Of a stretch of DNA of 64,000 bases, positions 1-64,000 are shown one piece after another. The position numbers and the translations under genes are program-made. Positions within the stretch are counted from its first letter, which is position 1; the number at the start of each line of letters is the position of its first letter. Source of the DNA: an uncultured Chromatiaceae bacterium. Its GTDB lineage: Bacteria > Pseudomonadota > Gammaproteobacteria > Tenderiales > Tenderiaceae. The stretch spans positions 9,088-73,087 of the forward strand of contig CAMYNQ010000001.1 of assembly GCA_947259785.1 (NCBI GenBank), written 5' to 3'. Below the pieces are notes generated by a model. The model saw only the letters and a list, made by a program, of their open reading frames with translations. It made no database searches and was not told where the DNA came from.

Positions 1-530
1 CCGACCTACAACACCCTTGTCAGCTGCTGGCCGACATGCAGACCTATTTTGAACATCGTGGTGATATTAAAGGCAAAAAAGTCGTCTGGATTGGTGACGG
101 CAATAACATGTGTCACTCCTATATTGATGCTGCACGCCAATTTGATTTCCAGCTAGCCATCGCCGCACCTGAAGGTTATCTACCCGACAACGGGCTGCTC
201 AATGCCGCAGGCGAACATGCCTCTTTAGCCGACAGCCCGGCCGCGGCCTGCCAGGACGCCGACCTGATCGTCACCGACGTCTGGGCCAGCATGGGTCAAG
301 AAGAAGAGAGCAACAAGCGCATCAAAGCCTTTGCTGACTATCAGGTCAACAGCGAACTAATGCAGTTAGCCAAACCTGATGCCTTGTTCATGCATTGCCT
401 ACCGGCCCATCGCGACGAAGAGGTCAGTGAAGAGGTATTGGAAGGACCACAAAGTGTCGTCTGGGATGAAGCAGGTAACCGACTGCATTCGCAAAAGGCC
501 TTGCTAGAATTCCTGCTAACCCGCAACTAA
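1..530 (+). CDS. argF: Ornithine carbamoyltransferase, C-terminal portion (5' end outside window)
   Basis: The frame is open from the window edge ([15 protein letters not shown] = HPxQxLAD motif). It contains [13 protein letters not shown] (HCLP motif) and [14 protein letters not shown] at the C-terminus. Confidence 0.9.
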
Positions 531-544
531 ATCGACGCCGTTTT

Positions 545-1600
545 ATGGAACCCTTACTCAGTCTCAACAACATCGAATGTCGTTACGACGACAATGCCGT
601 TGTTAAGAATCTGTCATTTCACGTCAAGCCTGGCTCGATGGTCTGCTTATTGGGCCAGAGCGGTTGCGGCAAGACCACTGTGCTGCGCAGTATTGCCGGT
701 TTTGAACCGCTTTACGCGGGTGAAATTTACAAACATGGCGAGCTGATTTCCAAAGCCGATTTTACCCTAGCGCCAGAGAAACGTGGCCTGGGGATGGTAT
801 TTCAGGACTATGCCTTGTTTCCACATCTGGATGTCGCCAGCAATATCAGTTTTGCCCTGAAGGACAAATCAAAAGCAGACAAGCGTCAGATTACCGAACA
901 GCTGCTGGAAACCGTCGGCCTGGCTGGCTATGCCGATCGATATCCACATGAACTTTCCGGTGGTCAGCAACAACGCATCGCTCTAGCCCGCGCCCTAGCA
1001 GCAAAACCAGATCTAATCCTGATGGATGAACCTTTTTCAAATCTGGATGTAGAACTGCGTGAACGGCTCGGCCTAGAGGTACGCGAAATTCTCAAACAGC
1101 AGGGCATTGCCGCCATTCTGGTAACCCACGATCAACATGAGGCCTTTGCCCTCGGCGACATGGTCGGCATCGTGAAAGATGGCCGCATCCTGCAGTGGGA
1201 CACGCCGTTTAATCTCTACCATGAACCGGCCAACCGCTTTGTCGCCGACTTCATCGGCCAGGGCGTGTTTATTGACGGCCGACTGGTATCTCACAACGAG
1301 GTCGAAACCGAGGTCGGCGTGATCCAGGGTGACCGGGCCTATCCATGGCCGACAGGAACGAACGTAGAGGTGCTACTGCGCCCCGATGACATCGTCCCCG
1401 ATCCAGACAGCAAACTCAGCGCCGAAATTACTCACAAAGCCTTTAAGGGCGCTACTGTGCTCTACACCCTGCGTCTGCCGACCGGCAGCCAGCTGTTATC
1501 ACTATTCCCCAGCCATGATGACCATCCCATCGGCACCCACGTCGGCATCCGTATCAACGCCGACCACCTGATCAGTTTCCATAAAGACAATCAGGCATAA
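545..1600 (+). CDS. ABC transporter ATP-binding protein (FbpC/PotA-like importer ATPase), no permease gene adjacent
   Basis: Walker A GQSGCGKTT, ABC signature LSGGQQQR, Walker B LILMDEPFSNLD, H-loop VTHDQ. A C-terminal regulatory extension is typical of importer ATPases. Confidence 0.85.
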   Translation: MEPLLSLNNIECRYDDNAVVKNLSFHVKPGSMVCLLGQSGCGKTTVLRSIAGFEPLYAGEIYKHGELISKADFTLAPEKRGLGMVFQDYALFPHLDVASNISFALKDKSKADKRQITEQLLETVGLAGYADRYPHELSGGQQQRIALARALAAKPDLILMDEPFSNLDVELRERLGLEVREILKQQGIAAILVTHDQHEAFALGDMVGIVKDGRILQWDTPFNLYHEPANRFVADFIGQGVFIDGRLVSHNEVETEVGVIQGDRAYPWPTGTNVEVLLRPDDIVPDPDSKLSAEITHKAFKGATVLYTLRLPTGSQLLSLFPSHDDHPIGTHVGIRINADHLISFHKDNQA

Positions 1601-1626
1601 AAAAAGCGGACCGAAGCCCGCTTTAA
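1601..1626. terminator. Bidirectional rho-independent terminator between convergent genes
   Basis: Hairpin AAAGCGGAC-CGAA-GCCCGCTTT (1603-1624, one mismatch). It is flanked by an A-run on the left (a U-run for the minus-strand transcript) and TTT on the right. Confidence 0.7.
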
Positions 1627-1644
1627 GTCTAGTTCATTTGAACC

Positions 1645-2289
1645 TTACAACTGTGCTGACAGATACTCAGCCACCGCCTTGATCTCTTGGTCAGTCATTT
1701 TCTTGGCTATACCAGCCATCATGCCAGCCGGGTCATTGGCCCGAATGCCATCACGAAACTCAGTCAACTGCTTAACAAGATAGTCACGATGTTGACCACC
1801 AATCACTGGAAAGGTCGAAACGCTTTCAGACTTACCCTTACCCTTTTCACCATGACAGTTAATACAACCGTAAACACCTGACTTGGCATTGCCCTCACGA
1901 AACAGTTTTTCACCCGCTGCCACAATCTTTTTATCTGGTTTGGACAACGAACCTTTCATCTTCTGAACAGCATAGAAAGCACCAATATCCTTGGCATCCT
2001 CATCTGAACCCACCATTGCCGCCATCCCCGCCATAGTATCGTTATTGGACCGATGACCTTTCTGAAAATCCTTCACCTGCTTAACGATATAACCAGCATA
2101 CTGCCCAGCCAAACGCGGATAAGTCGCATCCTCACTGTTGCCATCAAAACCATGGCAACCACCACACAAACCAGCCTTACCTTCACCGGCAGCGGCATCG
2201 CCAGCCGATACTGCCTGTGCCCCAGCAGTAAAGCCCCCCAGCGCTACTGCCGCAACTATCAAACGCATCTTGCGTGTTACTAATTTCAT
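1645..2289 (-). CDS. Dihaem cytochrome c4 (periplasmic), copy 1
   Basis: Signal peptide (MKLVTRKMRLIVAAVALGGFTAGAQA) and two CxxCH haem sites (CGGCHG, CINCHG). Repeated domain architecture. RBS GGGGGGAG lies 5 nt upstream of the ATG. Confidence 0.85.
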   Translation of the reverse strand: MKLVTRKMRLIVAAVALGGFTAGAQAVSAGDAAAGEGKAGLCGGCHGFDGNSEDATYPRLAGQYAGYIVKQVKDFQKGHRSNNDTMAGMAAMVGSDEDAKDIGAFYAVQKMKGSLSKPDKKIVAAGEKLFREGNAKSGVYGCINCHGEKGKGKSESVSTFPVIGGQHRDYLVKQLTEFRDGIRANDPAGMMAGIAKKMTDQEIKAVAEYLSAQL

Positions 2290-2351
2290 ATTTACTCCCC
2301 CCTAGTTAACTAGGACTGTTCTCCCCAAGGCCTTTCAACAAAGACCAACTT

Positions 2352-2380
2352 TTTATATCAACCTCTACCCTGAAGGTCAA
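2352..2380 (-). promoter_or_regulatory. Sigma70-like promoter upstream of cytochrome c4 copy 1
   Basis: The minus strand reads TTGACC (2380-2375), a 17 nt spacer, then TATAAA (2357-2352). The same arrangement recurs upstream of copy 2. Confidence 0.45.
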
Positions 2381-2440
2381 ATTGATTCTTATACCGACCT
2401 CAAAGCCGGGCAATTTCCTCAAGGGCAAATATATAAGCAT

Positions 2441-2466
2441 AAAAAAAGCGGACCGAAGTCCGCTTT
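2441..2466 (-). terminator. Rho-independent terminator after cytochrome c4 copy 2
   Basis: Perfect 9-bp stem AAAGCGGAC/GTCCGCTTT with a CGAA loop (2445-2466). On the minus strand it is followed by a run of seven U (A7 at 2441-2447). Confidence 0.75.
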
Positions 2467-2488
2467 ATAGAGCTAATACCTAAAATAC

Positions 2489-3130
2489 TTAAAGCTGCAC
2501 TGACAAATACTCAGCCACCGCCTCAATCTCTTCATCCGTTATCTTTTTAACAACACCGACCATCATGCCGGCCGGGTCATTGCCTCGGCTGCCATCACGG
2601 AATGCTTTCATCTGCTTGACCAGATAGTCACGATGCTGGCCACCGATGACAGGAAAAGTTGTAACCACTGCCGACCTGCCTTTACCCTTTTCGCCATGAC
2701 AGTTAATACAACCGTAAACACCTGTCTTGGCATTGCCTTCACGAAACAGCTTTTCGCCCGCAGCGACCACATCTTTGTTTGGATTGGCTAGAGAGCCTTT
2801 TATCTTCTGCGCCGCAAAGTAAGCACCAATATCTTTAACATCCTGCTCAGAGCTTATTGTGGGCACCTTACCAGTGATGTCAGCATGGTTGGCACGACGA
2901 CCTTTCTGAAAGTCCACCACCTGCTTAAAGATATAACCGGCGTACTGCCCCGCCAAACGTGGAAAACTGGGATCCTCGCTGTTGCCATCAAAACCATGGC
3001 AATCCCCACACAAACTGGCCTTACTCTCGCCGGCAGCCGCATCACCAAACGGTGATGCCTGCGCCCCAACAGAAAAAACTGCCAGCGCGACAGTAACAAG
3101 CATTAAACGCACACACGACACAAACTTCAT
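2489..3130 (-). CDS. Dihaem cytochrome c4, copy 2 (tandem paralogue)
   Basis: Two CxxCH sites (CGDCHG, CINCHG). The C-terminal half is nearly identical to copy 1 (AAGEKLFREGNAK.GVYGCINCHGEKGKG...). Start chosen at MKFVSC (ATG 3130) because it follows GGGGAGAG; the ORF track extends to 3160. Confidence 0.85.
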   Translation of the reverse strand: MKFVSCVRLMLVTVALAVFSVGAQASPFGDAAAGESKASLCGDCHGFDGNSEDPSFPRLAGQYAGYIFKQVVDFQKGRRANHADITGKVPTISSEQDVKDIGAYFAAQKIKGSLANPNKDVVAAGEKLFREGNAKTGVYGCINCHGEKGKGRSAVVTTFPVIGGQHRDYLVKQMKAFRDGSRGNDPAGMMVGVVKKITDEEIEAVAEYLSVQL

Positions 3131-3190
3131 TTTGACTCTCCCCAGAGCTGCACACGCCATTCGTCGGAAAAATTAACAAAAAACTAACTT

Positions 3191-3219
3191 TTTATAACAA
3201 GCCCTATCCAGAAGGTCAA
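3191..3219 (-). promoter_or_regulatory. Sigma70-like promoter upstream of cytochrome c4 copy 2
   Basis: The minus strand reads TTGACC (3219-3214), 17 nt, then TATAAA (3196-3191). The surrounding ~35 nt are conserved with 2345-2385. Confidence 0.45.
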
Positions 3220-3238
3220 ACAATCTGCCGTATAAATA

Positions 3239-4036
3239 TTAATGCTTACTTATTAATCCCGCTTGGCGTAATAGTTCCTGGGCATAAAACACAGGGATAG
3301 CATAAGAAATGGCGCTAGGATTCTCCAAAACAGTTTCCTTAGTATCCTTCACAAACACGCTATTCAAAACACCGACCACCTCACCTGTTTCTGTATCGTA
3401 CACGGGACTGCCACTGTTACCAGGGTAGGCAATAGCATCCAGTTGAAACACTTTAAAAGCCGTCAGCATACGTTTAATCAGCCGAGGATTGAGCTGTTTG
3501 CTGTTATTAACCGGCTGCACCGCCGGGGTAATGGCCGACACCATCGCCTTATGAGTAACCACGTGATACCCCAGTGCCGAACCAATCGGAAAGCCGCTCA
3601 TCAAGTACTCGCGTCCCTCCTCAACAGCAGAGCTATCCCCCATCTTCAAGGGCGCTAAAGGCGAATCCGAGAACCTAAGCAGAGCCACATCATGCCGCTT
3701 ATCCTTCTTAATGACAGTGGCGATACGGATCTTTTTTCGGTCTTCACCCGGCACAACCACCACCAGGCTTTCATTTTTATCTGGGTCAAGAAGCTCAGGG
3801 ATATTATGGGCATTAGTAATGATGTGGCGGCCATCAGCAACGACAAAGCCTGTACCAACAAATCGTATCGCCGGTTGACGCAGGGGCTGATAATTGCCCA
3901 GCGCAACCACACCAGGTTTCACCTTAGCAATAGTATCGGAATAATCCGCAGCCAAAGACATCTGAATACTAAGACCAAACAACACCAACAGCGCAAACAT
4001 ATTGAACGTGAGTTTGCTGAAAACTTTAGGCAGCAT
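3239..4036 (-). CDS. Secreted trypsin-like (S1 family) serine protease
   Basis: Catalytic triad contexts ITNAHNI (His), HDVALLRF (Asp) and YPGNSGSPVY (Ser), plus an N-terminal signal-like hydrophobic segment. Start at MLPKVF (4036, GAGG upstream) is my choice; the ORF is open to 4060 (GTG). Confidence 0.75.
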   Translation of the reverse strand: MLPKVFSKLTFNMFALLVLFGLSIQMSLAADYSDTIAKVKPGVVALGNYQPLRQPAIRFVGTGFVVADGRHIITNAHNIPELLDPDKNESLVVVVPGEDRKKIRIATVIKKDKRHDVALLRFSDSPLAPLKMGDSSAVEEGREYLMSGFPIGSALGYHVVTHKAMVSAITPAVQPVNNSKQLNPRLIKRMLTAFKVFQLDAIAYPGNSGSPVYDTETGEVVGVLNSVFVKDTKETVLENPSAISYAIPVFYAQELLRQAGLISKH

Positions 4037-4090
4037 ATAATGAAACCTCATTGTAGACACAACTCGTTAAAGCAACCCCGTCAGGCAGCC

Positions 4091-4798
4091 ATGAAAAACA
4101 TAAATTCAACCCTTATTGCCTTATTCTTCATACTAACAGGCAATTTCGCCCTGGCCGACATCGAAGCCATCACCATCAATGGCAAAAGCGTATTACTAAA
4201 AAATAATAATACTTGGCAATACATCGAAATCAAGCAGGCAGATGCCAGATATGCCCATCTATACGTCGTTAACAAGCAAGGAGGCGACAACTACTGCCGC
4301 CTGGGGTTTAAACTAAAAAATGGCCTGGCTGACAAAATCACCAGCATCGTATTTAGGTTCTCGGCCCATAACCATGAAGATGTGCTCTACGACACCGTTA
4401 CCAAAGGTTTCCTACATTTAAAACCAACCAATGAAGGCTTCAAGGAAGTCACCTTCTCCGGCATGTCCTGCGAAGAGATCAAATATATCAGGGTACATGG
4501 CGCCGATCGCTGTGAGATTGGCGAACTGACCAAGCACTCAGCCGAAAAAGGCGAGTGTCTGAAACTGGTGCAGGTGGAGGCCAATGACAAGTTTGTTATC
4601 TTCAAGCGATACAACGATGAACCAATAGAACCTGAGGCGCCAGAAACAACCGAAGCTGAAACAGTAATGGAATCAAACCTGCAGAAGGAATACGAAAGCT
4701 GGAAATCACGTCAGGAGACAACCGAAGCTGAAACAACAATGGAATCAGACCTGCAGAAGGAATACGAAAGCTGGAAATCACGCCAGGAGACAAACTAA
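4091..4798 (+). CDS. Hypothetical secreted protein with a C-terminal tandem 24-aa repeat
   Basis: Signal peptide MKNINSTLIALFFILTGNFALA. The upstream part of track ORF 3692-4798 is antisense to the protease gene and was discarded. No family recognised. Confidence 0.6.
   Translation: MKNINSTLIALFFILTGNFALADIEAITINGKSVLLKNNNTWQYIEIKQADARYAHLYVVNKQGGDNYCRLGFKLKNGLADKITSIVFRFSAHNHEDVLYDTVTKGFLHLKPTNEGFKEVTFSGMSCEEIKYIRVHGADRCEIGELTKHSAEKGECLKLVQVEANDKFVIFKRYNDEPIEPEAPETTEAETVMESNLQKEYESWKSRQETTEAETTMESDLQKEYESWKSRQETN
4643..4786 (+). repeat. Two tandem copies of a 72-nt (24-codon) unit inside the 3' end of CDS 4091-4798
   Basis: ETTEAETVMESNLQKEYESWKSRQ / ETTEAETTMESDLQKEYESWKSRQ. The copies start at 4643 and 4715 and differ at a few nucleotides. 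They are followed by the start of a third unit (ET) and the stop codon. Confidence 0.9.
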
Positions 4799-4835
4799 CA
4801 AACCGCCCCACATTCGCAGCCTGACTGATCGAGCC

Positions 4836-6185
4836 GTGTTCAATCGAAAACCTCTGCTGACCCTTGCCCTGCTATATCTTGCATTCACGATATACGGCAG
4901 CCTCGTACCTTTAAACTACCACCCTTATCCATTCGAACAAGCCTGGGCAAACTTCACTAACATTCGCTATCTCAACCTAGGCATTGGCTCAAGAGCAGAC
5001 TGGGTAGCAAACATCCTGTTATTCATTCCCTTATCCTTCTTGTGGCTCGGTCTGTTTTGGAGCCAGAAAAATTTACCCCTTAAAATTACTGCCTCACTCC
5101 TTATTACCCTCTCATGCATTGCATTAAGCTTATGCATTGAGTTTACTCAGCAATTCTTTCCACCTCGCACCGTCTCTCAGAATGACATTCTAGCCGAATC
5201 CTTAGGCACACTTATCGGTATAACCGCCTGGTGGTGGAAGGGGCCAAAAACACAACAACTATTCAGGCAACTGTTAACCAGTCACTACAATATTATTGAA
5301 CGTCTACTCTGGATATACCTGGCGATACTGTTTGGATATAACATTCTACCTCTTGACCTTACTATCAGCCCTGTCGAGCTCTATCACAAGTGGAAGGGAG
5401 GCAAGATAATCTTCATTCCATTCACAGCTGGAACAGAAAATATTGCAGAGTTTACATACAATATAATAAGTGACATTGTAATCTGGATACCCGTTACATT
5501 TCTCTGGATCATTTCCACTAAAAAATCATCACTACAGGCCTGGCTGTGGACAGTGTCTGCCGCCGTCATTCTTGAAGGCATGCAATTAATGGTCTACTCA
5601 AGAGTCACCGACATAACCGATGTTTTCACCGCAATGGTTGGCGCAGCCATTGGCTGTCTTGCATCCCAACATTACAAAACAGCCCTCCCGACGGAACAAA
5701 TTCATAGCATGAATATAAACGCGTATCTTGGCACCATTTTCACGATTGTTTGGTGCTTGGTTCTGGCTACCATTTTTTGGTACCCATTTGATTTCCATCT
5801 GGACAGAACCATCCTAAGAGAAAAAATTTCTGGTCTATATCAAGTTCCTTTCATTAGCTACTATTATGGAACCGAGTTTCGTGCCATCACTGAAGTTATA
5901 CACAAGGTTGCTTTTTTTCTTCCTCTAGGCATGGCACTTGCCTTTATTAAGCAAAATATTCACCATCCAACCATAAAGACCTACTTCAATATATTTGCCA
6001 TCCTAGGCATCATCGCAGCCGCATTTGTCATAGAACTCGGGCAAATTGCTCTACCAGGCAAACACCCAGGCAACACAGACCTGACCCTCGAAGCTATTGG
6101 AGGCGCCATTGGTTTTTATGGCTTTTCTTATTTTTCCATCCAGATTAATAGGCAAAGGCTCAGTCAAAATTCTAATCCCAAATGA
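4836..6185 (+). CDS. Polytopic membrane protein with two VanZ-like modules
   Basis: IEFTQQFFPPRTVSQNDILAESLGTLIG and IELGQIALPGKHPGNTDLTLEAIGGAIG both fit the VanZ E-x-x-Q...R/K...D-(I/L)...G signature. About 12 hydrophobic helices. GTG start per the ORF track. Confidence 0.55.
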   Translation: MFNRKPLLTLALLYLAFTIYGSLVPLNYHPYPFEQAWANFTNIRYLNLGIGSRADWVANILLFIPLSFLWLGLFWSQKNLPLKITASLLITLSCIALSLCIEFTQQFFPPRTVSQNDILAESLGTLIGITAWWWKGPKTQQLFRQLLTSHYNIIERLLWIYLAILFGYNILPLDLTISPVELYHKWKGGKIIFIPFTAGTENIAEFTYNIISDIVIWIPVTFLWIISTKKSSLQAWLWTVSAAVILEGMQLMVYSRVTDITDVFTAMVGAAIGCLASQHYKTALPTEQIHSMNINAYLGTIFTIVWCLVLATIFWYPFDFHLDRTILREKISGLYQVPFISYYYGTEFRAITEVIHKVAFFLPLGMALAFIKQNIHHPTIKTYFNIFAILGIIAAAFVIELGQIALPGKHPGNTDLTLEAIGGAIGFYGFSYFSIQINRQRLSQNSNPK

Positions 6186-7186
6186 AGACTCATCTAACGA
6201 CAATGAAATACGCCGAGATAAAATCTTCTTTTCCTAGCATACTGATTACAATCCTTATCGTTTTTATTGTGGGAATAGCTGTCTCATACATCCCGCAGAT
6301 TCCCTACAACATCCGAGAAATTTTCGATGGCACCAACCTTTTCTATAACACTTTATTAATCAGTGCCTGCCTATATACAGGGTTTGGCTTACCGACATTG
6401 CTAACCATGACGCTGGCCAGAAACATCAAAGCCATGGCAATACAACTACCTTTCGCCACGCTTATACAAACCACACTAACTTGGTTTTTAGTTAGGCTCA
6501 CAGTACCACTTGAAAGCATTCATGACATTCTAGGCACACCAGTACTTGGCTGGCCATGGGAGTGGGAGCTGATCATGCGCTTTATTGCCTTATTCAGCGT
6601 ACCCAGCTTATTAATTACATTATCAACACTTATCGCATTGTCATTACCTCTACGCGCCAATGCTATCCATAGCTACTATAAAATCATCTTTTGGTTACCC
6701 GCTGCACTGCCCGTGCTGGCTCTTAGCCATGTAATCCTTGTCAAGTACGCCGCCACGGACAACCTCACTGAACTCATGGCTAGTGGTGGAAATCTGATTT
6801 CCAGCGTGATGCTGACATTATGGTGCCTATGTCTAATCTATACCGCCACCTTGCTAGCATACAGATGGGCAAGCAAAGAGGGGATTAATCTAAACCTCAC
6901 CATTCTCGTGACAGTTGTAGCCTCCGCCCCCTTAGCATACTTGTTCCTCGTACTCGGAACAGAATCTCACGTCAACAAATACAACCAGACCTTCTCTGCA
7001 TTACAGTTCCTACTCAGTCAAGACCGTGAACATCTCATATCTGGCATCGAACTATATATACGTTTCGCGATTGCCCATTACGGCGGCATTACATTCCTTT
7101 TTCTTGCTCAGTTTCCTTTTTGGCAGACGTACATGCAAAAGCGAGCACAAACTCAAAAGACTACCGCGACAAGACCGGTGGCTTAA
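6182..7186 (+). CDS. Hypothetical polytopic membrane protein, translationally coupled to the VanZ-like gene
   Basis: ATGA start/stop overlap at 6182-6185 and about 9 hydrophobic segments. No recognisable motif. Confidence 0.55.
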   Translation: MKTHLTTMKYAEIKSSFPSILITILIVFIVGIAVSYIPQIPYNIREIFDGTNLFYNTLLISACLYTGFGLPTLLTMTLARNIKAMAIQLPFATLIQTTLTWFLVRLTVPLESIHDILGTPVLGWPWEWELIMRFIALFSVPSLLITLSTLIALSLPLRANAIHSYYKIIFWLPAALPVLALSHVILVKYAATDNLTELMASGGNLISSVMLTLWCLCLIYTATLLAYRWASKEGINLNLTILVTVVASAPLAYLFLVLGTESHVNKYNQTFSALQFLLSQDREHLISGIELYIRFAIAHYGGITFLFLAQFPFWQTYMQKRAQTQKTTATRPVA

Positions 7187-8522
7187 GCTCGACACTGGGA
7201 ACCCAGTACAGCGTCCCCTGGCTGCCGCCATACGCCCCAACCTCACCAGCCTGACGTAGATCACCATTAAGCCCCAGATTCCATTCCAGATAATTCTGCA
7301 TTGACGCTGGATCAAACTTGGCCGTCAATTTTGCTCTCGGCCGCAGGTCCCTCTCGCCCAGCCTTGCCAATGGCTTGTTCAAATAATTCTGGGCTGCAGA
7401 AAGTTGTCCCGTGACATTGCCACTCAGCAACTCAGCACGTATGGGCACTTCCGCAAACACCACATTGGCCAGCACCCGTTGCGGATAATCCGCCGCCAGC
7501 TTCTGCACATCAGCATTTGGCTTTCTAATAATAATGCCTGTGCCTGCCGCAATGACCGTATTATAAAAAATGGAAATTTCTCGCGGCACATCATTATGCG
7601 GCTGAATATGCACTGCATCACCCAAATCATTCACAAAAAGATTGTTGTATAAAGCAATATTTCCTTCCCCCTGAAACAAGGCCTCGCCTGGGTTCTGATA
7701 AAAGAAATTACCATAGATCTGGTACAAGTCATCCTGGCCTGCCCCCGTCAAAGGCCAGTGCCCTACCAGCAGATTCGGCCGGGCCATTTCCGTCTGGCCA
7801 TTGCCTACTGCCTTACTAAAAACATTGTGGCGGATAATGGTTGTACGCCGTTCGTCAGGCATTCCATCTACAGACTCTCTTTTTTTCTGGTGCTTGATTT
7901 GCAGGTTGTAACCCAGCGTATTGGTGATTAGATTATGTTCGATCAGACCACCGACAAAGGCATCACTGCCGTCTGAATTACCCAGATAAACACCCGTGCC
8001 AGCGCCCTCAATCACATTACCCCTGATCACCCAGTCCCAAGCCGGGCACTTGCTGGATATGGCCACGGTCTGCTGGTTATTGCCATGACCGCGAATCACC
8101 AGCCCCTCGAGAGTAATGTGATGCACCCAGCGGGCATGCCCCTCGGCCTTCACGGCATCCACAGGCAAGCCTCTGCCTTCAAGCACCAGATGACGGATGG
8201 TGACATAGCCTGAATCAATGATGCTAACGGTATTGTGACCACGACGGGCTTGAAACACTGGGGGCTGCAAGGAATCAGCTGCAGCAATGGTTATGACCTG
8301 CCCCGGCTTTCCCAGTAGTTTATGAACAGGCAGGCCAGCTTTATACAGGCCCGGCGCCAGTAACAGTGAATCACCCGCTTGCAAGGTTTTTAATAGTTGG
8401 CGATAGGTTTGGGGATCGGCCTGAAGAATTTCAGCTGTGGCACACGGCTGAATAAGACATAACGCCAGCAGACAAATAATATATTGCCGTAGAAGCCCGC
8501 CAGGCTTAAAAAATAGAGGCAA
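7161..8522 (-). CDS. Secreted right-handed parallel beta-helix repeat protein (possible polysaccharide lyase/epimerase/depolymerase)
   Basis: Signal-like N-terminus (IICLLALCLIQPCATA). Repeated beta-helix rungs: VTIRHLVLEG, ITLEGLVIRGHG, VIRGNVIEGAGTGVYLG, LIEHNLITNT, IIRHNVFS, LYNNLFVN, IFYNTVIAAGTGIII. TTG start per the ORF track. Confidence 0.55.
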   Translation of the reverse strand: MPLFFKPGGLLRQYIICLLALCLIQPCATAEILQADPQTYRQLLKTLQAGDSLLLAPGLYKAGLPVHKLLGKPGQVITIAAADSLQPPVFQARRGHNTVSIIDSGYVTIRHLVLEGRGLPVDAVKAEGHARWVHHITLEGLVIRGHGNNQQTVAISSKCPAWDWVIRGNVIEGAGTGVYLGNSDGSDAFVGGLIEHNLITNTLGYNLQIKHQKKRESVDGMPDERRTTIIRHNVFSKAVGNGQTEMARPNLLVGHWPLTGAGQDDLYQIYGNFFYQNPGEALFQGEGNIALYNNLFVNDLGDAVHIQPHNDVPREISIFYNTVIAAGTGIIIRKPNADVQKLAADYPQRVLANVVFAEVPIRAELLSGNVTGQLSAAQNYLNKPLARLGERDLRPRAKLTAKFDPASMQNYLEWNLGLNGDLRQAGEVGAYGGSQGTLYWVPSVELKPPVLSR

Positions 8523-8526
8523 AATC

Positions 8527-9420
8527 CTATCTAGCCGAGGCTAGCTCCAGAGAGTCATGCCAATCAGGCAGCTGCAAACCGAACTGCCGCGCTAGCTTGT
8601 CGTTACTCAGAACAGAATATTTCGGCCGTTTGGCCGGAGTAGGATACTGCTCGGTATTGATAGCACCTAGTGTCTCAAGCTGATGCGAAGCTTTGTCCGG
8701 ATCCAATTCCAGCAGCGACTTGGCAAAACCATGCCAGCTGGTTTGCCCGACTGAGGTCAGGTGATATGTGCCCGAACAACCGGCAAACAACTCAGCCTCA
8801 GTTCCCAAACTACGGGCAACCATCAACCCTGTGGTCTCGGCAACTAAACGACTCCAGGTCGGACTACCAATTTGATCGGCAACGATATTCAGCTCTTGTC
8901 GTTCTTTGGCCAGGCGGCGGATGGTCAATAAAAAGTTCTGTCCGCGCACACCGTAGACCCAGCTGGTGCGCAGGATCAGATGCCGCTTGGCAACGGCCCT
9001 AACGGCCTCTTCCCCAGCCCACTTAGTTTCTCCATAGACATTAATCGGGCAAGCGGCATCATCCTCAACATAAGGTTCGTTCTTGCTGCCATCCCCCTTG
9101 CTACCATCAAAGACATAATCGGTCGAATAGTGAATTAGCGCCGCACCCAAGCGATTGGCCTCTTCCGCCATTACCCCAGGGGCAATGCCATTCACCGCCA
9201 TGGCCAAGGCTGGCTCCTGTTCCGCTTTGTCGACCGCAGTATAGGCGGCGGCATTGACAATCAGATCAGGTTTAACGGCCCGAATACAGGCCCGCACGCT
9301 GTCGGCACTGGCCATGTCGCACTGGTCACGGCCGGGGGCGATCACTTCACCCAGTGGCGCCAAGGTACGGCGCAGTTCATAGCCGACCTGGCCATTACGG
9401 CCCGTCACGAGTATCCGCAT
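8527..9420 (-). CDS. rfbD: dTDP-4-dehydrorhamnose reductase
   Basis: [13 protein letters not shown] Rossmann N-terminus, STDYVFDG and YGETKWAGE (YxxxK). Last gene of an rfbB-A-C-D run. Confidence 0.9.
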   Translation of the reverse strand: MRILVTGRNGQVGYELRRTLAPLGEVIAPGRDQCDMASADSVRACIRAVKPDLIVNAAAYTAVDKAEQEPALAMAVNGIAPGVMAEEANRLGAALIHYSTDYVFDGSKGDGSKNEPYVEDDAACPINVYGETKWAGEEAVRAVAKRHLILRTSWVYGVRGQNFLLTIRRLAKERQELNIVADQIGSPTWSRLVAETTGLMVARSLGTEAELFAGCSGTYHLTSVGQTSWHGFAKSLLELDPDKASHQLETLGAINTEQYPTPAKRPKYSVLSNDKLARQFGLQLPDWHDSLELASAR

Positions 9421-9971
9421 CAGGCAAACACCTCGGCTTCTGCCAAGGGCACCCCGGCCTTGTCTTTGGCCGACAACAACGGCTCACCGTCCAACGGCCA
9501 GTCAATTGCCAGTGCAGGGTCATTCCAGCTGATGGAACGTTCATGTTCTGGCGCCCAATAATCCGTGGTCTTATACAACACCTCGGCATAGTCACTGGTG
9601 ACCACAAAGCCGTGGGCAAAACCAACTGGCACCCATAACTGCCGTTTGTTCTCAGCCGACAGGGTCACCCCCTCCCACTTGCCAAAGGTGGGCGAGGAAC
9701 GACGCACATCCACCACTACATCATAGATTTCACCCTCAACCGCGCGCACCAGTTTGCCCTGTGGTTGCTGAATCTGATAATGCAGGCCACGCAACACCCG
9801 CTTCGCCGAACGGGAATGATTGTCCTGCACAAATAAATCCCTTACACCGGTCGTTTCGGCAAACGCCCGGGCGTTGAAACTTTCAAAGAAAAAACCACGC
9901 TCGTCGCCAAACACTTTGGGTTCGATAATCAACGGGCCCGGAATTTCTGTCTTAATGACATTCATCACCAA
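9420..9971 (-). CDS. rfbC: dTDP-4-dehydrorhamnose 3,5-epimerase
   Basis: [36 protein letters not shown] and [10 protein letters not shown] are classic RmlC cupin motifs. Confidence 0.93.
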
Positions 9972-10858
9972 ACCTTCTCATGTAATACACGCATCAAATA
10001 CTCACCGTAACCGCTCTTTTGCAGCGGTGCTGCCAGCGCTTCCAGTTGTCGCGCATCAATAAAATTCATGCGATAGGCAATCTCTTCCGGACAAGAGATC
10101 TTCAGCCCCTGTCGTTTTTCAATAGTCTCGATAAAGGCCGAGGCCTCCAGCAGGGAGCTATGGGTGCCCGTATCCAACCATGCCAAACCACGACTAAAAC
10201 GCTCTACATGCAGGCGCTGCTGCTCAAGATAAAGTTTGTTGATATCGGTAATCTCAAGCTCACCACGGGCAGACGGCTTCAGATCAGCCGCCATTTCCAC
10301 CACGTCATTGTCATAGAAATAAAGCCCGGTGACGGCGTAGTTGGACTTGGGTAATGAGGGTTTTTCCTCCAGCGACACGGCCTTGCCCGCGTCGTTAAAA
10401 TCAACCACCCCATAACGCTCAGGATCACTAACCATGTAGGCAAACACGGTTGCACCTTCGGTTTGTGAATTAGCCTGTTGCAGCTGCATCGAAAGGTCAT
10501 GGCCATAAAAGATGTTATCGCCCAATACCAGGGCGCTGGGATCATTGCCGACAAATTCACGACCAATGATAAAGGCCTGGGCCAGCCCCTCAGGTTCAGC
10601 CTGCACCGCATACTGAATATTCAGCCCCCACTGCGAACCATCGCCCAGCAGCAGCTCAAAGCGAGGCGTATCCTGCGGCGTTGAGATGATCAAAATATCG
10701 CGAACCCCTGCCAGCATCAGCACCGACAGCGGGTAATAAATCATCGGCTTGTCATAGACCGGGATCAGCTGTTTCGATACCGCCTGAGTCACCGGGTAAA
10801 GGCGCGTGCCCGAACCACCAGCGAGGATAATGCCTTTGCGGCGTTCAGAATTGCTCAT
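9965..10858 (-). CDS. rfbA: Glucose-1-phosphate thymidylyltransferase
   Basis: [61 protein letters not shown]. Confidence 0.95.
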
Positions 10859-11925
10859 GCCTTTTTCTCCAGCCCCAACCGTTCACCCTGATAATCAGCC
10901 GCCGTCACCTCACGCCACCAGTCGGCCTTTTCCATATACCACTCAACTGTCTTGCGCAGACCGGTTTCAAAACTTTCCTGTGGCTTCCAGCCCAGCTCAC
11001 GCTCGATCTTGGCAGCATCAATGGCATAGCGTTGGTCATGACCAGGACGATCCGTGACATAGGTGATCAGCTCGGCATAGGGCTGGGCCGCCGGGCGCAG
11101 CTCATCCAGCAGGGTGCAAATGGTCTGCACCACCTCCAGATTGGTCTTCTCGTTGTGGCCGCCAATGTTATAGGTCTCGCCTACCACACCGGTTTCCAGC
11201 ACCAAGCGCAGAGCGCGGGCGTGATCCTCAACAAACAACCAGTCACGGATGTTGTCCCCCTTGCCATAGATCGGCAGCGGCTTGCCATCCAGCGCATTGA
11301 GAATAATCAGCGGGATCAGCTTCTCTGGAAACTGGTAAGGGCCATAGTTGTTGGAGCAGTTGGTCATCAACGTCGGCAGGCCATAGGTGTGATGCCAGGC
11401 CCGCACCAGATGGTCGGACGAAGCCTTGCTGGCCGAATAGGGTGAATTGGGCTGGTAGGTTGAATCCTCGCGGAAAAAGCCCTCCGCCCCCAGCGAACCA
11501 AACACCTCATCAGTCGAAATGTGGTGAAACCGGAAGTTATCGCGTTTGGCCCCACTCAAGCCATTCCAATAGGCCCGCGCTGCCTCCAGCAGGGTATAGG
11601 TACCAACAATATTGGACTGGATAAAGTCCGCCGGGCCGTCGATAGAACGGTCCACATGGGACTCGGCTGCCAAGTGCATGATGGCATTGGGCTGGTATTT
11701 GTCGAACAGAGCAGCAATCGCCGTCGCATCGCAGATATCCACCTGCTCAAAACAGTGGCGTGGGTCATCCAGGGCATCGCCGAGAGTTGCCAGATTACCC
11801 GCATAGGTCAGCTTATCGATATTCACCACCCGCACATCGGTCTCGGTGATAAACTGCCGCACCACCGCCGAACCGATGAAGCCGGCGCCGCCGGTGATGA
11901 AAATAGTTTTATTGTTTGCCATCAT
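10855..11925 (-). CDS. rfbB: dTDP-glucose 4,6-dehydratase
   Basis: [31 protein letters not shown] and [12 protein letters not shown] (YxxxK). Confidence 0.95.
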
Positions 11926-11985
11926 TTAAACCTGCTATATTTTGGTACAGCCAAAACCCGTTTCAGTAAATTACTCCAACCCCAC

Positions 11986-13101
11986 CTAACCTGAATAGCA
12001 ATCGGCATAGAGCTTCTCATAGGCCTGCACCATGCCCTCCAAGGTAAATTCCCGTTCGAACTTTTGCCGCCCGGCCTTGCCCATGACGCTCAATCTTTCT
12101 TTGTCTTGCAGGAGTGCTAGGATGGCAGTGGCCAACGCTTCAGGATCATCCGCCGGTACCAGCAAACCGTTCACCTTATTTTCGACCACCTCTGAATTGC
12201 CCCCCACATCGGTGGCAACTATGGGCCTGGCCGCAGCGCTCGCCTCGATCAACGTAAGCGACAAACCTTCACTATGAGAACAAAGCACAAACAGGTCCAG
12301 AAGGTTCATCAGCTCCGGCACATCCGACCTGGCGCCCAGAAAACGGACACGGGCCTCAAGCCCCAGCGCCGTGGAAAGACTCTCCAGTTCACGACGTAGC
12401 GGCCCATCTCCAACCACCAGCAGCACCGCCTCGGGCAATCTGTCCGCCACCTTTTTCATCGCCTTGATTAGAGCTTTGTGGTTTTTGATGGGATCAAGGC
12501 GGGCAACAATACCGATCACCAACTGCCTTTTTTCCAGTCCTAGTTCAGAGCGCAGCGCATTAGCGTCATACTCTGCTCCAAAGCGCTCGGCATCAATGCC
12601 ATTGTGGATCGTGATGGTCTTTTGTTCCGCAATCCCCTCGTCGGCCACCAGATAGCGTCTACCAAACTCAGCCACTGCCACCACCTTATTCACCAGCCGT
12701 GACAAGATGCCATTGGTAAATTTCACCTTCCAACTGGATGAAAAGTCCCGGCCATGTTCTGTATAGACAATACAGGGCACGCGGGCCAACTTGCCGGCCA
12801 GGGTACCGTAGAAAAATGCCGTGGGGTTATGCAAATGGAGGATCTGCGTCTCCATCTGGCGCAGAAAACTGGCGAGTTTGAATATGTAGCGGATATCCAC
12901 GCCGGGCCTGCGCTTGAGCAAATGGACATCGATGCCCTGCTCTGGCAGCGGCTCGGCCAAGTCTCCAAGGCTATCAAAGCAGCAGATGGCAGGCTGGTAG
13001 CGACCCTGCCCCAATCGTTCGAGGAGATTAACCACCATTATCTCCAGGCCACCGATCTCTAGCCCCTGGATCAGATGCACAACACGGATAGCCTTCTTCA
13101 A
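11986..13101 (-). CDS. GT4-family (GT-B fold) glycosyltransferase
   Basis: N-terminus VVHLIQGLEIGGLE and C-terminal E-x7-E region LCSHSEGLSLTLIEASAAARPIVATDVGGNSEVV. TTG start overlaps the upstream stop (TTGA). It resembles the PEP-CTERM/EpsH1-associated sugar transferase class as I recall it. Confidence 0.8.
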   Translation of the reverse strand: MKKAIRVVHLIQGLEIGGLEIMVVNLLERLGQGRYQPAICCFDSLGDLAEPLPEQGIDVHLLKRRPGVDIRYIFKLASFLRQMETQILHLHNPTAFFYGTLAGKLARVPCIVYTEHGRDFSSSWKVKFTNGILSRLVNKVVAVAEFGRRYLVADEGIAEQKTITIHNGIDAERFGAEYDANALRSELGLEKRQLVIGIVARLDPIKNHKALIKAMKKVADRLPEAVLLVVGDGPLRRELESLSTALGLEARVRFLGARSDVPELMNLLDLFVLCSHSEGLSLTLIEASAAARPIVATDVGGNSEVVENKVNGLLVPADDPEALATAILALLQDKERLSVMGKAGRQKFEREFTLEGMVQAYEKLYADCYSG

Positions 13102-13991
13102 ATCTCGTAACCCAACTTTTCCATAGTAGGGGCAACAATCTCCATGGCCCTGGCAATCTCCTCCTCCGGCCAGGATTTATAGGTACCCGTATTCGGAACA
13201 AAACCCTTGGACTCTCTCACCTTGTAATCCTGCAACCCAGAATCATGCTGTTGTTTATAAAACTTGAGCACCTGGCCATCCCACTCTTCACCAATGAACT
13301 CGAATAGCGGGGGCAAATATATCTCTGGCTGCGAAGAATACTGCTCATAGAGGACACGAAAACACTGCTGCGGATGGGTGGCCTCAAAGGCCAGCATCTT
13401 TTCGCAGTGTTCAGCCCAATAACGGGCATTGCTTAGTCGAGCTGAATCAGGGTACAGCTCTGCGAACTTACGCCCTGGCCCCCTGTTAACATCCATACCA
13501 TGCATGTTAGCCATGGAATTGGCCACATCCAGACCGTGCCGATAAAGCATGATATAACGACACTGCTCACCAAAAACCGCATCGAGAAATTCCAAGATAT
13601 CTATATACGACGGGGTCTTGTCAAACCAGCGTTGCTTCCCCTTGGCCACCGCGTAATCATCAAAAAGATCGCCGGCAAAGGCGCGTAACTGCCGCCTCAA
13701 ACCCTCTTCATCGACCCCCATCCCCTGCAAGCCCTTCTGATACCATTCGTTGCCCCACAGCCCGGCCGCACCATTGAGAAAATTTGTCTCCGGTGGCACG
13801 GCGATGTTTTTATGGCTATCAAGGACATAACGCAGCAATGTAGTGCCCGAGCGATAAACACCAATAATAAAACCCGGCGGCAATGGCTCTCGGCCAGCTC
13901 TTTCAACAGTCTTGACCACAACTCTCTCAGGCTGTTGAGTGCCTGTTGCTGTGCAACTTATTTTGTTAAAAATGCGACTCAATAAACTCAT
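13098..13991 (-). CDS. Sulfotransferase (1 of 7)
   Basis: PAPS 5'-PSB loop IIGVYRSGTTLLRY and a 3'-PB-like motif IMLYRHGLDVANS. Confidence 0.75.
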   Translation of the reverse strand: MSLLSRIFNKISCTATGTQQPERVVVKTVERAGREPLPPGFIIGVYRSGTTLLRYVLDSHKNIAVPPETNFLNGAAGLWGNEWYQKGLQGMGVDEEGLRRQLRAFAGDLFDDYAVAKGKQRWFDKTPSYIDILEFLDAVFGEQCRYIMLYRHGLDVANSMANMHGMDVNRGPGRKFAELYPDSARLSNARYWAEHCEKMLAFEATHPQQCFRVLYEQYSSQPEIYLPPLFEFIGEEWDGQVLKFYKQQHDSGLQDYKVRESKGFVPNTGTYKSWPEEEIARAMEIVAPTMEKLGYEI

Positions 13992-14217
13992 CGTTTTCGA
14001 TCAAACACCCTTAATCCAAATTCAGCCAGGCAAAGCCTCATGCCAACGAAATGATAACAAATCCCGCCAACCACCGCGCCGCATCAAGCACGTCTTTTTT
14101 GCATTCAGATAATGGCTGCAGACAGGCTAAACCAGCTTCATGACATTCCGACACATCGCCCCCGGAACCATGTTATATTTTCCCGCATACCCACCGATCA
14201 CAAACGGTTAACTATAC

Positions 14218-15453
14218 ATGTTTTTTGCGGCCGAAATCTTGTCCTGGTTACTGATTATCATCAGCGCCTGGATTGGGCTGTGGTTGCTTCTTGCAGCCTA
14301 TTTTGCCCCTACTCTGCGAGCACTGTGGCATGAGCCGGTATTGCGTCACCCGATACTCATAGTGGAAAGTGACGACTGGGGGGCTGGCCCGTCAAAGCAG
14401 GCCCAGGCACTGCAAAAACTGATAGAACTGCTTTCCCGCTTTCATGACCACACCGGACACCCCCCCGTCATGACCCTGGCCATGATCCTGGCGGTCGCAG
14501 ATGGTGTAGCGATACGCGCCAACGGCACATACCAGCGCCGCACCCTGGAAGAGCCGTTATACGCCCCCATACGGAAAACCATTACAGAAGGGATAGAAAA
14601 GAGGGTATTTGCCATCCAACTACACGGCCTGGAACATTATTGGCCTGAAACGCTGATCAGCAGTCAGGACAAGACAGTGCAACGATGGCTGATGGAAGAA
14701 ACGCCTCAAGCCACCGAACCCCTGCCCTCCCATCTCCAGAGCCGCTGGATAGATGCCTCTACACTCCCATCCCGACCACTGCCAGACACTGCCATCCAAC
14801 CTGCCGTTCGGGAAGAGGTTGCCTTATATCGCAAAATATTTAGCCAGTTACCTAGAACAGTAGTCCCCCCCACCTTTGTCTGGACCGATGCCGTAGAGTC
14901 GGTGTGGGCAAGGCAAGGGATCGAATACGTAGTCACTCCTGGCCGGCAAAATACTTCGCGTGATGCACATGGAAAACCCGCCGCTACAGCAAACAGAATC
15001 CGCAATGGCGAAAGAAACAACAACGTTACTTATATCGTGCGCGACGACTATTTCGAACCCATGCTCGGTCATACGGCGGAAAAGGCGCTGGCGGCACTCA
15101 CTCACAAGACCCGGCTAGGCCGCCCCTGTCTGCTCGAGACCCACCGATTCAACTTCGTCGGTGAGGATGAACAAGTACAACGCTCCATGGCAGAATTGTC
15201 ACGCCTGCTGCAGAAAGCCTTGCAGACTACACCAGAATTACGTTTCATCAGCACAGAAGCGCTGGGGCTTGCCATGCAGACAAAAGATCCGGAATGGGTG
15301 GAACACCATTTAGGGCGCCGCCTGACAGTGATGGCCAAGCGTATCGCTGAAGTGCCTCGCCTGGGCAAACTCTCACGTCTCACTGGCCTGCTCACGCTGA
15401 CAAGGCTGGCTGCTGCCATGCTTGGTTACAAATCAGCAGCCCCGGCAACATGA
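14218..15453 (+). CDS. Hypothetical membrane-anchored protein (possible deacetylase/hydrolase-like barrel)
   Basis: N-terminal TM helix. Motifs ILIVESDDWG and IQLHGLEHYWPE are reminiscent of the Asp-Asp and His motifs of NodB/DUF2334-type enzymes. The family assignment is a guess. Confidence 0.45.
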   Translation: MFFAAEILSWLLIIISAWIGLWLLLAAYFAPTLRALWHEPVLRHPILIVESDDWGAGPSKQAQALQKLIELLSRFHDHTGHPPVMTLAMILAVADGVAIRANGTYQRRTLEEPLYAPIRKTITEGIEKRVFAIQLHGLEHYWPETLISSQDKTVQRWLMEETPQATEPLPSHLQSRWIDASTLPSRPLPDTAIQPAVREEVALYRKIFSQLPRTVVPPTFVWTDAVESVWARQGIEYVVTPGRQNTSRDAHGKPAATANRIRNGERNNNVTYIVRDDYFEPMLGHTAEKALAALTHKTRLGRPCLLETHRFNFVGEDEQVQRSMAELSRLLQKALQTTPELRFISTEALGLAMQTKDPEWVEHHLGRRLTVMAKRIAEVPRLGKLSRLTGLLTLTRLAAAMLGYKSAAPAT

Positions 15454-15492
15454 CAACTATTGCAACAGCCATCTCAAATTGGTCGAATTAGA

Positions 15493-16656
15493 ATGAACAA
15501 AAAACCTTTATCCTGCCTGATGCTCACCGAGATCTTCCTCCCCACCAAGGGTGGAACTGCCGTCTCCTTCGATGATGACTTCCGCCGCCTGGGGGGGAAA
15601 GAGGTACACATCATCACCGCCGATGTCCCCGGGGCAAAAGAATTTGACCGACTACACCCTAACACAGTGCACCGTTTGGGACTCAAAAGGGTCCCCTGGC
15701 TCAAGCCCGAATCCGCCCTCATGTATGCCAAATTTTTCGGCCGCGCCCTGAGCCTTGCCATGACACGGCACATCGATGCGGTCTTTTCTGGCCGCGCCCT
15801 GCCGGAGGGACTCTGCGCCTGGGCCGTTGCCAGACTCCGTCGCAAACCGGTGCTGATCTATGCCCACGGCGAGGAACTCACAGGCTGGGGACGGGGGGGA
15901 AAATTCAAGGCCATGTGCTTTGCCCTGCGCCATGCCGACTGGGTGCTCTCCAACAGCGATTTCACCCGCGACACCCTGGTCGATCTGATCGGAGTGGATC
16001 CGAAACATATCGCCATCGTCTACCCAACTGTGGATGAGCAAAGGTTTCGCCCAGGCCTGCCCGCGGATGACCTGCGCACCAGCATTGGGCTGTCAGGCGA
16101 GCAAAAATTGATCCTCTCCGTCGGCCGTCTACAAAGGCGCAAGGGTTTTGACAACGTGATTCGGTCGTTACCGGCGCTGATCGAACAGGGACTGGATGTC
16201 CACTATGCGCTGATCGGTATCGGCGAAGATCACGACTACCTGACTAGCCTGGCCCAGGAACTCGGGGTAGCACAGCGCATACACTTCCTTGGCCATGTCA
16301 GCTACGACGACCTACCCCGCTGGTACAACGCCTGCGACCTGTTCGCCATGCCCAACCGCGACATCGACGGCGACACCGAAGGCTTCGGACTGGTCTACCT
16401 GGAAGCCGCTGCCAGTGGTAAACCGAGCGTGGCGGGGAACACCGGGGGGACAGGCTCCGCCGTTGCGGATGGTGAAACGGGCTTGCGGGTGAATGGCGAA
16501 GAGGTGAAAGAGATTATCACTTCCTTGGCGCGGCTTTTATCTGATCCTGTTCAAGCTGAAATGATGGGCCGCCAGGGGCGAGAACGGGTGCTGGCAAACT
16601 TCACGCACGAGCGGCGGGTGGAAGAGTTGCGTCAGCTAACTCTGGTGAAGCGCTGA
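15493..16656 (+). CDS. GT4-family glycosyltransferase
   Basis: LTEIFLPTKGGTA at the N-terminus and C-terminal FAMPNRDIDGDTEGFGLVYLEAAASGKPSVAGNTGGTGSAV (E-x7-E). ATG 15493 is preferred over the TTG at 15460. Confidence 0.8.
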   Translation: MNKKPLSCLMLTEIFLPTKGGTAVSFDDDFRRLGGKEVHIITADVPGAKEFDRLHPNTVHRLGLKRVPWLKPESALMYAKFFGRALSLAMTRHIDAVFSGRALPEGLCAWAVARLRRKPVLIYAHGEELTGWGRGGKFKAMCFALRHADWVLSNSDFTRDTLVDLIGVDPKHIAIVYPTVDEQRFRPGLPADDLRTSIGLSGEQKLILSVGRLQRRKGFDNVIRSLPALIEQGLDVHYALIGIGEDHDYLTSLAQELGVAQRIHFLGHVSYDDLPRWYNACDLFAMPNRDIDGDTEGFGLVYLEAAASGKPSVAGNTGGTGSAVADGETGLRVNGEEVKEIITSLARLLSDPVQAEMMGRQGRERVLANFTHERRVEELRQLTLVKR

Positions 16657-16710
16657 AATTAACCTGCCAGCCCCCTACTATGAGCGTCGAACAATGGTGA
16701 AAAATAAGAA

Positions 16711-17478
16711 TTAGGAACTTGACTCCTCCAGAAACCACTCGTACTGGCTGCCCATGAGAGCAGCTCGTACTTCGTCATAGTTCTCAATCAGCATGTCTAA
16801 TTTTTCGGGATTCTGCTTTGCCGTCCTCGGCGCTACAATCGCGGCCTCGTCCTCACCGACCCCAAGGAACTCAAAAATGTTTCTCATAATGCCATCACGA
16901 TTGGATACAAGCTGCTCATAATCAACCATGATATTTTGAAATTCGTTAGCCAAGGCATCACTACCTCTATTTTTTGCCTCCATGCGAGAAAAGGCGCGAT
17001 GTAGATCATCTATGTCTACCATAACAGTGACCCGCTCCCCTCTGTGCTCGCTCGCGCTCCAACGGTTTTCCTTATTCGCGATCATTGACGAGACATACCT
17101 CCTAAGCAGATTACGCCTAATCAGCCTGACAATTTTAAATTCATGTGTCTGCCAGTAGTGCCGAAAACTGGGGCATCTATTGAACTGGCCTGGATACAAA
17201 ACCTTGAAGCCAACAGCCCGTATATCCCCCCGAGACTCAACCGTACAAAGGGAATCAAGATACGCCCCCATGCAATAATCTCTCAAATATTTGTCAGACA
17301 TACGCCTTAGAAAAGACTTACATACCCAGTTCGCATACCCCTTGCCATAGCTAGGATTAAACGCTTCTCCGAAGCACGTAACTTGTGGATGTTCATCCAG
17401 CATTGACTGCAGCATGTTGCTGCCACTACGGGCATTACTCAACACAACGAATCTTTGAAGACCTTTCCCTTGCGACAT
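16711..17478 (-). CDS. Sulfotransferase (2 of 7; Stf0/Sulfotransfer_3-like)
   Basis: FVVLSNARSGSNMLQSML (5'-PSB loop) and KIVRLIRRNLLRRYVSS (3'-PB-like). Start at MSQGKG (ATG 17478) follows AGGAGA. Confidence 0.7.
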   Translation of the reverse strand: MSQGKGLQRFVVLSNARSGSNMLQSMLDEHPQVTCFGEAFNPSYGKGYANWVCKSFLRRMSDKYLRDYCMGAYLDSLCTVESRGDIRAVGFKVLYPGQFNRCPSFRHYWQTHEFKIVRLIRRNLLRRYVSSMIANKENRWSASEHRGERVTVMVDIDDLHRAFSRMEAKNRGSDALANEFQNIMVDYEQLVSNRDGIMRNIFEFLGVGEDEAAIVAPRTAKQNPEKLDMLIENYDEVRAALMGSQYEWFLEESSS

Positions 17479-17618
17479 TATCAGTAGCTCTCCTATTATA
17501 CGACTGGGGCCGAACCCCATCCCACTCGCTTATCATTGCTTACTGCGCCAATGAAGCCATTGGGCATCACCACCCAACCCTACCATCGCCGATGGTAGGC
17601 CAATTTAGTAGAGCCGGC

Positions 17619-19172
17619 TCAGTGCTCAACGCTCCGAGCAGCTGTATCCGCCAAAACTGAATTCTTATCCTTTGACAAGACCACCACGCCTATACCATCC
17701 ACTATGCCGACACTGGCAGGGTGCGGCCAAGGCACATGCTTAGCCGCGTATTGAATAACTTTCGGCATAGTGTTATCCGCAGCCACGAAATTCACATCCT
17801 CTCTCATCAGGCGAGCAAGATGCTGCATGTGCGGTGGGTCTATGAACTCGGTTGCTACCCCGGTAGCACTCTTGTAAGGGTAAACGGAACTCATATCGTA
17901 ACTGCCAACAACAACAATACTCTTGCCATCCCATTGTTCATCAGGAAGAGATCTTATACGCGCCAATATCTGCGTCATCGTCGTATAGTGCGCCAGCATA
18001 TTCAGGTGATTGACGGTCGAAATCCAGTTGCACTGGAGGATGTAGCCTGCGACAAGAACGATTGCCAACAGGGACGAAAGATTTCGCACCAGGATAGGAC
18101 CCGCCCTATTGATAATCATGATAAAACCGGCGATAACTACGGCATATCCTGTAAGTGTAAGATTATGATAATCGCCGTCAGGATGAAGAAGCTGCAAGAC
18201 CCTCGGCATGAAGAGCGTTAGCACCAATACAAATACTGCGCTGACCTTTGCTGCATAGCCTTTCGGCAGCCAAAGGCAAAATACCGTTGCAACCACCAGC
18301 AAGACCAGCTGCAGTTTTTTCAAGTATTCCGGAAAATAGTTTTGCGGCCAGAAAAAGAAGCTTCGTGTTCCATGCACAATTTCGGATACTGCATATGAAA
18401 GATTCATGCCGCCTTCGAGATTGAACGCTTGACCCGCCGACTGGTAGGAGTCAAATTTTAAACCCATAGACGAGACTATAGCCAAGTATATCAGGCCTCC
18501 GACGCCAACGGAGATTAGCACAGCAATTACAGACTTCACCATTTTTTTGGAAAAGAACGATTCGATATCTCTCTCAAACAGAATCTTGCTCAGAAACCAA
18601 ACACAAAAAATTGTCGCTGCGTTTGCAACCACGCTTTGATAAATTGAAAATGCACCCACATAAAGCATGGATGCCATTACCACATGAAGAAAGGTCGCTC
18701 TAGTGGACAAGATAACCGCAGCTGCAGCCAAGAAGTGGGCCATGGAAAAGGCGGCTACAGAGGTATTGTATTGATAGAGCTGGGCCATGTATGGGAATAC
18801 ACACAGAACGGAGGATATTAAAACTATATCCAACACCTTGCGAGCACCCCAGAATTTGGATATGAGCATCCCGTAAGCAGTCATCAACATAATCGCTTCG
18901 ACCATCTGCAAGAACGGCATAATGTAGGCGTTCTGGCCATAATAGTGTAGCCAACCGAAGCCGAAACGGCCTAGGTAATGACCAAGGATGGTGCTTTGAA
19001 TAAAGATGTGACTTACATCGTCATGATGCAGCGTTAGGTTGGTCATCTCAAAACCGAAGGCCAACAGATTAATACCCACGACGAGAAAAAAAGCCGTTTT
19101 GTACGAAGGATCGACTCTACGCCAAGCCTCGGACAATACTTGATCTAATGGTTTGCTGAATAAAAGCTTCAA
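17619..19172 (-). CDS. Large polytopic membrane protein, GtrII/GT-C-like putative periplasmic glycosyltransferase
   Basis: About 11-12 TM helices, an acidic first-loop motif LTLHHDDVSH and a ~110-aa soluble C-terminal domain. It occupies the 'serotype-specific Gtr' position downstream of the gtrB/gtrA-like genes. Confidence 0.5.
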   Translation of the reverse strand: MKLLFSKPLDQVLSEAWRRVDPSYKTAFFLVVGINLLAFGFEMTNLTLHHDDVSHIFIQSTILGHYLGRFGFGWLHYYGQNAYIMPFLQMVEAIMLMTAYGMLISKFWGARKVLDIVLISSVLCVFPYMAQLYQYNTSVAAFSMAHFLAAAAVILSTRATFLHVVMASMLYVGAFSIYQSVVANAATIFCVWFLSKILFERDIESFFSKKMVKSVIAVLISVGVGGLIYLAIVSSMGLKFDSYQSAGQAFNLEGGMNLSYAVSEIVHGTRSFFFWPQNYFPEYLKKLQLVLLVVATVFCLWLPKGYAAKVSAVFVLVLTLFMPRVLQLLHPDGDYHNLTLTGYAVVIAGFIMIINRAGPILVRNLSSLLAIVLVAGYILQCNWISTVNHLNMLAHYTTMTQILARIRSLPDEQWDGKSIVVVGSYDMSSVYPYKSATGVATEFIDPPHMQHLARLMREDVNFVAADNTMPKVIQYAAKHVPWPHPASVGIVDGIGVVVLSKDKNSVLADTAARSVEH

Positions 19173-19259
19173 GAGGCAACCTCAAATGGTGGTTTATTGG
19201 TTTTGAATTATGTTCAATGAGAGCCCATGTGATTAGAGCTTATGAGATATATTTTTCGC

Positions 19260-20114
19260 TCATGTTGCAAGGTCTGCATATGATATCAATTTCACACCCT
19301 TGCGCTCCAACAAATCTTTTACACCCTGATTCGTCAAGGCTTTGAGTTCATCTTGCCAGCGGTACTCCCAATGATCATAGCGGCAATCCGCGTCGTAATC
19401 TCCTGGATGGCACATCAGCTCGCAGGCTCCATTGGCGGGGAGGTTTTTTAAAACCTTCCGTAAGTTTTCTTCGCTTACATTACCACCGAAGAAAAAACCA
19501 AAAAAGTAATCGGGTCGTTTGGAACCCGATGTATTCGCAACGGAACAGAAGGTGTTTAACGCAAGAAGCTGCACCAATCGACTCAAGCTATGCTTTTCAT
19601 TCAACATGTACGACTTCAACCGCTCCTTGGGATAACGAATTGAAGGTATGGAATACTTCTTGGCTAGTTCACCGACTATTCTTCGAATACCCGGCAGCAT
19701 ATGAATGTGCTGATGACTATCAAGATGACTAATCTCTATAGAGTTATTCAAGACCTTCTGAATTTGCGCATCGAGCTCGCGTCTAACCTCATCAAGAGAT
19801 ACTTTCCCGAGAAAATATCGCTTCATAAAGCTAACCGCGTGACCATAGAAGCGCCCGTTATTATCAAGCAGTGTTGTTATATCCTCTTTATTTGATAGTG
19901 CTTCTTCCTCGATTAGGGTTAGATGTATTCCAATATCGAGGGTAGGTGTGGATCGGGATAGCTGAATGGCATGATCAAAAGCCGTCCCGACCGACATAAT
20001 TGAAGTGGAGGTGAGAATGCCATTGCGGTGCGCCTCTAAAATTCCTTCGTTTATTTTTTCCGACAGACCGAAGTCATCGGCATGCACAATGAGCTTACAA
20101 TTAGCCATAGACAT
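19260..20114 (-). CDS. YdjC-family carbohydrate deacetylase (ChbG/NaxD/HpnK-like)
   Basis: KLIVHADDFGLSEKINEGILEAHRNGILTSTSIM and LDIGIHLTL are signature YdjC N-terminal motifs. Confidence 0.85.
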   Translation of the reverse strand: MSMANCKLIVHADDFGLSEKINEGILEAHRNGILTSTSIMSVGTAFDHAIQLSRSTPTLDIGIHLTLIEEEALSNKEDITTLLDNNGRFYGHAVSFMKRYFLGKVSLDEVRRELDAQIQKVLNNSIEISHLDSHQHIHMLPGIRRIVGELAKKYSIPSIRYPKERLKSYMLNEKHSLSRLVQLLALNTFCSVANTSGSKRPDYFFGFFFGGNVSEENLRKVLKNLPANGACELMCHPGDYDADCRYDHWEYRWQDELKALTNQGVKDLLERKGVKLISYADLAT

Positions 20115-20122
20115 AACATACT

Positions 20123-20635
20123 CTAATAGGAAATCCCCTCATGCGATGAATCCGCAAAGGTCCAGTATTTATTACCAAAAAAATTAAGCATCATCACAAC
20201 ACCAACAGTGATGAACCACACGACAACATAGGGGCCAGAGAGCAAGTCAACAAAGACAAAAATGATGATAGTACTCAACATCAATCCCAAGACATTAAGA
20301 ATAAAGAAACGATGCGCCTGCCGAACCGCATCCCCTTGCGCCTCGAAGGTCCATAACTTGTTTAGGATAAAACTATTTATCATTCCCGCAAGATAACCAA
20401 CGACATTAGCAAGCGCCGCATCCATACCATGTATACCAAATTCGGCCAGCAGGGTTTCTATTTGCCACCCCAATGACCCCGCAGCATCTAGAACCAGGGC
20501 AGTAAAAGGCCAGACTTTGTAACATAAAATAAAAACAATAAAACTCACCAAAACATTAAGGCAACCAACAATGGCGAATTTGGCGAACTGCTTTGTATTC
20601 AGCAATGTCACTAAATTTGTTAATACAGCTTTCAT
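20123..20635 (-). CDS. GtrA-family small membrane protein (polyprenyl-phosphate-sugar translocation)
   Basis: 170 aa with 4 TM helices. FAKFAIVGCLNVLVSFIVF at the N-terminus and FGNKYWTF at the C-terminus, both typical of GtrA. Confidence 0.8.
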   Translation of the reverse strand: MKAVLTNLVTLLNTKQFAKFAIVGCLNVLVSFIVFILCYKVWPFTALVLDAAGSLGWQIETLLAEFGIHGMDAALANVVGYLAGMINSFILNKLWTFEAQGDAVRQAHRFFILNVLGLMLSTIIIFVFVDLLSGPYVVVWFITVGVVMMLNFFGNKYWTFADSSHEGISY

Positions 20636-21660
20636 GGTCTGAAATTTGTATTCTCTGCCGATGACATTGCGTTATCTGCTTCGCGCGCAGATTGCCCAAC
20701 ACCCTCTCTCTCGCTCACGAGAAACCTTGGGCGCCCTCGTACTTCTTCGACAATTCTACCCACGTATTCTGCCAAAACAGCCAAAAATGCAAACAACACA
20801 CCAAACAGAAAAGAGATAATCGCGACGGACGAGGCCCATCCAGGAACGGCGGACCCCACTACCCACTTGCTAAGTATTGCGTAAAAGACACTAACAAAGG
20901 CTATCCCGGAGGAAAGGAGCCCTATTAAGATACCAATGCGTAGCGGCACAAGTGAAAATGAACTAATACCATGCCAGGCAAACTTAAGCATTTTTCGAAA
21001 AGTATATTTAGTCTGACCGCTAAACCGGCTACGACAATTGAACTTTACAATGGAGCTTGGGTACCCGACCCACTGGACAATCCCTCTGAGGAACAGACCT
21101 TCCTCCTTAAACTGCAAAATATCATCAAGCGCTTGACGATCCAGGAGTCGAAAATCGGCCATCCCGCCTTGTATCTCTACACCACTAAGATATGAAAACA
21201 ATCGATAATAGAGTTTGGATGTTAATTTCTTAAATACTGATATATTTTCTCCATCCACACGCACGGTTTTCACAATCTTATTGCCTTTGCACCATTCGTC
21301 AACAAGGAGCGGGACAACCTCTGGTGGGTGTTGCAGATCGGCATCCATGGAGATAACAGCGTCGCCGACGGCGTTACTCAGACCCGCGATCAACGCGTGT
21401 TGATGACCGAAATTGCGGGACAAACGAATGCCGCGCACGCGCGGGTCTTCATTGTGGAGGGACTTAATATCGTTCCACGTATCGTCCGTGCTGCCATCAT
21501 CAACGAAAACTATCTCCCAAGACATATAAAGGGTAGATAATGCTCCGTCGAGCTCAGTGTAAAGTTTAGACAGATTGCCTTGCTCATTAAATGCAGGAAC
21601 AACAATCGATAGGGTTGGGTGTTCGTCTGCAGGATTGGTGTTGCTTATATTTGGTCTCAT
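20632..21660 (-). CDS. GT2 polyprenyl-phosphate hexosyltransferase (GtrB/ArnC/DPM1-like)
   Basis: LSIVVPAFNEQGNL, IVFVDDGSTDDT and ISMDADLQHPPE, plus two C-terminal TM helices. 4-nt overlap with the gtrA-like gene. Confidence 0.85.
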   Translation of the reverse strand: MRPNISNTNPADEHPTLSIVVPAFNEQGNLSKLYTELDGALSTLYMSWEIVFVDDGSTDDTWNDIKSLHNEDPRVRGIRLSRNFGHQHALIAGLSNAVGDAVISMDADLQHPPEVVPLLVDEWCKGNKIVKTVRVDGENISVFKKLTSKLYYRLFSYLSGVEIQGGMADFRLLDRQALDDILQFKEEGLFLRGIVQWVGYPSSIVKFNCRSRFSGQTKYTFRKMLKFAWHGISSFSLVPLRIGILIGLLSSGIAFVSVFYAILSKWVVGSAVPGWASSVAIISFLFGVLFAFLAVLAEYVGRIVEEVRGRPRFLVSEREGVGQSAREADNAMSSAENTNFRP

Positions 21661-21736
21661 CTAACTCACCAAAAACTTGGAATAGTCAATAATTGCGCAA
21701 TAATACCTTTGTGACAAGCTAATCACCATTGATCAT

Positions 21737-22276
21737 CTAACCACGCGTGAGCCAATCGCCTATGGCGTGAAGCGTGGGAAGTTCCAGCTCGCACTCGGCA
21801 GGCATTCCTGCCCCGTTTAGCAGTTTGAGATTGTATCGCACCCCCGCAGCCCGGCCAGCCTCCAGATCCGAATCCTTGTCTCCCACCAGCACAGAGCGGG
21901 AAAGATCCAAATCAAACTCTTTCTGTGCTTTCAGGATCATCCCCGGATTCGGCTTACGGTCGAAGGAATCCCGCCGGTATTCGCCGATGCCAGCGGTAGG
22001 ATGATAGGGGCAGTAATAAACCCGATGAATCTGAACCCCATGATTGGCGAACTGTTCCGTCATCCACTCCGTCAAGCGCTCATAGTCCGCCACCGTGTAG
22101 TAACCTCGGCCGATGCCCGCCTGGTTGGTGATTATAATCAGCTTGAATTCCAACGTTTGTGCCAGCGTGCATAGTTCAAAGATCCCCTCAATGAACTCGA
22201 AGTCGTCGATCCGGTGGACGTAGTTTTTCTCCGCGTTAATCACACCGTCACGGTCGAGGAAGAGGGCTTTGTTCAT
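21737..22276 (-). CDS. gmhB: D-glycero-D-manno-heptose 1,7-bisphosphate phosphatase (HAD superfamily)
   Basis: FLDRDGVIN (DxDx), [25 protein letters not shown] and [11 protein letters not shown]. Confidence 0.8.
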
Positions 22277-22322
22277 TGTTGCAGCCTCATACGGCCACCC
22301 TGTTCGCGGCTACCAGCTCCTA

Positions 22323-23057
22323 TCATAGCCGGCCGGATTGTTCAGATAGTGATGAGAGCACCCCTTGGGCGCGGGAGTAATCTTCGGGCACACCTATATC
22401 GATAAACACCCCCGTCGTCTCGAAGGCCAGTGGCCTGAGTTCGCTGACATGAGGCATCAGCAGGTCTGTCTCGAAGGAGAAAATGCTTGAGAGCGAATAG
22501 CATTCGAAAAGGTCACGCGACAAAAGATAGACACCACCGTTGATCACGCCTGGACCTGAACGCCCCTTTTCAAAAACCCCCTGGATATGCTTCCTCTCGA
22601 TTTCCAGGGCACCGTAACGGCCGGCGTCAGGAACGCTGCAGACGGCGACCGTGAGAGAGGCATCGGCGTCGAGGTGGGCGGCCAGCATGGCCTGGTAGTC
22701 GAGTTGCAGGTAGGTATCGCCGTTCACCACAAAGACATGAGGGGCGGTGGTCCGTGCCAACGCCTGACGCATGGCGCCGCCGGTGCCGAGGGGTTCGGTT
22801 TCAACTGAATAGCTTAGGCGCAGTGATCGGTAACGATCCCCAAAACAGTCCCGTATCGCCTCACTCCGATAGCCGACAGCCAGGGTAACCGCTGTGAATC
22901 CGGCGTCGCTGAGTGTATCCAGCAGGATGGCGAGAAAAGGCCTGCCATTGATGGGCGCCATCGGTTTGGGCAGGTCAGCGACTACACTTTTAAGCCGGGT
23001 TCCCAACCCGCCTGCCAGGATGATGGCTTCCATGCCTGGGTTCTCAGCGACGGTCAT
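22323..23057 (-). CDS. hddC: D-glycero-alpha-D-manno-heptose 1-phosphate guanylyltransferase-like nucleotidyltransferase
   Basis: AIILAGGLGTRLKSVVADLPKPMAPINGRPFL. Sits between the hddA- and gmhB-like genes. Start at MTVAEN (23057) follows AGGAGA. Confidence 0.7.
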   Translation of the reverse strand: MTVAENPGMEAIILAGGLGTRLKSVVADLPKPMAPINGRPFLAILLDTLSDAGFTAVTLAVGYRSEAIRDCFGDRYRSLRLSYSVETEPLGTGGAMRQALARTTAPHVFVVNGDTYLQLDYQAMLAAHLDADASLTVAVCSVPDAGRYGALEIERKHIQGVFEKGRSGPGVINGGVYLLSRDLFECYSLSSIFSFETDLLMPHVSELRPLAFETTGVFIDIGVPEDYSRAQGVLSSLSEQSGRL

Positions 23058-23093
23058 CACTACTCTCCTGAATATCTGCTGCAACCACCTGCG

Positions 23094-24122
23094 TTAATAG
23101 ATCTTCCATCCCTGGCTTCCATATTTGGTGAAATGGCAACTGGAGACCTGGCCTTTGGTATTTTGCAAGGCACGTATGACGTCCATGCGTTTGGCCGGGT
23201 CTACAAGCAGCATCATGAAGCCACCACCTCCAGCACCTGAAATCTTACCCACTTTCATCCCAGCCTCTTTCGCTAGTGCATAGGTTTCTTCTATTTCTGG
23301 ATTGGAGATACTCTTTGCCATACGTTTTTTGGCCACCCAGCCGGCTTCCATAGAGCGCACCAGACCATCAAAGTCCCCTTTTAACAGGCACTCCTTGATT
23401 TGTATTGCCTCCTGTTTCAGGGCATGCATAGCCTCGATGGCATCCGAGTCGTTCTGTTTGACGTTGTTGGCTTGTTCGTCGATGATCTCTGCCGATTGAC
23501 GTGAAACACCGCCAAAATAGAGCAACAGGGAAGATTCAAGTTCAGAGATGATCCAGTTCTTGATCCGAAGGGGATTGACCACTACCCGCTCGTCCTTATG
23601 GAATTCCATAAAGTTAAAGCCACCAAAGGTGGCTGCATACTGATCCTGACGCCCACCCGAGAGACCAACATCGATACGTTCAATTTCATAGGCAAGCCGG
23701 GCGATATCATACTCGCCAAGGGGCAAATTCAACCATTCGACAAAGGCCTTGATCATGGAAACCACCAGGGTCGAGGAGGAACCCAGGCCGGAACCGGGAG
23801 GGGCATCAGAATGAGTCGTCAAAGTCAGCGACAACGGCTCGCCATTGTTGAACTGTTTCACGATGCGATTATAGACGCCCTTGTGCAGATCCAGGGTTCC
23901 GTCCAACGCCAAGCTGGAAGCTACATCAGCTTGCCACGTCTCCTGCCGGTCAGAGGCCACAAATCTAACCATTGCATCTACTGCAGGCTCGATGGTGGTA
24001 TAGGCGTATTTGTCGATGGTGGCATTCAAGACAACTCCGCCGTACATATCACAGTAGGGCGAAACATCTGTACCACCGCCAGCCAACCCAAGCCTAAGCG
24101 GCGCCCTGGCTCTTATTATCAT
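23094..24122 (-). CDS. hddA: GHMP-family D-glycero-alpha-D-manno-heptose 7-phosphate kinase
   Basis: [22 protein letters not shown] motif [10 protein letters not shown] and [11 protein letters not shown]. Start at MIIRARAP (24122, GGAG 9 nt upstream) overlaps the 3' end of the upstream gene. Confidence 0.8.
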
Positions 24123-26244
24123 TGGTATCATCTCCGGGAAATTTGTTCGTGTAATTATCATCACTCATCCACTGCGCAAGCAAGGATTTGAGCTGACTTG
24201 CAATCTGCGGATTTTGCTCAAGCACATTGTAGCGGCATGCTGCATCTTCACGGATATTGAAGAGCTGATACAAAGCGCCATCACTGAGCGGCTGGTAAGT
24301 GAGCTTCCACTCGCCCAATCTCACCATGCGGTCTTTGGCGGCGATAATAATGTCCTGGTACTGAGGCTTAAGCGAGATCATTCCCCGCTCTTTGTCCGGC
24401 ACCTCCAATAATTCAGGCAGATTGGGGTAACGCAGGTGCCCATCCGGGGTGCCTGGCAGGTCGGTAAGCCAGACCCCTGTCTCGTAAAATGCAGGCAGCT
24501 CGTCGGCAAGGGGCTCATCACTCATCAACGGGCGTAATGAAACGCCTTCCATCGAATCAGGAAGAGGAAAATCAATCAACTCCAAAAGAGTGGGCGCAAG
24601 ATCCACCGTCCTCACTACATCAGCAATTGTCCTTGACTGTGGATTGCGTGGATCAGCGATGACCAGCGGTACGCGCGCGGAAAAATCGCCAATGGCGGAA
24701 TTGCCCTGGCCCCAGGTCTCATGCTCAAAAAACTCCATGCCATGGTCACTGAAGACGCCGACGATGGTGTTATCCGCCAAACCGGAGGCCTCCAGATAAT
24801 CCAGGATACGCTTCAGCTCATCATCAAAATTCTTCACGCAGCCATCGTAGAGATTGATGATCTGATCGAGATCGAACTCTGTCTTTGGCTCGCCCTGACG
24901 ACGGATGATCTCGAAGGGGTCTCTGAGCCTGGCCATAGCAAACTTGGATTCGCCTCGATACTCCTGGTCTGCATACATGGAGTAATAAGGATATTTGGAG
25001 GTAAAAGGCGGATGGGTTGTCGCCATAAACGACATCAGAAAGAAAGGCGCATCCTGTTGGGCCAGGCGGGCAATCATCCGTCGGGTATCCCGCCCCTCCT
25101 CTTCCGTCAAGGGGTGTCCGCCCAGATAATAGACTTCAGGCAAAAAGGTCTTACCAAACCAGTTCTGCGTAAACAGGGACAGAAATAGACGAATATCCTT
25201 GGGGCCTTGACGCAGCAGATATTTGATATTCCACTGATCAGTAGGCATATCGGTGTAATCAAAACCAAAATCAAATTTATCCACATCAGAAACAGCCCAG
25301 TCACCAACCGCAGCTGTCTTATATCCCCTCTTAGCCAGGATCTCCGGCAGCGCAGCAACCGGGATGCGCGTCTCATCCGGGCTAACAAAGGTATCGCGCA
25401 CCCCATGAGTATGGGGCCAGGTACCCGTCAACATGGAAACCAGGCTGGGTGCCGTACGCGCACAGGGGACATAACAATCCGTAAAACGGGTGGCACGACG
25501 GGACAAGGCCTCAAGGGTAGGGGTCAATTCACGGGGATAACCCGTGCCGTTCAAACGATCGGCCCGCAAGGTGTCCGAACCTATCAAGATTATATTGGGT
25601 GCGGCACGATCCCCCTTTGCCTGGACTGGACGGGGTTCACGACGCCATGAGAAGAAGCCTATAACAACGGCATAAAAAACAATAATTACCATCACAAAGC
25701 CAAAGCTCTGCCAATTACTTTCACCCGCCAAAGAAAACAGGCCGGCAGAAAGCCAGCCTGTAACAACAATCCCCATACATATATCGAACATGCGGAGACG
25801 CGCAGGGTTCAACCACTCCCAAAGCCCATAAAAGCGAGTCAGTGAATAGTTAGACGAAGAAGCAAGCACCCCCGGCGACAAAATCAGCGTATGCAAAAAC
25901 CGGCGCGCAGTCAGAAAGAAGATACCTAACGCAGCTGCCACCGCAGCCATGACCGAACCATAACTATGGTCAAACAGAATCAGGCCAATGACATACAACA
26001 ACACGCCAAGAAACGCCATGCCAGTGCTAATCAAAAAAGTATAGAAGGCAAGCCTGCCAAGAGAATAGACCAGGTAAAAACGGTAATGAGATAAGACCTC
26101 GCCAGACATCTGCGGACCGGTGCGGGTAAAATCGCGCAATGACTTGGCAAGCAACAACAAAGTAAAAGCCATACCCACAAGCGCGCTCATCCCCAGGCCA
26201 TAAGCAAGAGCGTTGAGGGTCACATTACTTCCAACAGACGTCAT
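24094..26244 (-). CDS. Membrane-anchored alkaline-phosphatase/sulfatase-superfamily protein (putative phospho-substituent transferase)
   Basis: About 6 N-terminal TM helices, then [30 protein letters not shown] (Thr at the position of the sulfatase Cys/Ser; no CxPxR) and VFSDHGMEF. Confidence 0.7.
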
Positions 26245-26330
26245 CTAGCTACGCCCCCACAACTTCGCCCCTGAAACCCCTGCCACAACAGATGATCGCA
26301 ATACAGATGTGTATATCAATACTCCCTGCC

Positions 26331-27233
26331 TCATAAGTCGCGCCCCAGCAACATATCTTTGAACAGCCCCAGGCAAAGACGGCCCTGAGAGAGCGGGGCG
26401 AAAAAGAAAGCCCGCCGCAAATCACGCAAGGCAGCACCACGCCGGCCGATGCGGTATTGCCATTTGGCATAATCGGCAAACACAGCGGCCATGCCTTTGC
26501 GCCAATGACCTTCCTGTAGTTGAATAGGGAGCAGGGAGCGGTTTTTTTCCATCACCTGAATCGCAGCATCCCGCATCACCGCCAGGTTGCGACTCATGCT
26601 ATCCGGGCGTTTAAGAATAACCGCTAAAGGTTCATTGACACAGGCATATCCGGCAACAGCGGCCAACCGCATCCACATGTCAATATCCTCCAGACTTTTC
26701 AAGCCCTCATCAAACAGACCGGCCTTTTCGAACAACTCTCGTCGCGCCATTACGCCAGAACCACTACCCGCTACCGCGGCATTCTCGTGAAACAATGCCT
26801 CCAGAAAGGAACCCTGCCACTGCGGGCACGGCCACAGATTAAGAAAATTACCGTCGGGATCTTCCACATTGGTAGCGACAGAACAAAAGCCGATCTCTGG
26901 ATGATCCTGCATAAGCCTGACTTGAGCCTCAAGCTTACCAGGCAGCCACCAATCATCGGCATCCAGGAAAGCAACGTAATCACCGCGCGCCGTCTGAATA
27001 CCGGTGTTACGGGCATTCGAAAGCCCGCCATTGGCCTGCTTCACCACACACAACTTCTCGCCATAAGGGGCTAAAACCTGCTGAGTATCATCGCTACTGC
27101 CATCATCGACAACGATGATCTCCATCGAGCGATACCCCTGTTCCAGCACGCTATCGATGGCACGACAGATACACCAAGCGGCGTTGTAGGCTGGGATAAT
27201 GACTGAGACTAATGGGTCAGACAGCTGTGTCAT
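26331..27233 (-). CDS. GT2-family glycosyltransferase
   Basis: VSVIIPAYNAAWCICRAIDSVLEQ, IIVVDDGSSDDT and AFLDADDWW. Confidence 0.85.
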   Translation of the reverse strand: MTQLSDPLVSVIIPAYNAAWCICRAIDSVLEQGYRSMEIIVVDDGSSDDTQQVLAPYGEKLCVVKQANGGLSNARNTGIQTARGDYVAFLDADDWWLPGKLEAQVRLMQDHPEIGFCSVATNVEDPDGNFLNLWPCPQWQGSFLEALFHENAAVAGSGSGVMARRELFEKAGLFDEGLKSLEDIDMWMRLAAVAGYACVNEPLAVILKRPDSMSRNLAVMRDAAIQVMEKNRSLLPIQLQEGHWRKGMAAVFADYAKWQYRIGRRGAALRDLRRAFFFAPLSQGRLCLGLFKDMLLGRDL

Positions 27234-28164
27234 AACCTAGCTCCTTCATCACAGGGTGAATCATCTCGAGTATGCGTTCGATCGCCTCAGGATTATGTTT
27301 CTTCCATTTTTGCCTGGTCGGCGCCCCCTTAACGATACTGGTTGGACGTTTGTTCAACCCAGCACAACGTCTCTCAAGCTCACTGCTAAATGGAATACCC
27401 AGCCGTTCAAACACCCTTCTATACATTTCAACCGGTTGCTCAAAGATGTCTTCATAACGCAGTTGGATCCATTGCTGCTGGGGAATGGTACGTTTAGCCT
27501 CAAGCGCCATCCTGTTGGCGGTAAGCCACTGATAGGCACAAACCTCTTCTAAAGAGGCATGATTGTAGTCGCGCCAACCCGGCGGCAGGAAAAAAGACCA
27601 TTCTAAAAATTCACCATTATTGATCGCTACAGGCTCGGGAGACTCGCCCAAAAATTGAGAGAGCCGAAAATGGCCATCATGACGCCAGCCATCCATCATC
27701 GAACTAATGTTGTCGCGCCCATCACGGTGAATAAAGATAAAGGTGGCATCCGGGAAGAGCTTATAGAGATAGGGCAGACGCATGACATTGATACAGGTCT
27801 TGTCCAGCACCTGGCCCCACCCCAAACGCTGATAGAAATAACGCAGCACGGAATCACGATGCTCCGGCCAGGCATGCTCAACACCTGCCGCCTCCGAGTC
27901 CCAGCCATTTTTATGCGGGCCCCACAGACTATTCCAGAAGCTCGGGATCTCATAACCGAAGGAAAGCAATTGCGGTGCGGCGGCAATGGTTTCATAGGTA
28001 ACAGTAGTACCGGAACGGGAGCAGCCTATGACAAATACCGGATCAGGCATTTTGGGTCGGCTAATATCCCAAGCGACTCCACGCAGTCCATATTTAAGCT
28101 CACGCAGATTCTTTGTCCGGATTTCCGGGTCCAGTAATTTGTGAAGGTTCTGGAGCTTCGACAT
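27217..28164 (-). CDS. Sulfotransferase (3 of 7)
   Basis: VFVIGCSRSGTTVTYE (5'-PSB) and FIFIHRDGRDNISS (3'-PB). Start at MSKLQN (28164) lies 2 nt after the upstream stop; the longer track ORF is discarded. Confidence 0.75.
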   Translation of the reverse strand: MSKLQNLHKLLDPEIRTKNLRELKYGLRGVAWDISRPKMPDPVFVIGCSRSGTTVTYETIAAAPQLLSFGYEIPSFWNSLWGPHKNGWDSEAAGVEHAWPEHRDSVLRYFYQRLGWGQVLDKTCINVMRLPYLYKLFPDATFIFIHRDGRDNISSMMDGWRHDGHFRLSQFLGESPEPVAINNGEFLEWSFFLPPGWRDYNHASLEEVCAYQWLTANRMALEAKRTIPQQQWIQLRYEDIFEQPVEMYRRVFERLGIPFSSELERRCAGLNKRPTSIVKGAPTRQKWKKHNPEAIERILEMIHPVMKELGYDTAV

Positions 28165-28166
28165 GA

Positions 28167-29138
28167 TCAGTCCTCCCCCACGCTGGTGGAATTGGCCCGA
28201 AGCCTTTCCTTGTGCCGATGCTGATAACCGCGAAGCTCCCCCAGTGCCGCTGCCGAACGCACCAGATAAAAACGGCGCTTTTTCCAACTTAGCGCGGTCA
28301 ACACAGAGAACAGATAACCGGCGAGTTTGCGATACATGAACGCCGGCACACCATTGTAACCCTTGTCATCGGCCAGGCGCACCATGGAATCGGAGCGCGC
28401 ATAGGCCTTCTTAATCAAATACGGCAAGGTAAGGCGCTCACCATCCACATAGTGATACTGCACCACACCGGGCACATACTGCAGTCGCGCACCAAGATGC
28501 AAGGCTCTTCTCACCCACTCCAGGTCCTCTGCCCCGCCAAGATCATGTCCCGTCGGCCCAAACGCAGTAGAAAACTCCCCCACCTTTCCGAGCCACTCTT
28601 TCCTCAGGAACAGGTTGCCGCCGCCGGGAATGGCCGTATCCAAACCTAATCCCATCGGCTCATCGCCCTGATCGAAGCGTGGCACTGGCAAGGGATAGAT
28701 ACGATAAGGCCCCGTGTCATGCACCCAGTCGGGTTCTGAACCATCCCAATCAGGCAAAATGCGGCCACAAAAAAGATCGGCGTCTGAATACTGCTCCGCT
28801 GCATCGCAAATGTTAGTCAAGTAATCCACATCCACCCGGTGATCATCATCGACAAAGGCCACCAGTTCGGATTGAATCCTCGGCATCGCGGTATTTAAGG
28901 CATTCGATTTACCAGGCGTGGATTCTTCGATCCAGTTCAGGGAAAAACCACCGAGTGACTCTTTTTGAAATCTGGCGAGATACTCAAGGGTGTTGTCGCT
29001 ACATGCGTTGGCAACTACAAAAATATCTACTTTCCAATTTTCCGGAGAACGAGCCTTATTCAAGTGCTCAAGCGTGCGCAACAAAAGTTCGGCACGATTG
29101 TGAGTGCAAATCAGGATGGTAAGACCATTCATGATCAT
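28167..29138 (-). CDS. GT2-family glycosyltransferase (tandem paralogue A)
   Basis: LTILICTHNRAELLLRTLEHL, VVANACSDNT and AFVDDDH. The start (ATG 29138 or 29132, or TTG 29165) is uncertain. Confidence 0.8.
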   Translation of the reverse strand: MIMNGLTILICTHNRAELLLRTLEHLNKARSPENWKVDIFVVANACSDNTLEYLARFQKESLGGFSLNWIEESTPGKSNALNTAMPRIQSELVAFVDDDHRVDVDYLTNICDAAEQYSDADLFCGRILPDWDGSEPDWVHDTGPYRIYPLPVPRFDQGDEPMGLGLDTAIPGGGNLFLRKEWLGKVGEFSTAFGPTGHDLGGAEDLEWVRRALHLGARLQYVPGVVQYHYVDGERLTLPYLIKKAYARSDSMVRLADDKGYNGVPAFMYRKLAGYLFSVLTALSWKKRRFYLVRSAAALGELRGYQHRHKERLRANSTSVGED

Positions 29139-29241
29139 ACGACTACTGAATGAGCCGGTACGCAATCGACATTTGTAGGAGTGGCTTCAGCCGCGAACGG
29201 ACGTGCCACCTTTCTACAAGATCGTGGTTTCGGCTGGTGGC

Positions 29242-30168
29242 TCACGCTGACAGCCACCCGCGTAGGTAGCCCCAGAAATAGACCATGTTCATCTCCAGCC
29301 GCAGGGAATGATTCTTTCCCCGGCCCAGACGCTGTGAGATCGCCTTCCACACGGCCCGGGCAAACTGGCCAAAGAGATATCGGGGCGGCAGGCGCGAACC
29401 GTTGCCCCGTTTGCGCGTCCCCTCCATACGACCCTGGCGGTAGTGCAGTTCCAGAAAATAGCCGCGCCGAAGTTTATCCACCTGGATGCGGTGATGGATA
29501 ATCGCCTCGGGCACCCAACGTATCTTGCTACCTGCGGCAAGCAAACGTCGATAGAACTCCGTGTCTTCGCCACCATCATTGACGCTGCCCTTACGCCCCA
29601 ACTCGGCATCAAATTCACCGATAGTCGCGAAGAGCTCGCGTCGCACGGCGAAGTTGCCGCCGTAAAACGGCGTATTGGGCTCGGTAAGCCAACACGCTTC
29701 ACCATACTGGTTGAGCCGACCCAGGAAACCAAGCAACTCATCCTGCAGCCAGCTCGGGCGATCGCCATGTTCAAACAGGACCTCGATCCGCCCTCCCAGG
29801 GCATCTGGGCGATGGACCAAAATCGCCTGCTCGTAGGCCTTCAGCCACTGTGAGTCAGGAGTCTCGTCATCATCCACAAACAACAAGTACTCCCCCTTCG
29901 CCTCCTTCAGAGCCCGGTTGCGAGCATTTGACAGACCCAGCTTCATCTCCCGTACGATACGCACAGGCACTTCAAATGGGCGCCACTCAGTTGCCGCCAA
30001 CAGCTGCGGAGTATCATCAGAGCAGCCATTATCCACCACCACCAGCTCCCAGCGACGAGTCGGTGAATTGAGTTTGCCAAGATCCTCCAGGGTACGTTGC
30101 AGACGGTCGGCGTGATTGTGGGTACACAGGGCGACTGTGATTAAGATGGGTTCAGAGGTGTCATTCAT
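29242..30168 (-). CDS. GT2-family glycosyltransferase (tandem paralogue B)
   Basis: ITVALCTHNHADRLQRTLEDL, VVVDNGCSDDT and LFVDDDE. Colinear similarity to 28167-29138 throughout. Confidence 0.8.
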   Translation of the reverse strand: MNDTSEPILITVALCTHNHADRLQRTLEDLGKLNSPTRRWELVVVDNGCSDDTPQLLAATEWRPFEVPVRIVREMKLGLSNARNRALKEAKGEYLLFVDDDETPDSQWLKAYEQAILVHRPDALGGRIEVLFEHGDRPSWLQDELLGFLGRLNQYGEACWLTEPNTPFYGGNFAVRRELFATIGEFDAELGRKGSVNDGGEDTEFYRRLLAAGSKIRWVPEAIIHHRIQVDKLRRGYFLELHYRQGRMEGTRKRGNGSRLPPRYLFGQFARAVWKAISQRLGRGKNHSLRLEMNMVYFWGYLRGWLSA

Positions 30169-30977
30169 TACTGATTCGTTCCTTCCGTCCTCAACCCCAG
30201 CCTGCTTTTAACACGCTCGCCATAATAGTTCAGCGTCTGGCGCCAAGAACCATCATTGCTACCGAAAAACACCTTTCGTGCCAACATCGCCGGGGTGTCG
30301 GTGCCGAAAACATCAAGGCGGCGGATGCGGTAGGGGTGCACGTCACGACGGTTAAATCCAGGCTGCACCGAGAAGGCGGCCTGATAACCCGCCGCTTGCG
30401 CCGCCTTCAACACCCGTTCGTCGTAACGACCATAGGGGTAGGCCAGATAGGGGATCGGCTCATCCAACAGCGCCTGCAAATCCTGACGCGAACCGGCCAG
30501 TTCATCCGCCAATTGCGCATCGCTGAGCGTGGTGAGATCGGGATGCAAGCGGGTGTGAGAATGGAAGGTAAAACCCATGCCACGCATCGCCTCGATCTGT
30601 TCCTTTGCCATCAGCGGATAGGAGGCACCACTAGGGTTGTGACTACGGCACCACTCATCCTCTTTGCCGATCAGCTGACTGACCAGGAATACGGTGGCTG
30701 GCCAATTCATCTCGCGCAATACGGGGGCGGCGTGCTCGCACACCCCCAGAAAGCCGTCATCGAAAGTGAGCAAAAAACTGCCCTCTGGCAGTTCCTTATC
30801 ACCCGCCAGCCAAGCAAAAAAATCATCCAGGCTGCAGGCGCACATGCCCCGCGCCGCCAGTTTTTGCATATGCCCGGCAAACAGCGAAGGGGGCACACAG
30901 TAACGCCGCTCCCAGTCGTTATGGGTTGCACCAACACGATGATACATCAACACCGGGATACGCCGCGCAACACTCAT
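30168..30977 (-). CDS. Polysaccharide deacetylase (CE4/NodB fold)
   Basis: IPVLMYHRVG, LLTFDDGF (Asp-Asp motif) and FHSHTRLHPDL (His motif). Confidence 0.8.
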   Translation of the reverse strand: MSVARRIPVLMYHRVGATHNDWERRYCVPPSLFAGHMQKLAARGMCACSLDDFFAWLAGDKELPEGSFLLTFDDGFLGVCEHAAPVLREMNWPATVFLVSQLIGKEDEWCRSHNPSGASYPLMAKEQIEAMRGMGFTFHSHTRLHPDLTTLSDAQLADELAGSRQDLQALLDEPIPYLAYPYGRYDERVLKAAQAAGYQAAFSVQPGFNRRDVHPYRIRRLDVFGTDTPAMLARKVFFGSNDGSWRQTLNYYGERVKSRLGLRTEGTNQ

Positions 30978-31930
30978 GCTTGCTTTTCCTCACGGCCACG
31001 ATCAACGTCGCCAACTAATTTCTCAAACAAAAAATCGGGTAATAGTGCGGGCAATACATATTTCAGGTCTCTAAACCCATATAAGCGCTGCTTAAACGCA
31101 ATCTGAAACAGCTTCTGGGCATTACCAAGATCACGGCGCCAATAGGCACGATAGGCCTCGCGCAGCAGCTGCGCGTCCACCAACTCATGCACCCTATCTG
31201 CCCCCAGATGAGCAGTTAGGTCCGGAAATTGGCTGACGAAGTCGCGCCGCACCTGTATGGCGTCGAGTACTTGCCGCCACTTGGTGGCGGAGATTTGGCC
31301 GCTACCATGCCAACGGTAGTAGGCCATCACCTCCGGCACCCGCACGATATTTTGGGTATGGCCATAAATACGCAACCACAGATCATAATCCATGGAGGAA
31401 AAACGGCGTTCAGAGAAACCATTGATTGCGTCCAGCACAGAACGCTTAACCAACGCCGCATGGATAGGCCAGGGGCAGCTCCTGAGAAACTCGGCGACAG
31501 CATCCTGCTGCTCATAGGCTGGCGGGATGAAGGGCTCGGTATTGGCCGCCTGCTCGCCCACGTTCTGCCAGCCGCAATACGCCAGATCGGCCTTATTTTG
31601 TTGCAGGGCGGTCAAAAGCTTTTCCAGACAATCCTCCCGCCACCAGTCGTCCGCATCGAGAAAGGCGACATAGGCACCCCGGGCATGACGCAAACCGAGG
31701 TTTCTGGCCGGATATGGCCCTTTTCGATTCTGGGAGAGCAACTGAATACGGCCGAGATGTGCCTCAGCTAGACGACTGACTATCTCCGCCGAACCATCCT
31801 GGGAGCCATCATCCACAACAATGACCTCAATGTCATGATGAGTCTGCCCCAATGCGCTGCCGATAGCCTCTTCCACATAAGGAGCAGCGTTGTAGCAAGG
31901 CATGATTACCGAGACAAAACTATCCTGCAT
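30974..31930 (-). CDS. GT2-family glycosyltransferase
   Basis: VSVIMPCYNAAPYVEEAIGSAL, VIVVDDGSQDGS and AFLDADDWW. Confidence 0.85.
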   Translation of the reverse strand: MQDSFVSVIMPCYNAAPYVEEAIGSALGQTHHDIEVIVVDDGSQDGSAEIVSRLAEAHLGRIQLLSQNRKGPYPARNLGLRHARGAYVAFLDADDWWREDCLEKLLTALQQNKADLAYCGWQNVGEQAANTEPFIPPAYEQQDAVAEFLRSCPWPIHAALVKRSVLDAINGFSERRFSSMDYDLWLRIYGHTQNIVRVPEVMAYYRWHGSGQISATKWRQVLDAIQVRRDFVSQFPDLTAHLGADRVHELVDAQLLREAYRAYWRRDLGNAQKLFQIAFKQRLYGFRDLKYVLPALLPDFLFEKLVGDVDRGREEKQA

Positions 31931-31988
31931 ACGCTACCTCGGGATCACCCAAACAACCAACGTATCTAAACATAACTTAACCACCTAA

Positions 31989-33104
31989 CTACGACCGCCC
32001 TAATAGGCCTGACAAAAACCACTTCCATCCCACCACACTATCCGCAGCGGCCGTACCACGCATCAGTATCGAGGTTTTACGCAATTTTGAGGCCTTTTTC
32101 GCCATATTACCCTCAGTGAGCATCAGCAAAGTAACCTGATCATTCTCACTGGACTCTATTCTTTGAATAAAAGCACCAGGCTTTAAGTATGTTTCGTAAT
32201 ACTTGATGGCATGTGATCTCATCTCAGCGATCTGTTCCTGATCCATCGCCAGTGCCAGTTTAATCTTCTGTTCCAAATCACGCTCATCATCAAATACGAT
32301 GCAGTTTTCCATATCGCTAAGCGCAGGATCAAACCACTCTGGATAATTGGTGATAGGAATCGCACCAACCGCCATCGCCTCAACCGCATTGTGGCACATG
32401 GGCATCACGTACCCGGGTGGACTCAAAAAAAAGTCTGCCATAGCCAGGTTACTTAGCCAGTAGCGATCGTCCACCCAAATCTTACCGGTATCTACAATCA
32501 CGCACTTGTTGGCATAGGTATTCGACAGCTCACTGAGAACCGGCAAATCCTCCACAAAGAGCGAAACATTGCTCATGCGGTCTCGAATGGCCTCCATAAT
32601 CTTGAGGCGCGGCAGTTTGGCTTTGGGGTACTTGACACGATTCCGGACATAGCCCTCGGTATCTCCGGAAAAAAAGACCCGAATACTCTTCTTCGTCGCC
32701 CTGTATTCTTCAAGCCCTAGCTCGTAGTTACGTGTCGCATGAACGGGATGGACGGTAAAGGGCATAATGATCGGCTGTTCGAACCAATAGGGAGAAAAAA
32801 CATCAAATCCAATCCGGACTTTTTTACGCCAGGCATGATTCCCGATCGTCTCATCCTCTTTATCAAAAAGATAAATCCAGCCGGTCAAATCATCGGGAAT
32901 CGCATCAACTACTGAGACATTCTCAAGCGAGAATGCCATCTGGGCATATTTTTCCAACTCCTGATCACGGAAATTGTTAAATAGTTTTATCTGATATCCC
33001 GCCAATGAAAATGCATTAAGCAACGAAAACAACAGCCGCCCCTGTTCGAGGAGGATCTCGTTCTCCAAGAACTTTGCAAACACGATCTGTTTATTACGCA
33101 TCAT
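31989..33104 (-). CDS. Hypothetical protein with an exostosin-like (GT47-like) C-terminal glycosyltransferase motif
   Basis: ADFFLSPPGYVMPMCHNAVEAMAVGAIPI resembles the exostosin motif FCL.P.G....R..EA...GCIPV. A decayed paralogue lies at 40081-40403. Confidence 0.4.
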   Translation of the reverse strand: MMRNKQIVFAKFLENEILLEQGRLLFSLLNAFSLAGYQIKLFNNFRDQELEKYAQMAFSLENVSVVDAIPDDLTGWIYLFDKEDETIGNHAWRKKVRIGFDVFSPYWFEQPIIMPFTVHPVHATRNYELGLEEYRATKKSIRVFFSGDTEGYVRNRVKYPKAKLPRLKIMEAIRDRMSNVSLFVEDLPVLSELSNTYANKCVIVDTGKIWVDDRYWLSNLAMADFFLSPPGYVMPMCHNAVEAMAVGAIPITNYPEWFDPALSDMENCIVFDDERDLEQKIKLALAMDQEQIAEMRSHAIKYYETYLKPGAFIQRIESSENDQVTLLMLTEGNMAKKASKLRKTSILMRGTAAADSVVGWKWFLSGLLGRS

Positions 33105-33198
33105 TTTGTCTCTTATACCGGCGATTCATCAATGATGCCGGGCTAGCCCAGTCGCTATAGCCAAACCATTTGTCATTCGACACCTTATATACCCCAAC

Positions 33199-34275
33199 CT
33201 ACTCCCTCAAAAACTCCTGACGGGCCACCTCAAGATAACCATGCCCGAAACGCAAGTCCGGCTCCATGTGATTGCCTTCAGCCCACTCGTTCCAGGCCTT
33301 GATAAAGAGGATTTTATTTTCATCGGGATGGCCTTCCACCTTTGACAGGGCCTCCTTCAGGTGACGCCGAAACAGCTCCGGGGTCGATCCATGGAACACA
33401 AGTCCATTCATGTTGGCTCTCGGAGTATTATCCCAATTTGGCAACACACAGGGATAATCCATAAAATCAGGCCTGTTTTTTCGCAAAAGGAAGGCGAGCA
33501 TTTCTTCATAGGTGTAGATCGACAGCTGATGCTTACCCTGCCCCACCATAACCTTGAGCTTGGCATCAAGAAAACGGCTGGGCACCCGCCCATTACGCGG
33601 CGGCAACTTTTGCATCATGCAGGCATCAAACCCCCGCTGGCGAGGATCCCACTCCGGCTCAAAATGTGAGATACCCACCAAATGCAGCCCTTTCAGCCCT
33701 GCCTGCTGCGCCCGTTCACGCCAGTAATCAGTCACACGCTGGACATCCGGAATATCATCTGGTTTGTACACTAGAAACAGCGGCTTACCATCTACAGTGA
33801 TATAGCGGAAATCACTAAATGCTTTCAAAAGAAAATCAAAATGAGCCGCATGGTCCTCCATCCCAGGATAGACCTGCTCGACCAGGATGCGGTCGGGAGT
33901 CCCCTGCCAGATACTATTCCAGCTATGGTTGGCCCAGCACAAACAGAAAGGAAAATCAGGCTCACCCAGCGCCAAGATGTCATTTACCGGGCGTTCCAAC
34001 ATCCTTCGCCCACCAAACCAATAGTGGTAATAGCAAAACCCCTCAATACCATACTGTTGCGCCAGCTCAGCCTGGGCTGCACGGGCCTCCGGCAGACGCA
34101 GGTCATAAAAACCAAGATCAGCAGGAACGTGCGGCTGATAATGACCGCGATATAAAGGCTTAGCCTTAGCGGTGTTGGTCCATTCAGTAAACCCCTTACC
34201 CCACCATTCATCGTTTTCAGGAATAGGATGGAACTGCGGCAAATGAAAGGCAATAGCACGTGCTTTCTTGTCCAT
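33199..34275 (-). CDS. WbsX-like (GH99-like fold) polysaccharide biosynthesis protein
   Basis: AIAFHLPQFHPIPENDEWWGKGFTEWTNTAKAKPLY...GIEGFCYYHYWFGG is the characteristic N-terminus of the Glyco_tran_WbsX family. Confidence 0.8.
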   Translation of the reverse strand: MDKKARAIAFHLPQFHPIPENDEWWGKGFTEWTNTAKAKPLYRGHYQPHVPADLGFYDLRLPEARAAQAELAQQYGIEGFCYYHYWFGGRRMLERPVNDILALGEPDFPFCLCWANHSWNSIWQGTPDRILVEQVYPGMEDHAAHFDFLLKAFSDFRYITVDGKPLFLVYKPDDIPDVQRVTDYWRERAQQAGLKGLHLVGISHFEPEWDPRQRGFDACMMQKLPPRNGRVPSRFLDAKLKVMVGQGKHQLSIYTYEEMLAFLLRKNRPDFMDYPCVLPNWDNTPRANMNGLVFHGSTPELFRRHLKEALSKVEGHPDENKILFIKAWNEWAEGNHMEPDLRFGHGYLEVARQEFLRE

Positions 34276-34691
34276 AATTTTTAATCTTTGGCATAGCTCG
34301 GGATACTTGGGACACTCACAATCACGTCAAGCACCTACTAGTACGCTATGACCCACATGACCTCTAAATTGAATTCAAAATCTGACGCATTGTAGCGTAA
34401 ATCATAGGGCATTTGTGCGATCACTATTACCTCGCCCACGCATCGCCACACACCTGAACGACCTTAAAAACGGAGGAAATTGACACTTAACCACGGCAAA
34501 ATGTGTAATATATGGGCGATCTAAACATAAGCCTTAGTCCAGACTGCGATACTTACCAATATTGATTATTGGCGACTCAAGCACTTTTTCGAGATATTTG
34601 CCTTTAATGAACAAACAATTGTGTCATCCTTTTCCGAAAAAGAACGCATCTATTCGAGACAGGCACGAAGAGATTCCGGGGTAAATAGAGA

Positions 34692-36071
34692 GTGAACACA
34701 ACTACACAAGCAAAAGTATTTTGCATTGGCCTATCCAAAACAGCCACCACTAGCCTGGCCGCCGCCCTAACCCAACTCGGATACAAGGTCAGAGATAACA
34801 TTGGTGTCACACGGTACACCGCCGGGGATATCAGCTGCATAGATGAGCATGAATTAAAGAGTCACGACGCCTTCACCGACACGCCAATCCCTTCCTTTTA
34901 CAAACAACTCGATGCCAAATACCCGGGCTCCAAGTTCATCCTGACCAGCCGTGAACTAAAAGCCTGGCTCTTATCGTGCAAAAAGCAGTTCACCCAAAAA
35001 CATGCTGATGCACGCAGTGACGCAGTCAATCAGTTGTTTCTGGACCTTTATGACAGCACCTGTTTTGATGAGGAAAAATTCACCCATGGCTACAATCGCT
35101 TTGTCGCCGATGCGAAAGACTATTTCAAAGACCGCCCATCAGATTTTTTGGTGATCGACCTATGCGAAGGTGAGGGCTGGGACAAACTCTGCCAATTCCT
35201 GGGCAAACACATCCCTGATATCCCGGTTCCAGTGACAAATGTCACCAAGATCCAGTGGCTAAAAGTTGAAGATATTGTCGCTATCGCCCGCGAGGCGGGG
35301 AAAAAACTTCCCCAACCCCCTCAGATCTCCAACACGACACCAAGCACCCCCGCTGTGGGAATACTCGGCCGGATCAGCAACAAGATACAAGCGGCAAAAT
35401 CTCAGCGCCAGCGTAAAAATATACAAAAGTCTAAAAATGCGGCCCATAAAATCATCGTAGATGGACTCACAAGACTAAATCCGACGATACCAATCCTGTC
35501 TGTAGAAGGCCAAAATGAACCCTACTCGGAACGGAAGGGCTGGAGCCATCTCTGGCTAATTGATATCCACAGCGGGGCAGAAGCCTACCTTAATCATGGC
35601 ACCCCATTAACCGTCAGCATTGCATTGATCGAAAATGGCTCACCCAGGACAGGGGTCGTATATATCCCTAAAAAGGACACTGTCTACTACACAAAAAACA
35701 CCGCCGTCAGCTTCAAACAGGTAGGACACAGCGAGCCCATAGAGTTACATGCCGATAACGATCAAGATCAAGATCAGAGATTACCCGTCATCTCGTCTGC
35801 TGGAAACATCCCATCTGATGTGCTTGCGTGCCACAACAATACTGATAACACCACCACTCAAAGACAGCAAGCCACTGCATTGGCGCTATGTGCGGTTGCC
35901 GAAGGTGCTGCAAAGGCCTACATTGGCACTGAGTCGGCGAAAGAGTGGGAGGTTGCAGCAGCCCACGCCATTATCAATGGCGCAGGAAAAAAGCTCATAA
36001 ATCACCTAACAGGTGAAACGCCTCGATACAATGGAGAACACTTGGCAGTGGAGCCAATTTTGGCAAAGTAA
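34692..36071 (+). CDS. Fusion protein: N-terminal sulfotransferase (4 of 7; Sulfotransfer_4-like) plus a C-terminal degenerate CysQ/inositol-monophosphatase-like domain
   Basis: N-terminus: VFCIGLSKTATTSLAAALTQLGY. C-terminal half is colinear with CysQ: AAHKIIVDGLTRLNPTIPILSVEG, WLIDIHSGAEAYL (in place of W.VDP.DGT), LTVSIALIENGSPRTGVVYIP and KEWEVAAAHAIINGAG (in place of WDTAAG). GTG start per the ORF track. Confidence 0.7.
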   Translation: MNTTTQAKVFCIGLSKTATTSLAAALTQLGYKVRDNIGVTRYTAGDISCIDEHELKSHDAFTDTPIPSFYKQLDAKYPGSKFILTSRELKAWLLSCKKQFTQKHADARSDAVNQLFLDLYDSTCFDEEKFTHGYNRFVADAKDYFKDRPSDFLVIDLCEGEGWDKLCQFLGKHIPDIPVPVTNVTKIQWLKVEDIVAIAREAGKKLPQPPQISNTTPSTPAVGILGRISNKIQAAKSQRQRKNIQKSKNAAHKIIVDGLTRLNPTIPILSVEGQNEPYSERKGWSHLWLIDIHSGAEAYLNHGTPLTVSIALIENGSPRTGVVYIPKKDTVYYTKNTAVSFKQVGHSEPIELHADNDQDQDQRLPVISSAGNIPSDVLACHNNTDNTTTQRQQATALALCAVAEGAAKAYIGTESAKEWEVAAAHAIINGAGKKLINHLTGETPRYNGEHLAVEPILAK

Positions 36072-36090
36072 TGGACTTCAATATAATTTT

Positions 36091-37002
36091 ATGACCACGC
36101 ACGGATCAGGATGGAAATCTTTGTGGCACCGAGCCACAAATGTTTACAAGCAGAGCTCGCCGAACATGCCTACACGTGCTTTGCTCGACAACCCAAAAGA
36201 ATATGTCAAAATTTATGGCGAGCGAAATACCGGCACGAATTTTGTCCAACAAATGATCCGCCAGAATTTCCGATGCCAGCCAATACCTGGGACCTTGGCG
36301 GATGCCTGCCCTGGTTATCGAGAATCCATCGAAGAAGAACTCAAACCCAGGGTTTCAGATGAAGCAAAAAAAATAATGATCCGCCAGACAAAGATGGATG
36401 CCTATTTTCGGGGCAACCTATGGAACACCCTCGGGTGGAAACATGCTGTACCACCAATCGAGGTAATCTTAGCCCGCCCGGATCGAGACAACATCCAATT
36501 TGTTACTGTCACCAAAAACCCATATGCCTGGGCACTATCGTTATTTCGTCGCCCATATGAAAACATCAGTATCAAGGGCCCTGACAAGTTCTCCGACTTT
36601 ATTTCCGAGCCATGGGTGACGGTTGAGCGCGACAACGCCCCCGCCATTCTGGCAAGCCCGATTGAACTATGGAATATTAAAGAGAGTGGTTACGAGCGTT
36701 TAGCAAAAGAGGTTGACGTACTGCGCTGCCGTTATGAAGACGTCCTTATCGACCCCTCTCACTTCCTGACGTCACTATCAAACCATCTGGAGAAGACAAA
36801 TGATGAGTTTGAGATAGTAACCGACGCCGCCAAGGAAAGGGATAAAGGCAAAAAGGACTTAAACTACTATCAAGACTACTATCTAAATCAGCGATGGCGA
36901 GACAACCTTAACGCCGGCGATATCCGCTTGATAAATCGTTTCTTGGACCGCTCTGTAGTAGAAGAAGCTGGGTATGAAATGCTAACACCTATGACTGAGT
37001 AA
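36091..37002 (+). CDS. Putative sulfotransferase (5 of 7), divergent
   Basis: YVKIYGERNTGTNFVQQMI (P-loop-like 5'-PSB) and VTVTKNPYAWALSLF (RNPxxxxxS-like 3'-PB). ATG 36091 was chosen because it lies just after the upstream stop; the track ORF begins at 36013. Confidence 0.4.
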   Translation: MTTHGSGWKSLWHRATNVYKQSSPNMPTRALLDNPKEYVKIYGERNTGTNFVQQMIRQNFRCQPIPGTLADACPGYRESIEEELKPRVSDEAKKIMIRQTKMDAYFRGNLWNTLGWKHAVPPIEVILARPDRDNIQFVTVTKNPYAWALSLFRRPYENISIKGPDKFSDFISEPWVTVERDNAPAILASPIELWNIKESGYERLAKEVDVLRCRYEDVLIDPSHFLTSLSNHLEKTNDEFEIVTDAAKERDKGKKDLNYYQDYYLNQRWRDNLNAGDIRLINRFLDRSVVEEAGYEMLTPMTE

Positions 37003-37285
37003 CCCCTGCATCCTATATGCGCTCAGTGGCAATGACCTTTCCCCCCAGCCCAGCGAGCAACGAGAAATCTCAGCTATATCGTGATTCCAGCCAGGAAAAA
37101 GTTCGTCCTGGAGGACTGCTTATTTCTGTATTGCATAACTAATAACTTCGCTTCATTTTCAGTAAAAACAGATCAAGCATGGAATACCCCTTGCTTCAAA
37201 CACAATATTCGCATCGGACATAGCCGCCTCCAAATTCCAACTTAAACCAAACAAGGTGATATTTTAGGCATTCCAGTAAGCGGCT

Positions 37286-37969
37286 TTACACTTGATCAAA
37301 CTTGTATCCAAATAGTCGGATATCGTTTTTGTGTCGTTCTGCAACGATAGCTTTGCTCTCATCATCATAGTATTCTGAATAGTGATAGCCCTGCTTAAAT
37401 CCAGACTTCAAATGCGGCAATGAAACCTCCGCAACACCAATCCACCTGCAAACTTCCTTGATGTCATCTTCAAGATTTTCGTAACGGATAACAAATTCAA
37501 CACAAAGCTCATCGTCAAAAAGGTAAAAGCTATCATTAGTCTTCCACTCACCCTTTACAAACTTTGAAAACAACTTTCTCGTTTCCCGTAATTCGTTGAA
37601 TGGCACCCCTAGCCTGTGATGGAGCCGTCTGCGCGGCTTGAACTCAGGGTCATTCCTGCTTTTCCAATTAAACAATGAAACTACGCGATCCCACGGATTC
37701 CGGGTGATACTGAACTTGAAATAGTTATCCCAGATTTCCTGCCCAACTCTACTTCTTATCGTGTTCGCCTCATCATGCTGATGATAATCACCGGCATTCA
37801 TGGACTGGTGAATCCACTCACCCTTTTCATTTCTGTTAAAAACATAATCACCAAGCGGCGTAACAACATCATCACCACTACAATGATTTGAAAGAGCCGA
37901 CTCTAGACTCGTCCCTGCGGTTTTGAACGACTTTATAAAGATAAACTTATGACTGTGCGAAATAATCAT
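37286..37969 (-). CDS. Sulfotransferase family 2 protein (6 of 7)
   Basis: HKFIFIKSFKTAGTSLESAL and FSITRNPWDRVVSLF are the canonical Sulfotransfer_2 motifs. Confidence 0.8.
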   Translation of the reverse strand: MIISHSHKFIFIKSFKTAGTSLESALSNHCSGDDVVTPLGDYVFNRNEKGEWIHQSMNAGDYHQHDEANTIRSRVGQEIWDNYFKFSITRNPWDRVVSLFNWKSRNDPEFKPRRRLHHRLGVPFNELRETRKLFSKFVKGEWKTNDSFYLFDDELCVEFVIRYENLEDDIKEVCRWIGVAEVSLPHLKSGFKQGYHYSEYYDDESKAIVAERHKNDIRLFGYKFDQV

Positions 37970-38021
37970 TCCGTCACCCTCCCTAACCTGAACCTAAACG
38001 TCTAATTCTAATATGGTCTAG

Positions 38022-40040
38022 CTATGTTTTGCTGTCACGCTCAATCAATAGTAACTCATCCCCCTTCATGTCGGTCAGCTCCTGAGAGAAGCCATCAGGC
38101 CAGCGTATGGTTATCGAATCCGCCTTCGAATGCGAACCAAGTCCGAAGTACAAGCGATAATGCCCTTGCGAAAAGAACGCTCCTTCGTTGCTGCCGACCT
38201 CTTGTGTCTGCTCACCATCAGGTGTAACAACGGTTACCTGTGCACCGATTGCCTGGCGATTCCCCGGCAACCCAACGAGCTTCATCTGAAGCCAATGATT
38301 TGTAGCACCAACATTACGGTACGCTAGAATTGTCCACTTAGAGACATCTTCAGGGGCTTTAAAGATTTTTTCCCACCAGCTCCAAAAAGAAGGGTTTTCA
38401 TTTAGTGCAAACACAACATCCCGCGCCCCATTATTGTCTAGGTCGGCCCAATTGGATATGGCCGCTTGGTACTTCCTAGACGGAAATGTCAACAAATTCG
38501 TGGCATTGAACTTGTGGTCTTTACTCTGACGAAATAAACCCTCCGGTACGACGTGCATATCAATCAAGCCGTCGTTGTTGTAATCTACCCAATTGGCCCC
38601 CACGCTCTTTGCTGGCAAACCAACTGTCTCTGGATCAACAGGCGAAAATTTCCCCTTAGTATTGATAAGAAGCGTATTCCCTTTCTTCGATGCAGAAAAG
38701 GCATCCAGATCCCCGTCCCCATCATAGTCGGCGACAGTTAATTTTCCATCATATGACCAATAATAACCTGCAACATACTTCAAACCAGGCTTATCTGCTC
38801 TCGCAAACTTCCCCCGTCCTATGAACTCAGGCGAGAAATACCCTGCTTGGTTGCGGTACAAAAAGTAGCCTTTGTCCTCCGACGTCAAGAGGTCCGTATC
38901 CATATCATTGTCTGCATCGATCCATACGAAGTCAATCAGCTGATGGTCGGGGATATCAAGACCAGCCTCAGCAGCGGCCATCACAAACTGTCCACCAACA
39001 TTTTGCCGGTAAAGTTGTTTTGGGAACTCCCCCTCGACCTTCCCTCTGTCTTGGCAATTAATGTATAGATCTAACAAACCGTCATTATTGAAATCCACCC
39101 ATTTAACATTTCGACCGGAACAGTTTTCCTTAACAACCCCCTTTTCAGAGGCAACATCCCGATACCGGCCGTTGTCCTGACTCACGAGAAATTGGTCTTT
39201 AATCCTGTTTCGAACATGCTCTGGATTCTGCTTAAGCCAACCACCGAGCCCCCCCCGGGTTGCAAAAATATCTAGCCTGCCATCTTCATTGTAATCCGCC
39301 CATGCGAGACCATGGCGATCCTGATGAGCCAAGGAGAAGCTGGTCGAGCTCGGCGACACTATTTGGTTGCCGACAAATATGCTGGATGGCTGAATCGCAC
39401 CCTTAAGATTGAAATCTATTGGAACACCCCAATTATTGAGCTTCAACACCAGCACCCCGTCGCTAGCTGCCGAAAAACTTACGACTGTTCCCGACTTAGT
39501 AGAAGACTTCTGCCACTCAACCTGGAAGCCATTGTTTTTTTCCATCTCTACCGCAGCCTGGCTCTGGAAAGTTCCTTGCCACTGCCCAATTTCACCCATA
39601 TTGTGAGCGCGGATTATCACATTGTGGCCTGTCTCATCATCACCACCGCTGCCCAGCCAGTAGATATATAGCCCGGCTTTATCTATATTGGGTGCAATGT
39701 AGGAGAGTTCCAAGCCAGGAAATTCCTTACTCTGGTTAAGCCCCCAGTCGTCAAGGACATCACGGTACCCACCTCGACCGTCGGCAATCAGCAGTGTTTG
39801 CCTAAAATTATGGTTGGAGGTGTATATATCCAACAGGTTATCCCCATTGGCATCCACGACCCCCATATCGAACAGGCGAAAGGTCTCCTGCAGGGGGATT
39901 GGCTGCTCAACAAACACGTCACCAGTGGCAGCGGAAATCTCATCCTGAAAAGGAACATTTTTAACCACGAAAAACGAACCTAAAAATATCAACAGACTCA
40001 CGATAATTAAGACAAAAACATTACGCTTTTTCCGCATCAT
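38022..40040 (-). CDS. CRTAC1-family protein: N-terminal membrane anchor, seven FG-GAP/VCBS repeats and a C-terminal ASPIC/UnbV domain
   Basis: Ca-binding-type loops VDANGDNLLDIY, ADYNEDGRLDIF, VDFNNDGLLDLY, IDADNDMDTDLL, ADYDGDGDLDAF, VDYNNDGLIDMH and ADLDNNGARDVVF. ASPIC/UnbV tail NHWLQMKLVGLPGNRQAIGAQVTVV...FFSQGHYRLYFGLGSHSKADSITIRWPDG. Confidence 0.8.
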   Translation of the reverse strand: MMRKKRNVFVLIIVSLLIFLGSFFVVKNVPFQDEISAATGDVFVEQPIPLQETFRLFDMGVVDANGDNLLDIYTSNHNFRQTLLIADGRGGYRDVLDDWGLNQSKEFPGLELSYIAPNIDKAGLYIYWLGSGGDDETGHNVIIRAHNMGEIGQWQGTFQSQAAVEMEKNNGFQVEWQKSSTKSGTVVSFSAASDGVLVLKLNNWGVPIDFNLKGAIQPSSIFVGNQIVSPSSTSFSLAHQDRHGLAWADYNEDGRLDIFATRGGLGGWLKQNPEHVRNRIKDQFLVSQDNGRYRDVASEKGVVKENCSGRNVKWVDFNNDGLLDLYINCQDRGKVEGEFPKQLYRQNVGGQFVMAAAEAGLDIPDHQLIDFVWIDADNDMDTDLLTSEDKGYFLYRNQAGYFSPEFIGRGKFARADKPGLKYVAGYYWSYDGKLTVADYDGDGDLDAFSASKKGNTLLINTKGKFSPVDPETVGLPAKSVGANWVDYNNDGLIDMHVVPEGLFRQSKDHKFNATNLLTFPSRKYQAAISNWADLDNNGARDVVFALNENPSFWSWWEKIFKAPEDVSKWTILAYRNVGATNHWLQMKLVGLPGNRQAIGAQVTVVTPDGEQTQEVGSNEGAFFSQGHYRLYFGLGSHSKADSITIRWPDGFSQELTDMKGDELLLIERDSKT

Positions 40041-40080
40041 GGTCAGTTTATCCTCTTATTAAAATTACCCACTAATAAAC

Positions 40081-40403
40081 ACACACGACACAGCCTCCAG
40101 AGCAGATATCAAAGCCTGTCTCACCCTTCCCTTTCCACCCAGCATCAGTATAGGCCTTGTCTTCTTAATCAAAGTAGTAATGAGCATCTTCGAGAGATGG
40201 CAGGAATTGTTTCATCTTCAACTAGATTATTGATTGACCTAATCAACCCCACCGATTCGTTCAAATTTATAAAGGCCAAGATTATTAAACAGCACAACCC
40301 GAGAATCACTTTGAGCAAATGCCTTCAGCAGCGAAAACACTAATTGGCCATTTTCGCTCAAGATATCTTCACAAACAAACTTTGCATATATAATGAATTT
40401 CAT
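40081..40403 (-). pseudogene. Decayed paralogue of the exostosin-like gene at 31989-33104
   Basis: The ORF remnant 40239-40403 (MKFIIYAKFVCEDILSENGQLVFSLLKAFAQSDSRVVLFNN) aligns with the N-terminus of 31989-33104 (KQIVFAKFLENEILLEQGRLLFSLLNAFSLAGYQIKLFNN), then stops. Downstream frames show weak, frame-shifted similarity to its C-terminus (AHYYFD / RPILMLGGKG vs HAIKYYETY / VTLLMLTEGN). Confidence 0.5.
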
Positions 40404-40404
40404 C

Positions 40405-41880
40405 TTAAGCCTTGGACACACGGCTGAGCACACCATTGATTTTCTGGCGCCAACGATCCGCCTCAGATTTTAGCGATGGAATAGGAAGAAACAGGAATGC
40501 CGGCAGATAAACAGCTGCACCAGACACGACCATTACCAAAAGATATAGGGCTGGCGCAGTCGTTCTGATATCACCAAGCATCCAGTGAGTTATGGCCAAG
40601 GCAACAAAAAGGATGCTATTTAAGAGCAAACCCGGCACTAACGCACCGATGAGGTCTGCAATTTTTGTAGGGATCGTATGGTAAGCCAAAATATAGAAAT
40701 AAACAGCACCAAAAATATGACTGGCAAGAACCCCCCATGCCACCCCTTCCAGGCCCCACTCAAGTCCGATGAAACATGCAATTATCAGGAAGACCAGCCC
40801 AATAATCTGGGCATATAACTCTTGCACAAGGCGATCCTGAGCCGCCAACAACACTCCACAAGGAATGCCTATATTTCGACATATGCCCACCATAACCAGA
40901 ATTTCTAGAGGGCCCGCGGCTGGCAACCAGTTTTCACCGTACACAACCCCAATGAAGGGTTCTGCCACCCACCATAGACCGACATAAAGTGGCGTAGTGT
41001 AAACCATCAATAGCGTAATCACTTTATAGAACATATACTTAGATTGGTCTAGGTCATCCTGCACTTTACTCATAGCACGAAATACAGTCTGCCCCACGGG
41101 TGGAACAAGCAACCTATTTGGAAGCCTGGAAAGACTATCCCCCTTGTTAAAAATCCCCAAAAAGGCAGGGCCTGCGCTCTTGCTTATGATCAAATTTGCG
41201 GTTTCACGCTTCAAATAACTAATGAAGTCATTGGCAGTAATTTTGAACCCATAACTACCATGTCTACGCATAATAGATAAATCAAAATTCAGGTGGAGCA
41301 TTAACGGTGTAAGGTAAATCAGTAGTATGTTCCTGAACAATCCCGCCACCAGACCTGACAAGGTCAAGCTCCACACACCCATCCCAGCCAGCGCCATGAG
41401 AATGCTGCTGACTCCTGTTACCAGGCCAACCGAGACTTCTACTACGGCCCTTTTTTTAAACGCCATCTCCCGGTTTAACCAGGAAATACGCATAAAACCG
41501 AAGGGCCTCATCAGAAATGAAATGGCCGAAACCTGTAACAAAGGTTCGTAAAGAGGGTCCCCAAAATATTCGGCTATCCATGGGGCTGAAAGAAAGAACC
41601 CTAGATAAACCAGAATCCCAATTGCAAGCTGTAGTGTAAACACAGCATTAAAATCGTTCTCATTCGCTTCCTTGGCGCGAATGAGGGCCTGCCCCATCCC
41701 CCCTGCCGCCAACATACCTACAAAACCGGTAAAGATCTGGATTGTGACAATCATTCCAAAGTCTGCAGGCACAAGCAGGCGGGCAAGAACCACCCCAAAC
41801 ATAAACCGCAGAATGTGATTGCCCGTATTACCGACCAATAGCCACTTCACACCTGAGCGTACTTTATTCCCCAAATTCAT
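40405..41880 (-). CDS. Wzx-type polysaccharide flippase (MOP/PST family)
   Basis: 491 aa with about 12-14 TM helices. The N-terminus VKWLLVGNTGNHILRFMFGVVLARLLVPADFGM is typical of the Polysacc_synt family. Confidence 0.8.
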   Translation of the reverse strand: MNLGNKVRSGVKWLLVGNTGNHILRFMFGVVLARLLVPADFGMIVTIQIFTGFVGMLAAGGMGQALIRAKEANENDFNAVFTLQLAIGILVYLGFFLSAPWIAEYFGDPLYEPLLQVSAISFLMRPFGFMRISWLNREMAFKKRAVVEVSVGLVTGVSSILMALAGMGVWSLTLSGLVAGLFRNILLIYLTPLMLHLNFDLSIMRRHGSYGFKITANDFISYLKRETANLIISKSAGPAFLGIFNKGDSLSRLPNRLLVPPVGQTVFRAMSKVQDDLDQSKYMFYKVITLLMVYTTPLYVGLWWVAEPFIGVVYGENWLPAAGPLEILVMVGICRNIGIPCGVLLAAQDRLVQELYAQIIGLVFLIIACFIGLEWGLEGVAWGVLASHIFGAVYFYILAYHTIPTKIADLIGALVPGLLLNSILFVALAITHWMLGDIRTTAPALYLLVMVVSGAAVYLPAFLFLPIPSLKSEADRWRQKINGVLSRVSKA

Positions 41881-42088
41881 CGTATAAAATTAGATTTTCA
41901 GTTTGATGCTTATACTTATAAGATAGGTAATTGCATGCAGTTCATACCCCACCGTCCTCTAACAAAAGGTTTCATCCAAATTTCAATCATCATCTGATAT
42001 GTTTATTGCAGACCCAAAACTTCTGTTTGTATGGAACCATCTTTATTTACAGCCTTTTTTATCCATTAGCCCCATCAGGAATAGCAAA

Positions 42089-43402
42089 TCAAGATCTTAT
42101 GGTAACGTTCCCATACTTCATCGCCCTGTCCTTGTTACCTCCAACCTGATCACTTTTATCCTCTTCATCTTTTTCCGAGCCTGCCAGATATTTCAGCGTC
42201 AGCACTTGCAATATGACTACAATGGCAACAAAGTGGTAGATCAGGTCAAAATAGGCCTGACTGATGAATGCGCCCCCTACCATATAGGCAACCATACTCA
42301 CCTGCAGCATCGCCGCCAGATCTCCAGCCCAGCGCAAACCTTCGTGCTTTTTGCTCTTTCGCCTCACCCATGAGGCGGTTCGCCAGGTAAAAAAGAGCAA
42401 TAACAAGAACAAAAACAGCCCCACATAGCCGTGCTCACCAAGGATCTGGAAATAAATACTGTGGGCAGCACGCCGGCCTGCAGTAACCTCAAACCCTCCC
42501 CCGACGATGGGGCTGGCATTTGCTACTTTGATTGCATACTTCCAGGCATCAATGCGCCCCATGGCGGAGCCATCTTCCTCATAGGTTTCTATCGTATGCA
42601 TACGCGCCTTCCATTCTTCCGGCACGAAGTTGTAGGCTGCATATCCCACCACAGCCATCATTACTATCAATAGAAGTTTACCGCGGCTCTTGAACAACAA
42701 GATTAGCGACACAGCGGCCAGGCCCAGAGCGGCACCACGAGAAGAGGTGCCCACCACGGCAAATACTGTCAAGCCAATGGCCGCAGTCATGCCATGTTTG
42801 ACCCACCAAACAGGAGTACTAAGCTGCAGGTAACGCATTAACGGAATCATCATATTCAACGCCGTCCCAATCTCGCCACGGGTTCCAATAAAGGAGCCTC
42901 CCGGCCCTAAAACCCTATGCGCCCCACCTGTCTGGATCGTAAATATCCCACCTTTGACACCGTAAAAACCGAGCGATAAGACAATAACCCAAATCAGTAT
43001 CTGCAACCGTTTCTTATCGGTAATAAACATCATGGTAATGAAAACAAACAACATTACCTTCCATACCTTATCCCACTTGAACCACGCCCAATACTGCAGG
43101 TCGGCAAACAGGGTCGTGATAAACATCCAGACAACAAACGTCAGCAGCAGCACCGATTCCCGGGTCCATGGGATCTTCCTTGACTCCTTGGTAAACAGCA
43201 TGGCAATAAGCGTGGCGCCTGCCGCCATCTCGGCAAACGGCAGGGCACTCCAGGCGAGGCGATGTGGGTTCATGTAACCTATCCAGGACCAGACGTAGAC
43301 GCCGATATGGGGCTGCCTCAAGATAAAGGGCAGGCTGGCAATAACAATTGCTAATAGAAGGAGGGCTCTCACGTCTTGCCTAGCGAGGGTTTTATGCCTC
43401 AC
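42089..43402 (-). CDS. O-antigen ligase/Wzy-like membrane protein, exosortase-A-associated 'O-glycosylation ligase' type
   Basis: Polytopic. SLPFILRQPHIGVYVWSWIGYMNPHRLAWS matches the N-terminal signature I recall for the XrtA-associated ligase family. A large periplasmic loop carries HSIYFQILGEHGYVG. Confidence 0.75.
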   Translation of the reverse strand: MRHKTLARQDVRALLLLAIVIASLPFILRQPHIGVYVWSWIGYMNPHRLAWSALPFAEMAAGATLIAMLFTKESRKIPWTRESVLLLTFVVWMFITTLFADLQYWAWFKWDKVWKVMLFVFITMMFITDKKRLQILIWVIVLSLGFYGVKGGIFTIQTGGAHRVLGPGGSFIGTRGEIGTALNMMIPLMRYLQLSTPVWWVKHGMTAAIGLTVFAVVGTSSRGAALGLAAVSLILLFKSRGKLLLIVMMAVVGYAAYNFVPEEWKARMHTIETYEEDGSAMGRIDAWKYAIKVANASPIVGGGFEVTAGRRAAHSIYFQILGEHGYVGLFLFLLLLFFTWRTASWVRRKSKKHEGLRWAGDLAAMLQVSMVAYMVGGAFISQAYFDLIYHFVAIVVILQVLTLKYLAGSEKDEEDKSDQVGGNKDRAMKYGNVTIRS

Positions 43403-44225
43403 TACCTCCCTGCGGTTTTATAGAAAACCAGCGCACCCTGAGAGGCAGGCTCAACCCCATGAGCATGCCATTCTTCACCTGCTCGGCAAGCCGTTGTTCA
43501 TGCCGCAAACCACGGTCTTTCACCTGGTAAAGTCGCCCCTTTTCAATCTGATCCTGGCCAAACTGTTCGCCACGCTCCAAACGATCCAGCAATTCGGCAT
43601 ATACCTCGGCACTGTCACGCACTGCCCGCCAAAAAAGAGTCAGCTCATCATCATCCTCTTTCACTTCAGGAGAGACATGGGCGATCAGATGGCCGGTATC
43701 GATTCCGGTATCGATAAAATGCAGTGTGCAGCCAACCTGTTCTGGCTCACCATTATGCAACGCCCAGAAGGTGCAGTCCGCGCCGCGGTAATGGGGCGAG
43801 AGACCACCATGAAGATTGACGATGCCCAGGCGGCCCTTTTCCAGCAACGCCCCTTTGATCAGTGAAGTACCGAATACGGCTATCACATCGGGCTTGAGCT
43901 TGTCCGCCAGCGCCACTACATCAGGATGGTTGATATGGGGCACGGCAACGGCCAGGTCTTGCCTGTCCAGCTTCGGCTCTTGGTCGCCGAAGAAAAACTG
44001 GGCTTCGCCCCCCCCGGTGTAGCGCTTTCTATCACGCAGCCAACGCCAGACCTTGCGCCATAACTTCACTGGACTGGACAGCAGTTTAAGCACCTTACCT
44101 GCATTCAGGTCGCTGCCCACCTCCTGCACGATCGCCACCGGTTTAGCGGCCTTGCAAAGCCGGTTGGCTACGTAGAGATGACGCGGCGAACGACCACAGA
44201 GAATCATTACCGTCAGCTCAGACAT
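43392..44225 (-). CDS. Formyltransferase-family protein (Fmt/ArnA-N/sugar N-formyltransferase-like)
   Basis: IVNLHGGLSPHYRGADCTFWAL (Asn/His catalytic motif) and HFIDTGIDTGHLI (Asp motif). The ATG at 44225 overlaps the upstream stop (ATGTCTGA). Confidence 0.7.
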   Translation of the reverse strand: MSELTVMILCGRSPRHLYVANRLCKAAKPVAIVQEVGSDLNAGKVLKLLSSPVKLWRKVWRWLRDRKRYTGGGEAQFFFGDQEPKLDRQDLAVAVPHINHPDVVALADKLKPDVIAVFGTSLIKGALLEKGRLGIVNLHGGLSPHYRGADCTFWALHNGEPEQVGCTLHFIDTGIDTGHLIAHVSPEVKEDDDELTLFWRAVRDSAEVYAELLDRLERGEQFGQDQIEKGRLYQVKDRGLRHEQRLAEQVKNGMLMGLSLPLRVRWFSIKPQGGSEA

Positions 44226-45429
44226 TGACCACCTTTTCAATTGACGTAGGAGGGACGGCAATATCATGCATATCCATCATCAAGGCATCGGCATAAAACT
44301 TCGCCGCCCAGTTGGGATATTCAAAACGGGAGTAGTCACCCCAGATGGGGGCCGAACCGGCAATTCCGCCTTTTACGACTTCATCGCCCGCATCGATATG
44401 ATGATTCTTTTTAAGATAGGAGAGGGCCTTGCGGGCCGACTCTCTCAGCTCTGGCACATCAGCAGCCTGGGCCAAACGAGTCCAGTTCAGGCTCATCTGC
44501 GCCACACCGGTAAGGCAACAGTAAGATGCCATCGGCTGCCAGCCATCAGCATAGGCCCCCGCCAGCCAGCCATCCTGGCGCTGTACCTGCGCCATAGCCC
44601 TGGCCGCCTTGAGGGCAGATTGAAGATAGCGCTCTTCGCCCAGCAACACCCCGCTCTCCAGGAAACCACGAATGGCATAGGCGATGGTGTGAGTGAACGG
44701 GGAACGGTCAGGGGTAAAGGCATTGGTAGCATACCAGCCGGAATCTGTCTGTTGCGACAACGCCCACTCAAGATTGTCGATCGCTCCCTGCTTTAGGCGT
44801 TGCTCCCCCGTCACCAGGCCGGTTTTCAACAACGCCCAGGTGCCGCGCGTATTATAGACATGGGGAACGTCGTTGTGCTCATAGCGGCGCCAGCAGCCAT
44901 CCTTATCCTGATGTCTGACCAGCCACTCGCCGGCCTTTACCGACGCTTCCAGACACTCTTGGCGACCCAGTTGCAGATAACCAGCCAGCATGCCATGCAT
45001 GATCTGGCCGGTATTGAAAATCACTGGCCGACTACCGGCTTCGCCAAAATGGCCGGGGAAGGCACCATCGTCCTGCTGAATGGACAACTCCCAATCGATC
45101 ATGCGCTGGGCGCGTTGCACCAGCTCCGGCTGCTCCAGAATCTCCGCGGCTGCGAGGAAAGTCTCGATGATATAGCCGGTGGTCTCGGGATAGCTCGGCA
45201 ACCAGCCATCCTCGAAGCTCCAGCCTGCCGAAACGCCACCTGCATCCTGTTGGCCGTCCCGCACATCCTGCGCCAGGCACAACCAGTCAATAGTGGCCTG
45301 CAAATGGGTTTTATGGCCATGCTCAGACTGTGTCGATGTCCCGCCTATATCACCTACAATGAGACGTAAATGACGCGGCCGCCAGGGTTTGTAGCGAAAG
45401 GGCAAGGCCAAAAGATTCATCGGGTTCAT
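44218..45429 (-). CDS. Hypothetical (alpha/alpha)6-toroid protein with prenyltransferase/squalene-cyclase-like repeats
   Basis: Recurrent QW-like motifs: IQQDDGAFPGHF, RHQDKDGCWRRY, QQTDSGWYATNAF and VQRQDGWLAGAY. No signal peptide seen. Confidence 0.45.
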   Translation of the reverse strand: MNPMNLLALPFRYKPWRPRHLRLIVGDIGGTSTQSEHGHKTHLQATIDWLCLAQDVRDGQQDAGGVSAGWSFEDGWLPSYPETTGYIIETFLAAAEILEQPELVQRAQRMIDWELSIQQDDGAFPGHFGEAGSRPVIFNTGQIMHGMLAGYLQLGRQECLEASVKAGEWLVRHQDKDGCWRRYEHNDVPHVYNTRGTWALLKTGLVTGEQRLKQGAIDNLEWALSQQTDSGWYATNAFTPDRSPFTHTIAYAIRGFLESGVLLGEERYLQSALKAARAMAQVQRQDGWLAGAYADGWQPMASYCCLTGVAQMSLNWTRLAQAADVPELRESARKALSYLKKNHHIDAGDEVVKGGIAGSAPIWGDYSRFEYPNWAAKFYADALMMDMHDIAVPPTSIEKVVNV

Positions 45430-45456
45430 TACAAGCTTTTCCTTAATTCCACATTG

Positions 45457-46851
45457 CTACTTCTTCGCGCCTGAGGCGGCAGTTTCCAAGCTGCCCTCCA
45501 GCGCCACATGGCTCACCACGTAGCGATATTTGCCGGAGGCCTCTATCGGGATGGCATCCAGCAGACGCAATTCAACACGAACATTATCCCCTAGTCTTGC
45601 CTGGATGCCATGCTCGATTTCAGCGGCAGAGCTTGGCGTCCAGCGCGGATTTGTCACAACCTGTATTTCAATCCTATCGACAGCGTGCTGGATCAACTTA
45701 AACTCCTCGACCCCTTCCACCGCTCGCAGGACATAGATCACAGCCAGGGCGTGCATGATGGTGCCATCCTCCCGGACGATGAAATCTGTGGTACGCCCCA
45801 TCACCTCACCTATAACATGCAGCCCACGCCCGGCTTTACAGGCCTCATCCGTCTGTCGCACCATATCGCCGGTACGGTAGCGGATAAAGGGCTGGGCCTG
45901 GGAACACAAACCCGTCATCACCGCCTCGCCCACCTCACCGGGCGCGACCGGACAGCCGTCCTGATCAAGCACCTCAAGGATGATGCTTTCGCTCATGAGC
46001 AGCATCTGGCCATCGGGTACCTCGTGGGCGGTAAAACCGATATCCCGGCTGCCAAACTCATTCGCCACTGGCACACCAAAAACCTCCTGAATCAACTCCC
46101 GCTGATGATCATAGAGTGGTTCACCGGTGGTACACACCACCTTAAGAGCGGGCAGTCTGAGTCCCATCCCCCGTTCCCGGGCATGGGCGGCCAACAAGGC
46201 GATACTGCTGGCATAGCCATAGATACACTTGGGCCGGTAGGCACGAATCGCTTCGATATACTCATCCATGTTTCTGGGCGACATCTCGAAGGCGTTCAGC
46301 ACCAACTGATTCATCAGCCGGTCACGCAGCTGTTTGATGCGGTCGGTCTTGTTCAACTCCACCGGTGCCCCCCAGAGATAGACCTCCCGGTCGCCGACAT
46401 CCACCCCCCACCAGCGCCGAGCCCGTATCCGCCCGGCGGCATCCGAGGCCTGACGCCAGCGGCCAAAGTAGAAGATCAGCGGCTGGCCGCTGGAGCCGCC
46501 GGTATTGTACTTGAATGCGCCACCCGGCACATCATGCCAAACCAGATCATCGCCATTCTTGATGGCATCATGCTTGGTCATGGAGGGCAGGCGCTGGAGA
46601 TCCTCCAGGGTGGGAAAAGGCGCATGCTCGCCCAGGTCCAGTCCGGCCGCCTCTATCCGCGCAGCATGCCAGGGGCAATGGGCAGCGGCCAGTTGCAGCA
46701 GCACCTTCAGTTTCTGCATCTGCAACTGTTCCACCGCCTCACGGGAAAACCACTGACTGCGCTCCAACTCTTCCACATAAGCAAAGGTGGGCCGCTGCAT
46801 CAGGCGCTCATGCAGAGGATAAATAATATTTTTTGTCAAAAAGGAATTCAT
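45457..46851 (-). CDS. Adenylate-forming enzyme of the PaaK/CapK/F390-synthetase family (copy 1)
   Basis: FKYNTGGSSGQPLIFYF (AMP-binding P-loop equivalent), YGYASSIALLA, TTGEPL, YRTGD and C-terminal GKYRYV. Confidence 0.75.
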   Translation of the reverse strand: MNSFLTKNIIYPLHERLMQRPTFAYVEELERSQWFSREAVEQLQMQKLKVLLQLAAAHCPWHAARIEAAGLDLGEHAPFPTLEDLQRLPSMTKHDAIKNGDDLVWHDVPGGAFKYNTGGSSGQPLIFYFGRWRQASDAAGRIRARRWWGVDVGDREVYLWGAPVELNKTDRIKQLRDRLMNQLVLNAFEMSPRNMDEYIEAIRAYRPKCIYGYASSIALLAAHARERGMGLRLPALKVVCTTGEPLYDHQRELIQEVFGVPVANEFGSRDIGFTAHEVPDGQMLLMSESIILEVLDQDGCPVAPGEVGEAVMTGLCSQAQPFIRYRTGDMVRQTDEACKAGRGLHVIGEVMGRTTDFIVREDGTIMHALAVIYVLRAVEGVEEFKLIQHAVDRIEIQVVTNPRWTPSSAAEIEHGIQARLGDNVRVELRLLDAIPIEASGKYRYVVSHVALEGSLETAASGAKK

Positions 46852-46854
46852 TGC

Positions 46855-48075
46855 TTACTTACCGGTCTCTGCTTGATCAAGCAGACGAGTGAATTCATCT
46901 GTTAATACGGCCACCCGCTGATCCCATGAGTTGGCTCGGGCATAGGCAATTATTGCGTCGCGGTCCCACTCCTGCATCAGCGCCTCGGCCAGCGCCTGCT
47001 CAAGCCTCTCTCCATCACCAAAGGGCACGACCGTCCCCAAACAATTATCCGACACCACCTCTGCGTTGCCGCCAACATCGGTAGTCACCACCGGCAGGCC
47101 ACAGGCCATGGCCTCGAGAAAGACATTGGCCCACCCCTCGTTACGGGTGGCGAGCACGAACACATCTGCAGCCGACAGTGGAATTTTCAACTCTTGGGGC
47201 GGCAAGCCCCCGAGGAAGATCACATTCTCTTGCAACCCCAACTCTGCCACCTGCTGCTGCAGCTGCAAAGTCCAATCCCCTTCCGGGCTGGCGCCACCGA
47301 TGATGAGATAACGCAAACCGGGAAAACGTTTACAGAGCGACGGCAGACGTTCAATCACCCGGTGAAAGCCCTTGCGTTCCACCAGTGCCCCCACCGATAT
47401 CAACACAGGCGCCTGTTGATCGATCCCCAGCTGCGCGCGCGCCTCATGCTTGGCGACAGGTGCGAATTTTTCCGTATCAACGCCGTTGCCGACCACCCTG
47501 ATTTTGTCAGCGTCAATGCCCAGGCCGATGGCATGCCGACGCAGTGATTCCGAAACAGAGAAAATTCTTGTGGCACTGCGCATGGCCTCAATCATGCGTT
47601 GACGCCGACCAGACAGCCTGGCGTGAGGTACCTCGGTGCCGCGAAGGGTAATGGTCACTGGCAGCTTCAGCCATTTCCCCAGCAGGGTCGCCGCGTAACC
47701 ATCAGGATAGGCAAAGTGTGAATCTATCAAATTGAACTGAAAACGCCGCCGCAACCGCCACATGGCAGTCAGGCTGCCCAGCGCCATAAAGAAACCATCC
47801 AGCGATTTGAACAATCCCGGCACGGAAAAAAAACGCGGGTGATAGATATCAAAGCCATCCTGCACTTCAAAGCGAGGGGCAGCGGGACGAAAGTGCGGCC
47901 GCCATCGCCTGATAATGCCCTGAAACGGGAACCAGGGCACCGGCGCCACCACGACCAAAGGCAAGACCTTTCCCACCCGGAACATGCGCTCTCGGATAAA
48001 CAATCCAGCCTTGGGCTGGCCTGGGTGAGGAAATAGAGTAGTAAATACAGCCAATCTTGGTCGCTCTTTATCCAC
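46855..48075 (-). CDS. GT4-family glycosyltransferase
   Basis: RLAVFTTLFPHPGQP at the N-terminus and VLATRNEGWANVFLEAMACGLPVVTTDVGGNAEVV (E-x7-E). Confidence 0.8.
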   Translation of the reverse strand: MDKERPRLAVFTTLFPHPGQPKAGLFIRERMFRVGKVLPLVVVAPVPWFPFQGIIRRWRPHFRPAAPRFEVQDGFDIYHPRFFSVPGLFKSLDGFFMALGSLTAMWRLRRRFQFNLIDSHFAYPDGYAATLLGKWLKLPVTITLRGTEVPHARLSGRRQRMIEAMRSATRIFSVSESLRRHAIGLGIDADKIRVVGNGVDTEKFAPVAKHEARAQLGIDQQAPVLISVGALVERKGFHRVIERLPSLCKRFPGLRYLIIGGASPEGDWTLQLQQQVAELGLQENVIFLGGLPPQELKIPLSAADVFVLATRNEGWANVFLEAMACGLPVVTTDVGGNAEVVSDNCLGTVVPFGDGERLEQALAEALMQEWDRDAIIAYARANSWDQRVAVLTDEFTRLLDQAETGK

Positions 48076-48165
48076 TATGTGCTACCGCTTCCAACAATCT
48101 ATAGATAAAGCGCAGGCTAAATAGGCCGGAGCCGCCTACATCTATTATATTCCTATGTCTTCCAC

Positions 48166-49764
48166 TCAAAACACACATTTCCCTGGAACCAGATAAACAT
48201 GCATTGGTGAAGGCCACATCAACTTCTCTGTTGCGGCCAAAGCCTTTCTCCCCCACGTCTCAGGCAGCAACACTACCGCTGTCTTCCGCAACACCCCTAG
48301 CACAACCTGTCCAATGCCAAACCCTTGGGGTTCCCGCACTCCCTCATACTGCCAGCATGAAGGCACAGTCTCTGGCGAAAAATGCGCCTTTCTCCCTCCC
48401 CAGGTAATGGTCTCACTATCCAACAACACATAAGCGGCTTCATCCCTTTTCTCACGCGACATATCGACAAATTTACTGATCGGCTGAATAGTAGGCGCGA
48501 CTGGCTGCCCCATAAGCATAGGCATGAATAATGACATATTGCTTGCGTTCTGGGAGCCGTAAGCAGGAACCCCAGGGTGCTCCTGCACAAACGCAACAGC
48601 CGCCTTGCTATTGGCAGTAAAGACACGAATGGTCTGTTGTTCCAGGGCCGCAAGCACCAGCGAACCAATCACCATAACCACCAACGCCAGTTGTAACCAC
48701 ATCCTGCTAAGTCGGGCCAAACCATACCCTGCCAGCAAGGCAAGTGGCGCTACGAAGATCAACATATAGTTGACCTGTTTAGTAATAAATTTTATGGGAG
48801 ATGTAGGAATAAAAAAGAACGAAAAAAGCAACAGCAGCCCTGCCCCCCAAATCATTACATATACCGTTTCCTGGCTCAAGAAGCCTTGGCGCCTGCCATG
48901 AATAACCCAGCCTACGACACCAGCAAGCGCAAGATACCCCAGCAACCAAGTATGTCGAGGATCCAGAAATAGGTAGTAGAAATAATAAGACAGCTCGCGT
49001 CTCTTCAAGTCAACCTCTCGTACCTGGGAAACGCTATTTGCAGCCACATGAAATATATGGAAAGGGTCACCGTGGACGACAAGCATCAGAAGGCTGTTTA
49101 ATGTGACCATAGCTAACGCTCCACCTATAACCCACAGCCACTTAGAATTCCAGTGACGATAGATAATTGCATAGAGCGCAAAAACAACACTGAAGATCGT
49201 TACAGACTCCTTCACCCAGTACACACTGCCCACGGCAATGCCCGTCGCCAGATACCAGCTAACGCCCTGACTTTTCTCTGCCTTCCAGAACAACAGAAAA
49301 CTCAGGCTTATGAAAAACGCCAAAGGTGCATCGGCCATCATCCGCCCAGCAAAGTGAACATGCAGCGGCAACAGGGCTAGCACCAGGCAAGCCAAAACAG
49401 CCTCACGCCCCCCCCACAGGTTTCTAGCAAGGACAAAAACAACTATGACCTCGCCAAGGGAACACAATAATGACCACAAGTTTGCACTGAACTCATTTAC
49501 CCCGAACAGGGCCATCATGGCTGCAACCGGCAGATTGATCCCGTAACGCAAAGCACCTATATAACCGGATGTCGCCCATTCCCCATTCAAGATCGCCAAA
49601 GCCTGCTGGGTATAAACCACCTCATCTGAACCTAATGCCCCGGTATAAAAGACCAAACGAACCAGGCATGTTGCGACAAGAAGCAACAACAAGGCGACCC
49701 AATCAGAGTACGACCAACTGCTATCCGCCCCTGCGCCTCCTACAGAAGAGTAGTCACGCAGCAT
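48166..49764 (-). CDS. GT-C fold membrane glycosyltransferase (ArnT/PMT_2-like)
   Basis: About 12 TM helices, a first-loop acidic motif YTGALGSDEVVYTQQALAILNGEW (the DE of GT-C enzymes) and a soluble C-terminal domain. Confidence 0.65.
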   Translation of the reverse strand: MLRDYSSVGGAGADSSWSYSDWVALLLLLVATCLVRLVFYTGALGSDEVVYTQQALAILNGEWATSGYIGALRYGINLPVAAMMALFGVNEFSANLWSLLCSLGEVIVVFVLARNLWGGREAVLACLVLALLPLHVHFAGRMMADAPLAFFISLSFLLFWKAEKSQGVSWYLATGIAVGSVYWVKESVTIFSVVFALYAIIYRHWNSKWLWVIGGALAMVTLNSLLMLVVHGDPFHIFHVAANSVSQVREVDLKRRELSYYFYYLFLDPRHTWLLGYLALAGVVGWVIHGRRQGFLSQETVYVMIWGAGLLLLFSFFFIPTSPIKFITKQVNYMLIFVAPLALLAGYGLARLSRMWLQLALVVMVIGSLVLAALEQQTIRVFTANSKAAVAFVQEHPGVPAYGSQNASNMSLFMPMLMGQPVAPTIQPISKFVDMSREKRDEAAYVLLDSETITWGGRKAHFSPETVPSCWQYEGVREPQGFGIGQVVLGVLRKTAVVLLPETWGRKALAATEKLMWPSPMHVYLVPGKCVF

Positions 49765-50921
49765 TACAAATCGCCCTGCCGATCTACAGAGAAAAATTCA
49801 AAAATTGCATCAACCACACTGCATATCTCCGCTTCACTAAGCTCATAATAGAAAGGCAGTCGTAACACGCGCTCGCTGAGACTCTCAGTCACTGGCAACA
49901 TGCCTGATTGATAACCCATGCCTTGTCCAACTGGCGAGGTATGCAAAGGCACATAATGGAACACGGCCAGGATCCCGTTTCTCTTCAGATGATCAATCAA
50001 GGCCATGCGGGTGTCATTATCCCCAAGCAGGATATAAAACATGTGATAATTTGACTCACATCCATCAGGAATAGTGGGCAACTCAATCAGGCCACGGTCT
50101 GCCAACGGCTGAAGCGCCCCATAGTATTGGTTGTAGATACCCTGTCGTCTCGCTGTGATCTCATCCATATTCTCCAGTTGAGCATAGAGAAATGCCGCGA
50201 GGATATCAGATGGCACATAGGATGAGCCTTTATCGACCCAGGTATATTTATCGACCTGACCACGAAAAAACTGGCTTCGATTGGTCCCCTTCTCCCGAAT
50301 AATTTCAGACCGCAAGGCAAACGGATCATTGTTAGTCAGAAGCGCCCCACCCTCACCACAGATGAAGTTTTTGGTCTCATGAAAACTATATGTGCCGATG
50401 TCCCCAATCGTTCCCAGGTACTTATCTTTATATTTTGCATTCACGCCCTGTGCCGCATCCTCCACCACAACCACAGAATGCTTATTAGCGATTTCATTTA
50501 TGACATCCATCTCGCAGGCAACACCCGCATAGTGCACTGGCACGATCACCTTGGTACGCTCCGTAATCGCCTCTTCCAGCAGCTTTTCATCCATATTCAA
50601 GGTGTCTGGCCTGACATCGATGAACTTTAGTTTGGCGCCTCGGATATAAAAGGCATTCGCTGTTGAAACAAAGGTATAAGAAGGCAAGATCACCTCATCA
50701 CCCTCAGAGATGCCACATAACATAGCCGCCATCTCCAAGGCGGAGGTGCACGAGGTTGTCAGCAGAACCTTCTTTGAACAAAAGCGTTCCTCAAGCAGCT
50801 GCTGGCATTTTTTTGAAAACCTCCCATCACCACTTGTCTGACCACCGAGTACAGCCTGAGCTATATAATAGAGCTCCTTCCCTACCATAAAAGGCTTATT
50901 AAACGGTATACGATGCTTCAC
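49764..50921 (-). CDS. wecE: dTDP-4-amino-4,6-dideoxy-hexose (TDP-4-oxo-6-deoxy-D-glucose) transaminase, DegT/WecE family
   Basis: IPFNKPFMVGKELYYI...GDGRFSKKCQQLLEERF..KKVLLTTSCTSALEMAA......GDEVILPSYTFVSTANAF..RGAKLKFIDVRPDTLNMDE is colinear with E. coli WecE as I recall it. Confidence 0.85.
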   Translation of the reverse strand: MKHRIPFNKPFMVGKELYYIAQAVLGGQTSGDGRFSKKCQQLLEERFCSKKVLLTTSCTSALEMAAMLCGISEGDEVILPSYTFVSTANAFYIRGAKLKFIDVRPDTLNMDEKLLEEAITERTKVIVPVHYAGVACEMDVINEIANKHSVVVVEDAAQGVNAKYKDKYLGTIGDIGTYSFHETKNFICGEGGALLTNNDPFALRSEIIREKGTNRSQFFRGQVDKYTWVDKGSSYVPSDILAAFLYAQLENMDEITARRQGIYNQYYGALQPLADRGLIELPTIPDGCESNYHMFYILLGDNDTRMALIDHLKRNGILAVFHYVPLHTSPVGQGMGYQSGMLPVTESLSERVLRLPFYYELSEAEICSVVDAIFEFFSVDRQGDL

Positions 50922-51952
50922 AAACCACTCCCATAAGAATCCACTTTATTACGTTGCAATGCAACAACCACAGCGCCAATTAAATTGTTTAATAAAATAC
51001 CCGCCAATGCGAAAAAACTAACCAGCAGCGCAGTTTCTGCAGGAACTCCGAATAATCCATAGAAAAAGATATACGCCACCTCTCGCACACCTAATCCACC
51101 AAACGATACCGGTAACAAAAAAACAAAAAATAATATTGGCGTAACAAACAGATTAACCATAAATGGGATATCATAACCTGCCGCCACAAAAAAAAGCTGA
51201 CTGCCGATAGCAGTAACAAGCTGTATAAGGAAGGAAAACAGAAGAATCATCGGCAAATGTCTAGGCATGGTCAACGGCGAAAGAAAATCCCGTATCGGCA
51301 CACTCGCCGTGGACGCACTATTGTTAATCCTGACCTTTTTTATAGCCATCGAAACTAGCTTGGCCAAACGCCGTTCAACTCGCTCCAACAGAGGCCTCAC
51401 TAGGCGATAGTGGCGCATTATCACAACCAACATCACAAAGGCGACCCCTAAACCAAGAACAATAACAGCCGCATCAAAGAGCTGCGTAAGCAGCTGTGAC
51501 TGACCGGAGAAAGACACGACCGGATAGAGCAAGACGATCAACAACATGCAGACAATCAATGCCATCAATTTCTCGGCAACGATAACTCCCATGTTCATAT
51601 TGTAACGACCAAAACGTCGCCCAACCGCCATAACTCGATACGCGTCCCAACCCAATCCACCTGGCACAAACATTCCCAACGCCAGGCCTATCCAATAGTG
51701 CCTACTGCTAAAATGCAGACCTACCCGACTTGAGATACATTTCCGCAGCATGTAGTTCCAACGAATCGCTCCAATAGAAACAACTATTGGACCGAGCAAT
51801 AACGCAACACAAACCAACAACACGTCTGTTTGAGCTAAATTAGCCCTAAACGCTTCCAGATCAATCTTCTGGAAAACAACATACAATATCGCTATCGGCA
51901 AACCCCAATAGAACAACCTGCGGATTGTTTTGCTAGAAGTCAGCATAAACAA
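50918..51952 (-). CDS. UPF0104 / lysyl-PG-synthase-TM-like 'flippase-like' membrane protein
   Basis: About 8 TM helices. The N-terminus LPIAILYVVFQKIDLEAFRANLAQTDVLLVCVALLLGPIVVSIGAIRWNYMLR is typical of the family. Confidence 0.6.
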   Translation of the reverse strand: MFMLTSSKTIRRLFYWGLPIAILYVVFQKIDLEAFRANLAQTDVLLVCVALLLGPIVVSIGAIRWNYMLRKCISSRVGLHFSSRHYWIGLALGMFVPGGLGWDAYRVMAVGRRFGRYNMNMGVIVAEKLMALIVCMLLIVLLYPVVSFSGQSQLLTQLFDAAVIVLGLGVAFVMLVVIMRHYRLVRPLLERVERRLAKLVSMAIKKVRINNSASTASVPIRDFLSPLTMPRHLPMILLFSFLIQLVTAIGSQLFFVAAGYDIPFMVNLFVTPILFFVFLLPVSFGGLGVREVAYIFFYGLFGVPAETALLVSFFALAGILLNNLIGAVVVALQRNKVDSYGSGL

Positions 51953-52075
51953 TGATCTTCAATTGATAACATAGAAACAGAATTTCCGGGTTAATAAAAA
52001 TAGACAGCATTTATCACGCTGCATGAGTTCACCCCATTAGAGCATGCAGGCTCGAAACCAATACAGTCGCACCAT

Positions 52076-53350
52076 CTAACGTTCGACCTCAATACTCTTC
52101 ATCTTTCCACTCTTAGCCGCCGGGAATGTCTGTACAAACTCAACCTTGAGCGGCGAAAAGTGCGTTCCAAACACCTGTTCAAGGTCCGACCGACACTGCT
52201 TGCGCTCCGCTTCACCATCTGCACGCAGTTGAATCCTGAAGACTATGTCTTTCGCCCTGGTCTGCACCACCCTATATTTGCGTATATAAAGAAAATTCTT
52301 GAAATAGTTGTAGAAAAAATGGAAGTTATATTTTTGCCCCCCATACTCAATAATGTCATCGCTTCGCCCACTGACCTCCCCCAGTAGTGGTAGCGCTCTA
52401 CCACAGTCACAATAAGAGTTCTCTGGAAGCTGAATCTCGTCACCGGTATCAAAACGGATAAATGGCATGACCCAGTTCTCGAGATTGGTCACCGCTATAG
52501 AGGCCACCTTTTTGCCGTTAGGAGCCTTACGCTCATCGCGATAGTTCACCATCATAGTCTCCATATCGACATGTAGCTGGTCGGGATGTGACGGACAACC
52601 CCAGGCAATATTGCCTATCTCCATGCAACCGTATTGATTTAGCGTTTCACAAGCAAATGTTTGGCGAAACAACTTACGATGCTCATCCGTGAGCACCTCG
52701 CTGGCAGAGAGGATGAACTTTGGCCGTATTTTAATATTGCGAGCATTCAACTCCTCTGCCAATATTTCCAGCGATGAACGGGTCGCTATCAACACATCAC
52801 AATCACTCTCCTGTATCTTGCGCACCTTTTCATCAGGCTCATCCATGATGGACACAAGCTTGCGCCGAAACATACCGAGCCTCTGCAGGACAGATGCCTT
52901 AGGCTCAACATCCTGACGCCAAAGCTGAACGGTCATATCAAAGGGGGAATAGCCCCACTCCCTTAGCATCCTCACCCCCTTCAGGGTTTGAATTAAGCTG
53001 TCGGTTGGGCTGGTCCAGATTTCAGTCGGCTCTCCGGTCGAGCCACTGGTTGTTTCTCTATGAACTTTGGCATTCAGGGACTGGGGAATCACTCTACTTT
53101 GCAGCGGAAAGCTTCTGACATACCCCTTGGTCAAAATTGGAACTTGCTCAATATCCGAAAACTCTTTAATTGAAGAGGGGCAAAAGCCGTTTGACTCGTA
53201 CAGTTCACGATACATCGGCACATGTGCATAAGCATGACTTATCAATTCTTTAAAACGTTTAAACTGAAAGGCCTCCATTTCATGGATGCTTTTACTCTTA
53301 AACGTCTTCATCCGATAATAGGCCTGAATAACGTTTCGATAATCAATCAT
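52076..53350 (-). CDS. Adenylate-forming enzyme of the PaaK/CapK family (copy 2)
   Basis: ETTSGSTGEPTEIW, FILSASEVLT, FDTGD and C-terminal SGKMKSIE. Confidence 0.7.
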   Translation of the reverse strand: MIDYRNVIQAYYRMKTFKSKSIHEMEAFQFKRFKELISHAYAHVPMYRELYESNGFCPSSIKEFSDIEQVPILTKGYVRSFPLQSRVIPQSLNAKVHRETTSGSTGEPTEIWTSPTDSLIQTLKGVRMLREWGYSPFDMTVQLWRQDVEPKASVLQRLGMFRRKLVSIMDEPDEKVRKIQESDCDVLIATRSSLEILAEELNARNIKIRPKFILSASEVLTDEHRKLFRQTFACETLNQYGCMEIGNIAWGCPSHPDQLHVDMETMMVNYRDERKAPNGKKVASIAVTNLENWVMPFIRFDTGDEIQLPENSYCDCGRALPLLGEVSGRSDDIIEYGGQKYNFHFFYNYFKNFLYIRKYRVVQTRAKDIVFRIQLRADGEAERKQCRSDLEQVFGTHFSPLKVEFVQTFPAAKSGKMKSIEVER

Positions 53351-53429
53351 ATACCCCCCTAATACTGACGTCTGTCAACTGACACCCAATGCGTAACGTG
53401 AAATACAACACTACGTTTTGTCTTTGCAT

Positions 53430-54668
53430 TTAAATACCGACAGTCACAACACCATTGAATGTTTTTACAACTATGGCAACCGTTTTTGATAAGGTGCCGA
53501 TAGCCTTGTCAACACCTTGTCTTGTCTCTCCCGAAAGCAGAAAAATAGCGGGGCGAGAGGTTTTGTCAGACATTTCCGATATCCTGCTTCCGATCTTCAA
53601 ATCCGAAACCATTGCTTGAACACCTGGTATATTTTTCGCTTCCTCCAGACCCCGTATCTCCATCACGGTACCCACAGGCAAATTACCAATAAAATAGTAA
53701 CCTGCAGCACGCTGTTGCAAAGCAATAGACTCAGAAGGAGTTTCGCCCAGGGACAATCTCAACAGAATCGTTTCCACATCCAATCCACAGGCTAACGGCA
53801 CAACATCAGATGAAATGTATGCCCCACCACCACGCGCCGCGATTTCCAGCAACATTACTTCACCGGTCTGCTCACAGACTCGAAACTCCGAATGGGTCAA
53901 ACCAAAGCCGAGTCCCAAAGTTTCCACTAGCTTGCTATTTAGATTTCGCACCTTCTGCTGCAACTCAGAATCAAGGGTTGATGGAAAGAGCCCCGCCTTA
54001 GCAATAGAAAGATCTGGAATTTCAAACAGCTCTGTATCCCCTAATGGCAGGTTGTAAAATTTCGACCCAAGCACCAAGCCATCCATGGTGACTTCTCTGC
54101 CCTCAAAATACTCCTCAACAATGACCTCACCTTGCGCATCATACTGTTTAGCCAAACGAACTCTTTCTATCAGCTCCGCTTCATTCCTTACCTTTGCCAC
54201 ACCACGGCTACCTTGGCTTGAAACAGGCTTGACGATGAGTGGATAGCGCATGGACTTAGCAACCTCAACAGCCTCAGCAACTGTATTAACTTTTTGATAG
54301 CTCACGCTGACAAAGCCGCAGCCTGCCGCAGCCTGCCGCATCAGATATTTATTGGCGAAACGCTGGGCACATGCCAATCCATTACCCGGAAGATTCATTC
54401 TTTCGGCCACATAAGCAACTGTAGTGACCGGTAGGTCTGTTTGATTAGTCACAATGGCGTCTATTTGAAGCTCCTGCGCCTTCTCCAGTATCTTTTCACG
54501 ATCTGTCACATTGACACGAAGTGATATATCGGCCTCCTTAAACCCAGGATAGTCCCCATCGATACTTGCAACAATCGTGGTTAAACCCATGTTCTTGGCT
54601 TTCCGAATCAGGGGTACCTGAAACCTACTTGCACCAAGAATCATTACCTTCTTTTTATTCGATGACAT
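53430..54668 (-). CDS. ATP-grasp domain protein (carboxylate-amine ligase type)
   Basis: VMILGASRFQVPLIRKAKNMG, YPLIVKPVSSQGSRGVAKV, VIVEEYFEGREVTMDG and LLEIAARGGG. Confidence 0.7.
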   Translation of the reverse strand: MSSNKKKVMILGASRFQVPLIRKAKNMGLTTIVASIDGDYPGFKEADISLRVNVTDREKILEKAQELQIDAIVTNQTDLPVTTVAYVAERMNLPGNGLACAQRFANKYLMRQAAAGCGFVSVSYQKVNTVAEAVEVAKSMRYPLIVKPVSSQGSRGVAKVRNEAELIERVRLAKQYDAQGEVIVEEYFEGREVTMDGLVLGSKFYNLPLGDTELFEIPDLSIAKAGLFPSTLDSELQQKVRNLNSKLVETLGLGFGLTHSEFRVCEQTGEVMLLEIAARGGGAYISSDVVPLACGLDVETILLRLSLGETPSESIALQQRAAGYYFIGNLPVGTVMEIRGLEEAKNIPGVQAMVSDLKIGSRISEMSDKTSRPAIFLLSGETRQGVDKAIGTLSKTVAIVVKTFNGVVTVGI

Positions 54669-54673
54669 ACAGC

Positions 54674-55315
54674 TTACTTTTTAGGTGATATCGGGCGTGC
54701 AGGGACACCAACGTGGTACCCAGGTTGAGCAATATCACGAACAACGACAGCTCCAGCTCCTGTGCTGCTGTAGTCACATAAGGTAACGCGGCTACTAATC
54801 GTTGTTCCAACCCCAACAAAGCAACACTGCCCCACCTGCGCGAATCCTGCTACGTTCACTCCGGGACCGAAAAAACAATGTGCCCGAATAGTAGAATCAT
54901 GGGCAATCACACATCCGACATTAAGCAGCACGTTATCTTCAATGGACACATTTCTATCAAGGCTACAACCAGGCAGGATCACAACACCGTCACCGATCCG
55001 ACAACTCTGATCAACATAAGCCGAACCATGGATCATGCTAGCAAATGGGATTCTGCCTTTTAGGCGATCAAACATCTCCTTCCTAAAAGTGAAATGCTTA
55101 TAGCCGATTGCCAAGAGAATTTGGTCGAATATCCCTTCAGAATACCGCGCCTCAATCACATCAGTCCTGCCTAGTACTTCCCCTAGGCCAACGCGATCAC
55201 CCGTTTTTTGATAATCATCAAAAAAACCAGCCAGCGCGAATTCATTATCACTATTTACATAGTGTGCAATGTGTTGCCCAAGATCACCCGCCCCAACAAT
55301 AGCCAGCCGCTTCAC
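54674..55315 (-). CDS. NeuD/PglD-family sugar N-acyltransferase (left-handed beta-helix)
   Basis: N-terminal LAIVGAGDLGQHIAHY followed by hexapeptide repeats (IGDGVVILPGCSLDRNVSIEDNVLLNVGCVIAHDSTI...). Confidence 0.75.
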   Translation of the reverse strand: MKRLAIVGAGDLGQHIAHYVNSDNEFALAGFFDDYQKTGDRVGLGEVLGRTDVIEARYSEGIFDQILLAIGYKHFTFRKEMFDRLKGRIPFASMIHGSAYVDQSCRIGDGVVILPGCSLDRNVSIEDNVLLNVGCVIAHDSTIRAHCFFGPGVNVAGFAQVGQCCFVGVGTTISSRVTLCDYSSTGAGAVVVRDIAQPGYHVGVPARPISPKK

Positions 55316-56310
55316 CCATCACTCCCTGCAAATGTCTTGGCTGTGATTCCACTATCATTATTAAAGTCACTACCGATGAGTATTTCCCTCACCACATATC
55401 TCGGCGCCCCACGCACCTCCCTGAGCACTCGTACAAGATATTCACCGATAATACCAACTGACAACAGGATTGCCCCTGAAAAAAAGGCAACCAAAATAAT
55501 TACAGTAGTCCATCCAGGCACTGTGATCTCACCTATGAAGTAACGAGTCAGGACAATGGCGATAACCAGCAAACTAAGCAGACAGGTACCCACACCAACA
55601 ACGGTTACAGCACGCAAAGGCAACAGGCTCACGTTGGCGATATTATCCAATGCAAGACGTACCTGCTTTGCCAAGGTGTAATTAGAGGAACCAGCATAAC
55701 GTTCTGCATGTTCGACCTCAATGCTCATTGTTTTTCGTGTCACAGCAAAAATCAACGAGGAAATAGCTGGGTTCTGGGTGCCGTGAGCAAGGATCGCATC
55801 CACCACCGGCCGCCGCATTACTCGGAAACTCGAATAGTCCACATTGTGTGGCAAGCCTGACGCCTTCGTATTGAGGCGACGAATAATCTTGGAACCAAAG
55901 TTACGATAGCCACTATGAAGTTTTTTACGGTAAACGCCAAAAACACAGTCAATATCAGTATTTCCCTCCAATGCCGCCAGCAGCTTGAGAAGCTGATCAG
56001 GGCGATGCTGCAGGTCGTCATCCATTGTCACCACAACATCCCCCTTAGCATGGGACAATCCGCATAGGGTTGCCATAGCCTGGCCATAATTGCGCATCAG
56101 GCACAAGGCAGACACACGGGGATACTGTGGAACCAAGGATTCAAGCACTTCCCAACTATTATCAGGTGAAGCATCGTTCACCAAGATCACTTCGTAATCC
56201 TTATGGGTCTTATCCAATGTCTCTGACAACTTCGCCAGTAGTTCAGGCAAGCAGTCAGCAGAGTTGTACACCGCTATTACAATAGACAGCTCTACTTCAG
56301 AGGGCTTCAT
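55312..56310 (-). CDS. GT2 polyprenyl-phosphate glycosyltransferase (ArnC-like)
   Basis: LSIVIAVYNSADCLPELL, VILVNDASPDNS and VVTMDDDLQHRP, plus two C-terminal TM helices. The start is uncertain (ATG 56310, 56325 or 56343; the track ORF extends to 56406). Confidence 0.8.
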   Translation of the reverse strand: MKPSEVELSIVIAVYNSADCLPELLAKLSETLDKTHKDYEVILVNDASPDNSWEVLESLVPQYPRVSALCLMRNYGQAMATLCGLSHAKGDVVVTMDDDLQHRPDQLLKLLAALEGNTDIDCVFGVYRKKLHSGYRNFGSKIIRRLNTKASGLPHNVDYSSFRVMRRPVVDAILAHGTQNPAISSLIFAVTRKTMSIEVEHAERYAGSSNYTLAKQVRLALDNIANVSLLPLRAVTVVGVGTCLLSLLVIAIVLTRYFIGEITVPGWTTVIILVAFFSGAILLSVGIIGEYLVRVLREVRGAPRYVVREILIGSDFNNDSGITAKTFAGSDG

Positions 56311-56383
56311 ATGTCGTTTATCCATCTGCTCACACGATTGCATAATATTGAGTTCGCTATAGGCACGAGCAACAAGGGCAACT

Positions 56384-57598
56384 TTAATGCTCAACCAATC
56401 GTTCATAGACTGACTGGTAGTTTGCTACACTTGCAGTCCAATTTCGCTCACACTCTACAAAACGACGCCCAGCCTCACGTACCGCTGGCCAATTTTTATG
56501 ACCAGCAAACACCTCCATGACACAATTGGCCAAGGCTTCGGCATTGCCGGCCGAAAAAAGCCAGCCCGTCTCCCGGTCGCGGATCAGTTCTTTATGGCCT
56601 CCCACGTCTGAGGCTATCAGCAAACGCCCCTGTGCCATCGCCTCCAAAGGTTTTAGTGGTGTAACCAAATCGGTAAGTCGCATCGAGAGCCTGGGATAGA
56701 CCAGCAGATCCACCAGGTTGTAGTAACTCTGTACCTCACTATGGGGCACTCGACCAGTAAAGACGACTTTATCCTCGATACCCAGCTCCTCTGCCAATTG
56801 CTTGAGATGGGCCTCCTGCGGACCACCTCCGACCAGCAGCACCCGAACCTCGGGATCGCTCTCAAGGATAGAGGGCAGTGCCTGCAACAGCAGACCCAAG
56901 CCCTCATAGGCGTAGAAAGAACCGAGGAATCCGAGTACCCGTTTATGCTCCAGTCCTAGTCGTGCCCGCAATATCGAATCAGGTTCACCGCCCATAGTGA
57001 ATTTGGAGATATCCACTGCGTTCGGAATCACCGTCACCTTATCACTTGACACACTGCGCCCTACAATCTCTTGGCGTAAGCCTTCGCAGATAGTAGTTAC
57101 AGCATCAGCACGCCGGATGACTCGCGTCTCCAACGCCCTGGTCAGGCGATAGCGCAGTCCCCACTCCTTGGCCGTGCCGTGATCCACAGCAGCGTCCTCC
57201 CAAAAGGCGCGTATCTCATATACAACGGGGATACCATGGCGCTTACCTACCCGGATTGCAGCCTCGCCATCGAGCATGGGCGAATGGGCATGCAACACGT
57301 CAGGCTTAACCTTGCCCACGACTTCATCCAGGCGCTTCTCCAGGATCGAAACTATCGCCCACTGATTGAAGATGGGTAGATCCGTCATCCACCCAGAGGA
57401 ATCGGGACAGCGAAAAAAATGCAGCCCATCAATCTCTTCCTCTTCCGCCTCTACCGTAGCGGCAAGATTATGTTTTGGACCTGTGACATGAAAGGTTTCC
57501 CAACCAAGCTTGCGTTGATGTTCCAGAATTGCCCGTGTACGGAAGGTATAACCACTATGCAATGGAATTGAATGATCCAGGACATGAAGGATACGCAT
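56384..57598 (-). CDS. GT4 glycosyltransferase of the exosortase-A-associated type
   Basis: MRILHVLDHSIPLHSGYTFRTRAILEHQRKLGWET matches the N-terminus I recall for the PEP-CTERM/XrtA-associated GT family. E-x7-E region LEAMAQGRLLIASDVGGHKELI. Confidence 0.75.
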   Translation of the reverse strand: MRILHVLDHSIPLHSGYTFRTRAILEHQRKLGWETFHVTGPKHNLAATVEAEEEEIDGLHFFRCPDSSGWMTDLPIFNQWAIVSILEKRLDEVVGKVKPDVLHAHSPMLDGEAAIRVGKRHGIPVVYEIRAFWEDAAVDHGTAKEWGLRYRLTRALETRVIRRADAVTTICEGLRQEIVGRSVSSDKVTVIPNAVDISKFTMGGEPDSILRARLGLEHKRVLGFLGSFYAYEGLGLLLQALPSILESDPEVRVLLVGGGPQEAHLKQLAEELGIEDKVVFTGRVPHSEVQSYYNLVDLLVYPRLSMRLTDLVTPLKPLEAMAQGRLLIASDVGGHKELIRDRETGWLFSAGNAEALANCVMEVFAGHKNWPAVREAGRRFVECERNWTASVANYQSVYERLVEH

Positions 57599-57655
57599 CA
57601 GCTCCCCCCCATAAAACGAACGCAAGAGGTTGCCGAACGCACGCTATATTGCATG

Positions 57656-58630
57656 TCAGGATATTTCATACAATTCTCCTCCCGCACTTCCCTTTGCAAT
57701 CGACAAAACCTCGTCAATAACTGACTGTTCCAATTCTTTCTGCCAGCTATCCGCCGCCTGTTTTGAATCACGAAAAACACTGTAATAACGATTATCAGCG
57801 GTGGTACTGCTCATGCCTAAAAACTCCCCTGTCTGCTCACTCCATGGCAAGCCGGTAAAAGCAAATAGGCGCTTGCTTTGCTCTATTGAATCCACACACA
57901 TATCTTCATAACGCAACACCAGACAATTAGGCAGGCCTTCGAGATCAGCAAGAACCTTTTCATTCGTCAACACCCAGCGCCAGGTCATACGGGCAACCGG
58001 GCTGAGTTCACGAAAATTATCGACACTCAATCCATGCCTCGTGGCCAACTCCAACTTTAGCAACGGCCTCATGTAATCAAGGTCGCGCCCTGGGTCATAA
58101 TCGGATTCAAATGTCTTCAGACGCTTACCCCTGAGCATGGAGGCAATGTAACCGCAGGGGTGTCTAACGATATAAACTCCCTTGATATCAGGAAAGTTCT
58201 TGGCAATAGCCGCTAGCCGCCCGGCACCCTCAATCGATTTCCAGACACGACGAACCGGTTTGTCTGGTGCAGCCCCAACAGGTGTCAAAATAGGAAAATT
58301 ATTCATCCAACGTGAAACCCCCTTTGCTGCCAGCACACTCAGACGGTGCGCGGCGTATCCTCCAGGCAGAAAATAGTTTTTGGGGAAAATGGGCGCTTTG
58401 CCTCGCACTTTTACGCCATTCAGACGCATCAGAACATCTAGATAGTCATGCAGCTTTTCACGATATTGCTCTCCTTCTGAAAACTCCACCAGGCGTGGAA
58501 TTTCACGGGTGCGAATAATACTGTCTGGCTCATGAAAATAGAGCGTCTGTGGATGGCTATCAAAAATCTTGCCCAACCAGGTTGTGCCGGAGCGAGGAGT
58601 ACCAAACAATAGAATCATACCTTCAAACAT
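57656..58630 (-). CDS. Sulfotransferase (7 of 7)
   Basis: ILLFGTPRSGTTWLGKIF (5'-PSB) and GVYIVRHPCGYIASML (3'-PB-like). The start (58630 or 58618) is uncertain. Confidence 0.75.
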   Translation of the reverse strand: MFEGMILLFGTPRSGTTWLGKIFDSHPQTLYFHEPDSIIRTREIPRLVEFSEGEQYREKLHDYLDVLMRLNGVKVRGKAPIFPKNYFLPGGYAAHRLSVLAAKGVSRWMNNFPILTPVGAAPDKPVRRVWKSIEGAGRLAAIAKNFPDIKGVYIVRHPCGYIASMLRGKRLKTFESDYDPGRDLDYMRPLLKLELATRHGLSVDNFRELSPVARMTWRWVLTNEKVLADLEGLPNCLVLRYEDMCVDSIEQSKRLFAFTGLPWSEQTGEFLGMSSTTADNRYYSVFRDSKQAADSWQKELEQSVIDEVLSIAKGSAGGELYEIS

Positions 58631-58660
58631 TATGTATACCGTAGATAGCAATATTTACCA

Positions 58661-60550
58661 TTACGCAAAACTTCTTCTTAAAAAGGCCTCAAACATCAAC
58701 AACGACCAGAGCGGCACACTATAATCACGCCGCCCCGACTGATGCTGATCCACCATTTCCTTGAGAAACTTGCTATCAAAATAGCCAGTATCGGCCAGTG
58801 CCGATCCTAATACCGCTTCACGCACCCGCTCCCGCAGCGGCCCACGGAACCAACTGGCCAGTGGCATGGAAAAGCCCATCTTCGGCCGATAGAGAATATC
58901 ATTGGGCAGATGGGGCTCCAGCGCCTTTTTGAATACTGCCTTGCCTTCGCTGCCCTTGAGTTTTAATTCAGGCGGCAACCCAGCCATCCACTCCACCAGT
59001 TTGTGATCGAGCAGCGGTACGCGCACCTCCAGCGAGTGAGCCATGCTGGCACGGTCCACCTTGGTGAGAATATCTCCTGCCAGCCAGGTCTTTATATCCA
59101 GATACTGCACGAAGGAAAGGGGGTGCTCTGGCGCATTCCGGGCATGCTCATGCAATACATTAATGGCACGATACCCCTGTAACTGGCGTCTGAATTGCTG
59201 ACTGAAGAGCCTGTCGCGCAGAGGGTCACCCATTTGCGAGACACTGTGGAAATAGCCACCCACACTGTCACGGGCCAGCGCTTCAAAAGTCGACTTGGCA
59301 CGTAACACCTTGGGCGCCCAGTCTGCCTTGGGATAAAGCCTGCCGAGAAGACCAAACAACGGTTGGCGGATTGCAGAGGGCAATAATTTGCGCAGCCTCT
59401 CTTCATTTTGATGCCAACGGTAACGTCGATAGCCAGTCAGGTTTTCATCGCCACCGTCACCGGATAAGGCCACCGTGACGCGCTTGCGCGCCAGTTGGCA
59501 GACGCGGTAGGTGGGCATGGCGGAACTGTCAGCAAAGGGCTCATCGTAGAGATTGGCCAATTTGTCGATAAGATCAAAGTCGTCCGGATTGACCTCTTCT
59601 ACCTGATGGTCGGTATGGTAGCGCTCAGCCACTTGGGCGGCGTAGCGGGCCTCATTAAACTTGGGATCACCAAAAGAGATGGAACAGGTATTCACCGCCT
59701 TATCGGATAGCTCCGCCATCATGGTCACAACGGCACTGGAGTCGACACCACCGGAGAGAAATGCGCCCAAAGGCACCTCTGCGATCAAACGAATATCGAC
59801 CGCCTCTTTCAGGCGCGCCATCAGCTCCTTGCCAGCCTCGTCCTCGTCCATAGGACTACGACTATCGAAGCATACATCCCAATACTGACGCGGCGACGGC
59901 ATTGCCTGGCCATGACGAATGGTGAGGGTATAGCCGGGCGGAAGCTTACGCGCCTGCCGCAGGATAGTTTTGGGGTCGGGCACATAGCCGTAGGCAAAAT
60001 AGTCCTCCACCGCCCGGGGGTCGATCTCCCGCTGCAGTCCTGGATGGGCCAATAGCCCCTTGAGCTCGGAGGCGAAGATGAGCTGTCCATCCGCCAGCTC
60101 CGCATAGTAGAGCGGCTTGATGCCGAGTCGATCACGCGCCATGAACAAGGCGCGCTGGTTGCGGTCCCACAGGGTAAAGGCGAACATGCCGCGGAAACGC
60201 TCGACGCAGGTCTCGCCCCACTCTTCCCAGGCATGAACAATGACCTCAGTATCGCAACGGGTGCGGAATACATGACCGCAATGGCTCAGCTCCTCGGCAA
60301 GTTCAGGAAAATTGTAAATCTCGCCATTGTAGACCACCACCACAGAGCCATCCTCATTAAACAAGGGCTGCTGGCCACTGGAAAGATCGATAATAGACAA
60401 GCGCCTATGCCCCAAGCCAACACCTGGTTCGGTATGGATGCCACCTTCATCGGGACCACGGTGAAGCTGAGTCTCGTTCATACGCGCCAGCAACGAGGCA
60501 TTGATCTCTCGTTGTTCGCGCATATCGAAGATGCCTACCAATCCACACAT
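58661..60550 (-). CDS. Asparagine synthase (glutamine-hydrolysing)-type amidotransferase, exosortase-A-system-associated
   Basis: MCGLVGIF (N-terminal Cys nucleophile) and the PP-loop FLSGGVDSS. Sits immediately downstream of xrtA, as in canonical XrtA loci. Confidence 0.9.
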   Translation of the reverse strand: MCGLVGIFDMREQREINASLLARMNETQLHRGPDEGGIHTEPGVGLGHRRLSIIDLSSGQQPLFNEDGSVVVVYNGEIYNFPELAEELSHCGHVFRTRCDTEVIVHAWEEWGETCVERFRGMFAFTLWDRNQRALFMARDRLGIKPLYYAELADGQLIFASELKGLLAHPGLQREIDPRAVEDYFAYGYVPDPKTILRQARKLPPGYTLTIRHGQAMPSPRQYWDVCFDSRSPMDEDEAGKELMARLKEAVDIRLIAEVPLGAFLSGGVDSSAVVTMMAELSDKAVNTCSISFGDPKFNEARYAAQVAERYHTDHQVEEVNPDDFDLIDKLANLYDEPFADSSAMPTYRVCQLARKRVTVALSGDGGDENLTGYRRYRWHQNEERLRKLLPSAIRQPLFGLLGRLYPKADWAPKVLRAKSTFEALARDSVGGYFHSVSQMGDPLRDRLFSQQFRRQLQGYRAINVLHEHARNAPEHPLSFVQYLDIKTWLAGDILTKVDRASMAHSLEVRVPLLDHKLVEWMAGLPPELKLKGSEGKAVFKKALEPHLPNDILYRPKMGFSMPLASWFRGPLRERVREAVLGSALADTGYFDSKFLKEMVDQHQSGRRDYSVPLWSLLMFEAFLRRSFA

Positions 60551-60623
60551 GAATTCATTATTTCCTTTATTCTTAGCCGCATGCGCCTTACCTGATCATG
60601 CCCCGTATCTCATTCCTACCCAG

Positions 60624-62174
60624 TCAGTTCAACGATGCACTCGCTTCGTTGAGGCTGGCTTCGATAGCTGGATACATATTGGTGATAAAACTTTCGATAA
60701 GGGCCTCTGCATCTGCTGTTTCTTCCTCAAACTCGGTAGCGATGATAATGCCTGCTGCATCCTTGCGCTGCCCCAGCAACGATCTCTTCACTTCCAGCAG
60801 CTTAGCCGCATAGGCATTGGCAGCGTATTCCCCGGCAAACCAGTCCCAATAATACACCCTCAGGTTTTGTGCAGAGGAACGCAGTTTCGCCTTCCTGATC
60901 GGAATCTGTTCACCGTTGAGCGACAACTTCGCCTGTTGGTTTCCGACCTGATGCCACACTGGATGCTTCTGCGTTATCATCACATTCTGAGTATTCACCA
61001 GTTCGGCATCCTGACGCTGGTAACTGTAATAGGCCAGATAGAGGCCCACCTTACGACCATCCATGATATAGGTCTGCTCCAGCTCAGCGTCCATACCGAG
61101 ATAGCGCGGCCGCCACTCCGTCAGAGGCTGCGAGGCTTTATACCAGCCAGACTGTTCATCAGGCACGTTGAGGCTCACAACCACACTGTCACCTTGTTGC
61201 GAGTTGATATATGCCCAAACAGGCCAAACACTGAGCACCAGAAAGATCGCACAAGCTGCCGTAAGCGTCGACTTATGACTAGCAGGCTTAGCCAAGATAG
61301 TGCCCGCAGATTGTTCGCTGGCGACTCCGTCAGACTGCTTGCTCTCATCTTCACGCCAGAAAGAGCCAATCCAGAACAACAGCATCATTACAAAACCGAA
61401 GAACACCCAGCCGTAGATGAAATGATCAACCCCATGAGCCAGCTTATTGTCGCTGAAATGAGCAATCATAACGATCATGTAAGCACGAAGACCATTGGCG
61501 ATAACAGGAACAATGAATGAAATGGCCACGAAAACCAGGCGCCGATAAATGCTGCGATAGGTCAAATAGGCATACAGACAACCCAAGGTCACTGCAGCGA
61601 TCAAATAACGCACCCCACTACAGCCCTCCACCACCGACCAGCGGCCGCTGGGGATTTCGAAAAACAGCCCCTCACGAAACACCGGGATGCCGGTAAGCTG
61701 CAGCATCATGACGGTGAAGTCAGCGGTAAAGTCCATCATCGGCGGGATCAGCCCCTCACCCATGGGCACGGCCAACACCAGAAAGCACAGCGGGAATAAT
61801 ATCCGGCGGGTGACCTGCCAACCCAGCATAGAAAATACAATCACAGGCAGCATGGCGACAAAGGCCAGCTGCTGCACCACCGCCACCGAGGCAAAATGGG
61901 CCAACAGCCAGCCAAAACCCAACATCACCAACAAGGGCAAACCCCACATAGTCGGCTGCGGTGTCAACAGACGCAACTCATCGCGCAGGCGCCAGATCAA
62001 AAATAGCGTAATCGGCAGGATAAAAAAGCCGTGGGCAAAGGTCTCGGAGCGCCACCAGATATCCACCATGGCGGCGGCGGTGGGATAAAACAGGGCCAGC
62101 AAGGCCAAACAGAGCAGGGCCGTCACAAGTATTGTTTGTTGCCAATTAGACGATTGTTGCGCCGGTTGATTCAT
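60624..62174 (-). CDS. xrtA: Exosortase A with a fused C-terminal EpsI-family domain
   Basis: Exosortase motifs FAHGFFILPITLFLIW, VVEGCSGVRYL (Cys), ANGLRAYMIV (Arg) and HGVDHFIYGWVFF (His). C-terminal ~200 aa: one TM helix plus an EpsI-like beta domain (WRPRYLGMDAELEQTY..VGLYLAYY). The ATG at 62174 overlaps the upstream stop (ATGA). Confidence 0.85.
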   Translation of the reverse strand: MNQPAQQSSNWQQTILVTALLCLALLALFYPTAAAMVDIWWRSETFAHGFFILPITLFLIWRLRDELRLLTPQPTMWGLPLLVMLGFGWLLAHFASVAVVQQLAFVAMLPVIVFSMLGWQVTRRILFPLCFLVLAVPMGEGLIPPMMDFTADFTVMMLQLTGIPVFREGLFFEIPSGRWSVVEGCSGVRYLIAAVTLGCLYAYLTYRSIYRRLVFVAISFIVPVIANGLRAYMIVMIAHFSDNKLAHGVDHFIYGWVFFGFVMMLLFWIGSFWREDESKQSDGVASEQSAGTILAKPASHKSTLTAACAIFLVLSVWPVWAYINSQQGDSVVVSLNVPDEQSGWYKASQPLTEWRPRYLGMDAELEQTYIMDGRKVGLYLAYYSYQRQDAELVNTQNVMITQKHPVWHQVGNQQAKLSLNGEQIPIRKAKLRSSAQNLRVYYWDWFAGEYAANAYAAKLLEVKRSLLGQRKDAAGIIIATEFEEETADAEALIESFITNMYPAIEASLNEASASLN

Positions 62175-63391
62175 GACTGTCCCTCCAATATCGGCAACAA
62201 GGCCTGTAGGCTGCTGTCCCAAGTATAGGTTTGTTCGATATGTTTTCTTGCCACCTGGCCCAGTCGTGCAGCCTTGCCTGGCTCGTCCAACAACTCCGCC
62301 ACGGCCAGGGCAAATGCCTGTGCCGACTCAGCCACCATCACTTCGTTGTTGACCTGAGCTTTAATGCCGTCGAAACCCTGTGGCGTCACCACTACCGCCT
62401 TGGCCATGGCCATGGCCTCTAGCACCTTGTTCTGCACTCCGCGGGCAATGCGCATTGGCGCCACAGCCAGAGCTGCATGGGCGAGGTAGGGACGTATCTC
62501 TTTTACCGCCCCGGTGACTGTGACTCCGGACAGACTATCCAGCGCTTGTACCTGGCGTGTGGGCCGGGCACCGACAATATAAAAGTGCACTGCCGCATGC
62601 GCCTTTCGCACCTCGGGCAACACCGCCTCGGCAAACCAGCTTACGGCATCGGCATTGGCCCAATAATCCATCGCCCCGGTAAAGACGACGGCCTGCTCAG
62701 CCTCGCCGTAGGGATTGGGATAATCACTATCAGGATTGAAATAGTCGATATCGACGCCGTTATCGGCATGGCTCACCTTCGCCGCCTCTATCCCCGGCAT
62801 AGAGGCAAACAACTCGGCCTCTTTGGCTGAAACGAACAGGCTGGCTTCAAATTCATCCGCCACCTGCTTATCAAACGCCAGCAAGGTGTCGGCCTCACGG
62901 CGGTAAATCCAATTCATCGGCCATGCCTTGGTGGCGGCATACTGTAGCCATTTGTCCGAGTCCACATCAACGAAATCGATCACCCGATGCTGGGGTGCCC
63001 ATTCAGGGCCCATCACATACTGGGCCATGGCCGAAGAGAACACCAACACAGCGTCAAAGTCATGCTGTTCTTTTTGCGCACTAATCCATGAATGCAATCC
63101 GGCATCATGGTAATAGGGGATCGACATCGGGCCGCCCCCCAACAAGGCCGGCAAGCTGCGCAGCTTTGACTGCAGCGGCTTGAGCGGTGCAGCATAAAAG
63201 TCCTGGCAGTATGTTTCCAAATCCTTGAGATAATGCCAATCATGGACATCATCGATGAAGGTGCCAAGATAGACCTGATAATGTTGTGCCAGAAATTTCA
63301 GGATGTTGAAGGAACGAATCTTGTCACCCTTGTTGGGGGGATACGGGATACGGTGTACCAGATAAAGCAGTTTTTTTTGATGCGCCCCCAT
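62171..63391 (-). CDS. PEP-CTERM/EpsH1-system-associated sugar transferase (GT-B fold)
   Basis: KKLLYLVHRIPYPPNKGDKIRSFNILKFLAQHYQVYLGTFIDD is the characteristic N-terminus of this XrtA-linked family as I recall it. Start at MGAHQKK (63391). Confidence 0.75.
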   Translation of the reverse strand: MGAHQKKLLYLVHRIPYPPNKGDKIRSFNILKFLAQHYQVYLGTFIDDVHDWHYLKDLETYCQDFYAAPLKPLQSKLRSLPALLGGGPMSIPYYHDAGLHSWISAQKEQHDFDAVLVFSSAMAQYVMGPEWAPQHRVIDFVDVDSDKWLQYAATKAWPMNWIYRREADTLLAFDKQVADEFEASLFVSAKEAELFASMPGIEAAKVSHADNGVDIDYFNPDSDYPNPYGEAEQAVVFTGAMDYWANADAVSWFAEAVLPEVRKAHAAVHFYIVGARPTRQVQALDSLSGVTVTGAVKEIRPYLAHAALAVAPMRIARGVQNKVLEAMAMAKAVVVTPQGFDGIKAQVNNEVMVAESAQAFALAVAELLDEPGKAARLGQVARKHIEQTYTWDSSLQALLPILEGQS

Positions 63392-63404
63392 GCCGTTAAC
63401 AATC

Positions 63405-64000
63405 TTAGCCCAGGTTCTTGACGATGTGCGGACCAATCAGACGCGTCATCGACAGCGGCAGTTTCTTCCAGGTATTGATGAAGAGACGATATTTCGGATT
63501 CAACGGATTTATATCCGGCACGGCATCAGCCTTGATCAAAACATATTCATGATGCAACGGTTGCGGTTCAAAGCCCCAATTCTTTTTAAAGTTATAAGCA
63601 CCGGTACCGACCTTGCTGCGACCATAGTCAAACACACGGATACCCTGCTCACAAGAGAGGCGCATCACTTCCCAGTACATAAAGTCGTTGCCCTTCACCG
63701 AGCGGGCCTCGGCCGTGCCGCCACCATAATAGGGCAACACCTGATCGCGGAAATAAAAGTTCATGACACTGGCAATCAACCGCCCTTCTTTGGTGATGGT
63801 CAGGATGCGGCAGTCATCTGCAAATACATCTTTCAATATTTGAAAATAACGTTTGGAAAAGACGGGCGTCCCCAGGGCATGAACACTCCGAGAATAGGCA
63901 TCATAAAAACGTTCTATTTCAGAATCCCAGCAACTCTCCAGGCCTGCCTTAATGCCCTTGCGCACCACGGCACGCTGCTTACGGGGAATATTTTTCAGGT
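63405..64000 (-). CDS. FemAB-family PEP-CTERM-system-associated protein, C-terminal part (5' end outside window)
   Basis: The frame is open to the window edge (..NIPRKQRAVVRKGIKAGLE..). FYFRDQVLPYYGGG and FDYGRSKVGTGAYNFKKNWGFEP are typical of FemAB/GNAT-fold peptidyltransferase-like proteins of XrtA loci. Confidence 0.75.
   Translation of the reverse strand, partial: LKNIPRKQRAVVRKGIKAGLESCWDSEIERFYDAYSRSVHALGTPVFSKRYFQILKDVFADDCRILTITKEGRLIASVMNFYFRDQVLPYYGGGTAEARSVKGNDFMYWEVMRLSCEQGIRVFDYGRSKVGTGAYNFKKNWGFEPQPLHHEYVLIKADAVPDINPLNPKYRLFINTWKKLPLSMTRLIGPHIVKNLG

Follow-up and report, generated by a model that had tools for sequence, protein, structure and literature searches.

Seven sulfotransferase-family genes in an exosortase A locus that probably makes a sulfated surface glycan

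The 64,000-nucleotide stretch of DNA analysed here (the window) holds most of an approximately 65 kb exosortase A (XrtA) extracellular-glycan locus of an uncultured proteobacterium. Judged from its genes, the probable product of this locus is a surface glycan with heavy sulfation, of a type that recurs in genomes but is unstudied. Seven ORFs encode sulfotransferase-family proteins (ST1–ST7, Table 1), with profile E-values that exclude chance. The full reading, in which the glycan of the XrtA locus is multiply sulfated by these seven enzymes, one of them carrying a pseudo-CysQ fusion, is given a probability of roughly 0.6.

Table 1. Features of the locus, with window coordinates, strand and basis of assignment
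Feature	Coordinates	Strand	Basis
dTDP-L-rhamnose genes (order rmlB, rmlA, rmlC, rmlD) and GT4 gene adjoining ST1	8527..13080	-	Pfam
ST1, soluble Sulfotransfer_3/1 enzyme	13098..13991	-	Pfam Sulfotransfer_3 93.4 bits
ST2, soluble Sulfotransfer_3-type enzyme	16711..17478	-	Pfam Sulfotransfer_3 57.9 bits
Gtr-like set: GT2, GtrA-family, YdjC-family, 10-TM Glucos_trans_II-like protein	17619..21660	-	Pfam, membrane-segment count
GDP-D-glycero-D-manno-heptose supply genes: GmhB, HddC-like, HddA-like	21737..24122	-	NCBIfam
Conserved glycan module, divergent from the ST4 fusion gene	24094..34275	-	Gene order kept in other genomes
ST3, Sulfotransfer_3 enzyme	27217..28164	-	Pfam Sulfotransfer_3 93.7 bits
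ST4 and pseudo-CysQ fusion	34692..36071	+	Pfam PF17784 105.4 bits, PF00459 76.8 bits
ST5, divergent sulfotransferase	36166..37002	+	Family members, AlphaFold/Foldseek, motifs
ST6, Sulfotransfer_2 (carbohydrate-sulfotransferase-type) enzyme	37286..37969	-	Pfam 49.8 bits, whole model covered
FG-GAP/UnbV_ASPIC protein, N-terminal anchor	38022..40040	-	Pfam, membrane-segment prediction
Wzx-type MOP flippase	40405..41880	-	Pfam Polysacc_synt; PRK10459 201.7 bits; ~11 membrane segments
Putative O-glycosylation ligase or polymerase, exosortase-A-associated (Wzy_C/DUF5935)	42089..43402	-	TIGR03097 453.6 bits (cut-off 188.1)
Decoration/assembly genes	43392..56406	-	Pfam, NCBIfam
stp3, XrtA-system GT4 glycosyltransferase	56384..57598	-	TIGR04063 646.3 bits (cut-off 442.05)
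ST7, Sulfotransfer_3/1 enzyme	57656..58630	-	Pfam Sulfotransfer_3 60.2, Sulfotransfer_1 44.3 bits
XrtA/PEP-CTERM system amidotransferase	58661..60550	-	TIGR03108 1101.8 bits (cut-off 816.9)
Exosortase A fused to EpsI	60624..62174	-	TIGR03109 364.5 bits (cut-off 208); TIGR02914 141.6 bits
stp1, XrtA-system glycosyltransferase	62171..63391	-	TIGR03087 557.1 bits (cut-off 316.65)

All seven ORFs lie at the coordinates and strands given in the initial annotation, and the PAPS-loop motifs quoted there are found in the translations. Pfam profile searches place six of them above sulfotransferase gathering scores, rather than assigning the majority to other families. As had been proposed, the set spans different subfamilies, comprising four Sulfotransfer_3/1 enzymes, one Sulfotransfer_2, one Sulfotransfer_4 and one member of a Pfam-orphan family, and gene order together with Pfam assignments shows them interleaved with GT2/GT4 genes. 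Because no two of them exceed 25% identity and BLASTP fails to detect the relationship for most pairs, the seven enzymes would differ in specificity. No membrane segment and no obvious signal peptide is predicted in any of them, and their predicted location is therefore cytoplasmic.

Inspection of the translations reveals both a 5'-PSB and a 3'-PB motif in every one of the seven, and these motifs are invariant within the ST4 and ST5 families. Each protein is, moreover, full-length against its own model, and placement among glycosyltransferase genes is conserved across genomes. These features make it improbable that some or most of the homologues are inactive or act on lipids or small molecules, leaving the product unsulfated or lightly sulfated. 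Such a reading would draw on the modest Pfam scores of ST2 and ST6, on the catalytic decay that does occur in the CysQ-like domain of the locus, and on the PAPS pathway: profile searches of the approximately 74 kb of source contig examined find no APS-kinase, ATP-sulfurylase or sulfate-permease domain, and the absence of cysDN/cysC and of a sulfate transporter from the window is borne out by domain searches. This absence also counts against the full reading, which presupposes a PAPS supply. A candidate CysA, the ABC ATPase at 545-1600, was rejected as PotA/PhnT2-like.

Several of the enzymes point to a glycan context. ST1, with the 5'-PSB loop YRSGTT and the 3'-PB motif RHGLDVANS, shows weak similarity to the profile of NoeE (52.7 bits), the rhizobial Nod-factor sulfotransferase, whose acceptor is a sugar of an exported glycoconjugate; the similarity of ST3 is marginal (17 bits), both scores lie far under the 500-bit equivalog cut-off, and acceptor and context differ from those of NoeE. 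ST3 is wedged between two GT2 genes, overlapping the downstream one by 17 nt and separated from the upstream one by 2 nt, and the GT2-ST-GT2 order is kept in three other genomes, including Ca. Tenderia electrophaga and GCA_030148045.1. The carbohydrate-sulfotransferase family of ST6 favours the same context. ST2 carries the motifs ARSGSN and RRNLLRRYVSS.

ST5, which starts at 36166 according to the gene caller and at 36091 in the ORF list, has no Pfam or NCBIfam match of its own and is placed among the sulfotransferases because of its family members, its predicted fold and its motifs (GERNTGT; TKNPYAWALS). The family comprises 487 clusters at 50% identity (E <= 1e-30) and is mostly missed by Pfam; 11 of 27 members match Sulfotransfer_1, 10 of 27 match Sulfotransfer_3, and none matches another family. 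The AlphaFold model (mean pLDDT 92.3) retrieves nearly exclusively PAPS sulfotransferases from the PDB with Foldseek, the best being SULT1C2 (E = 1.8e-4), with modest TM-scores of 0.35-0.47.

ST4 joins an N-terminal Sulfotransfer_4 domain of the S. mansoni type (aa 8-185) to a C-terminal Inositol_P match with the CysQ/inositol-monophosphatase fold (aa 228-441). The fusion scores 120.9 bits against the CysQ model, under the 228.8 cut-off, and is clearly related in sequence to the 3'(2'),5'-bisphosphate nucleotidase CysQ of B. thetaiotaomicron (3B8B; E = 2e-22), whose fold the C-terminal domain shares (Foldseek E = 1.1e-17, target TM-score 0.73), as it does that of the M. tuberculosis enzyme (5DJK). 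The domain differs from CysQ in standing behind a sulfotransferase and in the replacement of both its Asp/Glu metal ligands and the DPxDGT Thr. Specifically, LSEEG, DPLDGT and WDTAAG of 3B8B become LSVEG, DIHSGA and WEVAAA. Among 120 clusters of fusion homologues, the five acidic ligands at the phosphatase site are all retained in a single one and 119 lack at least one, whereas the sulfotransferase domain has invariant PAPS-binding residues in 119-120 of the 120. By its sequence the CysQ-like domain looks catalytically dead. With the metal-binding residues lost, PAP hydrolysis is improbable; the domain probably does not destroy PAP, and its most likely role is to bind this nucleotide or PAPS, or to serve as a scaffold.

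The assignment to an XrtA system stands: XrtA-EpsI (TIGR03109), the amidotransferase (TIGR03108), stp1 (TIGR03087), stp3 (TIGR04063) and PEP_O_lig_1 (TIGR03097) all exceed their NCBIfam cut-offs, as in the canonical XrtA/PEP-CTERM EPS loci, which take their name from the eps locus of Methylobacillus. PCP/OPX, AAA ATPase, deacetylase and FemAB genes follow in the usual order just outside the window. Unlike canonical loci, the present one has an extra 30-kb glycan-specific extension with six further sulfotransferases. ST7 itself lies inside the XrtA core, between the amidotransferase and stp3 genes. An asparagine-synthase-family amidotransferase gene stands directly upstream of ST7 orthologues in six other loci (L173, L172, L017, L036, L046 and L051), in L172 as a second, 584-aa paralogue, and a cultured isolate is among the carriers of this pairing.

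Gene by gene, the block at 24-36 kb is also conserved elsewhere among the gammaproteobacteria. Its module contains a membrane-anchored alkaline-phosphatase-superfamily ("sulfatase-like") protein, GT2, ST3, two further GT2s, a polysaccharide deacetylase, another GT2, a 370-aa protein and a WbsX glycosyltransferase. Gene order is identical in Ca. Tenderia electrophaga (L087/L088) and GCA_030148045.1 (L171) and partly common to Methylotuvimicrobium sp. KM1 (L086) and Seongchinamella sediminis (L172). No formylglycine motif is present in the 716-aa "sulfatase". Neither this absence, nor the conserved block, nor the CysQ-like fusion domain had been mentioned in the initial annotation.

In Tenderia and Methylotuvimicrobium the module is linked to a Wzt_C ABC transporter, typical of O-antigen export, and GC content varies from 0.44 to 0.58 over the 57-kb region, its blocks differing as a compositional mosaic of modules; this leaves room for more than one glycan. 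It is possible, at about half the likelihood of the main reading, that no one polymer receives sulfate at all seven positions, the XrtA exopolysaccharide (about 42-64 kb and beyond) carrying ST7 only and ST1-ST6 serving one or two adjacent, separate clusters of O-antigen, capsule or Gtr-modification type. The XrtA-specific NCBIfam families do end at 42089, and the rml genes, the Gtr-like set and the heptose genes (GmhB, TIGR00213, 184.8 bits, above cut-off; HddC 203.8 and HddA 458.2 bits, both under cut-off) are typical of LPS loci. However, a second export system is absent from the window, which has a single Wzx gene, and the genes form a near-continuous run on one strand. The formyltransferase and 403-aa pair, a neighbour of the XrtA ligase in the window, lies immediately beside the sulfotransferase-rich module in L086 and L169, and the Seongchinamella XrtA-type cluster holds a membrane-anchored sulfatase-like protein, a GT2 array and two sulfotransferases. 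In L169 the set of ST5, ST6, fusion, Wzx, FG-GAP, formyltransferase and 403-aa genes recurs together, the Sulfotransfer_2 gene adjoining the ST5 homologue and the Wzx gene, and the FG-GAP/UnbV_ASPIC protein and the flippase forming a single 1153-aa fusion; in L086 it recurs in part. This recurrence, the position of ST7 in the core and the comparable placement of its orthologues argue for assigning the sulfotransferases to the XrtA pathway.

In the favoured multiply sulfated XrtA glycan, GT2/GT4 enzymes at the cytoplasmic membrane face would use undecaprenyl phosphate as the carrier for assembling a complex repeat unit, with rhamnose, heptose and amino sugars among its components. The seven soluble, mutually unrelated PAPS-type sulfotransferases would O-sulfate different acceptor positions while the unit is lipid-linked, since PAPS is available in that compartment only, and other enzymes would add acyl, amino-acid and formyl groups. 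The decoration/assembly block encodes a GT2, a hexapeptide acyltransferase, an ATP-grasp ligase, two PaaK/CapK-like adenylating enzymes, a flippase-like membrane protein, a DegT aminotransferase, a PMT_2/ArnT-like protein (48166-49764), a GT4, the 403-aa protein and the formyltransferase. The Wzx flippase would then transfer the unit across the membrane, the Wzy_C/O-ligase-family protein would polymerise or ligate it, and export would follow through the complete Wzz/kinase/Poly_export system that adjoins the locus just past the right window edge.

That polymer system speaks against a glycan placed on PEP-CTERM proteins by the O-glycosylation-ligase homologue, or sulfation of protein tyrosines by some Sulfotransfer_3 enzymes, instead of a free exopolysaccharide. 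The ligase homologue does match TIGR03097, and weakly the O-oligosaccharyltransferase TfpM, and the PMT_2/ArnT-like protein is compatible with protein glycosylation, but the function of TIGR03097 is itself a hypothesis, and a simple motif scan finds no PEP-CTERM substrate gene in the window. Tyrosylprotein sulfotransferases are the nearest solved relatives of ST3, and Sulfotransfer_3-type enzymes may have a protein acceptor; these matches are weak (E = 6e-5), and translational coupling ties ST3 to GT2 genes. Sludge EPS is reported to contain sulfated glycoconjugates, not only polysaccharides (PMC10483923). On balance, a protein-linked product is unlikely.

Sulfated bacterial EPS and CPS clusters with sulfotransferase genes exist (PMC8205485; PMC11766843). 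The synechan (xss) cluster of Synechocystis sp. PCC 6803 is likewise a Wzx/Wzy-type EPS cluster with PCP/OPX export, and its PAPS-type sulfotransferases, again from different subfamilies, are encoded in among numerous glycosyltransferase genes. It has two sulfotransferases against seven here, lacks exosortase, amidotransferase, stp genes and a CysQ-like fusion, and is cyanobacterial, plasmid-borne and under XssQRS regulation; its product is demonstrated to be sulfated, whereas sulfation of the present one is predicted (PMC8205485). The Cobetia marina KMM 1449 capsule cluster shares a gammaproteobacterial surface-polysaccharide setting, sulfotransferase and rhamnose genes and a linked CysQ function, but uses the ABC (kps) pathway and includes cysNC, cysD and a sulfate permease, whereas PAPS-synthesis genes are absent from the present locus. 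Its cysQ is free-standing and annotated as a PAP phosphatase, unlike the sulfotransferase-fused domain without catalytic residues described above (PMC11766843).

The initial annotation knew of no characterised case of this combination, and a searchable literature library indeed yields no paper linking exosortase loci to sulfation. Genomes, however, show such pairings fairly often, in roughly one of every five to six XrtA loci: at least one sulfotransferase lies within 10 kb of the amidotransferase in 14 of 80 surveyed loci, about 80% having none detectable, and the maximum in loci surveyed elsewhere is two, a figure that also bears in favour of several glycans. With its seven sulfotransferases, the present locus stands at the upper extreme of a pattern that recurs but is uncharacterised.

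The observation of seven sulfotransferases is confirmed: all seven ORFs are present, and the motifs quoted for them in the initial annotation are found in their translations. Six of the seven score above gathering thresholds in Pfam sulfotransferase models (see table). A 3'-phosphate motif had been given for most of the ORFs; in the translations, all seven carry a 5'-phosphosulfate-binding loop near the N-terminus together with a 3'-phosphate-binding Arg...Ser. Their assignment to different subfamilies likewise holds. The seven ORFs are not recent duplicates: only ST1/ST3 (24%) and ST3/ST7 (25%) show similarity by BLASTP. Neither membrane segments nor obvious signal peptides are predicted in any of them. 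Collectively, motif content and family matches, supplemented for ST5 by a predicted structure, lead to the acceptance of all seven as sulfotransferase-family proteins.

Features of the sulfotransferase-bearing XrtA (exosortase A) locus and its surroundings, with the scores of the matching models
Feature	Position (nt)	Strand	Model or content	Score (bits)	Cut-off (bits)
Sulfotransferase ST1	13098-13991	-	Sulfotransfer_3	93.4	
Sulfotransferase ST2	16711-17478	-	Sulfotransfer_3	57.9	
Sulfotransferase ST3	27217-28164	-	Sulfotransfer_3	93.7	
Sulfotransferase ST4 (fusion)	34692-36071	+	Sulfotransfer_4	105.4	
Sulfotransferase ST5, as called	36166-37002	+			
Sulfotransferase ST6	37286-37969	-	Sulfotransfer_2	49.8	
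Sulfotransferase ST7	57656-58630	-	Sulfotransfer_3; Sulfotransfer_1	60.2; 44.3	
Exosortase A	60624-62174		TIGR03109	364.5	208
EpsI domain fused to exosortase A	60624-62174		TIGR02914	141.6	42.8
XrtA amidotransferase	58661-60550		TIGR03108	1101.8	816.9
stp1	62171-63391		TIGR03087	557.1	316.65
stp3	56384-57598		TIGR04063	646.3	442.05
Exosortase-A-associated putative O-glycosylation ligase	42089-43402		TIGR03097	453.6	188.1
Wzx flippase	40405-41880				
Wzx and FG-GAP/UnbV_ASPIC genes	38022-41880				
Conserved block	24094-36071		membrane-anchored "sulfatase-like" protein, GT2, ST3, GT2, GT2, deacetylase, GT2, 370-aa protein, WbsX; fusion gene divergent		
716-aa protein	24094-26244	-	PF00884 (Sulfatase); arylsulfatase PRK13759	125.5 (PRK13759)	481
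Divergent intergenic region	34276-34691				
Assembly and decoration genes	43-56 kb		GT2 and GT4 genes, flippase-like membrane protein, PMT_2/ArnT-like protein		
Assembly and decoration genes, continued	43-56 kb		hexapeptide acyltransferase, ATP-grasp ligase, two PaaK/CapK-like adenylating enzymes, DegT aminotransferase, formyltransferase		
Adenylate-forming enzymes and ATP-grasp ligase	45457-46851, 52076-53350, 53430-54644	-			
GDP-D-glycero-D-manno-heptose genes	21737-24122	-	GmhB, HddC-like, HddA-like		
rmlBADC	8527-11925				
Gtr-like set	17619-21660	-	GT2, GtrA-family, YdjC-family, 10-TM Glucos_trans_II-like		
ABC ATPase	545-1600				
Housekeeping genes	1-4060				

ST5 has no Pfam or NCBIfam match of its own. 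Its homologues number 407 in a large protein collection, and the family comprises 487 clusters (50% identity) at E <= 1e-30. The motif residues K15, G18, E19, R20 and N21 as well as K117, P119 and S125 are invariant in the family. Pfam places 11 of 27 family members in PF00685 (Sulfotransfer_1) and 10 of 27 in PF13469 (Sulfotransfer_3), and none in any other family. Because a family profile run against PDB sequences returned only sub-threshold sulfotransferase matches (E = 0.3), a fold comparison was needed. Specifically, the AlphaFold model of ST5 (pLDDT 92.3, pTM 0.89) retrieves PAPS sulfotransferases as nearly all of its top 50 Foldseek matches in the PDB, with modest TM-scores of 0.35-0.47; they include SULT1C2 (E = 1.8e-4), tyrosylprotein sulfotransferases and the sulfotransferase domains of CurM and OLS. 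Most members of the family, to which the homologues P0002-P0120 belong, are missed by current Pfam and NCBIfam models, so Pfam-based sulfotransferase counts undercount such loci.

The assignment of the region to an exosortase-A system is borne out, since exosortase A/EpsI and four accessory families all exceed their NCBIfam curated cut-offs. Just past the right window edge lie FemAB-like, deacetylase/DUF3473, UDP-GlcNAc 2-epimerase, AAA ATPase, Wzz, ParA/CbiA-type kinase and Poly_export genes. ST7 is part of the XrtA core, flanked by the amidotransferase and stp3; the ligase and the Wzx flippase are followed downstream by the other six sulfotransferases. A simple C-terminal motif (regular-expression) scan of the window and the contig ends detected no PEP-CTERM tails; PEP-CTERM substrate genes are usually dispersed over the genome.

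Analysis of other genomes reveals that sulfotransferases accompany XrtA repeatedly. Among 80 genomic loci around XrtA amidotransferase homologues (51-74% identity), searched with iterated profiles seeded by the seven sulfotransferases of the window and hence yielding lower bounds, at least 14 carry one or more sulfotransferases, as do at least 11 of the 48 loci with full 10-kb flanks. The maximum is two per locus, and the corresponding stretch of the window contains a single one. For ST7, which has 792 homologues at E <= 1e-3, two inspected contexts repeat the placement: a Gammaproteobacteria MAG with the order xrtA-epsI, GT4, amidotransferase, ST7 orthologue, CapK-like, Wzy_C/DUF5935 and a second sulfotransferase, and the cultured Seongchinamella sediminis, where two sulfotransferases are joined by the same ligase homologue, by Wzx and by the membrane-anchored sulfatase-like protein with a GT2 array. 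The survey counts and these two placements together establish the pairing as recurrent. The initial annotation knew of no characterised case of the combination. Full-text searches pairing exosortase or PEP-CTERM with sulfotransferase or sulfated found nothing linking the two; the synechan paper alone was relevant, matching merely through its full text or reference list. Seven per locus is the highest count among the loci seen, but at 0.15 per kb the sulfotransferase density of the locus is close to the 0.14 per kb of other loci bearing the ST4 fusion.

Several of the sulfotransferases are embedded in modules that recur in other genomes. The conserved block is matched gene for gene in Ca. Tenderia electrophaga and GCA_030148045.1; Methylotuvimicrobium sp. 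KM1 and Seongchinamella sediminis share parts of it. A second sub-module, which recurs in GCA_006844585.1, brings the fusion together with the 403-aa protein, the formyltransferase, Wzx, FG-GAP/UnbV_ASPIC and two sulfotransferase genes, one an ST5 homologue and the other of the Sulfotransfer_2 family. In this related locus (L169, positions 13813-17274), Wzx and FG-GAP/UnbV_ASPIC form one 1153-aa polypeptide, which suggests that the two adjacent, separate window genes work together. Moreover, of 30 fusion-bearing loci of at least 9 kb from genomes and metagenomes, 24 hold one or two further sulfotransferases within 10 kb. The modular layout also bears on the possibility that the region encodes more than one glycan, which is favored by the end of the XrtA-specific families at 42 kb, by the ABC/Wzt_C transporters that the 24-36 kb module accompanies elsewhere, and by the mosaic GC content (0.44-0.58, block-wise, across the window); such block-wise variation is usual for mosaic polysaccharide loci.

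Two side observations concern these modules. In L169, the ST5 homologue and the Sulfotransfer_2 gene are separated by a heparinase II/III-like gene (10846-13041), which is without a counterpart in the window and hints at an acidic, glycosaminoglycan-like polymer. In addition, the WbsX-led and fusion/ST5 operons diverge from a 416-bp intergenic region, and Tenderia and GCA_030148045.1 preserve a divergent gap of comparable length (about 480-540 bp); shared promoters probably lie within this region.

ST3 is tightly packed between two GT2 genes, overlapping one by 17 nt and standing 2 nt from the other, and this coupling is conserved in other genomes. Together with the carbohydrate-type Sulfotransfer_2 identity of ST6 and a weak similarity of ST1 to NoeE, it underlies the best-supported model, a Wzx-dependent pathway in which assembly and modification of the repeat unit would take place at the cytoplasmic side of the membrane. 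There the seven soluble sulfotransferases would sulfate different positions with PAPS, after which the unit would be flipped, polymerised or ligated, and exported through the XrtA-linked PCP/OPX machinery. A sulfated glycan might instead be carried by PEP-CTERM proteins through the TIGR03097 ligase homologue, or some of the Sulfotransfer_3 enzymes might act on tyrosines of proteins: among solved structures, ST3 is nearest to tyrosylprotein sulfotransferases, with weak matches (E = 6e-5). A sequence search with ST6 against the PDB gave no match. Some of the seven enzymes may also be inactive or use non-glycan acceptors. A multiply sulfated XrtA glycan is a plausible but only partly supported interpretation.

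The ST4 gene encodes a fusion, absent from the initial annotation, of a Sulfotransfer_4 domain to an Inositol_P domain. The same two-domain architecture is found in all 120 best homologue clusters, with sources including Ca. Tenderia electrophaga, Methylotuvimicrobium sp. KM1 and Thiobacillus, Casimicrobiaceae and Desulfobacula MAGs. The best NCBIfam match of the Inositol_P domain is CysQ (TIGR01331), at 120.9 bits and below the equivalog cut-off of 228.8, and the best PDB match of the C-terminal domain model is B. thetaiotaomicron CysQ (3B8B; E = 1.1e-17, target TM-score 0.73), so that the modelled domain has an inositol-monophosphatase-superfamily fold. The CysQ metal-binding and catalytic set D...EE...DPxDGT...WD is broken at several points in the window fusion. 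Relative to the B. thetaiotaomicron enzyme, LSEEG reads LSVEG (the first Glu of SEE replaced by Val), DPLDGT reads DIHSGA, and WDTAAG reads WEVAAA (WD to WE); the Asp of the CysQ TEAD motif is a Lys. The loss extends across the family: the first Glu of SEE is kept in 3 of 120 clusters and the Asp of WD in 2, the upstream TEAD Asp is not among the eight commonest residues at its column, and all five acidic ligands survive in a single cluster. The PAPS-binding residues of the sulfotransferase domain, K16, T17, T19, R87 and S95, are invariant in 119-120 of the 120 clusters, and the CysQ-like domain is conserved elsewhere, with W288, G321, P326, A422 and N447 invariant.

On this residue-level comparison with CysQ, the reading of the domain as an active PAP phosphatase recycling the sulfotransferase by-product was rejected. 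The conclusion drawn from the alignments is that the C-terminal domain is a predicted, conserved pseudo-phosphatase, with PAP/PAPS binding or scaffolding as its possible role. As a domain whose fold is kept and which is conserved despite the loss of catalytic residues, it represents a clean case. The cluster retaining all acidic ligands, P0226, keeps every canonical CysQ motif intact (TEAD, SEE, DPLDGT and WDIAAG), so the PAP phosphatase of the fusion may have been active at first and have degenerated afterwards in most lineages. Literature searches for a sulfotransferase-CysQ fusion, or for PF17784 in bacteria, found no paper, and the fusion appears undescribed so far. PAP is a strong product inhibitor of sulfotransferases, and the fusion raises the question of how PAP is handled; binding of PAP/PAPS by the pseudo-CysQ, if true, could mean relief of product inhibition, sensing of the PAPS/PAP ratio, or donor channelling.

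As the initial annotation stated, neither the genes of PAPS supply, ATP sulfurylase and APS kinase, nor a sulfate permease gene is seen in the window. The window was matched to bases 2126-66125 of contig CALZHJ010000001.1 (77,476 bp) in the MAG GCA_945787175.1; precomputed Pfam matches for every called gene, covering about 74 kb of this contig, contain no ATP sulfurylase or APS kinase gene. The ABC ATPase near the left edge was considered as the sulfate-transporter CysA and rejected, as PhnT2/PotA models match it best.

Sulfated bacterial surface polysaccharides with clustered sulfotransferases are already known. The synechan cluster has two sulfotransferases (PMC8205485); like it, the locus here groups sulfotransferase and glycosyltransferase genes with a Wzx/Wzy-type system and with PCP/OPX export. 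The capsule cluster of Cobetia marina includes cysNC, cysD, cysQ and a sulfate permease (PMC11766843), and Pontiella produces sulfated glycosaminoglycan-like exopolymers (PMC7356697). Sulfated polysaccharides are called scarce outside cyanobacteria in the synechan paper (PMC8205485). Sulfated glycoconjugates are chemically widespread in granular-sludge EPS, and have been detected chemically in many environmental biofilms; their pathways and sulfotransferases are stated not to be known (PMC10483923). Against this background, the locus is best described from its predicted gene products as a sulfotransferase-bearing EPS cluster that is unusually sulfotransferase-rich, tied to XrtA and carrying a sulfotransferase-pseudo-CysQ fusion. 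It is possible, though rather unlikely, that sulfotransferase-rich XrtA-linked loci of this kind encode a widespread uncharacterised class of multiply sulfated proteobacterial exopolymers and are the missing genetic basis of the "sulfated glycosaminoglycan-like" material found by chemical means in environmental biofilms and granular sludge, with the pseudo-CysQ fusion as a new PAP/PAPS-binding pseudoenzyme module organising a multi-enzyme sulfation assembly line.

The gene content is unlikely to astonish a specialist; its value lies in concrete, testable candidates for bacterial polysaccharide sulfation, namely the GT/sulfotransferase module, the XrtA-adjacent sulfotransferase and the Pfam-orphan sulfotransferase family. 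Sulfated polysaccharides are valued biomaterials. Similar, smaller loci in two cultured strains, Seongchinamella sediminis and Methylotuvimicrobium sp. KM1, make the prediction directly testable.

The 716-aa protein was considered as a polymer-trimming sulfatase. Its score against arylsulfatase PRK13759 falls far below the cut-off, and the formylglycine motif C/S-x-P-x-R is missing: in the aligned eleven-residue stretch, placed by eye, T-A-P-S-L stands at that site. Five N-terminal membrane segments give it an LtaS/EptA-type phosphotransferase architecture. The sulfatase role was rejected on the missing motif and this architecture, and from its sequence the protein looks like an LtaS/EptA/OpgB-type phospho-substituent transferase. 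It is conserved in Tenderia, GCA_030148045.1 and Seongchinamella, where it likewise adjoins the GT2/sulfotransferase module.

Between about 8.5 kb and the right edge the minus strand carries most of the genes, with exceptions at 14218-16656 and 34692-37002, and an Rfam scan of the window at gathering thresholds returned no family. Judging from the heptose and rml genes, both heptose and rhamnose are probable constituents of the product, and the Gtr-like set, located between sulfotransferase-bearing blocks, suggests periplasmic glucosylation from a polyprenyl-phosphate sugar. The PaaK/CapK-like and ATP-grasp genes adjoin the DegT aminotransferase, hexapeptide acyltransferase and formyltransferase genes, and the adenylating/ATP-grasp set suggests that amino sugars are decorated with acyl or amino-acid groups in amide linkage. 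At the left end, the housekeeping genes are unrelated to the locus (an ornithine carbamoyltransferase C-terminus, a PotA/PhnT2-like ABC ATPase, two c-type cytochromes and a trypsin-like protease), and the probable start of the polysaccharide locus falls between about 4.8 and 8.5 kb.

Follow-up and report, generated by a model that had tools for sequence, protein, structure and literature searches.

The four genes on the minus strand at 17619-21660 of the window (the whole 64,000-nucleotide stretch that was analysed) encode a GT2 glycosyltransferase, a GtrA protein, a YdjC deacetylase and a GT-C glycosyltransferase. Sequence, structural modelling and analogy suggest, with a probability of about 0.65, that this module is a lipid-carrier-dependent extracytoplasmic glycosylation system, which delivers a de-N-acetylated (cationic) hexosamine to a polymer. 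Genomic context points to the sulfated and heptose-containing exopolysaccharide (EPS) of the surrounding XrtA/PEP-CTERM locus as the most likely acceptor. The chemistry of such a pathway is already known; the combination of enzymes and the genomic setting have not been described before.

Gene content and layout

All four families listed in Table 1 for the module are matched above the Pfam gathering cutoffs. The GT2 and GtrA genes overlap by 4 nt, GtrA and YdjC are separated by 8 nt, and YdjC and GT-C by 87 nt. An earlier note on this DNA had described four co-directional, tightly packed genes, and the ORFs, coordinates, overlap and gaps are exactly as it claimed. Public gene callers start YdjC (P0121, 282 aa) at the third codon, which makes the gap after GtrA 14 nt. 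Promoter and terminator scans gave matches at chance level only, so the operon structure is predicted from gene spacing.

Table 1. Genes of the module and the adjoining sulfotransferase gene
Feature	Position	Strand	Length and Pfam family
GtrB/ArnC-type polyprenyl-phosphate GT2	20632..21660	-	342 aa; PF00535
GtrA-family small membrane protein	20123..20635	-	170 aa; PF04138
YdjC-family metal-dependent de-N-acetylase	19260..20114	-	284 aa (282 aa from third codon); PF04794
GT-C-fold membrane glycosyltransferase, GtrII-like	17619..19172	-	517 aa, TTG start; PF14264
Cytoplasmic sulfotransferase	16711..17520	-	269-aa ORF, called as 255 aa; PF13469

The sulfotransferase gene (PF13469 at 2.8e-15) lies directly downstream of GT-C and is possibly co-transcribed with the module. 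It shares a low-GC block with the four module genes (GC 0.47 vs 0.50-0.59 in the flanks). A homologue with 32% identity is found at the equivalent position after GT-C in one related locus (L027), and none in L001, L031 or L032. Its membership in the module is uncertain.

Predicted enzymes and order of steps

The GT2 matches Glycos_transf_2 (PF00535) at 3e-32. It aligns over its full length (residues 16-321) with the solved GtrB sll0501 (5EKP) at 238 bits, while the same comparison gives 146 bits for ArnC and 83 bits for DPMS. Its top NCBIfam models are PgfS (240 bits) and ArnC (151 bits), both under their equivalog cutoffs. The DADLQH motif and two C-terminal TM helices noticed earlier are indeed present, at residue 106 and as hydrophobic peaks at 244-262 and 279-297. 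From this family and architecture, the membrane-anchored enzyme would load undecaprenyl phosphate with HexNAc, taken from a UDP-sugar, at the cytoplasmic face, acting as an Und-P-HexNAc synthase. Because a glucose-specific GtrB scores equally well, the HexNAc specificity is read only from the pairing with YdjC. The donor sugar could be GlcNAc, GalNAc or another HexNAc.

YdjC covers nearly the whole family profile (PF04794 at 1.4e-74, profile 1-265 of 266) and carries at residues 9-18 the IVHADDFGLS motif by which it had been assigned to the deacetylases. Its PDB matches are 2I5I and 7VI8 (ChbG). Aligned to ChbG, residues D13, D14, H64, H134 and H236 correspond to D10, D11, H61, H125 and H206, the Zn ligands and acid/base residues as defined in K. 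pneumoniae ChbG. No metal ligand is lost, and all five residues are kept in YdjC and invariant among 17 partner YdjC proteins. YdjC has no predicted TM segment, and a signal peptide would not fit ahead of the catalytic DD at residues 13-14; the protein is thus predicted to be cytoplasmic. Intact catalytic residues, this location, obligatory gene linkage and the precedent of NaxD suggest that YdjC is an Und-P-HexNAc deacetylase, removing the N-acetyl group to give Und-P-HexN. The N-acyl group would mask the amine during cytoplasmic assembly and would be taken off on the lipid carrier before export.

Among curated NCBIfam models the closest to YdjC is HpnK (207 bits, cutoff 232.6), followed by ChbG (180 bits, cutoff 227), both scores being below cutoff. 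The HpnK match, together with JGI auto-annotation that calls many YdjC homologues HpnK, would fit an HpnI/HpnK-type pathway for hopanoid side chains, in which GlcNAc is added to bacteriohopanetetrol and then deacetylated. We give this hardly any credence. Besides the sub-cutoff score, hpnH, an hpnI-type gene, hpnJ and a full-length squalene-hopene cyclase were not found nearby, and a modification made at the cytoplasmic face would not call for a GT-C or a flippase-type protein, to which YdjC is obligatorily linked.

In the preferred pathway to a free hexosamine on a polymer, Und-P-HexN would next be flipped to the outer face of the membrane by GtrA, a putative flippase for the lipid-linked sugar. 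Its assignment to the GtrA family, already made in the earlier note, holds over the whole GtrA_DPMS_TM profile (PF04138 at 1e-23, 1-117 of 117). Hydrophobic peaks are seen at 20-38, 73-91 and 111-129, and another hydrophobic stretch extends to about residue 158.

The GT-C matches Glucos_trans_II (PF14264) at 3e-25 (residues 43-345, profile 4-315 of 317). It is predicted to have 11 TM helices and a C-terminal extracytoplasmic alpha/beta domain, placed by the AlphaFold model (AF2; pLDDT 78, pTM 0.79) past the final TM helix at about residues 408-500. An HHDD motif (H49 H50 D51 D52) follows TM1 in the first extracytoplasmic loop (EL1). All 45 homologues compared keep H50, D51 and D52, and at least 90% of them keep H49. 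A DD motif in EL1 is the active-site motif of GT-C/PMT enzymes (PMC7801869). Model and alignment thus bear out the polytopic protein with an HHDD first loop and a soluble C-terminal domain that was described before. In Foldseek searches with the model, all high-probability matches are GT-C enzymes (STT3/AglB, ALG12, Pmt4, Emb, AftA/B, PimE), and transporters appear at a probability of 0.2 or less. The possibility that the 517-aa protein belongs to an unrelated transporter family is ruled out. Fold, topology and active-site motif, all from modelling, suggest that the GT-C moves HexN from Und-P onto the acceptor by means of the EL1 Asp-Asp.

More than 100 full-length GT-C homologues share 57-77% identity, and at E<=1e-30 only 31 of 1.84e9 representatives are matched. 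A tblastn search of 50,697 phage records gave no match. The label "GtrII-like" therefore stands as a profile match, but not as closeness to phage GtrII: the protein is related to Shigella GtrII at the profile level only and stands in a compact subfamily of its own.

The route from Und-P-HexNAc to Und-P-HexN, flipping and periplasmic transfer had been proposed in the earlier note. Families, YdjC residues, fold and synteny now support it computationally.

Related loci and the likely acceptor

A GtrB-type GT2 and YdjC are found within about 5 kb of GT-C in 23 of the 23 related loci that are informative, i.e., that have usable flanks around GT-C. As the gene set is found again beside GT-C in every one of them, the arrangement of the module is not due to chance. 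The gene order of GT2, YdjC and GT-C varies, with several arrangements among the 23 loci, and every intact partner GT2 gene encodes two C-terminal TM helices. The partners fall into two classes. Class i is close to the window (GT2 67-81%, YdjC 55-76% identity), and class ii is distant (34-41% and 29-37%). GtrA is present in 7/7 class-i loci, while an EamA-like membrane protein of 110 aa is present in 14/17 class-ii loci. The two are mutually exclusive, as expected if each supplies one flippase step. Synteny thus upholds the trio of the quartet expected by the earlier note, but the quartet with GtrA is a minority (7 loci including the window), and the majority of loci have the EamA-like protein instead. 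GtrA is replaceable, and the conserved core is GT2, YdjC and GT-C.

The GT2 and YdjC lineages always co-vary and are interleaved on the GT-C tree, i.e., they have been swapped relative to GT-C, indicating selection for the three activities together. Most related loci also have a GMC oxidoreductase and an SDR, which are absent from the window. Therefore, the transferred sugar may differ between loci, although the GT-C proteins are 59-65% identical. The module is found in environmental Desulfobacterota and Beta/Gammaproteobacteria.

These patterns bear on whether the module is an ordinary gtr cassette for glucose or a neutral sugar, with YdjC merely co-located and acting on another substrate (a cytoplasmic oligosaccharide or repeat-unit GlcNAc). 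The GT2 is 38% identical to the bactoprenol glucosyltransferase GtrB of phage SfIV, its match to sll0501 is full-length, and YdjC enzymes such as ChbG use soluble chitobiose. This explanation is nevertheless quite unlikely, since the linkage of YdjC to GT2 and GT-C holds in all 23 loci despite the changes in gene order and the GT2 and YdjC lineages co-vary. In addition, chb/PTS genes are absent, another locus (L029) pairs the same YdjC type with a GtrB-type GT2 and PMT_2 GT-Cs, and a separate CE4 deacetylase in the window locus (30168-30977) is already available for work on polymer or repeat units.

The setting of the module is an exosortase A/PEP-CTERM gene cluster for a heptose- and sulfate-rich EPS. 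Three genes in the window match models of this system above their NCBIfam cutoffs: XrtA, the XrtA/PEP-CTERM amidotransferase and the exosortase A system-associated putative O-glycosylation ligase. Wherever the flanks of a locus are long enough, the module is located within EPS clusters. Related loci repeatedly have homologues of the window's GT4 (70-74%) and of its membrane sulfatase-family protein (68-72%); hddA/hddC/gmhB, sulfotransferases and Wzx also recur in them and in the window. This setting makes EPS, or possibly PEP-CTERM proteins, a likelier acceptor than LPS or lipid A.

The same pathway ending on lipid A or the LPS core, where it would lower the negative charge of the envelope, appears unlikely. 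It would be in line with the sole experimentally established use of a YdjC, ArnC-like GT2 and GT-C set in Gram-negative bacteria, and a conserved acceptor would suit the high conservation of GT-C. However, lipid A transferases known so far are of the ArnT-like kind (PMT/PMT_2), unlike the PF14264 GT-C found here, and the module sits within EPS clusters, beside homologues of the window's EPS genes, with no lipid A genes found near it.

It is likewise improbable that the GT-C O- or N-glycosylates, with HexN, the PEP-CTERM proteins sorted by the exosortase of the locus. XrtA, the amidotransferase and the putative ligase in the window are consistent with this, as are the best Foldseek matches, which are protein glycosyltransferases (STT3/AglB, Pmt4), and the top GT2 model PgfS, from a streptococcal protein-glycosylation system. 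However, the Foldseek TM-scores are low (0.35-0.47) and reflect a core common to all GT-C enzymes, so their ranking says little on the acceptor. The GT2 matches GtrB as well as it does PgfS, and none of the genes beside the module was identified as encoding a PEP-CTERM substrate.

Comparison with known systems

In the Arn pathway, an N-acylated amino sugar is placed on Und-P by a GT2 (ArnC), de-N-acylated while on this carrier (ArnD) and flipped by a small membrane protein (ArnE-ArnF), and the GT-C ArnT transfers L-Ara4N to lipid A. This order parallels the steps proposed for the module, and the EamA-like protein of class-ii loci is reminiscent of ArnE/F. The deacylase is YdjC here and CE4-type ArnD there, and the sugar, GT-C family and likely acceptor also differ. 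HpnI/HpnK likewise have a YdjC enzyme acting on lipid-linked GlcNAc made by a GT2, as proposed here. Unlike HpnK, the YdjC of the module is below the HpnK cutoff and has no other hpn genes with it, and its GT-C and flippase partners suggest extracytoplasmic transfer.

Phage gtrA-gtrB-gtr(type) cassettes for O-antigen glucosylation in Shigella and Salmonella share GtrA, a GtrB-type GT2, a PF14264 GT-C and tight co-directional packing with the module. The module differs in the inserted YdjC, in a predicted HexN donor instead of glucose and in lacking prophage association. Its GT-C shows no detectable BLAST similarity to any phage Gtr(type) protein and is strongly conserved, not serotype-variable.

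In Mycobacterium and Corynebacterium, PpgS/Rv3632/Rv3779 add GalN to a polysaccharide (arabinogalactan) via polyprenyl-P-GalNAc, with the deacetylase unidentified (PMC9671496). Like the module, this system has a polyprenyl-P-HexNAc synthase with a small membrane partner, and the free hexosamine added by its GT-C goes to a polysaccharide, not to lipid A, as proposed here. Scoring 18 bits with the PpgS model (cutoff 370), the GT2 of the module is no orthologue of PpgS, and the envelope types differ. While neither deacetylase nor flippase is identified in the PpgS system, the module operon has candidates for both.

In Francisella, the YdjC enzyme NaxD deacetylates Und-P-GalNAc prior to GalN transfer to lipid A (PMC11279074), and in Bordetella lipid A GlcN requires lgmA-C (PMC4993483). 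FlmF2/NaxD/FlmK and LgmA/LgmC/LgmB, like the module, cluster an ArnC/GtrB-type GT2 with a YdjC-family deacetylase and a GT-C, although YdjC is compared here at the family level. The logic is the one proposed for the module: Und-P-HexNAc loses its acetyl group, and transfer of the free amino sugar takes place outside the cytoplasm. Their GT-C is ArnT/PMT-like and that of the module is PF14264, and the module adds GtrA. Their context is LPS, whereas the module lies in an XrtA/PEP-CTERM sulfated EPS locus of environmental hosts. The module would belong with the NaxD/Lgm/PpgS-type pathways.

The four genes and their families

As listed in the table, the module consists of four minus-strand genes, and each of the Pfam families named for them in the earlier note is matched in the respective protein. 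The ORFs are co-directional and packed as described there (overlap of 4 nt, gaps of 8 and 87 nt). A scan of 16.4-26.6 kb finds sigma-70 promoter-like sites (12 found, 12.5 expected) and intrinsic terminator-like sites (11 found, 11.7 expected) at chance level and thus gives no information on operon boundaries.

Features of the module and of its surroundings, in window positions
Feature	Position	Strand	Length, domains or match
GT2	20632-21660	minus	342 aa; Glycos_transf_2 (PF00535) 3e-32, Pfam
GtrA-like	20123-20635	minus	170 aa; GtrA_DPMS_TM (PF04138) 1e-23, profile 1-117 of 117, Pfam
YdjC-like	19260-20114	minus	284 aa; YdjC 1.4e-74, Pfam
GT-C (polytopic protein)	17619-19172	minus	517 aa; Glucos_trans_II (PF14264) 3e-25, Pfam
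Downstream sulfotransferase	16711-17520		
GT4	15460-16656		
GH57-like protein	14218-15453	plus	411 aa; N-terminal TM helix; weak GH57-like match only (1.6e-7)
Sulfatase-family protein	24094-26244	minus	716 aa; N-terminal multi-TM region and sulfatase/alkaline-phosphatase-superfamily domain (PF00884, 3.8e-48)
Sulfotransferase fusion	34692-36071	plus	Sulfotransfer_4 fused to inositol-monophosphatase/CysQ-like domain
XrtA-system genes	58661-62222 and 42089-43402		
Second candidate module	43392-56406	minus	
ArnC-like GT2	55312-56406	minus	190 bits to ArnC
NeuD/VioB-family N-acetyltransferase	54674-55315	minus	
ATP-grasp enzyme	53430-54668	minus	
Flippase-like LPG_synthase_TM protein	50918-51952	minus	
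WecE-type dTDP-4-amino-4,6-dideoxyhexose transaminase	49764-50921	minus	593 bits, cutoff 375
PMT_2-family GT-C	48166-49764	minus	
Formyltransferase	43392-44267	minus	

The GT2 carries DADLQH at residue 106 and two C-terminal hydrophobic helices (peaks at 244-262 and 279-297), both of which had been read correctly from the sequence. Synechocystis GtrB sll0501 (5EKP) aligns to residues 16-321 with 238 bits, above ArnC (146 bits) and archaeal DPMS (83 bits), and the phage SfIV bactoprenol glucosyltransferase is 38% identical. The protein thus has the GT-A domain, the DxD-type motif, the two C-terminal TMs and the match to a solved member that mark GtrB/ArnC/DPMS-type GT2s. Matching GtrB over its full length, and ArnC and DPMS as well, it is by sequence comparison a synthase of polyprenyl-phosphate monosaccharides. 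Because PgfS and GtrB score alike, its sugar cannot be read from these scores. The GtrA-family protein is small and polytopic, has multiple hydrophobic segments and covers the whole profile of its family. It is a candidate flippase for the lipid-linked sugar.

The YdjC protein is matched by the solved family structures 2I5I and 7VI8. Public gene callers place its start two codons later (282 aa), which is immaterial. In Klebsiella pneumoniae ChbG, zinc is held by D11, H61 and H125, with D10 as general base and H206 as general acid (PMC9402603). In a HMMER alignment these residues correspond to D14, H64, H134, D13 and H236 of the window protein, so the Asp/His metal ligands, whose absence would have counted against the reading of the earlier note, are retained. 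Zinc ligands, base Asp and acid His of the YdjC/ChbG deacetylase family are all present, and none of the five residues varies among 17 YdjC partners of the GT-C from other loci. The protein is predicted to be cytoplasmic, since no TM segment is found and the two catalytic Asp residues stand as early as positions 13-14.

Two other assignments of this protein were examined. As a chitobiose deacetylase (ChbG) it scores 180 bits with NCBIfam NF002559, below the cutoff of 227, and the window has no chb or PTS genes; this assignment is rejected. A hopanoid (HpnK) role is scarcely credible: the TIGR03473 score of 207.2 bits is below the cutoff of 232.6, and the partner genes are missing, with no hpnH, hpnI, hpnJ or full-length cyclase found near the module. 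NCBIfam has no curated model for NaxD or LgmC, and the window YdjC is likened to these by gene set. Among the matches listed from a plasmid collection, mainly ChbG-type proteins (31-34% identity) are found, and none of these matches has a NaxD- or Lgm-like context.

A search of PDB chain sequences with the 517-aa protein gives no match, and the fold of an AlphaFold2 model (45 homologues; pLDDT 78, pTM 0.79) was compared instead. The model has 11 TM helices and a C-terminal alpha/beta domain. Every high-probability Foldseek match in the PDB is a GT-C glycosyltransferase (STT3/AglB, ALG12, Pmt4, EmbB/C, AftA/B, PimE, and ALG3). The TM-scores are modest (0.35-0.47), which supports the fold class and no specific relative. 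A transporter, with a Foldseek probability of at most 0.2, is rejected. The HHDD motif is found in the first loop, as the earlier note had it, and H50, D51, and D52 do not vary within the family. Two adjacent Asp residues in the first extracytoplasmic loop are reported as a recognised GT-C/PMT active-site motif (PMC7801869). Polytopic core, EL1 acidic motif and fold all place the protein in the GT-C superfamily. In the model, the HDD loop and the C-terminal domain probably lie outside the cytoplasm because of the positively charged N-terminus and the helix count.

The protein is not as close to GtrII as had first been proposed. Its link to Shigella GtrII is a profile-level PF14264 match only, and tblastn against 50,697 phage records, Shigella Sf phages included, gives none at E<=1e-3. 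It is also encoded in a chromosomal EPS locus with no prophage, and identity with a phage serotype-converting Gtr(type) such as Shigella GtrII is rejected. More than 100 full-length homologues have 57-77% identity, while an exhaustive HMMER search finds only 31 matches at E<=1e-30 among 1.84 billion cluster representatives. Full-length clusters are a handful (60, 42, 41, 31, 30, and 29% identity), and beyond them identity is 20-27%. Judged by these comparisons, the GT-C is a compact orthologous group within PF14264-like GT-Cs, unlike the serotype-specific Gtr enzymes; it forms a distinct conserved subfamily with no close GtrII relative. Genome matches come from 21 species-level genomes. The nearest is an uncultured Desulfobulbaceae MAG (77%), and other carriers are Gammaproteobacteria, Thiobacillus/Thiobacillaceae, Casimicrobiaceae, and Burkholderiales MAGs. 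Desulfacinum infernum DSM 9756 is the one cultured organism among them. The sequence of the window is on record in an NCBI MAG contig (GCA_945787175.1).

Linkage and probable exchange of the donor genes

The window proteins were compared with 26 distinct related loci, 3 of which are on contigs of insufficient length for a judgement. In 23/23 informative loci, the GT-C has both a GtrB-type GT2 gene and a YdjC gene no more than ~5 kb away. Gene orders vary (GT2-GtrA-YdjC-GTC, YdjC-GT2-GTC, divergent or convergent layouts), and the GT2 has two C-terminal TM helices across the related loci wherever the gene is intact. The synteny survey proposed earlier therefore bears out the linkage of GT2, YdjC, and GT-C, but not the quartet as a conserved unit: these three genes are the core, and GtrA can be replaced.

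The lineages of GT2 and YdjC change together in every case and form two classes. Class i comprises the window, L001, L019, L027, L030, L031, and L032 (GT2 67-81% and YdjC 55-76% identical to the window). Class ii comprises 17 loci, mostly from Betaproteobacteria (GT2 34-41%, YdjC 29-37%). It is quite unlikely that the YdjC is unrelated and merely stands beside a glucose gtr cassette, a reading that is hard to square with the linkage in all 23 loci and with the co-varying lineages.

GtrA is found in 7/7 class-i loci (50-59% identity) but in class ii only in L011 (30%). A 110-aa hydrophobic EamA-like protein (in L002, 15247-15579) is present in 14 of the 17 class-ii loci and in none of class i; its EamA match is sub-threshold (21 bits). 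Of the three class-ii loci that lack it, two are at a contig edge or on a short contig, and the third, L011, has GtrA. This mutually exclusive distribution suggests that the EamA-like protein replaces GtrA and may be an ArnE/F-like alternative flippase. By this exchange, nature offers a test of which small membrane proteins can flip undecaprenyl phosphate (Und-P)-monosaccharides. On a neighbour-joining tree of the GT-C, the class-i loci are non-monophyletic. The simplest reading is that the GT-C needs a lipid-linked donor, which the GT2 and YdjC make together and a small membrane protein exports, and that each donor role, making and export, is filled by alternative, exchangeable genes. The class-i-type pair is also found beside PMT_2-type GT-Cs (L029) and beside uncharacterised partners (L028), so the donor-making pair is a portable unit.

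The block 16711-21660, which holds a sulfotransferase and the four genes, has a GC content of 0.42-0.47 and GC3 of 0.45-0.53, against 0.50-0.59 and 0.57-0.68 in the conserved backbone genes that flank it. This suggests acquisition or exchange of all five genes together and fits replacement of the module in situ. A tRNA scan of the window finds none and so gives no hint of an integration site.

Most relatives also carry a GMC-family FAD oxidoreductase (~540 aa) beside the module, adjoining YdjC or GT2 (L002 at 12323-15579, L004, L007, L010, L012-L018, L023-L026, and L032). In loci with gene tables (L002-L005, L032) it is accompanied by a 389-438-aa SDR that is much extended at the N-terminus. 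The two genes are reminiscent of DprE1/DprE2, an oxidation-reduction pair that acts on a lipid-linked sugar. The window has no GMC homologue, nor any GMC- or SDR-family ORF in its Pfam scans, and the loci may therefore not all use exactly the same sugar.

The exopolysaccharide locus and the probable acceptor

As a whole, the window is a polysaccharide locus of very large size, with rmlABCD and many GT2 and GT4 enzymes. The genes for GDP-D-glycero-alpha-D-manno-heptose (hddA, hddC, and gmhB) lie just upstream of the module. At least six sulfotransferases, one of them fused to a CysQ-like phosphatase, a CE4 deacetylase, WbsX, Wzx, and a membrane-anchored sulfatase-family protein are also encoded. 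Three XrtA-system proteins exceed their NCBIfam cutoffs: exosortase A with a fused EpsI domain (364 bits, cutoff 208), an XrtA/PEP-CTERM amidotransferase (1102 bits, cutoff 817), and an XrtA-associated O-antigen-ligase-like protein, a putative O-glycosylation ligase (454 bits, cutoff 188). The whole window is thus an XrtA/PEP-CTERM EPS locus, which corrects the earlier reading, in which EPS, LPS or another periplasmic acceptor had been named.

Related loci repeatedly share the window GT4 (70-74%), hdd genes (63-81%), sulfatase-family protein (68-72%), sulfotransferases, and Wzx. Since the module travels with this conserved type of sulfated, heptose-containing EPS locus, the EPS is proposed from context as acceptor of the hexosamine. 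Transfer to lipid A or core is unlikely, being disfavoured by the GT-C family and by the EPS context. That a PEP-CTERM protein is the acceptor in this XrtA setting is likewise improbable. If EPS is the acceptor, a cationic non-acetylated hexosamine would be placed on a heavily sulfated, heptose-containing exopolysaccharide, and a zwitterionic, glycosaminoglycan-like matrix polymer would result. Sulfated anionic glycoconjugates are reported to be common in EPS of granular sludge (PMC10483923), and the module is one candidate route for adding amino sugars to them. Exosortase-type EPS loci from many metagenomes carry the GT-C together with its GT2/YdjC partners; their hosts are Thiobacillus relatives, Casimicrobiaceae, Burkholderiales, Gammaproteobacteria, and Desulfobacterota.

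The sulfotransferase directly downstream of the GT-C is cytoplasmic and lies within the low-GC block. It is conceivable, at long odds, that it would N-sulfate the Und-P-linked hexosamine (Und-P-HexN) with PAPS before flipping and that the GT-C would then transfer N-sulfo-hexosamine. In L027 a 32%-identical homologue follows the GT-C beside PAPS-synthesis genes, and a Thiobacillus locus has a 30% homologue 5.5 kb away. The adjacency is absent in L001, L031, and L032; found only in the window and L027, it does not make the sulfotransferase a fixed member of the module. If true, N-sulfation would be a bacterial lipid-carrier counterpart of the heparan-sulfate N-deacetylase/N-sulfotransferase step and would give the first lipid-linked sulfated sugar donor.

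Other features of these loci are recorded here. The 716-aa sulfatase-family protein is 68-72% conserved beside hddA in distant relatives, and its architecture resembles that of an LtaS/EptA-type transferase more than that of a catabolic sulfatase. The sulfotransferase fusion would clear the by-product PAP as sulfate is transferred. The 411-aa protein is 39-53% conserved in several related EPS loci, beside the GT4. In L031, several toxin-antitoxin pairs (HigB-like/HTH, MazE-like, PIN, and PhdYeFM; 17508-19509) come directly after the hddA end of the EPS locus. The window also has a second candidate module for lipid-linked amino-sugar transfer, with its own ArnC-like GT2 and PMT_2-family GT-C. 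Together with rmlA and rmlB of the window, its predicted enzymes could provide periplasmic delivery of an N-acylated 4-amino-6-deoxyhexose.

Proposed pathway and known systems

In the proposed pathway, the GT2 would join the N-acetyl-hexosamine (HexNAc) of UDP-HexNAc to Und-P. The YdjC enzyme would de-N-acetylate the resulting Und-P-HexNAc at the cytoplasmic face, GtrA would flip the Und-P-HexN, and the GT-C would move HexN onto the acceptor. This reading, already outlined in the earlier note, is supported by every computational test that the note proposed. The comparisons show the protein families, the fold, intact motifs, a predicted topology, and the linkage of the genes; from these the catalytic steps, the sugar, and the acceptor are inferred.

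Precedents exist for this pathway. NaxD is reported to be a YdjC enzyme acting on Und-P-GalNAc (PMC11279074). In Bordetella, lgmA-C serve addition of GlcN to lipid A, while lgmD is dispensable (PMC4993483). Mycobacterial PpgS/Rv3632/Rv3779 put GalN on a polysaccharide, with deacetylase and flippase there still unidentified (PMC9671496). If the proposed pathway holds, the module is compact and complete, with genes for the synthase, the deacetylase, a candidate flippase, and the transferase. The literature search found no published description of the gene combination of the module; two clusters looked at there, Pseudomonas Pap and Actinoplanes gsf, are arranged in an unrelated way. The logic of the module is testable and would be mechanistically unsurprising to a specialist, while the combination is apparently new in the literature.

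The closest comparison is the NaxD/LgmC-type system. There, as in the window and in 23/23 loci, YdjC is clustered with an ArnC/GtrB-type GT2 and a GT-C. The two differ in the last step. While the NaxD/LgmC-type GT-C is ArnT-like (PMT/PMT_2) and its acceptor is a lipid A phosphate, the 517-aa GT-C of the window has no PMT or PMT_2 Pfam match, belongs to PF14264, and is found in an EPS context.

Follow-up and report, generated by a model that had tools for sequence, protein, structure and literature searches.

The gene at positions 34692-36071 of the window, by which we mean the whole 64,000-nucleotide stretch of DNA that was analyzed, raises the question of why a sulfotransferase should be joined to a relative of the PAP phosphatase CysQ, and whether this relative still functions as a phosphatase. 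The gene is one uninterrupted reading frame of 459 codons, and an earlier note, made from the letters and their translation, was right in describing it as a genuine sulfotransferase::CysQ-like fusion, since Pfam finds both a Sulfotransfer_4 domain (residues 8-185, E 4.8e-30) and an Inositol_P domain (residues 228-441, E 2.5e-21), and since a database search for the two-domain architecture returned it from 195 independent protein clusters of Gamma- and Betaproteobacteria and Desulfobacterota. The fusion is found in the complete genomes of Ca. Tenderia electrophaga (CP013099), Methylotuvimicrobium sp. KM1 and Methylomicrobium wino1 as well as in the cultured strain Desulfacinum infernum DSM 9756, the public MAG record GCA_945787175.1 calls the same fusion gene, and identical copies of the protein are present on two contigs. 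The AF2 model of the whole protein has a pLDDT of 90 and a pTM of 0.87, from which we read the two-domain arrangement as confidently fixed. The two domains abut without a linker at a junction near residues 187/188, and the low-complexity linker that had been placed between them (residues 206-249) in fact sits inside the CysQ-like domain. Literature searches found no published description of a Sulfotransfer_4::degenerate CysQ fusion, in agreement with the remark of the earlier note that no described example of the architecture was known. The features discussed in the following are collected in Table 1.

Table 1. Features of the fusion gene and its neighbors, in window positions.
Feature	Position	Strand	Basis or remark
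Whole ORF, 459 aa, GTG start: Sulfotransfer_4 domain and predicted CysQ-derived pseudophosphatase domain	34692..36071	+	ORF listing, Pfam
Sulfotransfer_4 domain, aa 1-187, predicted active	34692..35252	+	PF17784
PAPS 5'-phosphosulfate-binding loop CIGLSKTATTSL; family consensus GIGLSKTGTTSL	34722..34757	+	Column counts, translation
Putative 3'-phosphate-binding segment TSRELKAWLLS	34944..34976	+	T85, R87, W92 and S95 invariant in family
Predicted CysQ-derived pseudophosphatase domain, aa 188-459	35253..36068	+	TIGR01331, PDB 3b8b, Foldseek
Kept CysQ helix alpha-1, aa 190-205 (LKVEDIVAIAREAGKK)	35259..35306	+	Alignments with E. coli CysQ and P0126
Variable basic insert, aa 206-249 (44 aa), in place of the catalytic hairpin	35307..35438	+	Alignment with P0126
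LSVEG; metal-ligand Glu (E. coli E64) replaced by Val271	35496..35510	+	Alignments
WLIDIHSGA, degenerate W-x-V-D-P-L-D-G-T; D291 kept, D86 to S294, T88 to A296	35553..35579	+	
Variable region over the CysQ SRSH and GSSLK positions, aa 346-395	35727..35876	+	SSAG and QATALA instead
EWEVAAAHA, degenerate E-W-D-T-A-A-G; metal-ligand Asp (E. coli D205) replaced by Glu420	35943..35969	+	
GT1-like protein, 371 aa, most consistent neighbor of the fusion	31989..33104	-	tblastn
WbsX-family glycosyltransferase, divergent	33199..34275	-	Adjoins the fusion also in Tenderia and Methylotuvimicrobium
P-loop 'GERNTGTN' sulfotransferase-like protein, 278 aa, downstream and co-directional	36166..37002	+	Weak Sulfotransfer_1 match
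Sulfotransfer_2 gene, conserved neighbor	37286..37969	-	Pfam; 13 of 19 loci of at least 15 kb

The N-terminal domain is predicted to be an active PAPS-dependent sulfotransferase. It scores 105.4 bits against PF17784 (gathering cut-off 22.8) and covers profile positions 1-212 of 215, its sequence matches in the PDB are Schistosoma SULT-OR, SgdX2 and 9kf1, and the mean pairwise identity of the domain within the family is 67%. The sulfotransferase motifs are invariant across the fusion family with a single exception in the window protein: K16, T17, T19 and S21 of the PAPS-binding loop, together with R87 and S95, are invariant or nearly so in 120 homologues, and all six are present in the window protein as well, where the loop reads GLSKTATTS against G-x-S-K-T-G-T-T-S, but the G18A substitution is found in this protein only (1 of 120 family members), and because it is so unusual the activity of this particular sulfotransferase is not certain. 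The segment around the invariant R87 and S95 we take to be the 3'-phosphate-binding motif, by analogy with other sulfotransferases.

The genomic context suggests that the acceptor is a sugar of a polysaccharide repeat unit. The locus is of the XrtA/PEP-CTERM exopolysaccharide type, with at least six sulfotransferase genes and one sulfatase gene in the window, and genes of the XrtA system (XrtA, XrtA amidotransferase, stp1 and stp3) lie at positions 56384-63436, all of them above the NCBIfam cut-offs (TIGR03109, 364 bits against 208; TIGR03108, 1102 against 817; TIGR03087, 557 against 317; TIGR04063, 646 against 442). A polysaccharide-assembly context is likewise conserved around the fusion at related loci, where tblastn places the GT1-like gene within 10 kb of the fusion at 29 of 38 loci and at 16 of the 19 loci that span at least 15 kb. 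Neither PAPS synthesis genes nor a canonical cysQ were found within the window, and a promoter and terminator scan of positions 34200-37350 gave counts at or below shuffle expectation.

The descent of the C-terminal domain is apparent from both sequence and fold. Pfam Inositol_P, the AF2 model and Foldseek all place it in the IMPase/FIG superfamily with its alpha-beta-alpha-beta-alpha fold, and CysQ is the closest sequence family: the highest scoring NCBIfam model is TIGR01331, the CysQ structure 3b8b is matched in sequence with E 2.3e-21, and the same entry is the best Foldseek match (E 1.8e-17, TM 0.74 normalized to the target) with the whole CysQ fold aligned. The curated equivalog thresholds are nonetheless not reached, since TIGR01331 gives 120.9 bits where 228.8 are required, or about half, and NF008182 gives 101.9 bits against 379. 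The alignments with E. coli CysQ quoted in the earlier note are correct (a 23-residue stretch with AAHKIIVDGLTRLNPTIPILSVE, and FTVNIALIDHGKPILGVVYAP with LTVSIALIENGSPRTGVVYIP), but its statement that the first ~45 residues of CysQ are missing is wrong, and the label "truncated" has to be abandoned because helix alpha-1 is kept and the replacement is confined to the hairpin that follows. Here VEDIVAIAREAG aligns with LDQVCQLARNAG of E. coli CysQ and with IEDLVAIAKKAG of P0126, a fusion with an intact CysQ domain, DSSP assigns a helix to residues 192-203 of the AF2 model, and A199, A202 and G203 are at least 90% conserved in the family. What has been replaced is the hairpin with the DxSPxTxAD motif (E. 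coli residues 21-42, including K31), in the place of which the window protein has an insert that aligns with ILEIYDKEISVEYKDDNSPLTEADKISH of P0126 and a 19-residue gap. Within the family this insert varies from 26 to 58 residues at a pairwise identity of 19%, and the helix extension and insert carry a net charge of +8 in the window protein against a family mean of +3.4. A membrane-binding amphipathic helix in the insert was also considered and is not supported, as the hydrophobic moment is not above that of shuffled controls (z = 0.7) and as a Gly-Gly or Gly-Asp break interrupts the insert helix in most family members.

The catalytic residues were judged against 70 diverse canonical CysQs aligned with hmmalign (E. 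coli numbering), in which E64, E65, D83, P84, D86, G87, T88, S180, K183 and D205 are 100% conserved. At the five catalytic columns E64, D83, D86, T88 and D205 the window protein has V271, D291, S294, A296 and E420, a V-D-S-A-E signature that leaves it one of four side-chain metal ligands, D291. The motif changes reported in the earlier note (SEE to SVE, W.VDPLDGT to WLIDIHSGA, WDTAAG to WEVAAA) are thus real, as seen in alignments with both E. coli CysQ and the family, and scoring of the metal-ligand columns against CysQ finds the full catalytic set in none of 193 degenerate fusions, of which 0% keep E64, 10% T88 and 2% D205. The E64 column is instead occupied by P, R, G, S or A, with Arg in about a third of the members (signatures such as RDDEQ and RDDEH), and the D205 column by Q (52), E (46), H (9), K (7) and D (2). 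E65 is kept in 31% of the fusions and no other acidic column is conserved as a substitute. The ordinary CysQ fusion, the chance resemblance and the joining of two genes by sequencing error for which the earlier note had allowed are accordingly all contradicted, the ligands not being intact, the similarity to the IMPase fold being significant and the fusion recurring in the 195 clusters.

Residues beyond the catalytic set have been lost as well. S180, K183, Y195 and R197, picked by comparative invariance and presumed to be nucleotide determinants, are 97-100% invariant in the 70 CysQs, and two of them, K183 and R197, differ in aligned SuhB/IMPase sequences. The corresponding residues of the window protein are T395, A398, Y410 and G412, which do not reproduce the CysQ-invariant set, and the fusions retain S180 in 24%, K183 in 0-2%, Y195 in 19% and R197 in 0-1%. 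The SRSH and GSSLK stretches are lost in a region of 16.5% pairwise identity and pLDDT 60-80. Among CysQ columns with a conservation of at least 90%, the fusions keep 24, mostly hydrophobic, Gly and Pro positions of the core, and lose 19, including K31, D33, S35, P36, T38, D41, E64, E65, T88, S155, S180, K183, Y195, R197 and D205, and only one column is newly constrained. The Inositol_P score is 76.8 bits for the window protein against 172-195 in seven fusions with the three canonical CysQ motifs. D291 (D83) is kept in 87% of the family, and D-P-L-D-G in about 85%, although the subclade of the window protein lacks D86, P84 and L85; much of the family, but not the window protein, combines D-P-L-D-G with a Glu or Gln at the WD position, and in such members one metal could still be bound. 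The degeneration runs through the family as a whole and is not peculiar to the window gene.

With the loss of the hairpin, of the water-activating Thr and three of the four side-chain ligands, and of S180, K183 and R197, hydrolysis of PAP by the window domain is very unlikely and canonical binding of PAP is doubtful. Given its homology with CysQ, the loss of essential residues and a core conserved over the loops in three phyla, the domain is almost certainly an inactive pseudophosphatase, and the identity of 43-49% in its core against 16-19% in its own variable loops indicates that it is retained under purifying selection.

The history of the domain can be approached through the 2 of 195 fusion clusters, P0126 and P0106, in which it is intact, the remaining 193 being degenerate. 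P0126 is collinear with the window protein over its full length at 41% identity and keeps all canonical CysQ residues. The degenerate C-domains are monophyletic in 200 of 200 bootstraps, a support that long-branch effects could inflate in a distance (NJ) tree such as this, and their sister group consists of the intact fusions and standalone CysQs. Intact CysQ has furthermore been fused independently to Sulfotransfer_3 and to APS kinase. There is no sign of dead CysQ genes that stand on their own among the degenerate matches of 228-285 residues whose N-termini were read, because these short matches are most likely fragments of fusion genes: P0125, P0136, P0147, P0252, P0130, P0124 and P0144 begin either in the end of the sulfotransferase ('PFPKANVTQI.W') or within the C-domain. 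A split stage with an ST_4 gene next to cysQ was likewise not found around the nearest standalone CysQs, P0304, which is set among housekeeping genes, and P0296, which follows an APS kinase gene.

Taken together, the protein is probably an active polysaccharide sulfotransferase to which a pseudophosphatase derived from CysQ is attached as a retained, non-catalytic module. The Sulfotransfer_4 enzyme, cytoplasmic and PAPS-dependent, would sulfate a sugar of the XrtA/PEP-CTERM locus exopolysaccharide while permanently joined to a domain of CysQ descent that is now a pseudoenzyme. In the history that we infer, a sulfotransferase was fused to an active CysQ, which would have cleared the inhibitory product PAP on the spot, a state that appears to persist in P0126 and P0106; the phosphatase was then inactivated once, in one lineage, and this lineage would have spread and diversified in Gamma- and Betaproteobacteria and Desulfobacterota. 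In it the dead domain would have become a rigidly packed module under purifying selection, most likely serving as structural support or as a recognition surface for the sulfotransferase, its acceptor or a partner.

A more elaborate and more tentative proposal is that the domain, far from being a passive relic, has been repurposed as a ligand- or partner-binding pseudoenzyme that controls the polysaccharide sulfotransferase, either as a sensor of PAP or PAPS or as a holder of a phosphorylated or lipid-linked acceptor. Inactivation would on this proposal have been selected, because an active CysQ beside a PAPS-using site would destroy the donor too, and if it holds true, pseudoenzyme-assisted sulfotransferases would form a new class that is widespread in XrtA/PEP-CTERM exopolysaccharide systems. 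Its nucleotide-binding form, in which the dead domain still binds PAP or PAPS and acts as product sink, donor-delivery module or allosteric sensor, seems rather unlikely when taken by itself. The ancestor was a PAP-specific enzyme and the partner is a PAP-producing one, and a residual nucleotide or phosphate site is conceivable because several polar residues shared with CysQ, namely R281 (R73), E418 (E203), W419, Y446 (Y230) and N447 (N231), are 95-100% conserved and D291 is widely kept, as is D-P-L-D-G, while the Arg that replaces the Glu ligand in some members might touch phosphate directly. However, the presumed nucleotide determinants are mostly gone, K31, D33 and SPxTxAD have gone with the deleted hairpin, the SRSH/GSSLK regions are the least conserved of the domain, hardly any column has become newly constrained, and the window subclade has degenerated further still in D-P-L-D-G. 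The "PAP/PAPS-binding module" put forward in the earlier note is hence weakened.

That the dead pocket is re-used for the sulfate acceptor or a partner, such as the diphosphate of an undecaprenyl-PP-linked repeat unit or the neighboring sulfotransferase-like protein, we regard as improbable. The notion stems from the basic charge of the insert that replaces the hairpin, from the fact that the fusion gene always lies amid polysaccharide-assembly genes, and from P0082 of Desulfobacula (708 residues), the N-terminal 260 residues of which are 58% identical to the product of the downstream gene and are followed by ST_4 and a dead CysQ. The insert is however poorly conserved and not significantly amphipathic, the single gained column speaks against a newly evolved specific site, and of 38 loci only 5 have the downstream gene. 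Still less credible is a phosphatase with altered metal chemistry, whether the local PAP scavenger suggested in the earlier note or an enzyme acting on another phosphoester. The fold is intact and confidently modeled, acidic residues are available in D291, E272, E418 and E420, and such a fusion would be sound in its logic, since sulfotransferases joined to a CysQ predicted to be active do exist (P0126, P0164), but not one of the 193 degenerate domains has a full ligand set or retains Glu at E64, the WD Asp and the Thr that holds the nucleophilic water in position are rarely kept, the catalytic hairpin is absent, no alternative acidic column is conserved, and the TIGR01331 score is half of its cut-off. 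Finally, that the fusion is an artefact of assembly or sequencing, or its C-terminal half a decaying and functionless relic, is suggested by the origin of the sequence in a metagenome-assembled genome and by frameshifted or shortened copies at some related loci (L041, L039), but the artefact is for practical purposes refuted by the 195 collinear homologues with copies in complete genomes and one cultured strain, and the reading as a whole has next to nothing left to recommend it in view of the identical protein on two contigs, an alignment with P0126 that is unbroken across the domain junction, and a C-domain core 2.5 times more conserved than its own loops.

The preferred reading, a sulfotransferase with a non-catalytic module of CysQ descent, gives a series of three states in one lineage, from standalone CysQ over the presumed active sulfotransferase::CysQ fusion to a fusion that is predicted to be dead and that then spread over three phyla, and hence a usable natural experiment in which a helper enzyme, once tethered, turns into a pseudoenzyme. 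It also bears on annotation, as about 190 clusters are named "3'(2'),5'-bisphosphate nucleotidase", "PAPS 3'-phosphatase" or "inositol monophosphatase family protein" in databases, and since the named phosphatase activity is almost certainly absent from them, any metabolic reconstruction in which they are counted as CysQ would be in error. P0126, P0106 and P0164, rare fusions with an intact CysQ, are on the other hand candidate self-cleaning sulfotransferases, which could serve enzymatic sulfation, where inhibition by PAP is a known practical problem (PMC10638397). The fusion is furthermore the mark of a conserved module of several sulfotransferases in XrtA/PEP-CTERM loci, which points to heavily sulfated exopolysaccharides in sulfur-oxidizers, methanotrophs and sulfate reducers.

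Among known systems, the Sulfotransfer_4 enzymes (the Schistosoma oxamniquine sulfotransferase 5tiz/4mua, SgdX2 8y9p and 9kf1) share the PAPS-binding loop and the invariant Arg and Ser with the N-domain, but they are single-domain enzymes with small-molecule substrates, whereas the window protein belongs to an exopolysaccharide locus and has an additional 272-residue domain predicted to be a pseudoenzyme. For the C-domain, canonical CysQ (TIGR01331, EC 3.1.3.7; E. coli b4214; PDB 3b8b and 5djf) is the closest sequence family and has the same fold; alpha-1, the W-x-x-D core strand, FTVNIAL, CxxAEG, EW-x-AA and the C-terminal YN are common to both, but the window domain is without the hairpin and DxSPxTxAD, without E64, D86, T88, D205, S180, K183 and R197, reaches half the family cut-off score, is fused to a sulfotransferase and is predicted to be inactive. 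The nearest relatives in architecture are the uncharacterized metagenomic proteins P0126 and P0106, which are collinear over their full length at 41% identity, have the same domain order and the same junction and likewise lie in a polysaccharide gene cluster, but keep 21 of 21 CysQ positions with an Inositol_P score of 171.9 bits, have C-domains 62-68% identical to standalone CysQs, and are presumably bifunctional. CysQ is also tethered to enzymes of PAPS/PAP metabolism in P0239 (APS kinase::CysQ) and P0164 (Sulfotransfer_3::CysQ), and to other partners in P0158 (NUDIX::CysQ) and P0150 (RmlD::CysQ), but these four all keep canonical motifs, and a domain that appears dead throughout a family is found in the Sulfotransfer_4 lineage only.

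The fusion gene is a single unbroken reading frame of 459 aa and is also called in the public MAG record GCA_945787175.1. Pfam detects Sulfotransfer_4 (residues 8-185, 105 bits, E 4.8e-30) and Inositol_P (residues 228-441, E 2.5e-21), among the NCBIfam models CysQ TIGR01331 scores best (120.9 bits, cut-off 228.8), and the closest solved structure by sequence is the Bacteroides CysQ 3b8b (E 2.3e-21). The E. coli cysQ gene itself was retrieved as BLASTP partner, and the alignment with its product is identical to the one given in the earlier note. The altered motifs listed there are indeed present, the protein having LSVEG against LSEE(D/G), WLIDIHSGA against W-x-V-D-P-L-D-G-T and EWEVAAAHA against (E/I)WDTAAGHA. 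An AlphaFold2 model made from 71 homologues is confident (pLDDT 90, pTM 0.87), and since its top structural match is again 3b8b (TM 0.74 normalised to the 271-residue target, 299 aligned columns), the entire CysQ fold is predicted to be present. In addition, the helix at residues 192-203 (VEDIVAIAREAG) aligns with CysQ helix alpha-1 (LDQVCQLARNAG in E. coli, IEDLVAIAKKAG in the intact fusion cluster P0126), and the CysQ-like domain therefore begins at about residue 188, where it abuts the end of the sulfotransferase domain. The notion that the CysQ N-terminus is missing does not hold, given the fully modelled fold and this helix, and the supposed low-complexity linker (residues 206-249) is rather an insert within the CysQ-like domain. 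The insert stands in place of the hairpin bearing K31 and the D-x-S-P-x-T-x-A-D motif, varies across the family from 26 to 58 aa with a pairwise identity of 19%, and is basic (net charge +8 in the window protein, family mean +3.4); its amphipathicity was examined and is not significant.

Residue losses were scored with an HMM built from 70 diverse standalone CysQs found by exhaustive phmmer search, to which CysQs and fusions were both aligned, the fusion counts resting on 121 proteins in one alignment and 122 in a second.

Conservation of CysQ columns (E. coli numbering) in standalone CysQs and in the fusions
Column	70 CysQs	Fusions	Window protein
E64	100%	0% (P/R/G/S/A instead)	V271
E65	100%	31%	E272
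D83	100%	87%	D291
D86	100%	65%	S294
T88	100%	10%	A296
S180	100%	24%	T395
K183	100%	0% (n=121) / 2% (n=122)	A398
Y195	97%	19%	Y410
R197	97%	0% (n=121) / 1% (n=122)	G412
D205	100%	2% (Q/E/H/K instead)	E420

At the five catalytic columns (E64, D83, D86, T88 and D205) the window protein reads V-D-S-A-E, and together with its closest relatives (DTFxG) it is degenerate beyond the family consensus (D-P-L-D-G). P36, T38 and D41, found in all 70 canonical CysQs, are missing in the fusions. K183 and R197 are not matched in the aligned SuhB and human IMPase sequences, and are therefore taken as putative nucleotide specificity determinants, as are S180 and Y195, which are just as invariant. Among columns at least 90% conserved in CysQs, the 24 kept comprise R73, D83, E203, Y230 and N231 and, for the most part, core positions that are hydrophobic or hold Gly, Pro or Trp, while the 19 lost include, D83 aside, all catalytic and hairpin residues; just one column, Y333, is newly constrained in the fusions. 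The old metal-site signatures co-vary across the family (columns of residues 271, 296 and 420; kinship may confound the counts), Arg at E64 usually pairing with Asp at D86 and Glu at T88 (RDDEQ 24, RDDEH 18) and Pro accompanying Asn/Asp and Ala/Thr. In such co-varying fusions an Arg salt-bridge network might have replaced the metal ions.

Judged from sequence, the C-domain is very unlikely to hydrolyse PAP, and it is probably also unable to bind PAP in the canonical manner. The main rival, that it retains residual nucleotide binding or sensing, draws on the conservation of R281, E418, Y446 and N447 and on the D-P-L-D-G retained in much of the family, but we consider it improbable. Mean pairwise identity is 67% for the sulfotransferase domain; within the C-domain it is 43-49% in the core segments against 16-19% in the variable loops, and the dead domain is not in decay. 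It is probably kept as a non-catalytic module, rigidly packed, that would support or extend the sulfotransferase. In the latter, GLSKTGTTS, T85, R87, W92 and S95 show no or almost no variation across the family; the PAPS loop of the window protein however reads GLSKTATTS (G18A, codon at 34743-34745), with Gly in 119 of 120 sequences and Ala18 in this one alone.

Intact relatives exist. P0126 and P0106 (85% mutual identity) are likewise Sulfotransfer_4::CysQ fusions, canonical at all 21 checked CysQ positions; P0126 aligns with residues 6-452 of the window protein at 41% identity, unbroken across junction and insert, its C-domain shares 62-68% identity with standalone CysQs, and its gene also sits within a polysaccharide cluster. 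A neighbour-joining tree of the C-domains unites the degenerate fusions in a single clade (200/200 bootstraps), sister to P0126, P0106 and five standalone CysQs. In the simplest history a sulfotransferase would have been joined to a PAP phosphatase that was still active; a single inactivation of the phosphatase would have followed, and the dead fusion would have spread afterwards. Separate CysQ fusions with canonical motifs involve Sulfotransfer_3 (P0164), APS kinase (P0239), NUDIX (P0158) and RmlD (P0150) domains, and an FAD/NAD(P)-binding domain::CysQ protein (P0167) likewise has the three motifs. Candidate standalone degenerate CysQ genes, where N-termini were inspected, resemble pieces of fusion genes.

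A search of 5.8 billion proteins gave at least 120 full-length two-domain homologues (40-55% identity), three pooled searches gave 195 fusion clusters, and a scan of species-representative genomes gave 37 loci. The loci belong to Gammaproteobacteria (Ca. Tenderia, Methylotuvimicrobium, Methylomicrobium, Methylomonas, Methyloprofundus, Chromatiaceae), Betaproteobacteria (Thiobacillus, Burkholderiales, Casimicrobiaceae, Hydrogenophilales) and Desulfobacterota (Desulfobacula, Desulfobulbaceae, Desulfacinum infernum DSM 9756). The 195 clusters across three lineages, several of the genomes being complete, rule out a fusion created during assembly. One MAG has a Sulfotransfer_4 remnant cut to 172 aa, lacking the C-domain and lying beside GT1-like and WbsX genes (locus L039, 1900-2418), as well as a full-length copy (L008); a different MAG has a frameshifted copy (L041, 9998-10913).

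As a whole, the window is an exopolysaccharide locus of the XrtA/PEP-CTERM type; four genes at 56384-63436 score above their curated NCBIfam cut-offs.

Features of the polysaccharide locus in window coordinates
Feature	Position	Remark
Sulfotransfer_3 gene	13098-13991	
Sulfotransfer_3 gene	16711-17520	
Sulfatase	24094-26244	716 aa
Sulfotransfer_3 gene	27217-28287	
Fusion gene	34692-36071	+ strand
Sulfotransfer_1-like gene	36166-37002	weak match; 278 aa by public gene call
Sulfotransfer_2 gene	37286-37969	
FG-GAP repeat/ASPIC-UnbV protein	38022-40040	672 aa; two genes downstream of fusion
Formyltransferase-like, squalene-hopene-cyclase/GH127-like, two PaaK-like AMP-dependent ligases, ATP-grasp ligase	43392-46851 and 52076-54668	
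stp3	56384-57625	above NCBIfam cut-off
XrtA-system amidotransferase	58661-60550	above NCBIfam cut-off
Exosortase A (XrtA)	60624-62222	above NCBIfam cut-off
stp1	62171-63436	above NCBIfam cut-off

The window also has rmlABCD and genes for Wzx, a DUF5935/Wzy-type protein, a polysaccharide deacetylase and many enzymes of the GT2 and GT4 families; cysC, cysDN and a canonical cysQ are absent from it. At least six sulfotransferase-type genes are present, and the five besides the fusion, together with the sulfatase, suggest a heavily sulfated polysaccharide. The formyltransferase-like, cyclase/GH127-like, PaaK-like and ATP-grasp proteins may add acyl or amino-acid decoration, and the first three recur beside the fusion in Methylotuvimicrobium. 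The neighbours that recur at most 10 kb from the fusion, counted over 19 related loci that each span 15 kb or more, are GT1-like proteins (16 loci), GT2s (14-16), polysaccharide deacetylase and Sulfotransfer_2 (13 each), FG-GAP/ASPIC proteins (12), Sulfotransfer_3 (10) and WbsX (8). The gene directly downstream, as a mechanical ORF (36013-37002), overlaps the fusion-gene end by 59 bp, and in the Desulfobacula protein P0082 (708 aa) its homologue (58% identity) is fused N-terminally to Sulfotransfer_4 and the dead CysQ domain.

The N-domain would be a working PAPS-dependent sulfotransferase whose acceptor is one of the sugars of this polysaccharide. By annotation, CysQ-type enzymes also take the 3'-phosphate off PAPS. 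Tethered next to a site that uses PAPS, in a locus of many sulfotransferases, an active copy might therefore, speculatively, be counter-productive and hence have been inactivated. Databases name the fusion proteins as active nucleotidases. Our literature search found no paper that describes CysQ fused to a sulfotransferase or CysQ as a pseudoenzyme; the earlier note, too, knew of no described example of the architecture. The general type, a pseudoenzyme domain tethered to its cognate pathway enzyme, is already known, and the fusion is a variant of it that is new to the literature searched.
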